Both the position numbers and the translations under genes were made by a program. A stretch of 34,641 bases of DNA. It comes from a virus. Position 1 is the first letter of the stretch, and every line of letters begins with the position of its first letter. The notes beneath the pieces are model-generated. The model did not search any database. It saw only the letters and a list, made by a program, of their open reading frames with translations, and was not told the DNA's origin. Positions 1 through 34,641 of the stretch are shown here, one piece after another. The stretch lies in the IMG/VR virus record IMGVR_UViG_3300045988_070268; one strand, given 5' to 3'.

Positions 1-55
1 CGCGTTTCGGGCTATCCTGTCGAGCGTGATGGAGCCTGAAGCCGTGATGCTCCCG
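1..55. repeat. 55-bp exact terminal direct repeat (identical to 34587..34641); circular-contig overlap
   Basis: Bases 1..55 (cgcgtttcgggctatcctgtcgagcgtgatggagcctgaagccgtgatgctcccg) match the last 55 bases exactly. A 55-bp overlap is typical of a k-mer-length circularisation artefact, not a biological DTR. Confidence 0.9.
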
Positions 56-384
56 ACCTTCTTGCCGTCAATCGTGGCGTTGATGTTGAACGTGTCTGTT
101 AGCTTCGCTGTCTTCGTGCCGTCAGCGTCATGCGACACCCTGTGGACGGTCGTGCCGAGAAGAACCGAGCCGCCCTTCTGGTTGATGCTTCCAGAGGTGT
201 ATCCCTGCGAGACGCCTCCTACCGAGCAGGTGTTCGTTCGCGAAGCGATGTTCAGCGAGCCGATGACGAGCGTGTGCTTGACCGTCACGTCCGAGTAGTT
301 TCCAGCCGCGTTCTGAACCGCGCTCCAATCAGCGCGAAGAGTGTACCCGCGATATGCCCCTGTGATGCTCCCGCTTGATGCCAT
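1..384 (-). CDS. Tail fibre / receptor-binding protein, N-terminal 128 codons; continues in frame across the junction into 34586..33225 (about 581 aa in total)
   Basis: ATG at 382..384 is preceded by GGAAGGGGGAAA. Translation MASSGSITGAYRGYTLRADW...SITLDRIARNA runs without a stop to base 1 and joins in frame (384 nt = 128 codons) to ...TIVTANDFTDE at 34586 downward. Confidence 0.6.
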   Translation of the reverse strand, partial: MASSGSITGAYRGYTLRADWSAVQNAAGNYSDVTVKHTLVIGSLNIASRTNTCSVGGVSQGYTSGSINQKGGSVLLGTTVHRVSHDADGTKTAKLTDTFNINATIDGKKVGSITASGSITLDRIARNA

Positions 385-399
385 TCGATTTCCCCCTTC

Positions 400-2040
400 C
401 TATGCCAGTGCGACGAACGCGATTCCCGTGCTCGCATCCGTCTGAATCGGTACCATCTTCAGCAAGCCACCCACCGCGAGCGAGCTGTTGACGTACCCGT
501 TCGCCATGTAGAGCACGCCATCGGTCACCCCGTAGGTCGGGTTGCCGTTCGCGTCGTATCCCACAAGCCCCTGCGAAGCGTTGATTTCGATGCGCGAGCC
601 GTCGTTCGCCCACATGCGAAGCCCGTCCTTGTCGAGCTGCCCCAGAAGCGAGCCGCCAGCCGAGCGAACCTCCATGACCCCGTTGCCGCTCCCTCCAAGC
701 TTCAGTGTGCCGCCTTTGATTAAATCGGCAACGAAATTGATGACGTTGATGTTCTGCATGTTCATCGTTCCGTCGATGCCCCATGCGCTCTCGAAAGTCC
801 CGTTGATGCCGTTGCGCGAGAACGCTATGCCGTTGTCGTTAATCAGGATGACGTTGTGCGCTTCCTCCTTCGGGAGCGTATCGAGCACCATGATTTTCGA
901 GCCGTCGTAGATGACGTACGAAGCGCCCATCGACTGCGTGATGGTCTGCGTGACCGTATCCGTAACGCCCTGAATAGCGCTGTTGACAGTGCTCTGCGCA
1001 GCGCCTTGCGCGGACGATTGGAGCGTTCCGGCAAGCCCGCTTAACGTCTTGGTGAAGTTCCCGAACTCGATTTCTGCGTACTTGCCGAGGATGCAGTCAT
1101 ACGTGAACCCGATGACGTTTGTCAGGATGTGAACGCCAAGGCGCTCGTCGATGACTTCCACCGTGTCCCCGATGTCGGTCACGCGTTCGAGGTCGGCTTT
1201 CAACGTGTAGTTGACCTTCGGCACGCAGTTTGCGTTGACGTAATCCTGTGCCTGCCTTCTCAGGTCATCGACAAGGGCTTTACGGTATGCCGTCTCGTCG
1301 TTGCCGTAATCGTCTTTCTCGATTGAGGATTGCGAGAACGAGACGGTCTTGGTGAACGGTATGTCCCATTTCTGCTCGCTCTCGACGTAGATTGACGCGC
1401 TCGGGTCTTGGTCGTTCAGCAGAATGCCGTCCTTGCCGACTGGCAGCAGCTTCGTTGCGACGCTGCTCCAATCGTACTTGCACGTGAGTTCCTTCAGGTT
1501 CTTGCGGTACCTGACGGTCACGCCGTTGTCTGCCCCGATTGACTGGCGAAGCTCGATGCGGAAATTGTCGCGCACCAGATGCCCGCCCCAGCGCTCGATA
1601 ACCGTTTGAATCGCTTCGTAAAGCGACTTTCTGACGCAGCGGAACGAGTCAATCGCCTGCACGTCCGAGATGGTTACGAACTCGCTCTTCGGCTCCGTGG
1701 CTTCGTTCAGGTGGTCGAGCGCCGAGTTTGCCGTCATATCGACGACATACGAGTCGGCTATGAGGTAGTTCTTCGAATCATAGAACACGTGCCACGCCTT
1801 GAGCGAAACCTTGGTGCTCTTCTTGGTAACGTCCGATATGCGGAACGCCTGCGCGCCCTGCGGTGTGTCCGCGACGATTATCTTCCCGCTCGTAAGATGG
1901 TCGGCATATTTGGTGCTCGCTTCAAAATCGAGGTAGTAATCGCCGTTGTCCTTCTTCGTGACCTTGGCCTTAGTAGGCAGAACAACCATGTCGCCGTTGG
2001 TGGTGAAGCTCTTGTCGGTCGCTTCGAAAACCCTAATCAT
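400..2040 (-). CDS. Tail-associated protein Tal (phage minor structural protein / anti-receptor family)
   Basis: N-terminus MIRVFEATDKSFTTNGDMVVLPTKAKVTKKDNGDYYLDFEA matches the conserved N-terminal region of siphovirus Tal proteins. ATG at 2038..2040 has RBS ACGGAGGTG; TAG at 400..402. The ORF-track start at 2076 lies inside a hairpin and lacks an RBS. Confidence 0.75.
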   Translation of the reverse strand: MIRVFEATDKSFTTNGDMVVLPTKAKVTKKDNGDYYLDFEASTKYADHLTSGKIIVADTPQGAQAFRISDVTKKSTKVSLKAWHVFYDSKNYLIADSYVVDMTANSALDHLNEATEPKSEFVTISDVQAIDSFRCVRKSLYEAIQTVIERWGGHLVRDNFRIELRQSIGADNGVTVRYRKNLKELTCKYDWSSVATKLLPVGKDGILLNDQDPSASIYVESEQKWDIPFTKTVSFSQSSIEKDDYGNDETAYRKALVDDLRRQAQDYVNANCVPKVNYTLKADLERVTDIGDTVEVIDERLGVHILTNVIGFTYDCILGKYAEIEFGNFTKTLSGLAGTLQSSAQGAAQSTVNSAIQGVTDTVTQTITQSMGASYVIYDGSKIMVLDTLPKEEAHNVILINDNGIAFSRNGINGTFESAWGIDGTMNMQNINVINFVADLIKGGTLKLGGSGNGVMEVRSAGGSLLGQLDKDGLRMWANDGSRIEINASQGLVGYDANGNPTYGVTDGVLYMANGYVNSSLAVGGLLKMVPIQTDASTGIAFVALA

Positions 2041-2063
2041 AGATGCACCTCCGTATATGCCAA

Positions 2064-2091
2064 GGGGGGGGCGCATCGCTGCACCCCCCCC
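2064..2091. repeat. G8-CGCA-TCGC-TGCA-C8 inverted repeat (12-bp stem with one mismatch) just upstream of the Tal RBS
   Basis: ggggggggcgcatcgctgcacccccccc, read directly. Two 8-nt homopolymer tracts form the stem. Confidence 0.6.
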
Positions 2092-2171
2092 ATTCTAGCG
2101 GCGCGTTGTCTCATGTCGCGCAGTTGGCATGTTGTTTTCGGGCGGTCATGCTCCGCCGATGCGCATGGGCG

Positions 2172-2294
2172 CTATTTCAGCTCGATGCCGTAAATGTCCT
2201 TGTATGCGGCCTTCGTAGCGTCCTTGTACTTCTCGGGAACGCTGTCGAAAGTGCGCAGCCCCTTGTAAATCAGTCGCGCGTAGATGTAACCCAT
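2172..2294 (-). CDS. Small 40-aa protein MGYIYARLIYKGLRTFDSVPEKYKDATKAAYKDIYGIELK (possibly XkdX-like)
   Basis: Not in the ORF track because it is shorter than 60 aa. ATG at 2292..2294 follows the stop of the upstream gene with RBS GGAAGGGG; TAG at 2172..2174. Its size and its position between fibre genes and Tal resemble XkdX-type small tail-module proteins. Confidence 0.3.
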   Translation of the reverse strand: MGYIYARLIYKGLRTFDSVPEKYKDATKAAYKDIYGIELK

Positions 2295-2295
2295 T

Positions 2296-2616
2296 CTATG
2301 CCCCTTCCACGATGGTCGCTACAGCTTCCTGTAGCTCGCTGATTTGCTCGGCATTGATTTCGTCCTGTCCCTTCACGCGGTTGGTGAAATGGGCAACGAC
2401 GTTCTCGCCGTCAGTCTCGGCCTTCACGGAGACTGGCACGAGATGCTGCACCGTGGAGCCGTCAAAAGCCGCGCCCTTCAGGTTGTCCTCGGCGAACTCG
2501 GCGCGGATAGCGTCAAGCTCCGCGAACGTCTTAACGACAGCAACGCAGTCGAGCGCAGTGCTCGAATCTGTAAAATCATAAGTCTTGCCATTTGCGAACT
2601 TGTAAGTTTTTGCCAT
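2296..2616 (-). CDS. Hypothetical tail-module protein (106 aa)
   Basis: RBS AAGGAG 9 nt upstream of the ATG at 2616; GC3-rich frame; tightly packed within the tail operon. Confidence 0.5.
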   Translation of the reverse strand: MAKTYKFANGKTYDFTDSSTALDCVAVVKTFAELDAIRAEFAEDNLKGAAFDGSTVQHLVPVSVKAETDGENVVAHFTNRVKGQDEINAEQISELQEAVATIVEGA

Positions 2617-2692
2617 TGTCTACTCCTTAATCACTTGTGCGGTTCCCTCGTTACCGACCCGCAGAACACCTTGGGGGCGTGGGATACGGATG

Positions 2693-3382
2693 CTACGGGC
2701 GCGACACCGGGAAGACGAGCTGCCCGTAATAGTAGCTATCCGCTACCCGATTTACGTACACCGAAATCAGTCCATTTCGGTCAACCATCAGCTGGCCTGA
2801 CATGCTGTCTTCGCCTCTGTAACGGAGCGGCGCGATATAGGCGCCGCTATCATTGTGCGAACTGTTACTCGCGACGCCGAGAGGCTTGAGGCCGTCTGGC
2901 AGCGTCCCTATCTGGGTGAACGTATTCGCCGTCTTCACGTTAAGGTAGTCGGTCGAGACGATGCAGATACCCCCTTCGACGTAGCACGTGAGGCTCTCGC
3001 CGAGCCGGAATTGCTTCCGAGATACGGAATTGGCTAGGCTTCCAAGCTCTCCACCGACTGTTGTAGCGGTCGAATTTGAATTGGAAATGGTGTTTCCTTT
3101 TGCAATCGCGCCAGTCACCCTACGGAGAACACCGGCCACAACGACGTATTGACCAGCGGTGTACGCCTGCGATGCCGTGGTCGAGGATTCGACCGCAGCG
3201 CTCGGAACGATTTGGCGCTGAAGCGAAATGCTGTTTGAGTTGTTGATAGTGAAAGTGCTCGTTGTGTTGTCGGTGTATACGATTGTGTAGGTATCGACGG
3301 ATTCCGTGCTAGCGGTCTTGACAATTTTCGTGATGCCGCGCCCGTCCTTGCCCTTCACGTTTCCGATGATGATTTTCGCCAT
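2693..3382 (-). CDS. Fibre paralogue 3: shared N-terminal module (MAKIIIGNVKGKDGRGITKIVKTAS..VDTYT) plus an S/T/N-rich C-terminal domain
   Basis: RBS AGGAGGG. The N-terminal 40 aa are paralogous to the two upstream collagen-like genes. The C-terminal domain is unrelated and is a putative receptor-binding head. Confidence 0.65.
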   Translation of the reverse strand: MAKIIIGNVKGKDGRGITKIVKTASTESVDTYTIVYTDNTTSTFTINNSNSISLQRQIVPSAAVESSTTASQAYTAGQYVVVAGVLRRVTGAIAKGNTISNSNSTATTVGGELGSLANSVSRKQFRLGESLTCYVEGGICIVSTDYLNVKTANTFTQIGTLPDGLKPLGVASNSSHNDSGAYIAPLRYRGEDSMSGQLMVDRNGLISVYVNRVADSYYYGQLVFPVSRP

Positions 3383-3392
3383 TCTATCCCTC

Positions 3393-4262
<870 letters not shown>

Positions 4263-4267
4263 CTCTC

Positions 4268-4609
4268 CTAGATTACGTAGTATATGTTTCCGCTCTCGCG
4301 GTCGTATTCGAATTTGGGCGTTTCGCCCGTGCCTGCATCGTTATAGCTTGCGATTATGTTACCGTCAGCGTCAACGCCCAAGCTGAAAAGGCCAGACATG
4401 GGAACGGTTATACCGGCGTCGCCCTTGTCTCCCTTTTCTCCCTTCGCGCCGTTGGTTACCGTGAAGCTGCCAGCGGCGGCACCGTCCGAAAAAGTTGCGG
4501 TGTATGTATCGACAAGCCCGGAACTTGCGGTCTTCTCGATTTTCTGGATGCCAGCGCCGCGCTCGCCTTTGAGCATCATCACCTTGACGGTCTCGTCTAT
4601 CTTCGCCAT
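4268..4609 (-). CDS. Short collagen-like fibre paralogue (113 aa)
   Basis: [43 protein letters not shown]...[31 protein letters not shown]...KFEYDRESGNIYYVI. The N-module and C-terminal domain are shared with the 3393..4262 protein. Confidence 0.65.
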   Translation of the reverse strand: MAKIDETVKVMMLKGERGAGIQKIEKTASSGLVDTYTATFSDGAAAGSFTVTNGAKGEKGDKGDAGITVPMSGLFSLGVDADGNIIASYNDAGTGETPKFEYDRESGNIYYVI

Positions 4610-4623
4610 TCAAACACCCCACC

Positions 4624-4980
4624 CTAGAAAGTAATGTCCTGCATTATCTCGATAACGCCGCGCATGACCGTGAAAACGTCACCGTTGCACCCGATTTCGA
4701 AGTCGTAGAAGTACTTGCCGGGCTTCGCACCGGCAGTGTCGCTCGGTGCGACCCTCACGACGTAAGCCCCTTGGCCTACCTTGGAAACGCCATCCGAAAG
4801 CGACTTCCTGAAAATGAATCGGTTGTCGCTGCGGTTCGATTTGCAGGTGAAATAGGCTCGCTCCAAGTCCTGAGCGAACGGCTCGCCTTCCTCGTCCATG
4901 ACCTGTAAGCCAAACGATAGCGTATCGCCGCGAACCATTCGGATGTACTTGTCCTCCATTGTGAAATTCGTCCGCATCAT
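4624..4980 (-). CDS. Hypothetical tail protein (118 aa)
   Basis: ATG ATG at 4975..4980 overlaps the Dit TGA (ATGATG), with RBS GAGGTGGG. The track's N-terminal extension overlaps Dit and was rejected. Confidence 0.5.
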   Translation of the reverse strand: MMRTNFTMEDKYIRMVRGDTLSFGLQVMDEEGEPFAQDLERAYFTCKSNRSDNRFIFRKSLSDGVSKVGQGAYVVRVAPSDTAGAKPGKYFYDFEIGCNGDVFTVMRGVIEIMQDITF

Positions 4981-6053
4981 ACCCACCTCGAAAAATCCTC
5001 GACCTTGATTTCCGTGACGTTTCCGCGCCACGATATGGCGTTCTCGCCGACCTTCAGAGCCAAATCGGAGTAATCGCCGGTGACGCGCCGATTCATCAGG
5101 GTGTCACCATGGTACGCATTCATCTCGTCGGCATCTATCGTGATATATCCGTCATCTATCGAGAATGACAGCACGGTGATTGCGTTGATTGCAAGCTCGA
5201 CGTTTCCGCTGCCGTACACCGTGACGGTCGGCCTTGACACAACGTTTCCGCGATTGGTCAGGGCGATTTGGTTGAAGCTGTTGCTCGCCATGGTAGCGCT
5301 CAACGTAAAATCGACCGAAGTTCCAGCTTTGATGTCGAGCCACAGCGCATCGTACACGACGTTGGAATCTGCCGCTGCGGTTATCGTGGAATCGCCGTTG
5401 CTCTTCAGCTCCATATACGAACCGCCGAAAGACCTGTCATCCGAAGGGAATCCAGCGATGAGCCTTAACGCGCACCCAGCAGCTCTGCCGCTAGCCGAAG
5501 CCGCGAGAGTGTAGCTCCCGGAAAGCGACATGCTCTCGATTGGAACCTCTATATCGACGTCGCTCGTCGCCCTGCCAGACACCCTAATGCTGCCACCGCT
5601 TGAAGTTGCCGTGATGCCGAATCTGCTCGCCGTCGAATACTCGACGTGCAAGAACTGGTTAACGATGTCGAACGTCCTGTCAACAGCGTCGTGCTTGAAC
5701 GGCTGAACGTGCATCTTCACCTTTGCCGTGCGGAACCTCACCAGACGCTCGAAGTCGATTTGGTCGAGAATCTGATAGCGGTAGTACTTGTCGGGTTCGT
5801 TGCTGAAAACGACCTCCCCATCTGAGTCGAGGAATGCTATCGCATCGTCGATGTTGAAGTCACCGTGAAGGCCGATGCCGACCTCCTTGTCGTAGGCTGC
5901 GTATCCCAGCTTTGTGACTATATCGCCGTCGCGCCCGTCGATTTCCTCTTTGCTCGTGCGCATCTTCGGCTTCGTAATCGGCGGAAGGGATTGGATTATC
6001 AAGCCTTTGACGTTCGTGCTCTTCTCGCCGTTCAATTCAATATAGCTAATCAT
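4977..6053 (-). CDS. Distal tail protein Dit (siphovirus tail component) with a C-terminal extension
   Basis: MISYIELNGEKSTNVKGLIIQSLPPI...GRDGDIV matches the Dit N-terminal signature. RBS GGAGGTG; it directly follows the tape measure gene. Confidence 0.75.
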   Translation of the reverse strand: MISYIELNGEKSTNVKGLIIQSLPPITKPKMRTSKEEIDGRDGDIVTKLGYAAYDKEVGIGLHGDFNIDDAIAFLDSDGEVVFSNEPDKYYRYQILDQIDFERLVRFRTAKVKMHVQPFKHDAVDRTFDIVNQFLHVEYSTASRFGITATSSGGSIRVSGRATSDVDIEVPIESMSLSGSYTLAASASGRAAGCALRLIAGFPSDDRSFGGSYMELKSNGDSTITAAADSNVVYDALWLDIKAGTSVDFTLSATMASNSFNQIALTNRGNVVSRPTVTVYGSGNVELAINAITVLSFSIDDGYITIDADEMNAYHGDTLMNRRVTGDYSDLALKVGENAISWRGNVTEIKVEDFSRWV

Positions 6054-6064
6054 GTAAACACCTC

Positions 6065-8746
6065 CTATGCGTAAATCGCGTTCGCGACAGTGCGCTCTAC
6101 GAACTTTCCAGCCACCTCGTCATCGAGCACGATGTGCACTCGCTCAAGGGCTTCGACAACCGCATCGACCGCGCTGGAATTGGCAACGGCACCAGTAGCG
6201 GTCGAAGCGCTGTATGCAAGCTGCGGGTCGCTGACGAACGCCGAAGCATCGGGCATGGCGTCCTGCATCTGACCGACAACGCTGCCCATCTCGTCGGTGA
6301 AGCCCTCGCCGATACCCTGTGCGATGTACTTGCCTACTTGGTCGCGGAAGAGGCGCGAAGGCGAATGGATGCCGAGCGCGCCCTTCATGCCGTCGAGGAT
6401 TCCGCTCGCAAAGCTCTTGACCTTGCCGGCCAGCCAACCGGCGGCGCCAGATATTCCGTTCCAGATTCCGCGCACGATGTCACCGCCGATGCTGAGAACT
6501 CGACCCGGCAGCGAGGCTAATCCGTTGACCACCGCGTTGAACATGTTCCTTGCGCCCTCCGCGCCCTTGCTCGCCATATTCCCAGCCCAAGAACCGAGGT
6601 TCGAGATGACGTTGCCGAGGAAGCTCGCGATGCGCCCGGGCAGCTGCGAGACAAAGTTGATTGCGTTGCTCAGGAACTGCGAGCCGGCACGCGAAGCGTT
6701 GGATGCCATGCTCGAGACCCAGCCAACGACGTTTGAAATGACGTCGCTCATGAAGCTCGCGACGTTCGCGGGCAGGTTCTGGATGAAGTTGATGGCGTTC
6801 GTCACGAACTGCGAGCCTGCCGAAGCGGCATTGCTAGCCATCTGCGCCACCCACGAGACGACCGTGCCGATGACCGTGCCGAGCAGGTAGCCGATGTTAT
6901 ACGGAAGGTTCTGGACGAAGTCCACGACGTTGCTCACGAACTGCGAGCCTGCGTCAGCAGCCTTCGATGCCATATCGGATACCCACCCAGTGACCGTTGC
7001 GATGACGTTGTTCAGCCAGTCGGCGAACATCTGCGGCAGCTGCGAGATGCTCGCGCCGAGGTTCGTAAAGAAGTCGCCGATTGCCTGAATCGCGTTGCCG
7101 ACGAAGTCCTGCACGGCCTGCCAGACGTTCATGACGGCATCGCGGAAGCCCTCGTTCGTATTCCAGAGAACGACGATACCGGCGACCAATGCGGCGATTG
7201 CGGCAACTGCGATGCCGATGGGGGACGAGAGCTGCACCGCGTTCAGAATCCGCTGCGCGACCGTAAGTCCCTCGGTCGCGGTCTTCCAGCTCTTGAACGC
7301 AGTGACCAGCGCTTCGACCTTCTGCGCGACCATGATGGTGCCCAGCGCTGTGGAGATTCCCGCCAGCAGCGGCGCTATCGTCGGCAAGTTGTCCTTCAGC
7401 CACGATATGCCTTTCTTGATTGGCGGGATGACCTTGGAAACGCCGTCGCTGATTGAGTTGATGAAGCCAGTGACGTTCTCACTGCCGATTGCATCGTAAA
7501 TCTGCATCAGGCCATCAGTGACAGCCGCCTGCATGTTTCCCATCGCGCCCTCGAAAGTTGACGTTGAAGTGGCGGCCTGCTGCGCAGCGTCGGTGAAGCC
7601 CAAATCCATGATTGCCTGATTGAACTCGTCAGCCGTGATTTGCCCTTCAGCCATAGCGTCGCGGAAGTTGCCCGTGTAGGCACCGTTCTGCTGCAACGCT
7701 TCTTGCAGCTTGCCGGACGCGCCGGGAATCGCGTCAGCCATCTGGTTCCAGTTCTCCGTCGTGAGCTTGCCGGCACCAGCCGTCTGCGTTAACACCATCG
7801 CCACGCTCTTGAACGTGTCGGCGTTGCCGCCAGCGACTGCGTTCAGGTTGCCGGCGGCCTGCGTCAGACCCGTGTAGTCCTGAATGCCGTTGGCAGCGAG
7901 CTGCGCGGTCGTGTTGGCAACCGTGTCGAGGTCGTACACCGTCTGGTCGGCGTACTCCTTCATATCGTCCTTGGCTTTGGAGATGGTCGCATCGTCGTAG
8001 CCAGCGAAGCTCATGGTCGATTCGAACTTCTTCAGGGCGTCGGACGAGTTGATTGCTTCGCCCGTAAGGCTCTGGACTCCGTTGATGGCGGACATGACGA
8101 TGTTGCCGGCGAGGTTCGCGATAGCGCCCTTCAGAACGGTGAAACCGCCCTCGGCACCGCGTGCCTTATCTCCAGCGTCCTCGACGGCTTTGCCTAGCTT
8201 CTCGCTCGAATCGGACGATTTCCCCATCTGCGATTCGAGGTCTTTGATGTCGGCTTTCGTCTTGTTGATGTCCGTCTGTGCGCTGTTCATCTGCGTGCGC
8301 ATACGCGACATGGAGCGCTCGTTCCGGTCGTTGGCGAGCGTCGATTTCTCGACCTGCTCTTTCAGGTTCGCGACCACTTCAGCTTGCTGCTTGTACTCGG
8401 TCGAAGACGTTCCCAGCTCTCGCCCGATGCGCTCAAGCTCGGATTTCTCCTTGTTGTACGAGGCGACCAGCTGCTCGTGCTTCTCCTTGTTCTGCTGGTA
8501 CTCGCTGCCCATCTTCTCGTACTGCTCGCGGAGAACCGAAAGCTTCGACTTCTGCTCTTCGAGCCGATGCGTTAGCGCCGTCTGCTTGGCGGTCAGCGCT
8601 TCGATGCTCGTGTCGTTCTTGTCGTACTGCGAGGACACGAGCTTGAGTTCGGACGAAACTTCCTTCAGGTTCTGCGAGATGTTGCGCAATGCGGCGCGGT
8701 AGCTTGACTCGCCCGTGAGCTTGACCGCGCCACCGAAACTTGCCAT
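6065..8746 (-). CDS. Tail tape measure protein (893 aa)
   Basis: Large size, a coiled-coil N-terminus, and four tandem repeats of about 44 aa (WVSDMASKAADAGSQFVSNVVDFVQNLP... repeated four times). RBS AGGGGGTGA. It sits after the chaperones G/GT. Confidence 0.9.
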   Translation of the reverse strand: MASFGGAVKLTGESSYRAALRNISQNLKEVSSELKLVSSQYDKNDTSIEALTAKQTALTHRLEEQKSKLSVLREQYEKMGSEYQQNKEKHEQLVASYNKEKSELERIGRELGTSSTEYKQQAEVVANLKEQVEKSTLANDRNERSMSRMRTQMNSAQTDINKTKADIKDLESQMGKSSDSSEKLGKAVEDAGDKARGAEGGFTVLKGAIANLAGNIVMSAINGVQSLTGEAINSSDALKKFESTMSFAGYDDATISKAKDDMKEYADQTVYDLDTVANTTAQLAANGIQDYTGLTQAAGNLNAVAGGNADTFKSVAMVLTQTAGAGKLTTENWNQMADAIPGASGKLQEALQQNGAYTGNFRDAMAEGQITADEFNQAIMDLGFTDAAQQAATSTSTFEGAMGNMQAAVTDGLMQIYDAIGSENVTGFINSISDGVSKVIPPIKKGISWLKDNLPTIAPLLAGISTALGTIMVAQKVEALVTAFKSWKTATEGLTVAQRILNAVQLSSPIGIAVAAIAALVAGIVVLWNTNEGFRDAVMNVWQAVQDFVGNAIQAIGDFFTNLGASISQLPQMFADWLNNVIATVTGWVSDMASKAADAGSQFVSNVVDFVQNLPYNIGYLLGTVIGTVVSWVAQMASNAASAGSQFVTNAINFIQNLPANVASFMSDVISNVVGWVSSMASNASRAGSQFLSNAINFVSQLPGRIASFLGNVISNLGSWAGNMASKGAEGARNMFNAVVNGLASLPGRVLSIGGDIVRGIWNGISGAAGWLAGKVKSFASGILDGMKGALGIHSPSRLFRDQVGKYIAQGIGEGFTDEMGSVVGQMQDAMPDASAFVSDPQLAYSASTATGAVANSSAVDAVVEALERVHIVLDDEVAGKFVERTVANAIYA

Positions 8747-8761
8747 AGAATCACCCCCTGT

Positions 8762-9354
8762 TTAAAACCATTCCTCGTCGCTCATTGACTGCGCTTCGAG
8801 CTTTGCGTATGTCGTGCCGTTCGCCCGCAACTGCGTCTCGATGTCGAACGTGTCCTTGTACGCTTGGTAAAGCGCCCGAAACCGTCTGAGCGTCAATCTC
8901 CCGACTTCCCTGTCGGACGAAAGCCCTAACCGCGTCCGCCCGATGAAGTAATACCACGCGAAGTTAATCGTCGGGTCGTAATCGAAAATCACGTCTTCGT
9001 CGTGGACTATGCGTTTTTTGAATCATCGGCGGCGGAATCGACAACCGTCTGCTGCACCTTGCTCGTCACAGATTCAAGACCTACGGCGGTCAGGATGCGG
9101 GCCACCTTGCGATGCGTCAGCGGCTTCTCGTCGGTGCCCTCTTCCTCGTTGGAGATTTCGATGCCCTCGTTAATCATCTGCATCGCGCCGAACACGAGCG
9201 CCTTGATGTTAGGCTCGCCCTTTTCAGGCTCTACCAGATTGCCCCACGCTTCGATGCTCCCGTACTCGTCCTGAATCGCTTCCATGACGTTGAGGTCGAA
9301 AGCGAGCTTGTATTTCTTGTCTTTGTACTCGATTTCCTGCAATTTGCTTTTCAT
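8762..9354 (-). CDS. Tail assembly chaperone G-T fusion made by a programmed -1 frameshift at 9013..9019
   Basis: The 8762..8992 ORF (..VIFDYDPTINFAWYYFIGRTRLGL..) is in the -1 frame of the G gene and stays open upstream through the slippery site (..DSKN|RIVHDEDVIF..). Confidence 0.5.
9007..9354 (-). CDS. Tail assembly chaperone (G-like, 115 aa)
   Basis: Acidic, about 115 aa, lying between the major tail protein and the tape measure. It ends ..DSKNA* at the heptamer A_AAA_AAC. Confidence 0.65.
   Translation of the reverse strand: MKSKLQEIEYKDKKYKLAFDLNVMEAIQDEYGSIEAWGNLVEPEKGEPNIKALVFGAMQMINEGIEISNEEEGTDEKPLTHRKVARILTAVGLESVTSKVQQTVVDSAADDSKNA
9013..9019 (-). promoter_or_regulatory. Slippery heptamer A AAA AAC (-1 programmed ribosomal frameshift site)
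   Basis: The plus strand reads gtttttt, which is AAAAAAC on the minus strand, five nucleotides before the G stop codon. Confidence 0.5.
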
Positions 9355-9427
9355 GCCTTCCCTTCCTCCTTAAAACAATGGGCCACGGCTTTTGCCATGA
9401 CCCATTATCGCACACATGTCACAGCTA

Positions 9428-10006
9428 CTAGGCTGCTGGCGATGCTGCCTTGAGCTTGTCCTTCACCCAAGTGACCGCCGCGTCCTTGGTGTCGAAGGTC
9501 TGTGCGGCAGACCAATTGCCGTTCGCAAGGCTCGCCGCAGACCCCTCGATTTCGGGCGTCTTGAAGTCAACCTTCTCGCCCTTCGTCTGGTCCTCCTGCG
9601 ACGGCTCGGAGAACTTGACCTTGTACAGGAACTCGCCCTTGTACTTCATAGCGCCGTTGACCATCTTGGTGATGACTCGACCAAGGCCGATGTAGGGGGC
9701 GACGTCGTTGGCGTTGCGCACCATCTCGCCCTTGCCCTCCGCGCCGTCATTGACGGTGTGTCCTAGGATGGGCGCGAAAATAGTATCGTCATCGTCGGAA
9801 ACGCCGAGCGTCACGCTCGCGCTGTTAAAGCTCTTGTCGGATTCTGCCAAAGCGTCCTCGGCGTAGAGCGTCGCATCGTTGTTGGTCACGGAAACCTTGC
9901 ACGACACGGCCTTGCCGAAGGTCTTCGGGCCGTCGTAGGACGGAGTACCGTCCTCTGCTTCGGTGAGCTTGCCCCACCAAATGTTAGTAAGGCCGATTTT
10001 TGCCAT
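9428..10006 (-). CDS. Major tail protein (phi13-like family)
   Basis: MAKIGLTNIWWGKLTEAEDG... is a typical N-terminus. 192 aa; ATG at 10004..10006. Confidence 0.8.
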   Translation of the reverse strand: MAKIGLTNIWWGKLTEAEDGTPSYDGPKTFGKAVSCKVSVTNNDATLYAEDALAESDKSFNSASVTLGVSDDDDTIFAPILGHTVNDGAEGKGEMVRNANDVAPYIGLGRVITKMVNGAMKYKGEFLYKVKFSEPSQEDQTKGEKVDFKTPEIEGSAASLANGNWSAAQTFDTKDAAVTWVKDKLKAASPAA

Positions 10007-10354
10007 CTAAACCCCTCTTTCCTTTGCGAAACTTAGCGTCACGTGGAAATACCCAGTGTCGCTCTCGTACATGTCGGAAGACGAACGCGAAACCTGCCAC
10101 GTCCAGCCCGCGTCCGTCAGCCTTGATTTTACCGCTTCCACCAGCGCGGTGAAGTTGCCCTTGCTGTACACGTCGAAGTCGTAGTAGGTGACGTAGCCCA
10201 GCAACGAATCATCCCCGGCATACGAGCTATCGTCGTACTCGCGGCCGAAGATGACGTAAGGCTCGCCATGCCCCTCGTACGTGAGGAACCTGACGGGAAC
10301 CTCTTTGTCGTTGACGGTGAATCCGTCGAACAGCTTGACGATTTCATCGTTCAT
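10007..10354 (-). CDS. Tail terminator-like / hypothetical tail completion protein (115 aa)
   Basis: Assigned by its position between the gp10-like protein and the major tail protein. No motif was recognised. Confidence 0.45.
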   Translation of the reverse strand: MNDEIVKLFDGFTVNDKEVPVRFLTYEGHGEPYVIFGREYDDSSYAGDDSLLGYVTYYDFDVYSKGNFTALVEAVKSRLTDAGWTWQVSRSSSDMYESDTGYFHVTLSFAKERGV

Positions 10355-10358
10355 CGGC

Positions 10359-10778
10359 TCACCCCTTCGGCAGGTACTTGTCCTGCACCTTTTTCATGGC
10401 CGATTCGATTTCGCTGCTAACGAAACTGCGGCGCATGAAAGGGTGCCGAGGGTACGGCGAGTTGCTGCGCCCGTACTCGAACAGGTTGCACACCAGCGGC
10501 GCGGGCGTTCTCGTCCCGTCCTCGTTGGTGAAGTAGCCGTAGAACGCGACCTTGGTGGCAACGCCGTCATCGGAAGGCGTCTTGTACGAGCGGGTCAGCT
10601 TCAGGCACTTCATGATGCCCGACTTCATGAAGCTCGACGGGACGTTGGCCTTGACGTTCGCCAAGACCTTCTTCGCCCCCTCGCGCGTCATCTCCTTGAG
10701 CATCGTGTCGGTGTTCTTATCAAGAAGCTCGAACTGCTCCATAAGCTCGGTCGGGAGCTGTTCGTCGAATGCTGCCAT
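10359..10778 (-). CDS. HK97 gp10-family tail component
   Basis: 139 aa, with sequence (..LANVKANVPSS..GYFTNEDG..) and position typical of the gp10 family. Confidence 0.6.
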   Translation of the reverse strand: MAAFDEQLPTELMEQFELLDKNTDTMLKEMTREGAKKVLANVKANVPSSFMKSGIMKCLKLTRSYKTPSDDGVATKVAFYGYFTNEDGTRTPAPLVCNLFEYGRSNSPYPRHPFMRRSFVSSEIESAMKKVQDKYLPKG

Positions 10779-11107
10779 CAGTGCGTCACCTCCTTCGCCT
10801 GAATCTCCAACTCGACGTTCGCGTAGTTGACGTTGTTCAGATACTGAATCTCGTAGCGCCTTCCGTCGAACAGAACGACCATATCACGGTCGATTTTCGT
10901 TTCGGGCGGGTAGCGAATCGTGAAGTTGGTCGTTGCCGCCTCGAAGCTCGTCCCGCTCTTTATGAGCGTGTAGCCGCTCGTCGTTCTCACGCTCGCGTAG
11001 GCTTCGAGAACGGGTTCGTCAACCGTGGTCGGGAAGCCCTCGGCATCGTGCGATACCTTCGGCCTGACGATTTGGATGCGGTTGCTGTACTTACCGGCGT
11101 TAATCAT
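10778..11107 (-). CDS. Head closure / head-tail joining protein (SPP1 gp16-like)
   Basis: 109 aa; MINAGKYSNRIQIVRPKVSHDAEG... resembles the Phage_H_T_join family. Its position supports the call. Confidence 0.6.
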   Translation of the reverse strand: MINAGKYSNRIQIVRPKVSHDAEGFPTTVDEPVLEAYASVRTTSGYTLIKSGTSFEAATTNFTIRYPPETKIDRDMVVLFDGRRYEIQYLNNVNYANVELEIQAKEVTH

Positions 11108-11423
11108 CTCGCACCGCCGAAGGCAGAAGGTTGACCGAGTGCATGTCGAGGATGCTCTGCACCGCCAAGTTGACGTTGGACGAATCGACGTACAGGGCGC
11201 GGTTGTCGTACATGTCTTGGGCGAGCGCGAACAGCGCGACGACGAAGTCCTCGCTCTCGTCGAGCTGAGCCGCAGTCAGGCCAGTGTACTTGCACATGTA
11301 CGCGGTCGCCGCGCCGATTATCGTCTTGAGAAAACCGTCCTCGGATGCGGTCACCTCGCCGACCCTGAGATATTCGGCAAGGTCGGTCGAAGTGACCTCC
11401 GAGACTTTCGCAATCTGGTTCAT
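11100..11423 (-). CDS. Head-tail connector (gp6-like DNA-packaging / connector protein)
   Basis: 107 aa; ..GAATAYMCKYTGLT..ALFALAQDMYDNRA.. resembles the Phage_connect_1 family. RBS GGGGGGA. Confidence 0.6.
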   Translation of the reverse strand: MNQIAKVSEVTSTDLAEYLRVGEVTASEDGFLKTIIGAATAYMCKYTGLTAAQLDESEDFVVALFALAQDMYDNRALYVDSSNVNLAVQSILDMHSVNLLPSAVRDD

Positions 11424-11433
11424 CTAATCCCCC

Positions 11434-11610
11434 CTACTCTTGGGGATTCGCGTCCCCAGACTTCTTGGCGCTCCTGCCGCGCTTGGGCTTCACCTCTTCG
11501 ATGTAGCCCGCCTTCAGCAGGTCGGCCACGATTGCGGCGTCCTCAATCTCACGCGTCTCGCCCTCGTACATCGAGATTGCGCCGCTGAAAGACTTCAGAG
11601 CCTTATGCAT
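11434..11610 (-). CDS. Small Lys-rich protein of 58 aa (MHKALKSFSGAISMYEGETREIEDAAIVADLLKAGYIEEVKPKRGRSAKKSGDANPQE)
   Basis: Not in the ORF track. Its ATG overlaps the capsid stop (ATGCATAA). It has high GC3 and ends 8 nt before the connector RBS. Confidence 0.35.
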   Translation of the reverse strand: MHKALKSFSGAISMYEGETREIEDAAIVADLLKAGYIEEVKPKRGRSAKKSGDANPQE

Positions 11611-12784
11611 TTGCCATCACCAACTTGGCGAGCTTCTGGTCGTTCTGAACCTTGGAGTCGAACTCGAACCACGAGACGACGCCGGTCGCGTGCTCGTCGG
11701 CGTACCTCTCGCGCAGAACCTGCGTGGTGATGTTCTCGGAGAACTTCGTGGCGAGTCCGGTCATGTCGCCGTAGTAGATGACGGCCTTCTCGGCGGCGAT
11801 GTTGGGCATGTTGTCGGACACGTAGACGGGCTTGCCGAGCAGCGTGGTGCCGAACGGCGAGGAAATATCGTCGTTTAGCAGGTAATGGCCGTCGGTGCCC
11901 TTCAGCAGTCGGAGCGCGGTGCGGGTCGCGGGGGACATAATCCAGATGGCGTTGTTCTGGAAGGTATCCTTGATGGAATCCTTCAGCTTCACTACCTCTT
12001 CAGAGGTGATTGCCGTTCCCGCTGCGGTGGTCACGGAGTTGGTGAGCTTGGAAAGGCCCTCGACCTTGCTCTCGGTGCCGATAAGAAGCTCGCGCTCGAT
12101 GAAGCGTGCGATGTCCTCGCCCATCTGGTTGACGACGAACGACACGATGTCGAACTGCGAGTTGTTAATCAGGGAGTTGGAAATCTTGCTCAGTGCGCCA
12201 GCGAGGAAACCGTCAAGCTCGATGTTCTTGAACTTGCCGTTGCTGGAAGTCAGCGGTTTGAATTCCTCGGCATACGCAACGGTGATGCCGCCGTCCTTGG
12301 TGTCGTAGTACGGAATCTGGAGCTTGCCCTTGACGTTGTACTTCTGCGAGCGCTGGAGCACAGGGGATACGTCGTAGACCTTCTTGATAATCTGCTGCGC
12401 GATGGTGGTCGGGATGACCGAACCGTTGTCGGTCTTGGTCAGCTCACCGGCGCGCTCGTGGATGACGCGGCCACGGATGAAGTTCTCGAAGGCACGGCGC
12501 TCCTGCTGCTCCTGAGTCGGCTTCGGCTCGCCGCCAGCGGGCGCAGGCTCCTGCTTCGGCTGCTTGTCCTTGGAATCGTCAAGCTCGTCGCTAATCTTGA
12601 GCGCCTCCTTGATTCGCTTCACATCGTCGCGAATCTCTGCCAGCTCCTCGGCTTCGTCCTCGGTCAGCTCGCGCTTGTTGACCTCGGCATCCGCGAGAAT
12701 CTTCTCGGCCTTGGTAATCTTGTCGTTCTTCAGCTCCACGAGGTTCTTGTAGCTCAGGGAGCGGGTGTGGTAAATCTTCGGCAT
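11603..12784 (-). CDS. Major capsid protein (HK97 fold) with an N-terminal delta/scaffold-like domain
   Basis: 393 aa. The N-terminus is coiled-coil and acidic (..AEELAEIRDDVKRIKEAL..), followed by capsid-like sequence. RBS GAAGGAGGG; it directly follows the protease gene. Confidence 0.85.
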   Translation of the reverse strand: MPKIYHTRSLSYKNLVELKNDKITKAEKILADAEVNKRELTEDEAEELAEIRDDVKRIKEALKISDELDDSKDKQPKQEPAPAGGEPKPTQEQQERRAFENFIRGRVIHERAGELTKTDNGSVIPTTIAQQIIKKVYDVSPVLQRSQKYNVKGKLQIPYYDTKDGGITVAYAEEFKPLTSSNGKFKNIELDGFLAGALSKISNSLINNSQFDIVSFVVNQMGEDIARFIERELLIGTESKVEGLSKLTNSVTTAAGTAITSEEVVKLKDSIKDTFQNNAIWIMSPATRTALRLLKGTDGHYLLNDDISSPFGTTLLGKPVYVSDNMPNIAAEKAVIYYGDMTGLATKFSENITTQVLRERYADEHATGVVSWFEFDSKVQNDQKLAKLVMANA

Positions 12785-12785
12785 G

Positions 12786-13418
12786 TTAGCCCTCCTTCAT
12801 CTCGGCAATCATTGCCTTGTATTTGCTGTAGTCGATTTCCTGCTGCGTTTCTTTCTTGGGTTCGCTCGGCTCTTCTCGCGTTTCAGGCTGCGGTGCTTCG
12901 CCGTCATCGTCGAAAGAATCGGAAACGAAAAGTTTCTCTTCCGAATCCTCGCTGCGTGCCATAATCAGCGTCCCATCGTACGCGGGCACCTTGGAACGGT
13001 CGAGGATTGAAACCTCTTCGAGGTCGAGGTCGTTCACCTCGCGCGTCAACATGCCGTTCTCGACCCCGTTCTTCACGTCGCGGTCGAAGAACCCGAACGA
13101 CCATCCGACTAGGTCACCGCGCTTCGCCATCTCGATAACGTCCTTGTCGGAGATGGTGCACTTTGCGCGAAGGCCGATGTTGTCCTCGGTCAGTTCGAGG
13201 TTGCCCTTCTTGGTGCTGCCGAGGTCGCGCGTCCAGTCGTGGTTGAGCAGGACGTGAACATCGTCGTTGCGCTTCAGGGCACGCGCGAACGCGCCCTTCT
13301 TGATTCGCTCGATAAACTTGCCCATGCGCGAAAGCAGCGGTTTGCTGTTCCGCTCCACGGCGTTCACGTAGCCTTCGATTTCAACCGCATCCTCGCGAAT
13401 GTTAATCTGCATTTGCAT
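12786..13418 (-). CDS. Prohead protease (HK97 family)
   Basis: MQMQINIREDAVEIEGYVN...HVLLNHDW...GS...GWSFGF; ATG at 13416..13418 with RBS AAGGGGG. The track's 36-codon extension overlaps the portal gene. Confidence 0.8.
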   Translation of the reverse strand: MQMQINIREDAVEIEGYVNAVERNSKPLLSRMGKFIERIKKGAFARALKRNDDVHVLLNHDWTRDLGSTKKGNLELTEDNIGLRAKCTISDKDVIEMAKRGDLVGWSFGFFDRDVKNGVENGMLTREVNDLDLEEVSILDRSKVPAYDGTLIMARSEDSEEKLFVSDSFDDDGEAPQPETREEPSEPKKETQQEIDYSKYKAMIAEMKEG

Positions 13419-14628
13419 CACCCCCTTGCGCCTGAAGTGCGCCGTCAGAATCCGAAATGCCCTTGGTCGAGTCCGTGTTGGGTGTGTAGACCTCGCCAGT
13501 AGACGTATCGAACAGAACGGAGCCAAGTCCGAGGTCGATGATGTCCAACCCCTGCACCTCGTTCATGTTCTCGTTTCGGCGCATCTCGTTAATCGTCATT
13601 ATGCCACATTCTTTTGCAAGCTGGTACGTCTCGTATCGCTCCTTCAGACTGGCCTTGATGATTTCGCGGCTGTCGAAAGCGAAGAAGTAATTGCGCTTCT
13701 CCTTTTCCAGCAGCAGGTCGCGGTTAAGCGCCGTCTCGAACGCCCGCACAATCGGGTAGATTGCGAACCTGTACGTCTCCTCGAAGTTCTCCTTGATGTG
13801 GAAGATGCCGTTAATCTCGTCCGCCATCGTCCGCTTGTTCTCGTCAAGCTGCATCTCGGTTGAAGTGCTCGACGCTTCTTGGAACTCAAGGCCGTTGTTG
13901 AGCACGACAACGTTTTCCTCCGTGTTGCCGTAAAGGTTCGACCATGCGCTCTTGAGCGCATCGATTTCCTCCTGCCCGAGCTTGCGTTGGCTCTTCAGGA
14001 AACCTCTCTTGTTGCCGCCCGCCTTCACAAGCCCCAACTGGTACATGAGCGTTTGATAGGCAGTCTCCAGAGCCTTCGCGACCTCGACGGTAAGGCCAAC
14101 GCCCGAAGCGCCATCCTTGGTGTTGCGGAGAATCTTGATGAACTCGAACGGCTTGTACGTGTTGGCACCGACGATGATGTCATATGACTTGTGAATCGGG
14201 TCGCTGTTGACGTTGACGCCCACGGAATCGCACGCAACGTAGAACAGGCCCGTCACGTCGTTTCGGCTGCGCTCGATGTAGCAGTACCCGCCCTTGCCCA
14301 TCAGATAATCCTCGACCATCGCCTTCTTGAGTTGGAAGCCGTCTAACGTGTCTCCCGTGTCCACGTTGAGCATCTTCGTGCGCGGGTCGCCCTCCACTTC
14401 CTCGACAACGCCCTTCTCGGTGCGGTACAGGCGCACGGGCATGCACGCGACCGCGCTCGTGATGAAGTCAACCGCGCCAGACACGGCTGGGAGCATCATG
14501 GCCTTGTCGCGGTCGATTGGCTCGTTTGCAAGCAGCGCCCTGAGCAGCACGTCGTTTACCGTGCCGTCATCGCCGATGATGTTCTCGGCGGAACGCTTGC
14601 GCTCGCGCATGTTTTTAATCCATCCCAT
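13402..14628 (-). CDS. Portal protein (HK97 family)
   Basis: MGWIKNMRERKRSAENIIGDDG... ATG at 14626..14628 has RBS AAGGGGTGA and lies 12 nt after the terL stop. The track's upstream 114 codons are Arg-rich read-through overlapping terL. Confidence 0.85.
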   Translation of the reverse strand: MGWIKNMRERKRSAENIIGDDGTVNDVLLRALLANEPIDRDKAMMLPAVSGAVDFITSAVACMPVRLYRTEKGVVEEVEGDPRTKMLNVDTGDTLDGFQLKKAMVEDYLMGKGGYCYIERSRNDVTGLFYVACDSVGVNVNSDPIHKSYDIIVGANTYKPFEFIKILRNTKDGASGVGLTVEVAKALETAYQTLMYQLGLVKAGGNKRGFLKSQRKLGQEEIDALKSAWSNLYGNTEENVVVLNNGLEFQEASSTSTEMQLDENKRTMADEINGIFHIKENFEETYRFAIYPIVRAFETALNRDLLLEKEKRNYFFAFDSREIIKASLKERYETYQLAKECGIMTINEMRRNENMNEVQGLDIIDLGLGSVLFDTSTGEVYTPNTDSTKGISDSDGALQAQGGDANAD

Positions 14629-14639
14629 CGAATCACCCC

Positions 14640-16325
14640 TTAAATTACCTGAACCGTGAAGTCGGGCATTTGCCCGAAAACCACGTCCTGTTGCAGCAAG
14701 TATACGGCGTTGATAAGCGAAACCACCATATCGACCTTGCCATTGCTTTTCTTCTTGTGCACGTACATGTTGCGGTTCGTGTCGTAGCTGCAACGCGCGT
14801 TCTGAAAGTTGATTTCCAGCAGCTTGTTGTCGGTGTACTCGAACTCGCCGCCTAAAATCTTCTCTTTCAGCAGCTTGGTCGGCGGGTGGAGCACGCTCGA
14901 ATGCTGCCGAATCTCCACCGTGTTGTACCCTGCGCCTTCCAACTTCTGCGCGGTGCTGAGCGCGTTCCATCGGTCGTAGCCGATTGCCTGAACCTGCACG
15001 CCGTACTTTTCCTCTATGCCGAGAATGAAGTCCTCGACAACGGAGTAGTCGATAACCCTGTCACCGCACGCGATGCACTTCCCGGCGCGGACGAACTCGT
15101 TGTAGTCGATTTTCTCGTAGGCGTTCTTCTCGGGAATGCGGCCTTCGGGAACGAACGCGAACACATCGGCGAGGATGTTCCCGTCATCATCGGCGGCAAC
15201 CATCGCGACGGCTGTGTTGTCGTTCGTCTCCGACAAGTCCAACCCGAGATAGACCACGCGCCCGCGCCAGTCGATGTTCGCTACCTTGCAGGCCTGCACG
15301 TCCGCAACGTCGATGAACGTCTCGGTGCCCTGTCCTTGGTAGATGATGTTGCAGTGCTTGGTGAGGAAGTTCTCGCGTGCCGATTCGACCGCGATTGCAT
15401 ACGCCCGCTTCTTCAGCAAATCCTGCCAGATTTCGGGAATCTCAATGCTGACGGGATTCGCCTGACGCATGGCCGAATCGTCCGTCATCCAGTCCTTCGT
15501 CTCGTCAGGCTCGTAGAGCAACGCGAACAGCGAATCGTCCTCGGTGATGCCGTCCAGCACCTTCTTGGCGTATGCAACCTCGTCTTCGAAAGGGTTGTCG
15601 ATGGTCGGGTACTTGGTCGAGATGATGAAGCCGAGTTTGTTCAGGATGTTGAGCTGACCCGACTTCATAGCTTCGATGGCGTAGTTGGTCGGCAGCGCCC
15701 CAACCTCGTCCGCGCAGAACGCGCTCGGAAGTCGGCCATCCATCCTCGACGTTGAATAGCTCAGGGGAACGTACGTCGAGCTTTTCGGCTTGAACGTGAT
15801 GCAGTCGCGCAGAATCTTGAAGCGCCTGTTTCCCTTGTACTCGTAGACAAGCGGGGACGAGCGCAGGGTCTGCGAGATTGCTTCCCTAATCTGCCTTGAA
15901 AGCGCCCCGTCTGGTGCCACGGAAAAGAACTCGGCGAATCGCGGCTCGGTCAGCATCAAGATGATGAAAATCGTCGCTACCGTGTACGTCTTGAAGTTCT
16001 TGCGGGCGATTTCCAGAAGGCCGATTTCGTAACGGCGCTTATCGTGGTTGTCGCGGTAGACGGTGCATAGAACGGCGATGTATAGCAACCACTGATAACC
16101 AGTCGTGCACTCGTACAACGTCTGCCCGGCCTTCAGGCCCTTCGGCATGACGAGCAGCTTCAGGATTGATTCGACCTGTTGAATCTTCGCATCGCTGACG
16201 AAGTGCTTCTCGCTCTTGCCCTCGCAGACGTCCATCCATAGGCGCATCTGCTTCTTGACGTACGCGGGCGTGGTGTCCGCGTCGATTGCGGCCTTGCAGT
16301 ATTCGTAACCCCTATTTCTCGCCAT
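14640..16325 (-). CDS. terL: Terminase large subunit
   Basis: About 560 aa, with ATPase and nuclease regions typical of HK97-like TerL. ATG at 16323..16325 overlaps the terS end. Confidence 0.9.
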   Translation of the reverse strand: MARNRGYEYCKAAIDADTTPAYVKKQMRLWMDVCEGKSEKHFVSDAKIQQVESILKLLVMPKGLKAGQTLYECTTGYQWLLYIAVLCTVYRDNHDKRRYEIGLLEIARKNFKTYTVATIFIILMLTEPRFAEFFSVAPDGALSRQIREAISQTLRSSPLVYEYKGNRRFKILRDCITFKPKSSTYVPLSYSTSRMDGRLPSAFCADEVGALPTNYAIEAMKSGQLNILNKLGFIISTKYPTIDNPFEDEVAYAKKVLDGITEDDSLFALLYEPDETKDWMTDDSAMRQANPVSIEIPEIWQDLLKKRAYAIAVESARENFLTKHCNIIYQGQGTETFIDVADVQACKVANIDWRGRVVYLGLDLSETNDNTAVAMVAADDDGNILADVFAFVPEGRIPEKNAYEKIDYNEFVRAGKCIACGDRVIDYSVVEDFILGIEEKYGVQVQAIGYDRWNALSTAQKLEGAGYNTVEIRQHSSVLHPPTKLLKEKILGGEFEYTDNKLLEINFQNARCSYDTNRNMYVHKKKSNGKVDMVVSLINAVYLLQQDVVFGQMPDFTVQVI

Positions 16326-16683
16326 CGCTGTCACCGTTGACTATCGCCATGAGCGGGTCGCAATCCGAATCGCGTCCCTCGTCCTCCTTGGCGAATCCCT
16401 TGATAATCTTCATCAGTGTCGTGACTGTGCGGTTTGCGCTGTCCGTGGTCTTGTTGTACTCCGTGACCGCTGGGTTGACGTAGATATTCGCGCGGCCCTT
16501 CACATATTCCTTCGTAACGAGCGTGCCCGTCTCGCGGATTGCCGCTTCCAGCTCCGTGAGGTTGTTGAGCTGAACCTGATACCGCTTGAACGTGGTCATA
16601 AAGAAGAAGTTGGTCTGTACGCCCGTCTCTTCGGCGATTTTCAGGATTTCCTGCGCCTGCTCGTCGAGTGTTTTCTTTGCCAT
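16312..16683 (-). CDS. terS: Terminase small subunit (P27 family)
   Basis: 123 aa; ..GRANIYVNPAVTEYNKTTDSANRTVTTLMKIIKGF.. matches the P27-family C-terminal motif. RBS GGAGGT. The adjacent HNH gene suggests cos-type packaging. Confidence 0.65.
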   Translation of the reverse strand: MAKKTLDEQAQEILKIAEETGVQTNFFFMTTFKRYQVQLNNLTELEAAIRETGTLVTKEYVKGRANIYVNPAVTEYNKTTDSANRTVTTLMKIIKGFAKEDEGRDSDCDPLMAIVNGDSDGEK

Positions 16684-16689
16684 GTTCCG

Positions 16690-17538
16690 CTACCTCCGTT
16701 TTCTGTATCTATCGCTGATAATCTTCGGCGTGCACGCGTTCCAGTTTACACGATGGTGCATTCGCCTGTGGTGCGCCCCCATCTCGGCCGCCTTCACGGC
16801 CTGCGGCGAGAATATGACGCTATAGAACGACTTGACGTACGTCCCGCTATCAAGATACATCTCCGACATGCCACCGGCTTGCGACTGCGTGCCTGCCTGG
16901 CAAATCTGCGTGTTGGTCACCGTGAAGAACAGCCCGCCCTTGTTCCCAAGGCTCGTATACGTGTTGACGTCCTCGTTGACCCTACCGACGAACCGGAACC
17001 GCCTTGGGGTCTTGCAGAAAAAGGTGTTCATTGCCTTGCGAGAAAGACCCTTATGGAAGAAATTGTTCGCACCGCCGATGAGGTCACCGCCCTGCGCAAG
17101 CGCGATGGAAAGCGCACCGCTCGAATCAAGGAACTCGATACAATCCTCGAACAGCCTATCGAGGTCTTTGCAATCGGTGTGCTTGAGCTGCGCACCGGAA
17201 ATGTACCTGAACATGAACGCGGTGTAGTCATCGTCGAGTTCGAGGAAGTATTCTAAACCCAACTTCTCGGCGAGTTCGAAGCAGACGTTGCGAGCATAGA
17301 CGATTGCTCGCCTGTCCTCCGATAGGTCTGCTGTGTCGAACTTCTTGGACTCTGCAAGTTTGTCGAACTGAATCACCTTGTCGCCGTACAGCTCTCGATA
17401 CCTGTCTGCCGTGTCATCCTCGTTGTCGATGACGATATAGAGCTTGCCGGTGTAGTTCCCCATATTCAGAGCACGAGGCGTCTTGATGTTGTCAGGCCTG
17501 CCATGCGTGAGGATGGATACTGCAAAGTCACTTCGCAT
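16690..17538 (-). CDS. GT-A fold glycosyltransferase-like protein (282 aa)
   Basis: The N-terminal strand is AVSILTHGRPD (compare VSIIIPTYNRP). It carries the motifs LYIVIDNEDDTAD and FLELDDDY (DXD), and VGRVNEDVNTYTSLG (compare GWGGEDVDLCLRL, the xED motif). RBS GGGAGGTGG. All of this was recognised by eye, without a database search. Confidence 0.5.
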   Translation of the reverse strand: MRSDFAVSILTHGRPDNIKTPRALNMGNYTGKLYIVIDNEDDTADRYRELYGDKVIQFDKLAESKKFDTADLSEDRRAIVYARNVCFELAEKLGLEYFLELDDDYTAFMFRYISGAQLKHTDCKDLDRLFEDCIEFLDSSGALSIALAQGGDLIGGANNFFHKGLSRKAMNTFFCKTPRRFRFVGRVNEDVNTYTSLGNKGGLFFTVTNTQICQAGTQSQAGGMSEMYLDSGTYVKSFYSVIFSPQAVKAAEMGAHHRRMHHRVNWNACTPKIISDRYRKRR

Positions 17539-17800
17539 TCTTGCGCCACCTCCCGCTGAGAATCTTCGGATACATGAGGGCCTTGCTCTTTCGCAGGCTG
17601 GTGCCGTCTCTGCTGACGATTATTCTCATGCTGCTCGGGTCGATTATCACGGAATAGAAGTCGCGCACGTACTGCTTGTTGTCATCGTACAAGCCGTGCA
17701 GCCCTCCTTCGTTCGTTCCGCGCTGCGGGGTGCTCTTCGTTATCGCGTAAGCTTCGAGCATGACCTGCCCAGCGTCCTTGCCGAGCAGAAGCGCGTTCAT
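17528..17800 (-). CDS. Truncated paralogue of the glycosyltransferase C-terminal domain; possible pseudogene remnant, or a 90-aa product from an internal ATG
   Basis: ..FVGILNEDMNALLLGKDAG...FYSVIIDP aligns with ..FVGRVNEDVNTYTSLGNKGG...FYSVIFSP of the 282-aa protein. The in-frame similarity continues about 45 codons upstream of the ATG (..SRKEIFKHGQDKSHLRRNINQAFVVRTDDKLK..), with no start codon there. Confidence 0.4.
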   Translation of the reverse strand: MNALLLGKDAGQVMLEAYAITKSTPQRGTNEGGLHGLYDDNKQYVRDFYSVIIDPSSMRIIVSRDGTSLRKSKALMYPKILSGRWRKNAK

Positions 17801-17878
17801 GTCCTCGTTGAGGATTCCGACGAACTTGAGCTTGTCATCCGTGCGAACGACGAACGCCTGATTGATGTTCCGGCGTAG

Positions 17879-18127
17879 GTGACTTTTGTCTTGTCCATGC
17901 TTGAAAATCTCCTTTCTCGATACATTCGAAGGCTCTATGGGGAAACTCTCGAAAGAATCCCCGATAATCGCCCTTATTGAATGATAATCGCAGTTTTAAG
18001 CCCAAAAACCGCCGTTTTCCAGAAAGGCCCAGCAGATAGAAAATTTAGTGTCCGGAGCGAGGCGGTCAGATGGCCCGCCCGTTCGGTCGCTCCGACCCCA
18101 TGGCAGGGGGGATTGTCTTCCGACAGG
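17879..18127. other. 250-bp non-coding region between the HNH endonuclease and the glycosyltransferase/terS genes; candidate cos / packaging-initiation region
   Basis: No credible ORF lies here. HNH plus P27 terS phages use cos ends located between HNH and terS. Nothing specific to a cos site was recognised in the sequence. Confidence 0.25.
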
Positions 18128-18520
18128 TTACCCTTCCGCATCTCGGCACGCAGCTCGCCTCTTCGCGGCCAGCCTGCGTAGGTATGCTTTGCCGAGCTCG
18201 CCATCGTCCGCCATCCTGTGGTGCATCCTGCATAGGCACACGAGGTTATCGTCCTCTATCAACCCGTCCGGGTCTTCCCTCAGCTTCTCGATATGGTGGA
18301 CCTCCAGCCCCTGCGCGGTGACCTTCCCTTGGTCCCTGCAGACCTCGCACATCCAGTGCGCGTCTTCCCTGACCTGTAGGCTCTTCCTCTTCCACCTTGA
18401 TGTGAAGCGCAGCCTGTCGGCTCCCGTCCTCTCGTAACGGTAGGTGGGCTTCCTCATCGGGCATGGCTCGTCGTATGCGTGCATCTTCCCGCACCTGCTG
18501 CATGCCCTGTATGCTCCCAT
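18128..18520 (-). CDS. HNH endonuclease (terminase-associated)
   Basis: ..EVHHIEKL...NLVCLCRMHH.. carries the HNH motif and zinc ligands (CxxC...CxxC). 130 aa, immediately upstream of the packaging genes. Confidence 0.8.
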   Translation of the reverse strand: MGAYRACSRCGKMHAYDEPCPMRKPTYRYERTGADRLRFTSRWKRKSLQVREDAHWMCEVCRDQGKVTAQGLEVHHIEKLREDPDGLIEDDNLVCLCRMHHRMADDGELGKAYLRRLAAKRRAACRDAEG

Positions 18521-18537
18521 GGAATCACCGCCTGTTC

Positions 18538-18571
18538 GAAAAAGTGGCCCCCGCCCCGAATGGCGAGGGCC
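18538..18571 (-). terminator. Rho-independent terminator-like hairpin downstream of the endolysin
   Basis: ggcccccgc-cccgaatg-gcgagggcc is followed on the minus strand by ACUUUUUCG. Confidence 0.5.
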
Positions 18572-18580
18572 TGCCGACGG

Positions 18581-19642
18581 TTATCCAACCGTGAGAACCT
18601 GTCCGGGATAGATGCGGTTGGGGTTGGCGAGTCCGTTCAGCTTTGCGAGGTGCTGCCACGAGGTACCGTATGCGGCGGCGATGCCGGAAAGGGTATCGCC
18701 GCCCTTGACCGTGTAGGTCTTGCGGGCCGGAGCCGATGCACCCAGCTTCGCGTTCACGGTTCGCTGGATAGCATCCGGGTCATACCCAGCCTGGGCAAGC
18801 CTGTTGCGCCTGTCGTTTCCGTTGCCCCATGCGCCACCGATGACCTCGTTTGCAATCTGCTCGTTGCTCTTCTTCGAAGGGTGGAGCTTCGCGTTGACGA
18901 TTGACTGGATGGCATCGTAATTATATCCGGCACTTGCAAGACGGTTGCGCCTATCGTCTCCGTTGCCCCACTGGCCTGCAATTACCTCGTCGGCGATTTG
19001 CTCGTTGCTCTTTCTAGCCGGTGCAGGTGCCGGAGCGCTCGACGCGCCCACGTACTTCGCCCACGCGGCGGCGTCCATGTATGCCTTGTCGAGGTCTAGG
19101 TTGCCATTGTATCCCGCAAGCCTTCCGGTTGAGCTGTACTGCCTGATGGCACAGTTATACGCGCCCTCGTTCCAAGGGCTGTCTTGGTATCCGGTGGGCT
19201 CTTTGTTCGCATACTGTGCGACCCATGTACCGCAATCGAGAGCCTGCGCGACGTCCCACGGGAATGAGCCTGCGGGCGCGTAGATGAGCGGCTTGACTCC
19301 CGTGCGGTCGATGACTCGCTGGACGAGCTGCTTGAGGTAGCCGGTGTTGCCCCACGCGGCGTTCTCCGCGCTCTCCCAGTCGATGCACGGGATGCCCTTG
19401 CCGAAGTATCCTGCGCAATGGTCGATGAAGAAGTCGGCTTCTGCCTGTGCTCCGCTGCCGTCCACGTAATGGTAGAAGCCGAACGGCTTGCCGAGGGCAA
19501 TGGCCTGCTGAACCTGCGCGTCGCAGGCGTCAGAGACGAAATTCACGCCCTGCGTCGCCTTTACGATTACGAAATCACATGGAACCTTCGAGAGGTCGAT
19601 TCCCGCCTGCCATCCGCTGATGTCGATTCCCTGCATTGCCAT
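18581..19642 (-). CDS. Endolysin: GH25 muramidase, two CW_7 repeats and a C-terminal LysM
   Basis: GIDISGWQ marks the GH25 N-terminus. There are two copies of SNEQIA(D/N)EVI(A/G)G(Q/A)WGNG(D/N)DRRNRLA..GY..DAIQ..VN (CW_7). The C-terminal [29 protein letters not shown]...GQVLTV is a LysM domain. Confidence 0.9.
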
Positions 19643-19644
19643 GT

Positions 19645-19878
19645 CTACTTGCTCCTTTCAGATACCTGCTTCGAAGTTGCCGCGCTTACTCCAATGAGCG
19701 CACCGATGAGAACCCCGGTCGCGTTGAGCGTGAGCACGATTGCATCGACGTTCGGGATGCCCCACGCCGGGAACACCGCGCCCACGAAAGTCGCGACTGC
19801 CGGGCATGCGACAAGCCCGACCCATTTTAGCACGTGATACAGTTTGTCGTTTATGATGTACTCTTTCGTTCTTTCCAC
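19645..19878 (-). CDS. Holin
   Basis: 77 aa with two hydrophobic segments (..[17 protein letters not shown].. and ..[19 protein letters not shown]..) and a charged C-terminus. It lies immediately upstream of the endolysin. The start is GTG. Confidence 0.6.
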
Positions 19879-19882
19879 CTTC

Positions 19883-20275
19883 CTAATCGTCCTTTGTCGG
19901 CAACGCCATCATCTCGTCGTGGAGGTTCGTGGCGATGCCGTTGCCGCCTAGCCTGTGGTAGCTTTGATAGGTGCGCTCCATGACTTCCTTGTCCACGGTC
20001 GAAGCGTGGCCGTCACGCACGGCATGATGATGCGTTCGCATAAGCTCGCTTCTCAGCAGCGCCCGCAAGGCCGATTTGAAAAGCTCGTTTTCCTCTTCGG
20101 CCTTCTCCTTCTCGACGCGCCTGTTCGACAGCGTTACGCCGAGGAGAGCGACGACTGCCGCAGCCGAGTAGATTGCGAGCTGCGAATCGAGTCCCGGATT
20201 CGACACGAGCGTAGCGGTCGCTGCCAGCGCAGACGGGATGCACACCCACAAAAGTTTTTCCCAGAATCCCTGCAA
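19883..20275 (-). CDS. Membrane protein with one TM helix plus a coiled-coil/His-rich tail (holin/antiholin-like accessory lysis protein)
   Basis: High GC3 in this frame, with a hydrophobic N-terminus (LLWVCIPSALAATATLVSNPGL..AAAVVALLGVTL). It begins at a TTG/GTG start with a weak RBS, so the exact start is uncertain. Confidence 0.4.
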   Translation of the reverse strand: MQGFWEKLLWVCIPSALAATATLVSNPGLDSQLAIYSAAAVVALLGVTLSNRRVEKEKAEEENELFKSALRALLRSELMRTHHHAVRDGHASTVDKEVMERTYQSYHRLGGNGIATNLHDEMMALPTKDD

Positions 20276-20618
20276 CGCCGCTCTTTTCCGATTGGTTTAT
20301 TACACTCCTTTGATTATACGACACGCGGGACGGGAATTGCGGGAACGATGAAAGGCCCCCATTTCTGGGGGCCTTTGATTGGAACTCGTCTTGAAGACCG
20401 ATGATTACTCTCACACTTCCATATTGCGCATTCTCAATCTTCCATTTAGAAACCTCTTCGTCTCCATGTGCCGCGATTGCCGCTTCTACGGGACGTATAC
20501 GGAAACGCCAGCCATTGGATGCAATCTCGCCATCGCGCGTGAAGATGTAGACTGAAGCTGCGTACGACTCTGCTTTCACCTTGTTGAGGATGCTCTCTAC
20601 TGTATTGGCGTTCGTCAT
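20013..20618 (-). CDS. ORF of uncertain extent. The N-terminal portion of about 85 codons (20378..20618, MTNANTVESILNKVKAESYAASVYIFTRDGEIASNGWRF...) looks coding; the distal part is probably spurious read-through
   Basis: ATG at 20616..20618 has RBS GGAAAGAGAAAGGAA. The region has lower GC (about 48%) and lower GC3 than its neighbours. The frame has no stop until 20013, passes through a hairpin, and then overlaps the 19883..20275 gene in another frame with Arg/Ala-rich junk. Confidence 0.25.
   Translation of the reverse strand: MTNANTVESILNKVKAESYAASVYIFTRDGEIASNGWRFRIRPVEAAIAAHGDEEVSKWKIENAQYGSVRVIIGLQDEFQSKAPRNGGLSSFPQFPSRVSYNQRSVINQSEKSGVAGILGKTFVGVHPVCAGSDRYARVESGTRFAARNLLGCGSRRSPRRNAVEQARREGEGRRGKRAFQIGLAGAAEKRAYANASSCRA
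20351..20376. terminator. Perfect 10-bp hairpin aaaggccccc-atttct-gggggccttt upstream of the lysis cassette
   Basis: Read directly. It has short U tracts on both strands, so it could be a bidirectional terminator or an attenuator. Confidence 0.35.
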
Positions 20619-20705
20619 TTCGGGATTCCTTTCTCTTTCCCTTCGTTGATTATAGTATATACCTATACACGAGCATAGCAGGCGTGAATTGGAAATTTTT
20701 TTCAA

Positions 20706-20740
20706 AATAAAAAACGGGAACCCTCTCGGATTCCCGCATC
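20706..20740 (-). terminator. Rho-independent terminator ending the early operon
   Basis: On the minus strand, cgggaauccgagaggguucccg is followed by UUUUUUAUUUU, immediately after the stop of the 20744..20917 gene. Confidence 0.7.
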
Positions 20741-20743
20741 TGG

Positions 20744-20917
20744 TTATTTTTTCAAGTCCTCGCGAATCAGCCTCTTGATGTATCCCTGCTTGCTGGGCAC
20801 GCTGTCGAGCTTTTCCAGAACGTCCCCGTCGGTGCGGCGGTTCAGCTTCAGGTGAACCTGCCGCGTGTTCTCGGCGTCGTACTTCTTCTGGGCCTTGATT
20901 TGCGCTTCAGTTGCCAT
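20744..20917 (-). CDS. Small ribbon-helix-helix-like protein (57 aa)
   Basis: MATEAQIKAQKKYDAENTRQVHLKLNRRTDGDVLEKLDSV... shows a beta-strand then helix pattern. RBS GGAGGTGA sits 5 nt before the ATG at 20915..20917. Confidence 0.4.
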   Translation of the reverse strand: MATEAQIKAQKKYDAENTRQVHLKLNRRTDGDVLEKLDSVPSKQGYIKRLIREDLKK

Positions 20918-20922
20918 GCGCG

Positions 20923-21138
20923 TCACCTCCGGTTGTCGATTAGGTCTGCCAATTTCCGCCACATTCCCGGCCCCGAGCTGTCTAGGTTGCAGAGCGCGTC
21001 ATCGTTACCGAACAGCGCCCTGCTCGCCCTGAGGCATCCGAGGCAGTTGCCCACGGTCTTGTACGCGCTGCCCTCGTCGTCGCACCTGTGGGTGCGCAGG
21101 AACTCGACGGCCTCGCGCCTCTCCTTATCGCTTGGCAT
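20923..21138 (-). CDS. Hypothetical 71-aa Cys-rich protein (MPSDKERREAVEFLRTH...)
   Basis: Shares the N-terminal D(E/K)(K/R)RREV/A..L(R/K) motif with the genes at 21125..21487 and 22706..22915. Confidence 0.35.
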   Translation of the reverse strand: MPSDKERREAVEFLRTHRCDDEGSAYKTVGNCLGCLRASRALFGNDDALCNLDSSGPGMWRKLADLIDNRR

Positions 21139-21487
21139 CTGTAATCACCGCCCCGCATTTCGGGCAATAGTTCCAGCGCATGTCGCCAATCGAATATCCG
21201 CAGACCTCGCGGCACGGTGTCTCCCTGCCGTACTTGGTCTTGAACTTGCCGTGGCGCGTAGTGGTCGGGCGGTCGATAGGGTCGGCGAGTGTCTCGCAGA
21301 TATGGATGTAATTGCCTTGGAACGCATGTCCGCATCGCTCGACCGAAGCGGCGATGTTGCGGTAGGCCGTGTTGCCACATTCGCTGCCGTCAATATCGTC
21401 CTCGTACCACTTCGACCGCTCGCTCATGTATCCGATTTGCCTGCGCAGTTCAGCCGCTACCTCGCGCCGCTTCTCATCGGTAATCAT
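21125..21487 (-). CDS. Hypothetical 120-aa protein with a C-terminal zinc ribbon (CREVCG...CPKCG)
   Basis: MITDEKRREVAAELRRQ... carries the shared N-motif. Confidence 0.45.
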   Translation of the reverse strand: MITDEKRREVAAELRRQIGYMSERSKWYEDDIDGSECGNTAYRNIAASVERCGHAFQGNYIHICETLADPIDRPTTTRHGKFKTKYGRETPCREVCGYSIGDMRWNYCPKCGAVITDAKR

Positions 21488-21699
21488 TCGTCCTCACAAC
21501 TCCGCTCGTTGAATCTGCCGTTCCACTCGTCGATGGCGTAATCACTTTTGCTCGAGCGTGGGCCGCTCGCCATGCAATATCCGCACTCGACGAAGTACAG
21601 CTTCGTGCCTCCAATCAGCTCTTGCGTCATCATGACATGGTCTGAGGCCCCACAGAACGGGCAAGGTTTAAGCCCTTCAACCGAATCTGGCTCATTCAT
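21484..21699 (-). CDS. Lar-family restriction-alleviation-like zinc-finger protein (copy 2)
   Basis: MNEPDSVEGLKPCPFCGASDHVMMT...VECGYCMASGP... matches the Lar-type pattern of two CxxC pairs. RBS GGGAGGGGA. Confidence 0.5.
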   Translation of the reverse strand: MNEPDSVEGLKPCPFCGASDHVMMTQELIGGTKLYFVECGYCMASGPRSSKSDYAIDEWNGRFNERSCEDE

Positions 21700-21949
21700 G
21701 GTCGAACATCCCCTCCCAGTCGTCGCATGTCTCGTTCCATTGCCGTATGGCATCTAGAGTCAGCTGCAGGTCGCTCGGGCGACACGCCTTGGCGAGCGGC
21801 CCGGTGAGTACATGGTCGCGTTGTGCGTAGATGTTGCACTCCTTGCAGACGACTATCGCTGACAGGGTACTGTTCAGGTAGTCCTCGTTTATCCCGATGT
21901 GCAGGTGCTCGGTCGAATGGCACTTCGGGCACGGCTTCATAGTCGTCAT
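21692..21949 (-). CDS. Lar-family restriction-alleviation-like zinc-finger protein (copy 1)
   Basis: MTTMKPCPKCHSTEHLHIG...VVCKECNIYAQ... is a tandem paralogue of the downstream gene. Confidence 0.5.
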   Translation of the reverse strand: MTTMKPCPKCHSTEHLHIGINEDYLNSTLSAIVVCKECNIYAQRDHVLTGPLAKACRPSDLQLTLDAIRQWNETCDDWEGMFDHE

Positions 21950-22356
21950 TCGTCCTCACCCCTCAGTTTGCGGATACGGGATGCGATGTCTTTAACCATC
22001 TTTATGTCGCAATTGCCGTATGGGAACTGAGAACACCCTGAGCAATCTTTTCCGTCCGCTCCGAAATATTTGCAGCAGACGATACGCACGTCATCGCCAT
22101 TGATGATTTTGTCCAAGTCCTCAAGCAGTTTCTCCCAGCTGTCGGGCTGGATGAGGCGTACGTCACAGGCGTGCAAAGTCATGTGTTCGCCGGGCGTGCG
22201 CTCGATATACACGAACCAAGCATCGCGGGCGTCACTGGTGTGGTACATGTACTCGAAGCGCAAGGCTCGAACCTTAGTTCCGTCCGCGATGAACAGCTCC
22301 GAAGTATCAAGCGGAATCTCTCGACCCTCCGCATCCTTGGGTAGTTCGATATTCAT
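21946..22356 (-). CDS. Hypothetical 136-aa protein with a C-terminal Cys cluster (CCKYFGADGKDCSGCS)
   Basis: ORF with stop/start overlap (ATGA-type) to its neighbours; high GC3. Confidence 0.5.
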   Translation of the reverse strand: MNIELPKDAEGREIPLDTSELFIADGTKVRALRFEYMYHTSDARDAWFVYIERTPGEHMTLHACDVRLIQPDSWEKLLEDLDKIINGDDVRIVCCKYFGADGKDCSGCSQFPYGNCDIKMVKDIASRIRKLRGEDE

Positions 22357-22709
22357 CTGACTTCCTTTCTGCCGTTAAGAACCTTGGTGCGCAGTTCCGC
22401 GCAATCGGCGCTCGGATAGGTCGGCGCTACCTCTTTGCGGATGAGCGCAGCACATGCCGCTACGCCATATGCCATATCCGATGACGTTGGTTTCTCATCA
22501 CGCATAAAGCACCGATGAAGACTGTCCACGTTGGCCAGCGCCCTCTCCCACGCCTTGCAGCGTTCGCGGTACATCTTCGTGCGGTCGCGCGCCTTGGACA
22601 GTTTCGATTCAAGCCCCCGGCAATGGCGCTCTAGGTTCGCGTACCGACGCTTTAGGTCGGCTAGCTCATCGGCGTAGCTCAGGGCCAGCGTTTGATAGTC
22701 CTGCATCAC
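22353..22709 (-). CDS. Hypothetical 118-aa coiled-coil protein
   Basis: ORF in the early operon with overlapping stop and start. Confidence 0.45.
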   Translation of the reverse strand: MMQDYQTLALSYADELADLKRRYANLERHCRGLESKLSKARDRTKMYRERCKAWERALANVDSLHRCFMRDEKPTSSDMAYGVAACAALIRKEVAPTYPSADCAELRTKVLNGRKEVR

Positions 22710-22915
22710 TCATCCACCTCGCATCGCTCTTCATCGGTAATGTCGATAGGGTCTGCAATAGCATTGAAGGTCTCTTTCGGGTCTGCGAAATCGACCTCAC
22801 CCGTCACGGTATCTTGCAACCGCTGCCACCATTCGGATAATGAGCCGTCGCAATACGCAGCTTGCTTTCTCAGCTCTTGCGCCACCTCGCGGCGCTCGTC
22901 GCTAGTAAATGTCAT
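22706..22915 (-). CDS. Hypothetical 69-aa acidic protein (MTFTSDERREVAQELRKQAAY...)
   Basis: Shared N-motif as for 20923..21138 and 21125..21487. Confidence 0.4.
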   Translation of the reverse strand: MTFTSDERREVAQELRKQAAYCDGSLSEWWQRLQDTVTGEVDFADPKETFNAIADPIDITDEERCEVDE

Positions 22916-23411
22916 CGGAATCAGCCCAAAACATACAGTCGTAGTCGCACTCCCATGTCTCTCCGTCGCGGCTCATGGTCGCCCCGTACCTCGGAGTGTC
23001 GCCGTTATCGTCGCCCCGGAAGTGGAAGTGCCATCCCGGAAAGTCGAACTCCTCGTCGTACTCGTCGGCGGCGTACCTCGTGTCGCCGTACTCCTCGTAA
23101 TCGTCCCACCCGAACTTGCGGGAAAGGTCATCGAACGTGTATATGGTCGGCTTGTCCTTGCCGTCCTCCCACTCGTAAATCTCTGGCCAATACTGCTTGT
23201 AGCACCCGACGCGGACGATGCCGTCTCCCATGACTCCATGGTGCGAGAACTCGAACCACTCGAATCCGTCATGGTGCTTCATGATGTTCGCGTACACGCG
23301 GAGTCCAGAAGGTAGGGAAGCCTCGTCGGTGTCGTATACGCCTACGTCCTCCTTATCGGTTCTGCGCTCGCCGTTGAGGTACGCGAACGCGCCGTAGTCG
23401 ATGTATGCCAT
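22902..23411 (-). CDS. Hypothetical 169-aa highly acidic, aromatic-rich protein
   Basis: MAYIDYGAFAYLNGERRTD...; ATG at 23409..23411 with RBS GGAGG. The track's N-terminal extension was rejected. Confidence 0.5.
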   Translation of the reverse strand: MAYIDYGAFAYLNGERRTDKEDVGVYDTDEASLPSGLRVYANIMKHHDGFEWFEFSHHGVMGDGIVRVGCYKQYWPEIYEWEDGKDKPTIYTFDDLSRKFGWDDYEEYGDTRYAADEYDEEFDFPGWHFHFRGDDNGDTPRYGATMSRDGETWECDYDCMFWADSDDIY

Positions 23412-23451
23412 AGCTAGACCTCCGTCTCCGCCAGAATGCCGTCGTTCCTCT

Positions 23452-23616
23452 TCACAGTACCGACCCCATCCCGAGCGCCACGCTGATGCCGTCGGCGAGG
23501 ACGAGCACCGTCCACAGCGCAGCCGGGATAACGACGTACTCAACAACCCAGCAGAGTACGATGAACCCGACCGCTGCGCCCGCCGCCTTCACGATGTCGT
23601 TCTTTGAGATGTTCAT
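23452..23616 (-). CDS. Small 54-aa membrane protein (MNISKNDIVKAAGAAVGFIVLCWVVEYVVIPAALWTVLVLADGISVALGMGSVL)
   Basis: Not in the ORF track. It has a strong RBS (GGAGGGGAAAGGAG) and two hydrophobic helices. Confidence 0.4.
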   Translation of the reverse strand: MNISKNDIVKAAGAAVGFIVLCWVVEYVVIPAALWTVLVLADGISVALGMGSVL

Positions 23617-23645
23617 TTGAACTCCTTTCCCCTCCTGACTTGCAA

Positions 23646-23951
23646 CTACGGTATGTGGTACTCGCGGTTGCCCATCTCATAGAAAAGGGCGTCGTATGCA
23701 TGCTCGTGGTCCGCGATGAACTCGCGCTTCGCATCGTCCACCGCATGAAGCTCGCTCAGGACGTAATCGAGGTCGCTCTTAAGGCAGGACGCCCCAGCGC
23801 CCATCCTGATTAGCTTGTCACCCTTCATGTCCTTCAGGCTCAACCCCATATCGTCTAATGCGTTGTCAAGCTGCTCGGAGCTAAAGGCAAAAATCATCGG
23901 AAGGTTGTTTACCTTGTTTTGAAGCATGTCTTTGAAGTCGGTGTATTTCAT
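23646..23951 (-). CDS. Hypothetical 101-aa protein
   Basis: ORF with ATG at 23951. Protein-like composition (MKYTDFKDMLQNKVNNLPMIFAF...). Confidence 0.5.
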   Translation of the reverse strand: MKYTDFKDMLQNKVNNLPMIFAFSSEQLDNALDDMGLSLKDMKGDKLIRMGAGASCLKSDLDYVLSELHAVDDAKREFIADHEHAYDALFYEMGNREYHIP

Positions 23952-23982
23952 CGTTGTGTCTCCCTTTCTCTCTATGTGTTGT

Positions 23983-24153
23983 CTATCGGTCCTGCTCGTA
24001 ATCCTCTACTTTGCAGACCTTGCGTGCGCACGGGCCTGTGGGGTTTCCCCAGCCCTCCCAGACGAACCCGTCTGCGACGGTGTATCCGTCCTTCTTCGCC
24101 TTCTCTGCCTTGCGGTTGATGAAGCGGATGCGCTCCATAAGTTCGTTGTTCAT
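23983..24153 (-). CDS. Hypothetical 56-aa protein (MNNELMERIRFINRKAEKAKKDGYTVADGFVWEGWGNPTGPCARKVCKVEDYEQDR)
   Basis: ATG at 24151..24153 with RBS GAGAGAAGGGAA. The track's upstream extension is low-complexity. Confidence 0.35.
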   Translation of the reverse strand: MNNELMERIRFINRKAEKAKKDGYTVADGFVWEGWGNPTGPCARKVCKVEDYEQDR

Positions 24154-24313
24154 TTCGTGTTCCCTTCTCTCGGGGGATTCGCAGTGACGGCCTGTATCTC
24201 GATGGTATGTGCCGTTTGCCCTTTCCCTTCCTGACATATATAAGTATACACTAATATCGTTAAAAATGAAAGCGCTTACGGAAATATTTTCCGAGGTAAT
24301 TTCTGGCATAGAA

Positions 24314-24337
24314 AAGGCCCCACCGAAGCGGGGCCTT
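24314..24337 (-). terminator. Hairpin terminator aaggcccc-accgaagc-ggggcctt abutting the stop of the 24341..24559 gene
   Basis: GC stem of 6 bp plus two A:T pairs, with U-rich flanks on both strands. Confidence 0.5.
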
Positions 24338-24340
24338 GTT

Positions 24341-24559
24341 TTACTTCTCGTTGATTTCCATTAACGTGTAGCCGAAATAATCGAGGTCGTAATTGCTCGC
24401 ATCTTCCTTGCTGAGGCGCTCGGTGTAGTAGATGAAGTCGTGGTATCTATGCCCGTCAACAACCGCACCGTCAGCGCAGCAAACGAATCCTTGCATCGGC
24501 TGGCAACCCATGCCATACGGGCGTAGGCGCATTCCGTACTTGTGAAGACCGATAACCAT
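24341..24559 (-). CDS. Hypothetical 72-aa protein (MVIGLHKYGMRLRPYGMGCQPMQGFVCCADGAVVDGHRYHDFIYY...)
   Basis: ATG at 24557..24559 with RBS AAAGGAA. The track's 49-codon extension crosses the promoter region. Confidence 0.4.
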   Translation of the reverse strand: MVIGLHKYGMRLRPYGMGCQPMQGFVCCADGAVVDGHRYHDFIYYTERLSKEDASNYDLDYFGYTLMEINEK

Positions 24560-24596
24560 TGCAGTTCCTTTCTCTCTGCCCTTACTTGCTGACACT

Positions 24597-24624
24597 AGTA
24601 TACACCTATAATGTATGGTTGCAA
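24597..24624 (-). promoter_or_regulatory. Sigma-70-like promoter on the minus strand (TTGCAA-16 nt-TATACT) in the 140-bp gap upstream of the 24341..24559 gene
   Basis: -35 at 24619..24624 and -10 at 24597..24602, read from the sequence. Confidence 0.35.
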
Positions 24625-24702
24625 GGGAAAAGCCGAAAAACTTCCAAACAAGGAGTGGCCCCCAGCTGTTCAAAGGCTGGAGGCCACGAGAGAAAGGAGC
24701 CA

Positions 24703-25023
24703 TCACTTGGATGGCGGTTGCATTGTACCACGAAGGAACCTCCTGAGCTGCTTCGCGGGCGAAGTCCTGTCATAGTGCATGCGCCTCGCTATCGTCTCCC
24801 AGCTCTTGCCTTCGAGGAACCGCATGACGGCGATTGCCCTGACTCTCGCGTCGGGCACCGTCGCTATGAAGGCCATGACCTCAAGCCTTGCGGCTTCTAC
24901 CGCCCGCGCCTGCCCTTCAACCGCCCTCAGCACATCCGCGCTGCTCTCTTCGGCTGCGACCCTGCGGAGCGCGTCCAGCTCCGCCTTGAGATGCACGGCC
25001 TGCGACAGCTCGCGCTCGGTCAC
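24703..25023 (-). CDS. Sigma-70 region-4-like / ArpU-RinA-type putative transcriptional regulator
   Basis: C-terminal ..DARVRAIAVMRFLEGKSWETIARRMHYDRTSPAKQLRR.. resembles a region-4 HTH, and the N-terminus is coiled-coil. The likely start is GTG at 25021..25023, overlapping the dnaC-like TGA (GTGA). The track start lies inside dnaC. Confidence 0.45.
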   Translation of the reverse strand: MTERELSQAVHLKAELDALRRVAAEESSADVLRAVEGQARAVEAARLEVMAFIATVPDARVRAIAVMRFLEGKSWETIARRMHYDRTSPAKQLRRFLRGTMQPPSK

Positions 25024-25859
25024 AGTCCCAGAAGCTCCTTGGCGGCTGCCGTCCTTGCGGCGTAGTCCGAACGTCGGCGGTCTTGCCCATTGAATGCCAC
25101 GGGGACGCACATGTCCATGATGCGGCTGTATATCCGCTGCTCGCCTATCCCATCGGCGCCCATGAGGTCGCGTGGGTTGATGTTCGTCGTCACTATCAGT
25201 GGCAGCTTGGAGCGATAGCGGGCGTCGATGACTGCCGTCACCTGCTCCGTCATGTACTCGGTTCGCCTCTCGGTGGCGAAGTCATCGATTACCAGAAGGT
25301 CGAACTTCTGTAGGCTGTCGATGTACTCCTGCTTCCCGGCGAACCCGTTCTGAAGCTTGTTGACTATCCGCTGGAAGTTGGTCATGAGGCACGGCGTGCC
25401 GCTCTCAATCAACGCGTTCGCTATGCAGGCGGCCGCGAAGCTCTTCCCGCTTCCGACGTTGCCGTAGAGCATCAGCCCCGTCCCGTTCTCCAACATCTCG
25501 GGGAACTTCTCGACGTACCGCTTCATAGCCGCCATCGTCTTCGCGTCCTTGCCATCGTCGTTGGCGAACGTCCACTCTCGCATCTCGGAGTCCGGGAAGC
25601 CGGTGCGGCGCATCCTGTCCACGCGCTGCATTCTCTCGCGTGCCCTGTCCTCTTCCTTGAGCCGCTCTTCCCGCTCGACCTCGCACTTGCACATGCAATA
25701 CGGCTTGATTACCCTGCCGCCGCACTCGACCTCGCACTGCTTTGGCGTGTGGCACTTTCCGCAATACAGAAGGCCGTCCTTGATGTAGTCGCCCTCCTGC
25801 GGCTTGCGGTTCTGGGCTGCCGCCTTGGCAAGCCCTTCGATGATTCCGTCTGTCTTCAT
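25020..25859 (-). CDS. DnaC/IstB-like AAA+ helicase loader with an N-terminal zinc-finger region
   Basis: Walker A GNVGSGKS, Walker B LLVIDD, and Cys clusters CGKCHTP..CMCKCE. Confidence 0.8.
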   Translation of the reverse strand: MKTDGIIEGLAKAAAQNRKPQEGDYIKDGLLYCGKCHTPKQCEVECGGRVIKPYCMCKCEVEREERLKEEDRARERMQRVDRMRRTGFPDSEMREWTFANDDGKDAKTMAAMKRYVEKFPEMLENGTGLMLYGNVGSGKSFAAACIANALIESGTPCLMTNFQRIVNKLQNGFAGKQEYIDSLQKFDLLVIDDFATERRTEYMTEQVTAVIDARYRSKLPLIVTTNINPRDLMGADGIGEQRIYSRIMDMCVPVAFNGQDRRRSDYAARTAAAKELLGL

Positions 25860-25874
25860 GATTTTCCTTCCTCT

Positions 25875-26696
25875 CTATCGCGTCTTCGGAGCGTACTTCC
25901 CAAGGCCAAGGACCTTGTCCAGTTCCTCGTCTCCGCTGCTCTGGTAGTAGTAATCAGCGTCTATCTTTCGATTGAAGCCACTTGTTGTTTCACGTGAAAC
26001 AGCTCCCTTCTTTTCTTCATTTTCGCGTCGCGCCCAGTTGCGTATGGTAGCCAGATGGTTCGCGTACTTCTTGCCCTTCGACTCCATGTATGAGCTGAGC
26101 TTTTCGATTCTCTCTTCCCAGTCAGTTGGGAACTCGGCTCGTAGCTTCTCCATGTCTGAGTCACTGAGAAGGACGTTCTGGTACTCTCCGTACTTGTGGC
26201 GCGGCTCCCTCTTTCGCGAGGGCTTATCGCATTTGATAGATGGATTTGTGATAGACGGGTCACTGATAGAAGAATCTTTGTTGCTACTTTGAAGTGGCAC
26301 GGGGTCACACTTTGAAGTAGTACCCCCGTCGCACTTTGAAGTAGTACCCGTGCCACTTTGAAGTTGTACGGCACGTTCAGCCGGGCGGTAGTACGCTCGC
26401 GTGCCCACTTCGCTGTTCTTCACTTGTCGATGGTACAGCAGCCCGAATTTGACAAGCTTTTTCAGCCTGCGCCTTACGGCTTCGGGGTTGAGGTGCATAA
26501 TCGGCAGCTCTTCGCATACGTACGAAGCGTTGACCCACCCATACTCGGCGCCGTCTATCACAAGCTTCTCCATGCCGCCAAAATAGAAGTCCATAATCCA
26601 TCGCAGAATCATGAGGTCGCGTTCATCTATTGATTGGTGCTCGTCGCACAGATTAAGGACTTGCTCTTGGCTGAAGCCAAATATCGTGTATTTCAT
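25875..26696 (-). CDS. Replisome organiser / replication initiator-like protein with an internal iteron array
   Basis: MKYTIFGFSQEQVLNLCDEHQSIDERDLMILRWIM... has a winged-helix-like N-terminus. The tandem peptide repeat GTGTTSKCDGGTTSKCD is encoded by the iterons. The gene precedes the helicase loader. Confidence 0.55.
   Translation of the reverse strand: MKYTIFGFSQEQVLNLCDEHQSIDERDLMILRWIMDFYFGGMEKLVIDGAEYGWVNASYVCEELPIMHLNPEAVRRRLKKLVKFGLLYHRQVKNSEVGTRAYYRPAERAVQLQSGTGTTSKCDGGTTSKCDPVPLQSSNKDSSISDPSITNPSIKCDKPSRKREPRHKYGEYQNVLLSDSDMEKLRAEFPTDWEERIEKLSSYMESKGKKYANHLATIRNWARRENEEKKGAVSRETTSGFNRKIDADYYYQSSGDEELDKVLGLGKYAPKTR
26233..26369. repeat. Iteron array: 4x (C/T)ACTTTGAAGT(A/G/T)G(T/C)AC at 22-24-bp spacing, plus 3x TGATAGA; putative origin of replication inside the initiator gene
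   Basis: Copies lie at 26285..26300, 26308..26323, 26332..26347 and 26354..26369, read directly. Confidence 0.6.
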
Positions 26697-26698
26697 CG

Positions 26699-27061
26699 TT
26701 ACATCCACCCCTCGTATTCTTCCACGAATGTCGGGTTCATTTTGACGGATACTATTTCGCCGTCACCAATTGGGGTTGGCACGACAACTCCAGCGTCTAT
26801 ACGGTTTCCCCTTGCGTCAAAGATTGCTATATCGGCAATACCAACACGGTCGATATCCATAAGCACCAGCGATGGCGGGATGTTGAAATATATGTACTTG
26901 TTGAAAAATTCGGGGTAGTACATCACGAACTTGTCTTTTTCGCTCAGGCTCCTTCTGTACATGAGTTCCCCTGTCACGACTGCCATTTCAACGGGATATT
27001 CAACGCCTTCCATCTTTGATAGCTTTCTTGCCAGAATGACGCTGTACGAATGCCTGTACAT
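26699..27061 (-). CDS. Hypothetical 120-aa protein
   Basis: ATG at 27059..27061 with RBS GGAGG 4 nt upstream. Composition is protein-like. Confidence 0.45.
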   Translation of the reverse strand: MYRHSYSVILARKLSKMEGVEYPVEMAVVTGELMYRRSLSEKDKFVMYYPEFFNKYIYFNIPPSLVLMDIDRVGIADIAIFDARGNRIDAGVVVPTPIGDGEIVSVKMNPTFVEEYEGWM

Positions 27062-27076
27062 GCCGCCTCCAAAACG

Positions 27077-27111
27077 AAACCCCGCCGTAGGTAACAGCTA
27101 CGACGGGGTTT
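27077..27111 (-). terminator. Stem-loop aaaccccgccgtag-gtaacag-ctacgacggggttt between early genes, overlapping the RBS of the downstream gene; attenuator/terminator-like
   Basis: 14-bp stem with one G-U pair; the minus-strand RNA is followed by CGUUUUGG. Confidence 0.4.
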
Positions 27112-27195
27112 CTTATTCCATGCCGCGTTTCACATCACGACTTGAAATTATGTATTATCCGTAAGCCTGCTACCCTTACGGGTCCTATTATAGCA

Positions 27196-27537
27196 TCAAG
27201 ACTCTTCGATGTTTATGTGATTGATGTATGCCATGAGCTTCTTCTTCATCTTGTACTCGGCCGTCTTGAAGCCCTTGCAGTCTTCCACGACAACCTTGCC
27301 GCCGCGATGGTAGACGAAGTCTGCGACGTACTTCATGCCACGGTATTTCACTCCTTCGCATTCGAAGCTCGGCAAAAGCTCGAACGTGACCTGAAGGCGC
27401 AAACCATCAATCTCGCCCGCTTCCTCCATATAGCGGAGCTTGGTATACCGCTTGGCTTCCTTTGCGCTGTCGAACTCGATGCCGTCAACGACAGTCTTCT
27501 TGGCGTGGTACTTACTTCCCCGTGCTGCCAAAGCCAT
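27196..27537 (-). CDS. DUF1064-like phage protein (nuclease-fold, unknown function)
   Basis: MALAARGSKYHAKKTVVDGIEFDSAKEAKRYTKL... resembles the conserved DUF1064 N-terminus. RBS GAGAGGGGGTG. Confidence 0.4.
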   Translation of the reverse strand: MALAARGSKYHAKKTVVDGIEFDSAKEAKRYTKLRYMEEAGEIDGLRLQVTFELLPSFECEGVKYRGMKYVADFVYHRGGKVVVEDCKGFKTAEYKMKKKLMAYINHINIEES

Positions 27538-27922
27538 CGCACCCCCTCTCCGAGTCCTCAAGCTCTTCGACACGCTCAAAGCCTACGTAGGCGCACGGCA
27601 TTATCACGAGCTGCGTTACCTTGTCACCGCGCAGGACGTGATATGGCGCGTCGCTGTGGTTGTATAGCTTGGCCTTGATTGACCCCGTGTAGCCCTCGTC
27701 GATAACGCCCTCGGACGTGATGCTATACCGCGTGTTCAGTCCAGACTTGCTCTTGAGCATACCGACGTAGCCGTGCGGCAGCTGGATGTGGACGCCAGTG
27801 TCTATGACGCGAGAACCCCTAGCTGGAACCATCGCGTCAACCGGCGAGCGCAAGTCCGCCCCCGCGTCCGTCTCATGTGCCCTTACTGGCATGAATGCCC
27901 ATGAATCTAACTTAATCTTCAC
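27512..27922 (-). CDS. dut: dUTP diphosphatase (dUTPase)
   Basis: Motifs AGADL, GVIDEGYTGSI and RGCDGFGSTG are present. The start is GTG with RBS GGGAGGG. Confidence 0.85.
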   Translation of the reverse strand: MKIKLDSWAFMPVRAHETDAGADLRSPVDAMVPARGSRVIDTGVHIQLPHGYVGMLKSKSGLNTRYSITSEGVIDEGYTGSIKAKLYNHSDAPYHVLRGDKVTQLVIMPCAYVGFERVEELEDSERGCDGFGSTGK

Positions 27923-28136
27923 GCTCGTCCCTCCCGAAGCTGTATCGTGCGTACCTTGTCGGCTGTCCGTAGCGGTTCTTGCCGCGCTCTCGCTCCGTGT
28001 GTATGTCGTGGCCGTCCTCCTTAAGCTCGAAGATGACCGCCGCGAGCCTTGTGACTCCCAAATCCTTGAATGCGTCCAGCGGCGTGATGCTGCCGAACTC
28101 CCTGATATAGTCGAGAACCATCTTCTTTTGGCTCAC
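27912..28136 (-). CDS. Small winged-helix DNA-binding protein (74 aa)
   Basis: ..LDYIREFGSITPLDAFKDLGVTRLAAVIFELKEDGHDI..; GTG start with RBS AAAGGGGGA. Confidence 0.45.
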   Translation of the reverse strand: MSQKKMVLDYIREFGSITPLDAFKDLGVTRLAAVIFELKEDGHDIHTERERGKNRYGQPTRYARYSFGRDERED

Positions 28137-28152
28137 CGTTGCATCCCCCTTT

Positions 28153-28467
28153 CTAAACGTAGTTTCGGCCTATTACCCGCATCCAGTCATCGAGCGACCA
28201 CCCGTAGTGCTCCATCGCACGCCGCTGCGAGACCTCCTGAAGGTAAGTCTCGAACGGTCGGTTGAAGTGAACCGCGAAGTCGCTCATGTTGTGCGCTTCG
28301 GGCGGCAGGAAGACATAAAGGCCGTACTCGATTGATGTCTGGCGGTTCGGCCCATGGAAAACCTCGTGGCGCACGAGCCACGGTTCGCGATGGTCGTACC
28401 AGCGAATCATGACGCCGTGGCGCTCGTCGTACCACTCGCCGCAGCCTAAAACGCTATGCTCTTTCAT
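28153..28467 (-). CDS. Hypothetical 104-aa protein (MKEHSVLGCGEWYDERHGVMIRWYDHREPWLVRHEVFHGPN...)
   Basis: Its ATG overlaps the ninB-like stop (ATGA). The track's 24-codon N-terminal extension was rejected. Confidence 0.5.
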   Translation of the reverse strand: MKEHSVLGCGEWYDERHGVMIRWYDHREPWLVRHEVFHGPNRQTSIEYGLYVFLPPEAHNMSDFAVHFNRPFETYLQEVSQRRAMEHYGWSLDDWMRVIGRNYV

Positions 28468-28934
28468 CCTTCGCCCTCCACGTACCTCAATCTGGCTATT
28501 TCCTCGCGCGTGAGCACGGAAATGCCCTGCGCCTCGCATTCCTCGCGAACGCCGTCAACCAGACGTGAGAACTCCGTCGAGTCCATGTGACTCGAACCCT
28601 TGTAGACCCGGTAATGCGTGAACTCGCGACCGCCCGCGAAGCCCGTGCCTATTTCCTCGTAATAGCGGAAGTATCCAGACACATCTATGTCGGAACGGAC
28701 GCTCACGACCTCGAATGGCGCATGCTCCTTGAGCATACGGAAGTGAAGTTCTGAGGTCGGTATCCTCAAGACCCTGCCGAGCTGGTTCAACATTGACCAA
28801 TAGTAGGCGTTCTGGGTGAGCGTGCGCTTGCGCTTGCGTTCCTTTATCTCGTACAGACGTTCCTTGCCGTCCTGCGGCTGCGAGAACATCCAATGAATTA
28901 TCTCCTCGGCTGTCCCAATCATGCCGCCAATCAT
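28464..28934 (-). CDS. NinB/Orf-like recombination mediator
   Basis: ..KRTLTQNAYYWSMLNQLGR.. resembles the lambda NinB motif RSLDQNRKLWA; about 150 aa. Confidence 0.5.
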   Translation of the reverse strand: MIGGMIGTAEEIIHWMFSQPQDGKERLYEIKERKRKRTLTQNAYYWSMLNQLGRVLRIPTSELHFRMLKEHAPFEVVSVRSDIDVSGYFRYYEEIGTGFAGGREFTHYRVYKGSSHMDSTEFSRLVDGVREECEAQGISVLTREEIARLRYVEGEG

Positions 28935-28962
28935 CCAGAGTCACCCCCAATCAGTAACAGAT

Positions 28963-29002
28963 GTGGGGCGTGGAGCCCCATTGATGGAGCACCACGCCCC
29001 AC
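28963..29002. repeat. Perfect 11-bp inverted repeat gtggggcgtgg - 18 nt - ccacgccccac between ssb and ninB
   Basis: Read directly. There is no U tract after it on the transcribed strand. Confidence 0.7.
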
Positions 29003-29015
29003 TGTCGGCCAATCC

Positions 29016-29468
29016 CTAGAATGGGATATCCTCATCGTAGGACTCAGGCTGCGGGGCCTCGGCGTAGGCCTGCCGGGCGTTCCACTGCGGCGCGGGCTGC
29101 GCCTGCTGCTGCGGATGGTAGTCCTGCTGCTGCTGGTGCTTGCGGTTCTGCATCAGCTCGATGTCGTTGGCGATGATGTCGACTTTCGAGTGCTTCTGCC
29201 CGTCCTTCTCCCAGCTCGAATAATGGAGCTTTCCAGCGACCGCGACCTTCATTCCCTTGGTAAGGATGTCGCTGAGTGCCGTGGCACGGTTGCCAAAGGT
29301 CACGCACTCGAAGAAGTTGGGAACATCCTCCCACTCGCCCGTCTGCTGGTTCCTGCGGCGGTCGTTCACCGCGATTCCGAAGCTCAGAACCGCTGTGCCG
29401 CCAGCCGTGTTGCGCAGGTCGGGGTCGCGTGTCAAATTTCCCGTGATTGCTACGTGGTTGATGCTCAT
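29016..29468 (-). CDS. ssb: Single-stranded DNA-binding protein
   Basis: MSINHVAITGNLTRDPDLR... is an OB fold. It has a Gln/Pro-rich linker and an acidic C-terminus DEDIPF. Its ATG overlaps the upstream stop (TAATG). Confidence 0.85.
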   Translation of the reverse strand: MSINHVAITGNLTRDPDLRNTAGGTAVLSFGIAVNDRRRNQQTGEWEDVPNFFECVTFGNRATALSDILTKGMKVAVAGKLHYSSWEKDGQKHSKVDIIANDIELMQNRKHQQQQDYHPQQQAQPAPQWNARQAYAEAPQPESYDEDIPF

Positions 29469-29740
29469 TATTCGTTGTCCTCCTCGCCGGACAGCTCTTT
29501 GAGCTTCTTGTCGTACGCGTCCCCCATGATGTGGCGCATAACGGCGCTGGTGGTCGCATCCTCCCACGTGAGGTATTTTTTCGCCCAGTCAGTGCCCGCC
29601 CTGTTGAGTAGAACGTCCTTGACCATTTCAAGGTCGAATTTCGCCTTCAGCAGATTCTCGAATTCTGCTTTCGTAATCTGAACCGTGTTTTCCATTTTTG
29701 TCGTTCCTTTCTCTACTGTAAGTTGAACCGTGTTTTCCAT
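29468..29740 (-). CDS. Hypothetical 90-aa protein whose RBS and first 5 codons are tandemly duplicated (MENTVQLTVEKGTTKMENTVQITKAEF...)
   Basis: Two identical RBS+ATG units (AGAGAGGAACGACAAAAATGGAAAACACGGTT) lie 45 nt apart, with ATGs at 29738..29740 and 29693..29695. Both are in frame. Confidence 0.5.
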   Translation of the reverse strand: MENTVQLTVEKGTTKMENTVQITKAEFENLLKAKFDLEMVKDVLLNRAGTDWAKKYLTWEDATTSAVMRHIMGDAYDKKLKELSGEEDNE

Positions 29741-29759
29741 TTTTGTCGTTCCTCTCTCT
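29681..29759. repeat. Near-perfect 34-bp direct repeat (period 45 bp) duplicating an RBS and start codon
   Basis: aaccgtgttttccatttttgtcgttcct(t/c)tctct occurs at 29681..29714 and 29726..29759. Confidence 0.8.
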
Positions 29760-30264
29760 ATCTGTCTTTCGCGAATACGTAGGCCCTGCAACCCTTGGTA
29801 TCGTTGTAGATGCTCAATCCCGTTATGATGCCGTTCTCGATGCGAACCTTCTCGCAGCGGAACTTGTCGTAGCATTGCATGCGCCCGTTCTTCCCGGGCT
29901 TGACGCTGCACTTCTCGGCGGGAACCCAGATGAACGGTGCTTCATAGAGCTCGCGCCCGATGCCCAGCATGAACCCAGCCCGCTTGAACGCATCGCTTGC
30001 ACGGCCCTTCTCGGCTTCCATGTTGGAAGGCGTTCCGTTGGACTGCTTGGCAATCCACTGTTGTTTCTCCGCGTCCCAGACCTCGATAGTGCAGAACAGC
30101 TCGCCGTTGATGCTCTGGTACGAGTCGCGCCACCCCATCACGCCGAAAGTCTCGTCAAGGATGCGCATGTCGCAACGGCTGTCTTTGTAAAGCAGAAGCG
30201 ACACGCCCTTCTGGCTGCACTGTGCCACGCGAACCTCGATTTCGTCTGCCCTCAGCTCGCGCAT
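29758..30264 (-). CDS. Rad52/Sak-like single-strand annealing protein
   Basis: ..ADEIEVRVAQ...LLLYKDSRCDMRILDETFGVMGWRDSY... matches the Rad52 N-domain pattern (IEWR... DAR..M.RLDE.FG..GW...Y). Confidence 0.55.
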   Translation of the reverse strand: MRELRADEIEVRVAQCSQKGVSLLLYKDSRCDMRILDETFGVMGWRDSYQSINGELFCTIEVWDAEKQQWIAKQSNGTPSNMEAEKGRASDAFKRAGFMLGIGRELYEAPFIWVPAEKCSVKPGKNGRMQCYDKFRCEKVRIENGIITGLSIYNDTKGCRAYVFAKDR

Positions 30265-30265
30265 G

Positions 30266-30748
30266 TCACTTCACCTGCAAGCTTTCGTTCGTGATGATTT
30301 CGGCGTGCTCGATTTCGCGCCCGTCTTCCAAAGCTGCCTTGATTGCCGTGCGGTTCGGAGTAGGCTCCTTGTGCGTGAGCAAATCGTCGGCGTGCTCCTG
30401 CGCCCATGCGACGAAGCTTTCATCGACCTGAACGCTCTTGGCTTTGCGGTAGCTGCAACGCACCTTGGGCGATTCGAACTTTTCACCTTTCAGCGCGTAA
30501 ACGAGAAGGTTCTTGATGCGCTCGGCCTTGTTCTCCACTGCCTTGCGGCGCTGGGCGAGGTTCGCTTCCTCTTCTTTCATGGCCTTCGCCTCGGCTACGA
30601 GGTTCTTATAAAAGCAGCCGATGTTCTCGACCTTCTGCGTGCGCTCCATCTGAAGCTCGTCGAAGCGTTTCTCGTCCTCGATTTCGCCCGTCTCCATATC
30701 GACGAGCGATAGGATTGAATCGTCTATATCGTAAATGCTCATACCCAT
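30266..30748 (-). CDS. Siphovirus Gp157-like protein (early recombination module)
   Basis: 160 aa, coiled-coil and acidic, placed directly upstream of the annealing protein as in Sak/Gp157 modules. Confidence 0.5.
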   Translation of the reverse strand: MGMSIYDIDDSILSLVDMETGEIEDEKRFDELQMERTQKVENIGCFYKNLVAEAKAMKEEEANLAQRRKAVENKAERIKNLLVYALKGEKFESPKVRCSYRKAKSVQVDESFVAWAQEHADDLLTHKEPTPNRTAIKAALEDGREIEHAEIITNESLQVK

Positions 30749-30879
30749 GTTGTTTCCCCTTTCTCTTTGATTTCTTCCGGCTCTTCCTCGGAATAGAAAA
30801 CGTCTTTGCCTTCGAAGAGCTTGTTAATCAGGTCGTACAGAGCCGCCATGTGCTCCTTGGTCGGATTGCCCCTCTCCAT
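30739..30879 (-). CDS. Possible small overlapping ORF (MERGNPTKEHMAALYDLINKLFEGKDVFYSEEEPEEIKEKGETTWV) in the 3' end of the cro-like gene
   Basis: Over the 55-nt overlap its GC3 is higher than that of the cro frame. The RBS is weak. Confidence 0.25.
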   Translation of the reverse strand: MERGNPTKEHMAALYDLINKLFEGKDVFYSEEEPEEIKEKGETTWV

Positions 30880-31093
30880 AGTCTTCACCGTCCCCGAAAA
30901 GATAGTCGAGCGTGAATGCCACACCGTTGCGCTCTTCCAGCTCAGATTGAATTGCCATCATCTCGCCAAGTCGGAACTGCTGCTTGCCAGAAAGAAGGCG
31001 AAAAACCGTGGGAACCGACTTCCCGATTGATTCGGCAATATCTCCGTTCGTCATGCCCGCACGTACGATTTCAGCTTTGAGATTCTTGTACAT
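30824..31093 (-). CDS. Cro-like HTH (XRE-family) regulator
   Basis: ..GMTNGDIAESIGKSVPTVFRLLSG... is an HTH and the domain ends ..FTLDYLFG. RBS AAGGGGGTGAG. It is divergent from the repressor gene. Confidence 0.6.
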   Translation of the reverse strand: MYKNLKAEIVRAGMTNGDIAESIGKSVPTVFRLLSGKQQFRLGEMMAIQSELEERNGVAFTLDYLFGDGEDYGEGQSDQGAHGGSVRPD

Positions 31094-31104
31094 ACACTCA
31101 CCCC

Positions 31105-31136
31105 CTTATGTGCTCAGTGTGCGCACTTATGTGCTC
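31105..31136. promoter_or_regulatory. Putative operators: 2x CTTATGTGCTC direct repeats 21 bp apart, flanking the 8-bp palindrome GTGCGCAC
   Basis: Repeat copies at 31105..31115 and 31126..31136, with the palindrome at 31119..31126. They lie between the cro -10 and its RBS. Confidence 0.45.
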
Positions 31137-31147
31137 CAGTAATTTCC

Positions 31148-31153
31148 ATTATA
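31148..31153 (-). promoter_or_regulatory. -10 TATAAT of the early (cro) promoter; the -35 is weak
   Basis: attata on the plus strand, about 55 nt upstream of the cro ATG. Confidence 0.35.
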
Positions 31154-31228
31154 GGCAAGAACTTTCAAAATTTAATAGGTTTTTCTAAAAATGTTAAAAC
31201 TTACTTTCATTTTTTGCACACTTTAGTG

Positions 31229-31258
31229 TTTACAGTGAACACCTATAGATTATATAAT
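31229..31258 (+). promoter_or_regulatory. Candidate repressor-gene promoter (TTTACA - 16 nt - TATATAAT)
   Basis: Read directly, about 60 nt upstream of the 31315 ATG. The AT-rich region 31150..31260 probably holds further operator sites. Confidence 0.4.
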
Positions 31259-31314
31259 TACCTTAGCAGACGTGGTGGTACCAACGTTTAGCGGGGAAAG
31301 GAGTCGAATTTTGG

Positions 31315-31623
31315 ATGGCATTTACTGACAATTTGCAGGCGCTTATGAGCGCAAAAGGGATATCCCGTCGAAAATTGGCGAAGGAGTGCGGGATAAGCCC
31401 CAGCGCGGTGAACAGCTGGTTCAATCGGTCGGCTGAGAACATCAGCTTGCAGACGCTGAAGAAGCTGTCGGATTACTTCGGTATAGGCATCGAGGAGCTT
31501 GTCCACGGAAAGCAACAACGGCGTGAGATAACATTTTCAAGCGGCGCGTACACGGACGCAGAGCTTGACCAGATAAAGCAGTTCGCACACTTTTTGATAA
31601 GGCAACGAGAAAGGAATGATTAA
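31315..31623 (+). CDS. cI-like HTH (XRE-family) repressor (102 aa, no peptidase domain)
   Basis: ..GISRRKLAKECGISPSAVNSWFNR.. is an HTH. RBS AAAGGAG. It is divergent from cro and immediately upstream of the integrase. Confidence 0.65.
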   Translation: MAFTDNLQALMSAKGISRRKLAKECGISPSAVNSWFNRSAENISLQTLKKLSDYFGIGIEELVHGKQQRREITFSSGAYTDAELDQIKQFAHFLIRQRERND

Positions 31624-31626
31624 TGG

Positions 31627-33129
31627 ATGGCATACGCAATGTACCTGCGCAAGTCACGCGCAGACGAGGAACTAGGATACGAGAACACGCTTGAACGACA
31701 CGAGGAGATGCTGCGCAACCTTGCGGCGCAGACTGGAATCCACGTAGACGAATCGCATATCTACAGGGAAATTGTCTCGGGTGAGAGCATCGAAGCCCGC
31801 CCGCAGATGCAGAAGCTGCTGAAGGCGGTCGAGATGGGACTTTACACTGGCGTGCTCTGCATAGAGCTTGAACGTCTCAGCCGTGGTGACGGAGCCGACC
31901 AGCAAAGGATACTGAAGGCGTTCCAGTTCTCCGACACAAAGATAATCACGTTGACAAAGACATACGGCTTGGCTGGGGACGATTCATTCGATGAGGAATT
32001 CTTCGAATTCGGGCTTTTCATGAGCCGCCGCGAGTACAAGATGATAAAAAAGCGCCTGTATCGCGGAAGGATACAAGCGCAGAAGGAAGGCTATTTTATC
32101 GGGTCGCGCCCGCCTTACGGGTACGGCAAGAAGAGAATCGGGAAGGGCTATGTGCTGGTACCGAACGAGAACGCAGAAGTCGTAAGGTACATCTTCAGAA
32201 GGTACGCGCAACGCGAGACGGCGGCGAACATCCTTCACGACCTCAACAACATGGCGATACCGACCGTGACTGGCACGAAGTGGACGGCCTACGCTATCCG
32301 CGAGGTCATCAAGAACCAGACGTACATCGGAAAGATAAACACAAAGACGGTTCGCTGCGAGAAGTCGATAAAGGACGGGAAGGTCGTGCAAAGATGGCTC
32401 AACAACTACGAGCCAGTGACCGTCGAAGGAAGGCACGAGCCTATAGTGGACGAAGAGTTGTTCTGGAAGTGCCGGGAAGTCCGCGACAGCGAGAAGACGA
32501 GGGTGAAGGCAGACCAGACGCTGAAGAACCCGCTTGCATCAATCATGTTCTGCGAAGTGTGCGGCAAGACGATTCGCCGCACACATTACGACTATAAGGG
32601 CGAAAGGACTTTCTACTATGGTTGCGTCACATCGCGATGCGAGACGAAGAACACATTCACGCACATCGTATATGACATGGTGATTGACGAACTCAAGAAG
32701 GAGCTTGAACGCCAGCAGGTCATGCTAGCCGATTACGACACATCACCAGAGCATGACGCGAGAAAAGACGAATTGGAAATGCTTAAAGCAGAGCTTGGCA
32801 AGAAGCAGATGATGTTGGAAAGGGCATGTGAAGCCTATGAGACAGGGATATATGACAGACAGACTTACTTGGAGCGAGTGCAAAAGGTCAATGCTGCCAA
32901 GGTCGAGCTACAAGCAAGAATCGAGACATTGGAGAAAGACATAGAGGAAAGTGAGGAAAGGCATGAGAAAGCCGTCCCAATCCTCACAAAGGCAGTCGAG
33001 GAGATGCACACCCTCACACCCAAGGAACAGAACGATTTACTGAAGATGATTATCGATAAAATCACATATAAAAAGACTGAATCAGGTGCAGCAATAGAAC
33101 CGGAACTTGAAATCAGTCTCAAAATATAA
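31627..33129 (+). CDS. int: Large serine recombinase (integrase)
   Basis: N-terminal resolvase domain (YLRKSRADEE, with a catalytic Ser context), a recombinase domain, a zinc ribbon CEVCGK...YYGCVTSRC, and a C-terminal coiled coil; 500 aa. Confidence 0.85.
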   Translation: MAYAMYLRKSRADEELGYENTLERHEEMLRNLAAQTGIHVDESHIYREIVSGESIEARPQMQKLLKAVEMGLYTGVLCIELERLSRGDGADQQRILKAFQFSDTKIITLTKTYGLAGDDSFDEEFFEFGLFMSRREYKMIKKRLYRGRIQAQKEGYFIGSRPPYGYGKKRIGKGYVLVPNENAEVVRYIFRRYAQRETAANILHDLNNMAIPTVTGTKWTAYAIREVIKNQTYIGKINTKTVRCEKSIKDGKVVQRWLNNYEPVTVEGRHEPIVDEELFWKCREVRDSEKTRVKADQTLKNPLASIMFCEVCGKTIRRTHYDYKGERTFYYGCVTSRCETKNTFTHIVYDMVIDELKKELERQQVMLADYDTSPEHDARKDELEMLKAELGKKQMMLERACEAYETGIYDRQTYLERVQKVNAAKVELQARIETLEKDIEESEERHEKAVPILTKAVEEMHTLTPKEQNDLLKMIIDKITYKKTESGAAIEPELEISLKI

Positions 33130-33139
33130 TCTTTCCACC

Positions 33140-33175
33140 ATCATGAGGGGATGCATTTATGCACCCCTCCATGAT
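33140..33175. other. Imperfect 17-bp inverted repeat ATCATGAGGGGATGCAT | ATGCACCCCTCCATGAT between convergent int and fibre genes; bidirectional terminator and/or candidate attP core
   Basis: Read directly. It lies 11 nt after the int stop. Confidence 0.35.
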
Positions 33176-33224
33176 TCCAGAGACATAATTAAGGCGGATA
33201 GCTCAAGTGCTACCAGCCTTTTTG

Positions 33225-34586
33225 CTATGCAGTGCGTTTCCACATGTACACGGCCAGATATGGCGGCATGTTGTCGTGCGCCTTGTTCCCGCCAGCGTAC
33301 AGCGTGTTGACGTTGCCGCTGTAGCCCTTCTTGTCGTTCGCCTGAACTGTCATGGACGAGGTTGTCCCGCCCGTGGTGTCGTAGTTGTCAAGAGTGTGGT
33401 TGTGCGACGGCATTTCGGACGTCGTGAGCTGGTGGGCTGCTTCGCCGCCAGTGCTCCCAGCAGCGTAGGTGTCATCGGCACCGAGCAGGAACCTGCCCCC
33501 GATGCGCTCCCACGTCCCGCCGAACAGAGAAGCTGGATTGACATCTGTCACGCTCAGGTAGATTGCCCCGACCGGGTACGCCCCCTGCGCGGTGAGCCAT
33601 GCCGAATCGCCGAGCTGGAATGCGTTCTCCTGAGTCGGCAGGCAGTTCACGCCGACGCTGGATTTCTTGGTGTCGATGAAGAACGCTGGGATGCCCTTGC
33701 CCAAAGTCAAGTTGTATTCGGTCGTTTCCAGCTTGTCCGCGACGGTCACAACGAAGTCGTAAGCTGAATCCCTGTCGCACGTCACCGTGGATTGGATTGA
33801 ATCCTTCAGCTCGATTGGCGTTCCGTAGCTAGAATCCGAGACCTTCTTGAACTTCGCGGAGATTGTCACGGCATTCTTGCCGTTCAGGTACGAGTACCGC
33901 GCGCTCGCGGTGATGTACGTTTCAGGCTCGAAGTTGTTCAGGCGGTGCAGGTCGATGACGGCAGTTGGTGCGCTGTAATCATCGACGGTCACCTGAACAG
34001 ATTGACTCGCAGTGAACCCACGACTGTCGGTTGCCGTGACGGTCAGAGCCTGAGAATACGAGACGTCCACAGCCCCCAGCGAGACGGCCCCCGCAGCAGT
34101 CACGGTTTTCGTCACCCCGCCGAAGGCGATAGCATATCTCGCAATAGTCGCGCCATTCTTCGCCGTCGCTGTCGGCACGGTCACGGTCAATACTGAGTGG
34201 TTCTGGACGATTCGCGACTTGTCACCAGTCACCGCCACCGTGGCGGCATTGGTGTCCTCGTACGAGACTTCCCCAAGCGCTGGCGCTGCGTCAACGACGT
34301 TCATCTTCCTTTCGGCCCGCGAGTAGTACGCGGTGCCGTCGATTGTCGTTTTCAGAACGTACGTGACCTTCAGCGTCGGCGAGTCCTTGCTCGCGTTACG
34401 CAGGGTCGTGCGCTCAGAATCTGTGAGCTGCATCGTGTACGAGCCGCCTGCACCGCTTATCGCACCTGCCCTAGTGATGCTGCCGCCTGCGAATTCTATT
34501 GACACGTCGCACGAGAACGAGGACGGATTGCTGTAGGTCAGCGTCGGGTTCGTCTCGTCCGTGAAGTCGTTGGCGGTCACGATTGT
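33225..34586 (-). CDS. Tail fibre / receptor-binding protein, C-terminal 453 codons (continuation of 384..1) with a C-terminal phage tail-collar domain
   Basis: ..LTTSEMPSHNHTLDNYDTTGG...GGNKAHDNMPPYLAVYMWKRTA matches the collar-domain signature (HxH...NMPPY). The frame stays open upstream of the track's GTG through 34586 into base 384..1. Confidence 0.7.
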   Translation of the reverse strand, partial: TIVTANDFTDETNPTLTYSNPSSFSCDVSIEFAGGSITRAGAISGAGGSYTMQLTDSERTTLRNASKDSPTLKVTYVLKTTIDGTAYYSRAERKMNVVDAAPALGEVSYEDTNAATVAVTGDKSRIVQNHSVLTVTVPTATAKNGATIARYAIAFGGVTKTVTAAGAVSLGAVDVSYSQALTVTATDSRGFTASQSVQVTVDDYSAPTAVIDLHRLNNFEPETYITASARYSYLNGKNAVTISAKFKKVSDSSYGTPIELKDSIQSTVTCDRDSAYDFVVTVADKLETTEYNLTLGKGIPAFFIDTKKSSVGVNCLPTQENAFQLGDSAWLTAQGAYPVGAIYLSVTDVNPASLFGGTWERIGGRFLLGADDTYAAGSTGGEAAHQLTTSEMPSHNHTLDNYDTTGGTTSSMTVQANDKKGYSGNVNTLYAGGNKAHDNMPPYLAVYMWKRTA

Positions 34587-34641
34587 CGCGTTTCGGGCTA
34601 TCCTGTCGAGCGTGATGGAGCCTGAAGCCGTGATGCTCCCG
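34587..34641. repeat. Second copy of the 55-bp terminal overlap
   Basis: Identical to 1..55. Confidence 0.9.

What the first reader, a model, noticed from the sequence alone, without database searches (positions are those of the whole stretch)
1..34641. Window is a closed circular phage genome; one gene spans the artificial junction
The first and last 55 bp are identical. The fibre ORF is continuous in frame from 384..1 into 34586..33225 (128 + 453 codons). Every linear gene caller will therefore split this gene into a C-terminal piece with a false GTG start and an orphan N-terminal fragment. A 55-bp overlap equals a common assembler k-mer size, which indicates a circular or circularly permuted (headful) or cos genome and not true direct terminal repeats.
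Basis: seen in the sequence. Interest (0 to 1): 0.55.

Follow-up and report, generated by a model that had tools for sequence, protein, structure and literature searches.

The report
Assembler overlap closing a phage genome

Summary
Window 1-55 equals 34587-34641 exactly, and the 55-mer occurs nowhere else. Removing one copy gives a 34,586-bp circle. On that circle a minus-strand ORF runs from the ATG at 384, through the junction, to the stop at 33225 (581 aa; DUF859 + Gp10_C tail protein).

An independent MEGAHIT contig of the same phage (99.7% identical) carries this 581-aa gene intact in its interior. That contig closes on itself elsewhere, with its own 119-nt overlap, which equals its k. 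Three relatives at 88-91% identity contain the junction sequence internally. So the repeat is a k-mer overlap, not a real terminal repeat and not a chimeric join.

Two refinements:
- The break point is probably not arbitrary. Position 55 is the last base shared by a long and a short (318-nt in-frame deletion) allele of the fibre gene, which is a branch node of the assembly graph.
- The real virion ends are probably cohesive (cos) ends at about 18059-18069, roughly 18 kb from the junction. The evidence is an HK97-type HNH/TerS/TerL module and relatives' linear contigs that stop on both sides of the same 11-nt gap.

The phage is an uncultured temperate siphovirus from the human gut. Its host was not identified. 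Interest is low.

The parts
1..55 (.). Terminal 55-mer, copy 1. Its last 12 nt (44-55) are the left copy of the direct repeat that bounds the fibre indel.
   Evidence: Exact prefix = suffix of 55 nt; unique otherwise.
34587..34641 (.). Terminal 55-mer, copy 2. It is redundant and should be trimmed before annotation; the unique circle is 1-34586.
1..384 (-). First 128 codons of the junction-spanning tail fibre/baseplate gene (ATG at 384-382).
   Evidence: Pfam DUF859 aligns to residues 10-361 and PHROG 372 to residues 1-457, each as a single stretch across residue 128.
33225..34586 (-). Last 453 codons plus the stop of the same gene. The C-terminal Gp10_C domain covers aa 464-580.
   Evidence: The exact 581-aa product (P0001) was called on an independent contig.
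56..373 (-). A 318-nt in-frame segment (aa 9-114) that is present here and absent from the short alleles. It is bounded by the 12-nt direct repeat GTGATGCTCCCG at 44-55 and 362-373.
   Evidence: L026 ends exactly at position 55.
400..2076 (-). Tal-like tail protein (Prophage_tail domain), immediately upstream of the fibre gene.
16690..17538 (-). TAGT-family glycosyltransferase in the cargo slot between cos and TerS. A 327-nt in-frame deletion allele (about 16729-17055) exists in a near-identical genome.
16312..16683 (-). Small terminase candidate (weak Terminase_4 match; position upstream of TerL).
14640..16334 (-). Large terminase, HK97 type.
   Evidence: Pfam TerL_ATPase + TerL_nuclease. Its only PDB hit is 6Z6D. 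It is 72% identical to TerL of L. delbrueckii group-b phages.
18059..18069 (-). Predicted cos overhang (plus strand GAGGCGGTCAG), the likely true virion ends.
   Evidence: Relatives' linear contigs end and start on either side of this 11-nt gap with no overlap, and eight other contigs read through it.
18128..18520 (-). HNH endonuclease, at the predicted right end of the virion chromosome.
   Evidence: Pfam HNH. Role of HNH in HK97 cos cleavage: PMC9410871.
31627..33129 (+). Large serine recombinase (integrase), convergent with the fibre gene. A Cro/C1-type HTH repressor candidate lies at 31315-31623, just upstream on the same strand.
33140..33175 (.). A 36-bp imperfect palindrome centred on TT, between the int stop and the fibre stop. 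It is a candidate attP or a bidirectional terminator.
   Evidence: function not tested.

Best explanation
The window is a complete 34,586-bp genome of an uncultured temperate siphovirus from the human gut. A de Bruijn-graph assembler with a final k of 55 output it as a closed path, so the first 55 bases are repeated at the end.

The cut falls inside a tail fibre/baseplate gene, which is intact (581 aa) on the circle. The cut position was probably set by the assembly graph. Position 55 is the last base common to a long allele and a short allele (318 nt deleted, in frame) of that gene, so the terminal 55-mer is the branching node where a path would start and end (inferred).

The DNA in virions is most likely linear, with 11-nt cohesive ends at about 18059-18069. 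These would be cut by an HK97-type terminase assisted by an HNH endonuclease and rejoined into a circle after infection (inferred from relatives). That explains why assemblers can close the circle.
For: Shown directly:
- The 55-nt terminal identity is exact and the 55-mer is unique elsewhere.
- A 581-aa ORF is continuous across the junction, and family profiles align in one piece across residue 128.
- Contig k119_76102 is 99.7% identical over 18 kb across the junction, holds the identical 581-aa product, and has its own 119-nt terminal overlap elsewhere.
- L001-L003 contain the 92-nt junction internally and are collinear across it.
- The 120 best-scoring relatives listed (88-94% identical) are all 584-585 aa, many on 33-36 kb contigs.
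- The gene set is complete: integrase, repressor, recombination/replication, lysis, packaging, head and tail modules.

Branch node:
- The short allele in L004/L025, L021 and L022 has boundaries at 55 and 362.
- MEGAHIT contig L026 begins exactly at 55 and ends exactly at 17055, the boundary of a second indel.

cos ends:
- An HNH gene lies upstream of TerS/TerL, and the portal, S78 protease and HK97-fold capsid are present.
- TerL's only PDB hit is 6Z6D.
- Four genome-length linear contigs have both ends in the HNH-TerS gap, separated by 11-17 nt with no overlap. Four starts and two ends fall on identical alignment columns.
Against: - No reads were available, so junction coverage and the coexistence of both alleles in the window's own sample are not shown.
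- The assembler and its k are not recorded; k = 55 is inferred from the overlap length.
- The cos site is inferred from relatives (about 75-90% identical in that region), not from this genome.
- Clustered contig ends can also arise at graph branches, although a gap without overlap argues against that here.
- No integrated copy or host was found, so the temperate lifestyle rests on gene content alone.
Confidence: 0.92

Rival explanations
1. The 55 bp are a genuine direct terminal repeat of a linear genome (as in T7-like or T5-like phages), so the fibre gene is truly interrupted at the physical ends.
For: Identical sequence at both ends is what a terminal repeat would look like in an assembly.
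Against: The repeat lies inside a coding sequence that is continuous in independent contigs. Another assembly of the same phage has a 119-nt overlap at a different place. Relatives' physical ends cluster about 18 kb away. TerL is HK97 type and has an HNH partner.
Confidence: 0.01
2. The closure is a mis-assembly: a chimeric join of two molecules, or a collapse of an internal repeat in the fibre gene.
For: Tail fibre genes often contain repeats, and the same gene carries a 12-nt direct repeat and an indel polymorphism next to the junction.
Against: The 55-mer is unique in the genome and the 12-nt repeat is far shorter than k. The exact junction plus flanks is internal to three diverged contigs and to a 99.7%-identical contig from another assembler. 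Protein family profiles align across it without a break.
Confidence: 0.01
3. The genome is packaged by the headful mechanism and is circularly permuted. That would be the reason it assembles as a circle, and there would be no fixed ends.
For: A circular assembly alone cannot distinguish headful from cos packaging. No reads from this sample were analysed.
Against: The HNH + Terminase_4-like TerS + HK97-type TerL module is present, and HNH promotes cos cleavage in HK97 (PMC9410871). Genome-length relatives end at one fixed site, with an 11-nt gap and no overlap.
Confidence: 0.06
4. The cut position at 1/55 is arbitrary, and its coincidence with the fibre indel boundary is chance. The source sample would then contain only the long allele.
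For: Assemblers may start a circular path anywhere. The alleles were seen in other assemblies, not demonstrably in this one.
Against: The match is exact to the base. The last base of the 55-mer is the last base shared by the two alleles, which by chance has odds of roughly 1 in 10^4 on a 34.6-kb circle. An independent contig (L026) is cut at the same base, and also at the boundary of the second indel.
Confidence: 0.12

Closest known systems
k-mer terminal overlap on circular contigs from de Bruijn-graph assemblers (metaSPAdes default final k = 55; MEGAHIT k up to 119-141). Tools such as CheckV and the IMG/VR pipeline read it as a 'DTR' sign of completeness (own knowledge).
   Same: The overlap is exact, its length equals a standard k, it is unique elsewhere, and the sequence is contiguous across it in other assemblies. 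A second assembler gives a different overlap length (119) at a different place.
   Different: Nothing essential. The one addition is that the cut coincides with a strain-level indel branch point and so is not random.
HK97-type cos packaging: an HNH endonuclease (gp74) plus TerS/TerL cutting cohesive ends (PMC9410871; Kala et al. 2014, as cited there).
   Same: The HNH gene sits at the predicted right end and TerS/TerL at the left end. The Phage_portal protein, S78 protease and HK97-fold capsid are present. TerL's only hit among solved structures is 6Z6D. Relatives have fixed ends with an 11-nt gap.
   Different: Similarity to the 6Z6D TerL is remote (E = 8e-14). A variable cargo slot, here a 90-aa ORF plus a TAGT glycosyltransferase, lies between cos and TerS. 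Overhang length and polarity are inferred, not measured.
Lactobacillus delbrueckii group-b phages (genus Cequinquevirus: c5, LL-Ku, Ld3, Ld17, Ld25A, phiLdb, PMBT4).
   Same: These are the closest cultured relatives of the head and packaging module: TerL is 72% and the capsid protein 67% identical at the amino-acid level. Genome sizes are similar (30-34 kb).
   Different: There is no nucleotide-level similarity. The window is 56% G+C and carries a serine integrase, a repressor and a different tail tip. The source is human gut and the host is unknown.
Lambda-like temperate genome layout.
   Same: The order is lysis genes, cos, terminase, head, tail, fibre, then an integrase on the opposite strand, followed by the repressor/early-gene switch and the early genes.
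   Different: The integrase is a large serine recombinase, not a tyrosine recombinase. No integrated copy was found.

Membership tests
Assembler k-mer overlap on a circular(isable) contig | Exact identity of the two contig ends, with a length equal to an assembler k. | tested here: met
   The overlap is 55 nt and exact. That 55 is the metaSPAdes default final k is own knowledge; the assembler used for the window is not recorded.
Assembler k-mer overlap on a circular(isable) contig | The repeated sequence occurs once in the real genome, and its flanks are contiguous in independent assemblies. | tested here: met
   The 55-mer is unique. The junction is internal in L001-L003 and L023.
Assembler k-mer overlap on a circular(isable) contig | The position and length of the overlap depend on the assembler, not on the biology. 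| tested here: met
   k119_76102 has a 119-nt overlap at circle position ~26961-27079.
Assembler k-mer overlap on a circular(isable) contig | Reads from the source sample span the junction at normal depth. | not testable with these tools
   No reads were available.
True direct-terminal-repeat phage genome | The repeat coincides with the physical DNA ends and does not interrupt a gene. | tested here: not met
   The repeat lies inside a 581-aa ORF. Relatives' ends lie about 18 kb away.
HK97-type cos packaging | An HNH endonuclease gene next to TerS/TerL, with an HK97-like TerL. | tested here: met
   HNH at 18128-18520; TerL domains; only PDB hit 6Z6D, E = 8e-14.
HK97-type cos packaging | Fixed genome ends at one site with a short single-stranded overhang. 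| tested here: inconclusive
   This is supported in relatives: four genome-length contigs have both ends at the site, separated by an 11-17 nt gap with no overlap. It was not tested on this genome's own DNA.
Headful (pac) packaging, circularly permuted | No fixed ends, and a pac-type terminase. | tested here: not met
   Relatives have fixed ends, and the TerL is HK97 type with an HNH partner. The evidence is indirect for this genome.
Temperate phage with a large serine integrase | Resolvase + Recombinase + zinc-ribbon domain architecture, with a repressor nearby. | tested here: met
Temperate phage with a large serine integrase | An integrated copy flanked by attL/attR in a host genome. | tested here: not met
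   No relative of the fibre protein was found in 185,579 species-representative genomes. The closest integrases there are 34-39% identical. All relatives seen are in the excised configuration, with int next to the fibre gene.

The most novel reading that the evidence does not exclude
The long and short alleles of the fibre gene (an in-frame loss of aa 9-114 between 12-nt direct repeats) and of the TAGT glycosyltransferase (an in-frame loss of 109 aa) may coexist within single gut samples and recur in diverged lineages. If so, they could be a maintained functional dimorphism of the tail tip and of a cos-proximal cargo gene, and not decay. The recurrent microhomology-mediated deletion would then act as a one-way switch of adsorption or modification phenotype.
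Probability: 0.1. Interest if true: 0.4.

Novelty: already known. Interest (0 to 1): 0.12.

Why it matters
The value is practical. If the 55-bp copy is not trimmed and the sequence is not rotated, the probable receptor-binding tail protein is annotated as two fragments, or as a truncated protein with a false start, and 18 codons are counted twice.

The overlap should not be reported as a biological terminal repeat. A sensible start for the record is the predicted cos site (about 18059-18069, minus strand), which places the small terminase near the left end.

The case also shows that the cut point of a 'circular' contig can mark a strain-level indel. The deposited sequence is then one path through a mixed population, and the fibre and TAGT alleles it carries should be checked against the reads.

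Tried and rejected
- Megablast of 24 kb against 50,697 deposited phages gave only a 296-nt tape-measure hit, so there is no close cultured relative.
- A genome-contig scan with the fibre protein found nothing. A scan with the integrase found only 34-39% identical relatives in Clostridia MAGs, so neither a host nor an integrated copy was identified.
It was recovered through the homology search as P0001.
- I tested whether the window's 318-nt segment was borrowed from a co-assembled relative. It is not identical to any of L001-L003 (99% then about 90%), so there is no sign of a chimeric path through those strains.
- Literature searches for the packaging type of the L. delbrueckii group-b phages returned nothing usable.
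- BLAST of the Ld3 record start against the predicted cos region was not significant. Only a shared TTTTTTGGAAAA-like motif at a similar distance from the left end was seen by eye, which is weak.
- No tRNA genes were found, so a tRNA-linked attachment site is not indicated.
- The promoter/terminator scan around int and the fibre gene was at chance level.
Full report
**Observation**

The first and last 55 bases of the window are identical, and 55 is the longest exact prefix = suffix. Allowing 3 mismatches, the 55-mer occurs only at 1-55 and 34587-34641, with none expected in shuffles. It appears as one two-copy family with a spacing of 34,586.

After dropping one copy, the minus-strand ORF that starts at ATG 384-382 runs through the junction in frame to a stop at 33225. 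A strictly linear ORF finder reports only 33225..34580, 451 aa, with a GTG start.

**Is the junction real?**

Four lines of evidence say yes.

1. Pfam DUF859 (residues 10-361) and PHROG 372 'tail protein' (residues 1-457) each align as a single stretch across residue 128. The C-terminus carries a Gp10_C domain.
2. The 92-nt sequence made of the 55-mer plus its unique flanks occurs exactly, and internally, in three IMG/VR contigs. These are 88-91% identical overall and collinear from about 27-30 kb, through the junction, to about 1.4-1.8 kb.
3. The exact 581-aa protein (P0001) was called on ENA contig k119_76102 (ERZ27256365, 34,698 nt). That contig aligns to the window at 99.7% identity in one 18-kb block, from circle position 10384 through the junction to 26961.
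4. The same contig has its own exact terminal overlap of 119 nt, matching the k in its name, at circle position about 26961-27079.

Two assemblers therefore close the same circle at different places, each with an overlap equal to its own k. That is the signature of an assembler artefact on a circularisable genome. It excludes both a true terminal repeat and a chimeric join.

The 120 best-scoring relatives listed are all 584-585 aa, at 88-94% identity, and many sit on contigs of 33-36 kb. Where sample labels are given, they are human gut metagenomes.

**What the genome is**

The G+C content is 56%. Nearly all genes are on the minus strand. Reading that strand, the order is:

- a Dp-1-type holin, then a GH25 + CW_7 + LysM endolysin (18581-19642)
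- an HNH endonuclease (18128-18520)
- a 327-nt non-coding gap
- a 90-aa ORF, then a TAGT-family glycosyltransferase (16690-17538)
- a small-terminase candidate (16312-16683) and the large terminase (14640-16334)
- the portal, an S78 protease and an HK97-fold capsid protein
- the tail genes, including the tape measure (6065-8746), Dit, a collagen-repeat protein and a Tal-like protein (400-2076)
- the junction-spanning fibre gene

A large serine integrase (31627-33129) is convergent with the fibre gene, on the plus strand. It is preceded by a Cro/C1-type repressor candidate (31315-31623). The early region on the minus strand (about 31093 down to 20000) encodes Sipho_Gp157, Rad52-like, SSB, dUTPase, IstB/DnaC-like and Lar proteins.

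This is a complete, lambda-like temperate siphovirus layout. No deposited phage is similar at the nucleotide level. The head module's nearest cultured relatives are the Lactobacillus delbrueckii group-b phages, with TerL 72% and the capsid protein 67% identical.

No host or integrated copy was found. Every relative examined has int next to the fibre gene, which is the excised configuration.

**Why the cut is where it is**

A near-identical genome, ENA ERZ824575 NODE_868 (loci L004/L025), is 99.7-100% identical but lacks 318 nt of the fibre gene. The identity to the window runs up to position 55 and resumes at 362. The 12-nt repeat GTGATGCTCCCG is present at 44-55 and 362-373. Its product equals the window's protein minus residues 9-114, apart from one substitution, giving 475 aa.

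The same short form, with the same boundaries, occurs in two more diverged contigs, L021 and L022.

The window's terminal 55-mer therefore ends on the last base shared by the long and short alleles. In a k = 55 de Bruijn graph this 55-mer is the branching node, and a closed path would naturally start and end there.

There is independent support. MEGAHIT contig L026 (run ERR911975) begins exactly at circle position 55. It ends exactly at 17055, which is the boundary of a second in-frame deletion (327 nt, TAGT shortened from 282 to 173 aa) carried by NODE_868.

That both alleles coexist in the window's own sample is an inference; I had no reads. The long form is the canonical one: it matches the family profile from its N-terminus, and all 120 listed relatives are long.

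**True ends**

The combination of an HNH gene, a Terminase_4-like TerS, TerL, a Phage_portal protein, an S78 protease and an HK97-fold capsid is the HK97 arrangement. TerL's only match among solved structures is 6Z6D, a 'Terminase large subunit', which I take to be the HK97 TerL structure described in PMC9410871. In HK97 the HNH protein gp74 promotes cos cleavage (PMC9410871).

I anchored on TerS and HNH in IMG/VR relatives. Four genome-length linear contigs (32,891-34,822 nt) have both ends inside the HNH-TerS gap, with no terminal overlap. In an alignment:

- four contig starts fall on the same column, equivalent to window 18058
- two contig ends fall on the same column, equivalent to window 18070
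- this leaves an 11-nt gap, window 18059-18069 (plus strand GAGGCGGTCAG)
- eight other contigs read straight through the site

A gap with no overlap is what fixed ends with a 3' single-stranded extension would give after end polishing. The polarity is inferred, and the site was not tested on this genome's own DNA.

On this map the assembly junction lies about 18 kb from the left end, in the middle of the virion chromosome. The stretch between cos and TerS varies from 184 to 2,582 nt among relatives, so it is a cargo slot.

**Comparison with known systems, and verdict**

The finding is the well-known k-mer overlap of circular contigs.

The statement that every linear gene caller will invent a GTG start is too strong. 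Callers that permit partial genes produce two edge fragments instead.

Nothing here is mechanistically new. The useful outputs are:

- the corrected 581-aa gene
- the instruction to trim 34587-34641 and rotate the sequence
- the predicted cos site
- the warning that the fibre and TAGT alleles in the contig are one path through a polymorphic population

Interest is low.

Noticed in passing
window 16690-17538 (TAGT) and 17528-17800 (90-aa ORF): A TET-associated glycosyltransferase family protein (Pfam TAGT, E = 2e-35; PHROG 842) sits between the predicted cos site and TerS. No TET/JBP dioxygenase or DNA methyltransferase Pfam hit appears on any called gene of the near-identical contigs. It is therefore an orphan TAGT in a variable cargo slot, which is 184-2582 nt long in relatives.
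   Followed up: partly
window ~16729-17055: A near-identical genome (ERZ824575 NODE_868) carries a 327-nt in-frame deletion that removes TAGT residues ~162-270. There is only 1 nt of microhomology at the boundary. Contig L026 ends exactly at this boundary.
   Followed up: partly
window 3393-4262: A tail-module protein with collagen triple-helix repeats (Pfam Collagen, E = 8e-17), encoded by 9-nt periodic DNA repeats. Another assembly of the same phage (NODE_868) breaks in this region.
   Followed up: partly
window 26304-26371 and 29673-29760: Three 22-nt direct repeats lie inside the 277-aa gene next to the IstB/DnaC-like gene and look like origin iterons. Separately, there are two tandem 43-nt copies (93% identical) about 3.3 kb further on in the early region (29673-29760).
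   Followed up: no
window 33300-34200 (middle and C-terminal part of the fibre gene): Relatives whose flanks are 98-100% identical drop to 69-90% identity here. This mosaic pattern is typical of receptor-binding diversification by recombination.
   Followed up: partly
window 11603-16334 (TerL to capsid): The head and packaging proteins are 67-72% identical to those of Lactobacillus delbrueckii group-b phages, although this genome is 56% G+C and comes from gut metagenomes. The next best cultured match is 47% (a Flavonifractor phage).
   Followed up: partly
window 33140-33175: A 36-bp imperfect palindrome centred on TT lies between the convergent integrase and fibre genes. It is a candidate attP for the serine integrase or a bidirectional terminator. 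No attB or integrated copy was available to test it.
   Followed up: no
window 18020-18045, and Ld3 record (L024) positions 41-58: A TTTTTTGGAAAA(C/A)GG-like motif lies about 35-45 nt inside the predicted left end in this phage family. It also lies at a similar distance from the start of the Lactobacillus phage Ld3 record. It may be a terminase-binding element, but the similarity is weak and was seen by eye.
   Followed up: no

What the first reader, a model, noticed from the sequence alone, without database searches (positions are those of the whole stretch)
16690..17800. GT-A glycosyltransferase moron plus a decayed tandem paralogue between HNH/cos and terS
A 282-aa protein with GT-A hallmarks (N-terminal strand, DXD as ELDDD, xED as VGRVNEDV) sits between the HNH endonuclease and the small terminase. 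That slot is usually occupied by DNA-modification or moron genes. Immediately upstream lies a second copy that retains only the C-terminal acceptor-side domain. Its in-frame similarity runs about 45 codons past the annotated ATG with no start codon, so it looks like a pseudogenised duplicate, or a domain-only product from the internal ATG. Possible roles include glycosylation of virion proteins (the adjacent tail module carries S/T-rich collagen-like fibres), modification of DNA, or modification of host surface polymers for superinfection exclusion. None of these is established for this phage group.
Basis: partly seen in the sequence, partly recalled or inferred. Interest (0 to 1): 0.7.

Follow-up and report, generated by a model that had tools for sequence, protein, structure and literature searches.

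The report
Orphaned phage sugar-transferase gene, partners deleted
The 282-residue gene is a real glycosyltransferase of the phage family known for putting sugars on DNA, but here it is the last intact piece of a three-gene module whose ParB-like partner and first transferase were removed by one deletion, so it is probably a decaying relic and not a new host-altering gene.

Summary
**Observation confirmed.**
- ORF 16690..17538(-) is a GT-A glycosyltransferase of Pfam family TAGT (PF20691, E=2e-35).
- R14, D102-D104 and N188-E189-D190 are invariant in homologues from Clostridia, Lactobacillus, E. coli and a halovirus.
- The sequence upstream (17528..17874) is the last ~115 codons of a second, divergent copy.

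- In relatives the slot holds HNH, a ParB-like gene, GT1, GT2 and terS. One related circular contig has all of them intact.
- All 77 evaluable viral loci carry a ParB-like gene within 1 kb of the transferase.
- In this window a single deletion (junction 17875|17874) joined ParB codon 8 to about codon 166 of GT1.
- The whole 34.6-kb genome has no TET/JBP, no thymidylate-synthase-like hydroxymethylase and no DNA methyltransferase.

**Current state.** The surviving gene differs from a ParB-less twin genome by three changes. All three are non-synonymous and radical (here F8S and L21P, both at conserved core sites). This fits relaxed selection.

**Most likely ancestral role.** Late, post-replicative glycosylation of phage DNA on an unknown acceptor. 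This is inferred, not shown.

**Verdict.** A new, degraded member of a known kind, of moderate interest.

The parts
16690..17538 (-). Intact 282-aa TAGT-family GT-A glycosyltransferase (GT2 of the ancestral module). Carries the window-specific substitutions F8S and L21P.
17528..17874 (-). Remnant of the upstream paralogue GT1 (TAGT'), from about codon 166 to the stop. It keeps the NED motif. Its last 11 nt overlap the start of the intact gene and carry that gene's GGAGG ribosome-binding site.
   Evidence: tblastn 32% identity over 122 aa, E=3e-12. Family HMM positions 163-282, E=9e-18. Aligns to the intact TAGT' of IMGVR_UViG_3300045988_063176. Sequence.
17528..17800 (-). 90-aa ORF opening at the first ATG inside the remnant. 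Either a possible domain-only product or merely the open part of a pseudogene.
   Evidence: ORF list. dN/dS 0.11 against L002. The Met is Leu in the intact copy. GAGG lies only 2 nt before the ATG.
17875..17898 (-). First 8 codons (MDKTKVTY) of the deleted ParB-like partner gene. The deletion junction lies at 17875|17874.
   Evidence: blastn to L001 and L002 stops at 17875, which is ParB codon 8 in both. Relatives read M[EN]KTKVTYMDVDSL.
17909..17915 (-). AAAGGAG ribosome-binding site of the lost ParB-like gene, 10 nt before its ATG.
   Evidence: Sequence read directly.
17797..17898 (-). 33-aa chimeric ORF running from the ParB start out of frame into GT1 sequence. Its TGA (17799..17797) overlaps the ATG (17800..17798) of the 90-aa ORF as ATGA.
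   Evidence: Translations and sequence.
18128..18520 (-). HNH endonuclease at the start of the packaging operon.
   Evidence: Pfam HNH E=9e-5. PHROG 144 E=9e-18.
16312..16683 (-). Small terminase subunit immediately downstream.
   Evidence: PHROG 13845 E=2e-47. Terminase_4 E=0.0015. Followed by TerL 14640..16334.
18546..18571 (-). Terminator-like hairpin after the endolysin gene. It separates the lysis genes from the HNH/packaging unit.
   Evidence: 10-bp stem with 9 GC pairs and a T-rich tail.

Best explanation
**What it is.** The 282-aa gene is an intact TAGT-family (PF20691) GT-A glycosyltransferase. It is the only surviving complete gene of a late three-gene module: a ParB-like protein, glycosyltransferase 1 and glycosyltransferase 2. 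In relatives this module lies between HNH and terS, and its genes overlap stop-to-start.

**What happened here.** One deletion fused codon 8 of the ParB-like gene to about codon 166 of glycosyltransferase 1.

**What the intact module most likely does (inferred).** It transfers sugars from nucleotide-sugars onto phage DNA after replication and just before packaging. The ParB-like protein would act as the DNA-loading or activating partner, and two transferases in series would build a larger glycan. The likely purpose is protection from host nucleases. The acceptor cannot be phage-made 5-hydroxymethyl-cytosine or -uracil, because no enzyme for either is encoded. The acceptor is therefore unknown.

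**Current state in this phage.** The module is disabled. The remaining transferase appears to be drifting, with F8S and L21P at conserved core sites.
For: **Shown: family and fold.**
- Family membership and GT-A fold.
- Catalytic R14, DDD102-104 and NED188-190 are invariant across bacterial and archaeal virus homologues.

**Shown: the module in relatives.**
- A ParB_N gene sits directly upstream with an 8-11 nt overlap in L001, L002, phi jlb1, HHTV-2 and E. coli phage.
- Among 80 viral loci, 71 of 76 with enough upstream sequence have the ParB-like gene adjacent and the other 5 have it within 1 kb.
- The module ParB-GT1-GT2-terS is intact in IMGVR_UViG_3300045988_063176 and in L019, L035, L043/L045 and L077.

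**Shown: the deletion and what is missing.**
- The deletion junction lies at 17875|17874.
- No ParB-like sequence exists anywhere else in the window.
- No Tet_JBP, thymidylate-synthase-like or DNA methyltransferase hit in any ORF scanned.

**Shown: relaxed selection.**
- All 3 differences from the ParB-less twin L008 are non-synonymous and radical at conserved sites. terS has none.
- With the long-term omega of 0.055 the chance of 3 out of 3 is about 0.004. Under neutrality it is about 0.46.

**Inferred: DNA as the target.**
- Characterised TAGT-type enzymes act on DNA (PMC13216743, PMC13390438, bioRxiv 10.1101/2023.12.21.572611).
- ParB-like proteins activate phage DNA thymine dioxygenases (PMC13229309).
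- The pair is conserved at 38-50% identity in viruses of Gram-positive bacteria, Gram-negative bacteria and archaea. This calls for a universal acceptor.
- Fusions of the transferase to a second transferase, to SAM-methyltransferase, to sulfotransferase and to P-loop domains resemble glycan-tailoring pathways.
Against: - No experiment links this subfamily to DNA.
- No source of a hydroxymethyl acceptor exists in this genome, and none is annotated in the complete genomes of phi jlb1 or in the 50 kb of HHTV-2 examined.
- No recurrent source was seen among 150 representative neighbour ORFs. That census lists only the top 25 families, so single hits could be hidden.
- GREB1, an animal protein with a TAGT-like domain, glycosylates a protein (PMC7968844).
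- The relaxed-selection argument rests on three substitutions in metagenome assemblies.
- The gene is still a complete ORF with every catalytic residue in place.
- A ParB-independent activity cannot be excluded.
Confidence: 0.55

Rival explanations
1. The transferase, and the module it came from, glycosylates a protein and not DNA. Candidates are the ParB-like partner itself, a packaging protein, a virion protein such as the collagen-like tail fibre, or a host factor.
For: - GREB1, which carries a TAGT-like domain, O-GlcNAcylates ER-alpha (PMC7968844). NCBI names some E. coli homologues 'GREB1-related protein'.
- The genome has no hydroxymethyl-pyrimidine source.
- The conserved partner is the C-terminal domain of the ParB-like protein. 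That domain occurs alone in 10 loci, so it could be a substrate or adaptor.
- A collagen-repeat tail protein is present at 3393..4262.
Against: - Virion proteins differ completely among the myo-, sipho- and archaeal viruses that share the pair at 38-50% identity.
- The gene lies at the head of the packaging operon beside a DNA-clamp-type partner. That is the same slot where the literature reports ParB-methyltransferase fusions in phages (PMC12704722).
- All characterised phage members of the family act on DNA.
Confidence: 0.15
2. The gene is a lysogenic-conversion or superinfection-exclusion transferase that decorates a host surface polymer such as teichoic acid or O-antigen, as prophage TarP or the Gtr systems do.
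For: - The gene lies in a slot where accessory genes accumulate.
Against: - The TarP match is no better than matches to dozens of unrelated GT-A enzymes.
- No Pfam hit to a membrane, flippase or other envelope-modification family was found among the ORFs scanned. Transmembrane segments were not predicted.
- The gene is co-oriented with the late packaging genes and separated from the lysis genes by a terminator-like hairpin.
- The same pair occurs in viruses of E. coli, Lactobacillus, Nocardia, Vibrio and Haloarcula, whose envelopes share no common acceptor.
Confidence: 0.05
3. The 90-aa ORF (17528..17800) is not junk. The C-terminal domain of the lost paralogue is made as a small protein. It could be expressed by termination-reinitiation at the ATGA that ends the 33-aa ORF driven by the old ParB ribosome-binding site, and it would act alone or with the intact transferase.
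For: - dN/dS is 0.11 over the 90 codons between the window and L002: 19.2 synonymous against 9.8 non-synonymous changes, binomial p=3e-7. dS is 0.44, like terS.
- The two lineages carry independent upstream lesions, yet both keep these 90 codons open and both keep the Met.
- The ATGA overlap follows a strong AAAGGAG site.
- PHROG 31222 is a family of about 90-aa phage proteins that matches this domain.
Against: - The Met is Leu in the intact paralogue.
- GAGG lies only 2 nt from the ATG.
- In L002 the upstream frames do not end at the ATGA, so the coupling is not conserved.
- The low dN/dS can simply date from before two recent inactivations.
- The 3' end must be conserved anyway, because it carries the ribosome-binding site and start of the next gene.
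- L001 has lost the remnant entirely.
Confidence: 0.2
4. The surviving transferase is still fully functional without the ParB-like partner and GT1, and still modifies this phage's DNA or another target.
For: - The ORF is intact and all catalytic residues are present.
- The same deletion occurs in at least two independent assemblies, so the variant is viable and circulating.
- Some phage thymine dioxygenases work without ParB (PMC13229309).
- In L001 the orthologue works without GT1.
Against: - Every one of 77 evaluable viral loci keeps a ParB-like partner within 1 kb.
- All three differences between the two ParB-less genomes are radical non-synonymous changes at conserved positions.
Confidence: 0.25

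Closest known systems
T2/T6 beta-glucosyl-HMC-alpha-glucosyltransferase, the founding phage member of Pfam PF20691 (TAGT)
   Same: - Same Pfam family and GT-A fold.
- A T4-like homologue (Klebsiella phage PKO111) is a structural match at E=2e-8, TM 0.63.
- PHROG 842 carries its name.
   Different: - No sequence-level tblastn hit to T-even phages at E<=1e-3.
- The T6 enzyme extends glucose on glucosyl-5hmC, which is made by a dCMP hydroxymethylase and an alpha-GT (PMC13216743). This phage has neither, so the PHROG name should not be transferred.
- The T-even gene has no ParB-like partner (my recollection of T-even genomes; not checked here).
Metavirome GT-A DNA glycosyltransferases linked to C5-methyltransferase plus 5mYOX/TET (PMC8256090; bioRxiv 10.1101/2023.12.21.572611)
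   Same: - GT-A fold with the R...DDD...ED motif.
- Structural kinship to TarP.
- Sequential pairs of transferases occur.
- ParB-like neighbours are noted in passing.
   Different: - Those enzymes act on 5hmC made by neighbouring enzymes. Here no methyltransferase or dioxygenase exists in the genome.
- That preprint set aside about 65% of transferase contigs without such neighbours as 'less likely' to be DNA-modifying. This subfamily belongs to that unexplained majority.
ParB-dependent phage thymine dioxygenases (5mYOX176/ParB176; PMC13229309)
   Same: - A small ParB-like protein with a nucleotide-binding domain and a C-terminal domain is encoded next to a DNA-modifying enzyme as its specific partner.
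[quoted passage not shown] For the partner here, Pfam finds only ParB_N and the rest of the AlphaFold2 model is low-confidence.
   Different: - The enzyme partner here is a glycosyltransferase, not a dioxygenase.
- Whether the ParB-like protein activates it is untested.
- In this window the partner is deleted.
Kinetoplastid base-J glucosyltransferase (JGT) and animal GREB1
   Same: Both are reported relatives of the TAGT domain (bioRxiv 10.1101/2023.12.21.572611; PMC7968844).
   Different: - JGT needs 5hmU made by JBP.
- GREB1 is a 1949-aa multidomain protein that glycosylates a protein.
- Neither relationship was tested here, because the AlphaFold-database library was unavailable.
E. coli Rac-type prophage ynaK region
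   Same: - The same pair (ParB/Srx-domain YnaK plus a TAGT protein) sits between the lysis genes and terS.
- It is complete in 889 of 5426 complete E. coli genomes and about 49% identical to the window protein.
- K-12 carries a truncated relic, as this window does.
   Different: - Different host and a lambdoid backbone.
- In K-12 the transferase is gone and 86 ParB codons remain. Here ParB is gone and the transferase remains.

Membership tests
TAGT (Pfam PF20691) DNA-base glycosyltransferases | Profile match above the curated gathering score | tested here: met
   122.8 bits against a cut-off of 27.5, E=2.3e-35, covering residues 5-223.
TAGT (Pfam PF20691) DNA-base glycosyltransferases | GT-A (nucleotide-diphospho-sugar transferase) fold | tested here: met
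TAGT (Pfam PF20691) DNA-base glycosyltransferases | Active-site motifs R...DDD...ED(Y/F), as described for phage GT-A DNA transferases | tested here: met
   R14, D102-D103-D104 and E189-D190 are invariant across Clostridia, Lactobacillus, E. coli and halovirus homologues. The residue after ED is V or T, not Y/F.
TAGT (Pfam PF20691) DNA-base glycosyltransferases | Co-encoded source of the acceptor base: TET/JBP-type dioxygenase with or without a C5-methyltransferase, or a thymidylate-synthase-like hydroxymethylase | tested here: not met
   None found among the ORFs scanned with Pfam or PHROGs across the 34.6-kb genome. None annotated in phi jlb1 or in the 50 kb of HHTV-2 examined. Not recurrent among 150 neighbour ORFs of 80 loci.
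TAGT (Pfam PF20691) DNA-base glycosyltransferases | Transfers a sugar to a DNA base | not testable with these tools
   Needs nucleoside LC-MS/MS or an in-vitro assay.
ParB-like + TAGT late cassette (defined here from relatives) | ParB_N/ParB-CTD gene immediately upstream, with stop overlapping the transferase start | tested here: not met
   In the window only 8 codons of the gene remain (17875..17898), and no ParB-like sequence exists elsewhere. The feature is met in 71 of 76 viral loci, and the partner is within 1 kb in the rest.
ParB-like + TAGT late cassette (defined here from relatives) | Located at the head of the packaging module, just upstream of terS/terL | tested here: met
   terS starts 7 nt after the transferase stop. 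The order is the same in L001, L002, L007, L008, phi jlb1 and E. coli phage.
T-even beta-glucosyl-HMC-alpha-glucosyltransferase (the name PHROG 842 gives) | Acts on glucosyl-5hmC made by a dCMP hydroxymethylase plus an alpha- or beta-GT | tested here: not met
   No hydroxymethylase or GT-B transferase in the window. No tblastn hit to T-even phages.
Prophage surface-glycan transferases (TarP / Gtr type) | Specific kinship to an envelope-polymer transferase, and a distribution tied to one envelope type | tested here: not met

The most novel reading that the evidence does not exclude
The ParB-like + TAGT cassette, of which this window holds a wreck, installs a sugar on DNA without any 5-hydroxymethyl-pyrimidine precursor. 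That would mean a new acceptor chemistry, for example direct glycosylation of a canonical base, carried out with a ParB-type partner. The cassette is common in gut Clostridia phages, is present in about 16% of complete E. coli genomes, and reaches archaeal viruses.
Probability: 0.2. Interest if true: 0.85.

Novelty: new member of a known kind. Interest (0 to 1): 0.45.

Why it matters
Solitary TAGT glycosyltransferases, those with no enzyme nearby to make a hydroxymethyl acceptor, are an acknowledged loose end.
- A 2026 survey found them in 288 of 753 transferase-bearing phages and left their function undefined (PMC13216743).
- An earlier metavirome study set most such contigs aside (bioRxiv 10.1101/2023.12.21.572611).

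This window does not solve that question, but following it outward sharpens it.
- This subfamily is tied almost without exception to a ParB-like partner, often to only that protein's C-terminal domain.
- It sits at the head of the packaging operon.
- It occurs in viruses of both bacteria and archaea.
- It is present intact in 889 complete E. coli genomes, so it can be tested directly in a model organism.

The window adds a natural experiment. Once the partner is deleted, the transferase seems to start decaying. That argues the two proteins work only together.

For annotation, the PHROG-derived name 'beta-glucosyl-HMC-alpha-glucosyltransferase' is misleading for these genes.

Tried and rejected
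- **Nearby phage genomes.** blastn of the region against 50,697 phage records found only weak terS-level matches to L. delbrueckii phages. There is no close relative among isolates.
- **Hidden acceptor-making enzymes.** Pfam and PHROG scans of the plausible ORFs of about 85 aa or more in the early region, plus most of the large tail-module ORFs, found no TET/JBP, thymidylate-synthase-like or methyltransferase genes. The 277-aa candidate is a DnaD-like replication protein. The 230-aa and 214-aa ORFs have no hits.
- **Intact twin of the remnant by protein search.** This returned only three short fragments. The intact copy was found instead by closing a circular viral contig.
- **AlphaFold-database fold search for JGT and GREB1.** The library was unavailable.
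- **Structure of the ParB-like partner.** Only the nucleotide-binding domain was confident (overall pLDDT 62.9). No fold search of the C-terminal domain was attempted.
- **Iyer et al. 2013, the original TAGT paper.** It is not held in the library. What I say of it is from memory.
- **Literature on ynaK, HHTV-2 and accessory-gene screens.** Nothing was found about the cassette.
- **E. coli K-12 ydaY as a possible transferase remnant.** Rejected: it has no similarity to the family.
- **Promoter scan.** No sigma-70-like site was found in 16200..18700. This is uninformative for a Clostridia phage.
- **Host identification.** Only MAGs of Clostridia, Oscillospiraceae and Lachnospiraceae matched, at 58% identity or less.
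Full report
**1. The observation**

All genes in this part of the window lie on the minus strand:
- TerL: 14640..16334
- terS: 16312..16683
- a 282-aa ORF: 16690..17538
- a 90-aa ORF: 17528..17800
- an HNH endonuclease: 18128..18520
- endolysin: 18581..19642
- holin: 19645..19878

The 282-aa protein matches Pfam PF20691 (TET-associated glycosyltransferase, TAGT) at E=2.3e-35, 122.8 bits against a gathering score of 27.5. It matches PHROG 842 at E=3e-69.

tblastn of this protein against the upstream DNA finds a second copy covering residues 165-280, with 32% identity and E=3e-12. A family HMM built here matches the same stretch at positions 163-282 with E=9e-18.

One detail needs correcting. 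True homology extends about 25 codons upstream of the ATG at 17800, to base 17874, not about 45. The frame remains open for 62 codons only because it runs on through unrelated sequence.

**2. Fold and active site**

An AlphaFold2 model built on 45 homologues has mean pLDDT 83.5 and pTM 0.84.
- Foldseek against the PDB returns only GT-A enzymes at the top: ColGalT1, LH3, B4GALNT1, GnT-I and glycogenin, with E from 2e-5 to 1e-3.
- Against predicted viral structures, the best matches are phage proteins carrying the TAGT domain (TM 0.86-0.88). A T4-like 'beta-glucosyl-HMC-alpha-glucosyltransferase' matches at E=2e-8, TM 0.63.

The following residues are invariant in an alignment spanning Clostridia prophages, Lactobacillus phage phi jlb1, an E. 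coli phage and halovirus HHTV-2:
- R14
- D102-D103-D104, which follow strand 97-102
- Q149-G-G-D152
- R167-K-A-M-N171
- N188-E189-D190, at the start of helix 189-199
- a C-terminal K236-S-F-Y and R259-x-H-H...W266

The first three motif groups correspond to the R...DDD...ED signature described for phage GT-A DNA transferases (bioRxiv 10.1101/2023.12.21.572611).

**3. What the surroundings should look like**

The closest relatives come from gut metagenomes.
- In L001, where the transferase is 93% identical, the order is HNH, a 248-aa ParB_N protein, the transferase and terS. The ParB stop overlaps the transferase start by 8 nt.
- In L002 and L007 (69% identical) a 155- or 112-aa ORF lies between ParB and the transferase.

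The same ParB-plus-transferase pair, with an 8-11 nt overlap, occurs in several isolated viruses:
- L. gasseri phage phi jlb1
- archaeal virus HHTV-2 (genes 21 and 22)
- E. coli and Salmonella siphoviruses

The transferase alone is also found in Nocardia phage NTR1, L. delbrueckii phages and Vibrio jumbo phages, where I did not inspect the upstream gene.

A scan of viral contigs found 551 relatives. I examined the best 80 with local HMMs.
- Of 76 loci with enough upstream sequence, 71 have a ParB-like ORF ending at the transferase start. The other five have one within about 1 kb.
- One further locus was resolved by joining the ends of its circular contig, and it also has the partner.
- In ten loci the partner is only the C-terminal half of the ParB-like protein. 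The specific partner is therefore that C-terminal domain, which Pfam does not describe.

**4. The tandem copy is ancestral, and an intact one exists**

Five viral loci (L019, L035, L043, L045, L077) carry ParB-GT1-GT2 with both transferases full length.
- The downstream copy is the orthologue of the window protein (50-56% identity).
- The upstream copy is a divergent paralogue (32-41% identity).

For the window's own lineage, the circular contig IMGVR_UViG_3300045988_063176 carries an intact 279-aa GT1 between ParB and a 71%-identical GT2. Its C-terminal part aligns throughout with the window remnant, so it is the intact counterpart of the lost copy. That intact GT1 keeps R14, DDD and NED. It has TSGA in place of QGGD and lacks the HH...W motif, so it was probably an active enzyme with a different specificity.

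L002 and L007 carry a differently broken GT1. The first 73 codons are in another frame and codons of about 98-187, including DDD, are deleted. L001 has lost GT1 cleanly.

**5. The lesion in this window**

- blastn shows that similarity to L001 and L002 runs from the endolysin/HNH region down to base 17875. That base is codon 8 of ParB in both relatives.
- Similarity resumes inside GT1 (against L002, from 17813) or at the GT2 start (against L001, from 17538).
- The window still has the ParB ribosome-binding site AAAGGAG (17915..17909), the ATG (17898..17896) and MDKTKVTY. It then continues directly into GT1 at about codon 166 in a different frame.

A single deletion therefore removed nearly all of ParB and the N-terminal, nucleotide-sugar-binding half of GT1. 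No ParB-like sequence exists anywhere else in the window. The same deletion is present in an independent assembly, L008, which is 99.6% identical here.

**6. Is the 90-aa ORF a gene?**

Points for:
- Over these 90 codons the window and L002 differ by 19.2 synonymous and 9.8 non-synonymous changes. This gives dN/dS 0.11 with dS 0.44 and binomial p=3e-7 against neutrality. These values are similar to terS.
- The chimeric 33-aa ORF that starts at the old ParB ATG ends in a TGA overlapping the ATG of the 90-aa ORF (ATGA, 17800..17797). Reinitiation is therefore conceivable.

Points against:
- The Met is Leu in the intact GT1.
- GAGG lies only 2 nt from the ATG.
- The arrangement is not conserved in L002.
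- L001 has lost the remnant altogether.
- The remnant's 3' end must be kept in any case, because it carries the GGAGG and start codon of GT2.

The low dN/dS is most simply a legacy of the time when GT1 was intact. I put about 0.2 on a functional product.

**7. Is the surviving transferase still in use?**

Against L001, the gene shows strong long-term purifying selection, with omega 0.055. Against its ParB-less twin L008 it differs at only three bases.
- All three are non-synonymous and radical.
- In the window, F8S lies in the first core strand. Phe occupies this position in 122 of 129 homologues and Leu in five.
- In the window, L21P lies at the start of helix 1. This position is hydrophobic in the other homologues.
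- In L008 the change is L118P.
- terS next door has no differences.

At omega 0.055 the chance that three of three changes are non-synonymous is about 0.004. Under neutrality it is about 0.46. The numbers are small and come from metagenome assemblies. Still, they point to relaxed selection once the partner was lost.

**8. What the module does**

The window has about the same length as the 34.7-34.8 kb contigs of its near-identical relatives. The gene order closes on itself, from tail genes at one end to a tail-fibre gene and the recombinase at the other. I therefore take it to be a complete, circularly permuted genome.

It has no TET/JBP dioxygenase, no thymidylate-synthase-like hydroxymethylase and no DNA methyltransferase. 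None is annotated in the complete genome of phi jlb1 or in the 50 kb of HHTV-2 examined. None recurs among 150 representative neighbour ORFs. The known acceptors of this enzyme family, 5hmC, glucosyl-5hmC and 5hmU, are therefore not supplied.

I still favour DNA as the target, by inference:
- Every characterised phage member of the family acts on DNA (PMC13216743, PMC13390438, PMC8256090).
- ParB-like proteins have now been shown to activate phage DNA thymine dioxygenases (PMC13229309).
- The literature reports that ParB domains in phages are commonly fused to DNA methyltransferase domains (PMC12704722).
- A pair conserved at 38-50% identity in viruses of Gram-positive bacteria, Gram-negative bacteria and archaea needs an acceptor common to all of them.

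Fusions found in the wider family would suit a glycan-building and glycan-tailoring pathway:
- transferase-transferase
- transferase with SAM-methyltransferase
- transferase with sulfotransferase
- P-loop NTPase with transferase

The caveat is GREB1, an animal relative that glycosylates a protein (PMC7968844). Surface-polymer modification and virion glycosylation fit the distribution poorly.

**9. Comparison with what is known**

The gene is a member of the TAGT family by sequence, fold and motifs. It fails the family's contextual criterion of a co-encoded acceptor-making enzyme. It belongs to the 'solitary TAGT' class, which a 2026 survey counted in 288 of 753 phages and left unexplained (PMC13216743). 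The name 'beta-glucosyl-HMC-alpha-glucosyltransferase' should not be transferred to it.

The near-obligate pairing with a ParB-like partner is mentioned only in passing in the papers I could read (bioRxiv 10.1101/2023.12.21.572611). I could not read Iyer et al. 2013, which as I recall proposed ParB involvement in such systems.

**10. Verdict**

The feature is a degraded example of a known kind of phage gene. Its main value is that it exposes a widespread, experimentally accessible cassette whose acceptor is unknown. It also offers a natural partner-loss experiment.
- Interest: 0.45
- Novelty: new member of a known kind

Noticed in passing
L015, L016, L025, L030, L031, L062, L064, L068, L075, L078 (ORF just upstream of the transferase at about 8001 in most): In ten viral loci the partner gene encodes only the C-terminal half (HMM positions about 125-246) of the ParB-like protein, without the ParB_N nucleotide-binding domain. 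This C-terminal domain has no Pfam model and seems to be the part specifically tied to the transferase.
   Followed up: partly
P0247, P0254, P0292; P0257, P0265, P0279; P0281; P0273, P0295 (proteins): Relatives of the transferase occur fused to several other domains: an N-terminal P-loop (GxxxxGKS) domain, SAM-dependent methyltransferase domains, a sulfotransferase domain, or a second TAGT domain. This suggests multi-step glycan tailoring.
   Followed up: partly
L006 (E. coli phage vB_EcoS-683R6, 3217-4933); L103 (E. coli K-12 derivative, 2501-3104): The same ParB-plus-transferase pair lies between the lysis genes/trkG and terS in Rac-type prophages. It is complete in 889 of 5426 complete E. 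coli genomes. K-12 ynaK is just the first 86 codons of the ParB-like gene, and ydaY is unrelated to the transferase.
   Followed up: yes
window 16690..17538 compared with L002 6001..6849: The transferase gene is far more diverged between the window and L002 (72% nt identity, dS 0.96) than the flanking GT1 remnant (89%) and terS (90%). Transferase alleles therefore seem to be swapped by recombination within a conserved backbone.
   Followed up: partly
window 21484..21753(-) and 24341..24706(-): The early region encodes a Lar-type restriction-alleviation protein (E=2.5e-9) and a protein with the DarA C-terminal domain (E=9.5e-9). The phage therefore carries other candidate anti-restriction functions.
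   Followed up: no
window 18581..19878(-): The holin and the GH25/LysM endolysin lie upstream of HNH and the packaging genes instead of after the tail genes. A strong terminator-like hairpin (18571..18546) follows them. The same order is seen in L001, L002 and L008.
   Followed up: no
window 1..34641: The window appears to be a complete, circularly permuted temperate siphovirus genome. Near-identical contigs measure 34.7-34.8 kb. It has a large serine recombinase on the opposite strand (31627..33129) and a tail-fibre gene (33225..34580) next to it.
   Followed up: partly
window 20013..20705(-) and 22902..23546(-): Two ORFs of 230 and 214 aa have no Pfam or PHROG match. The second overlaps a 207-aa ORF on the other strand, so its coding status is uncertain.
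   Followed up: no
Nothing links it to the transferase.
   Followed up: partly
Lactobacillus delbrueckii phages phiLdb, Ld17, LL-Ku, Ld25A (one search hits H23-H44): In several dairy phages the homologous transferase is split into two pieces or reduced to a 45-residue C-terminal trace inside an annotated 'ParB nuclease'. Decay of this cassette is therefore recurrent. This may explain PHROG 31222, a family of about 90-aa C-terminal fragments.
   Followed up: no
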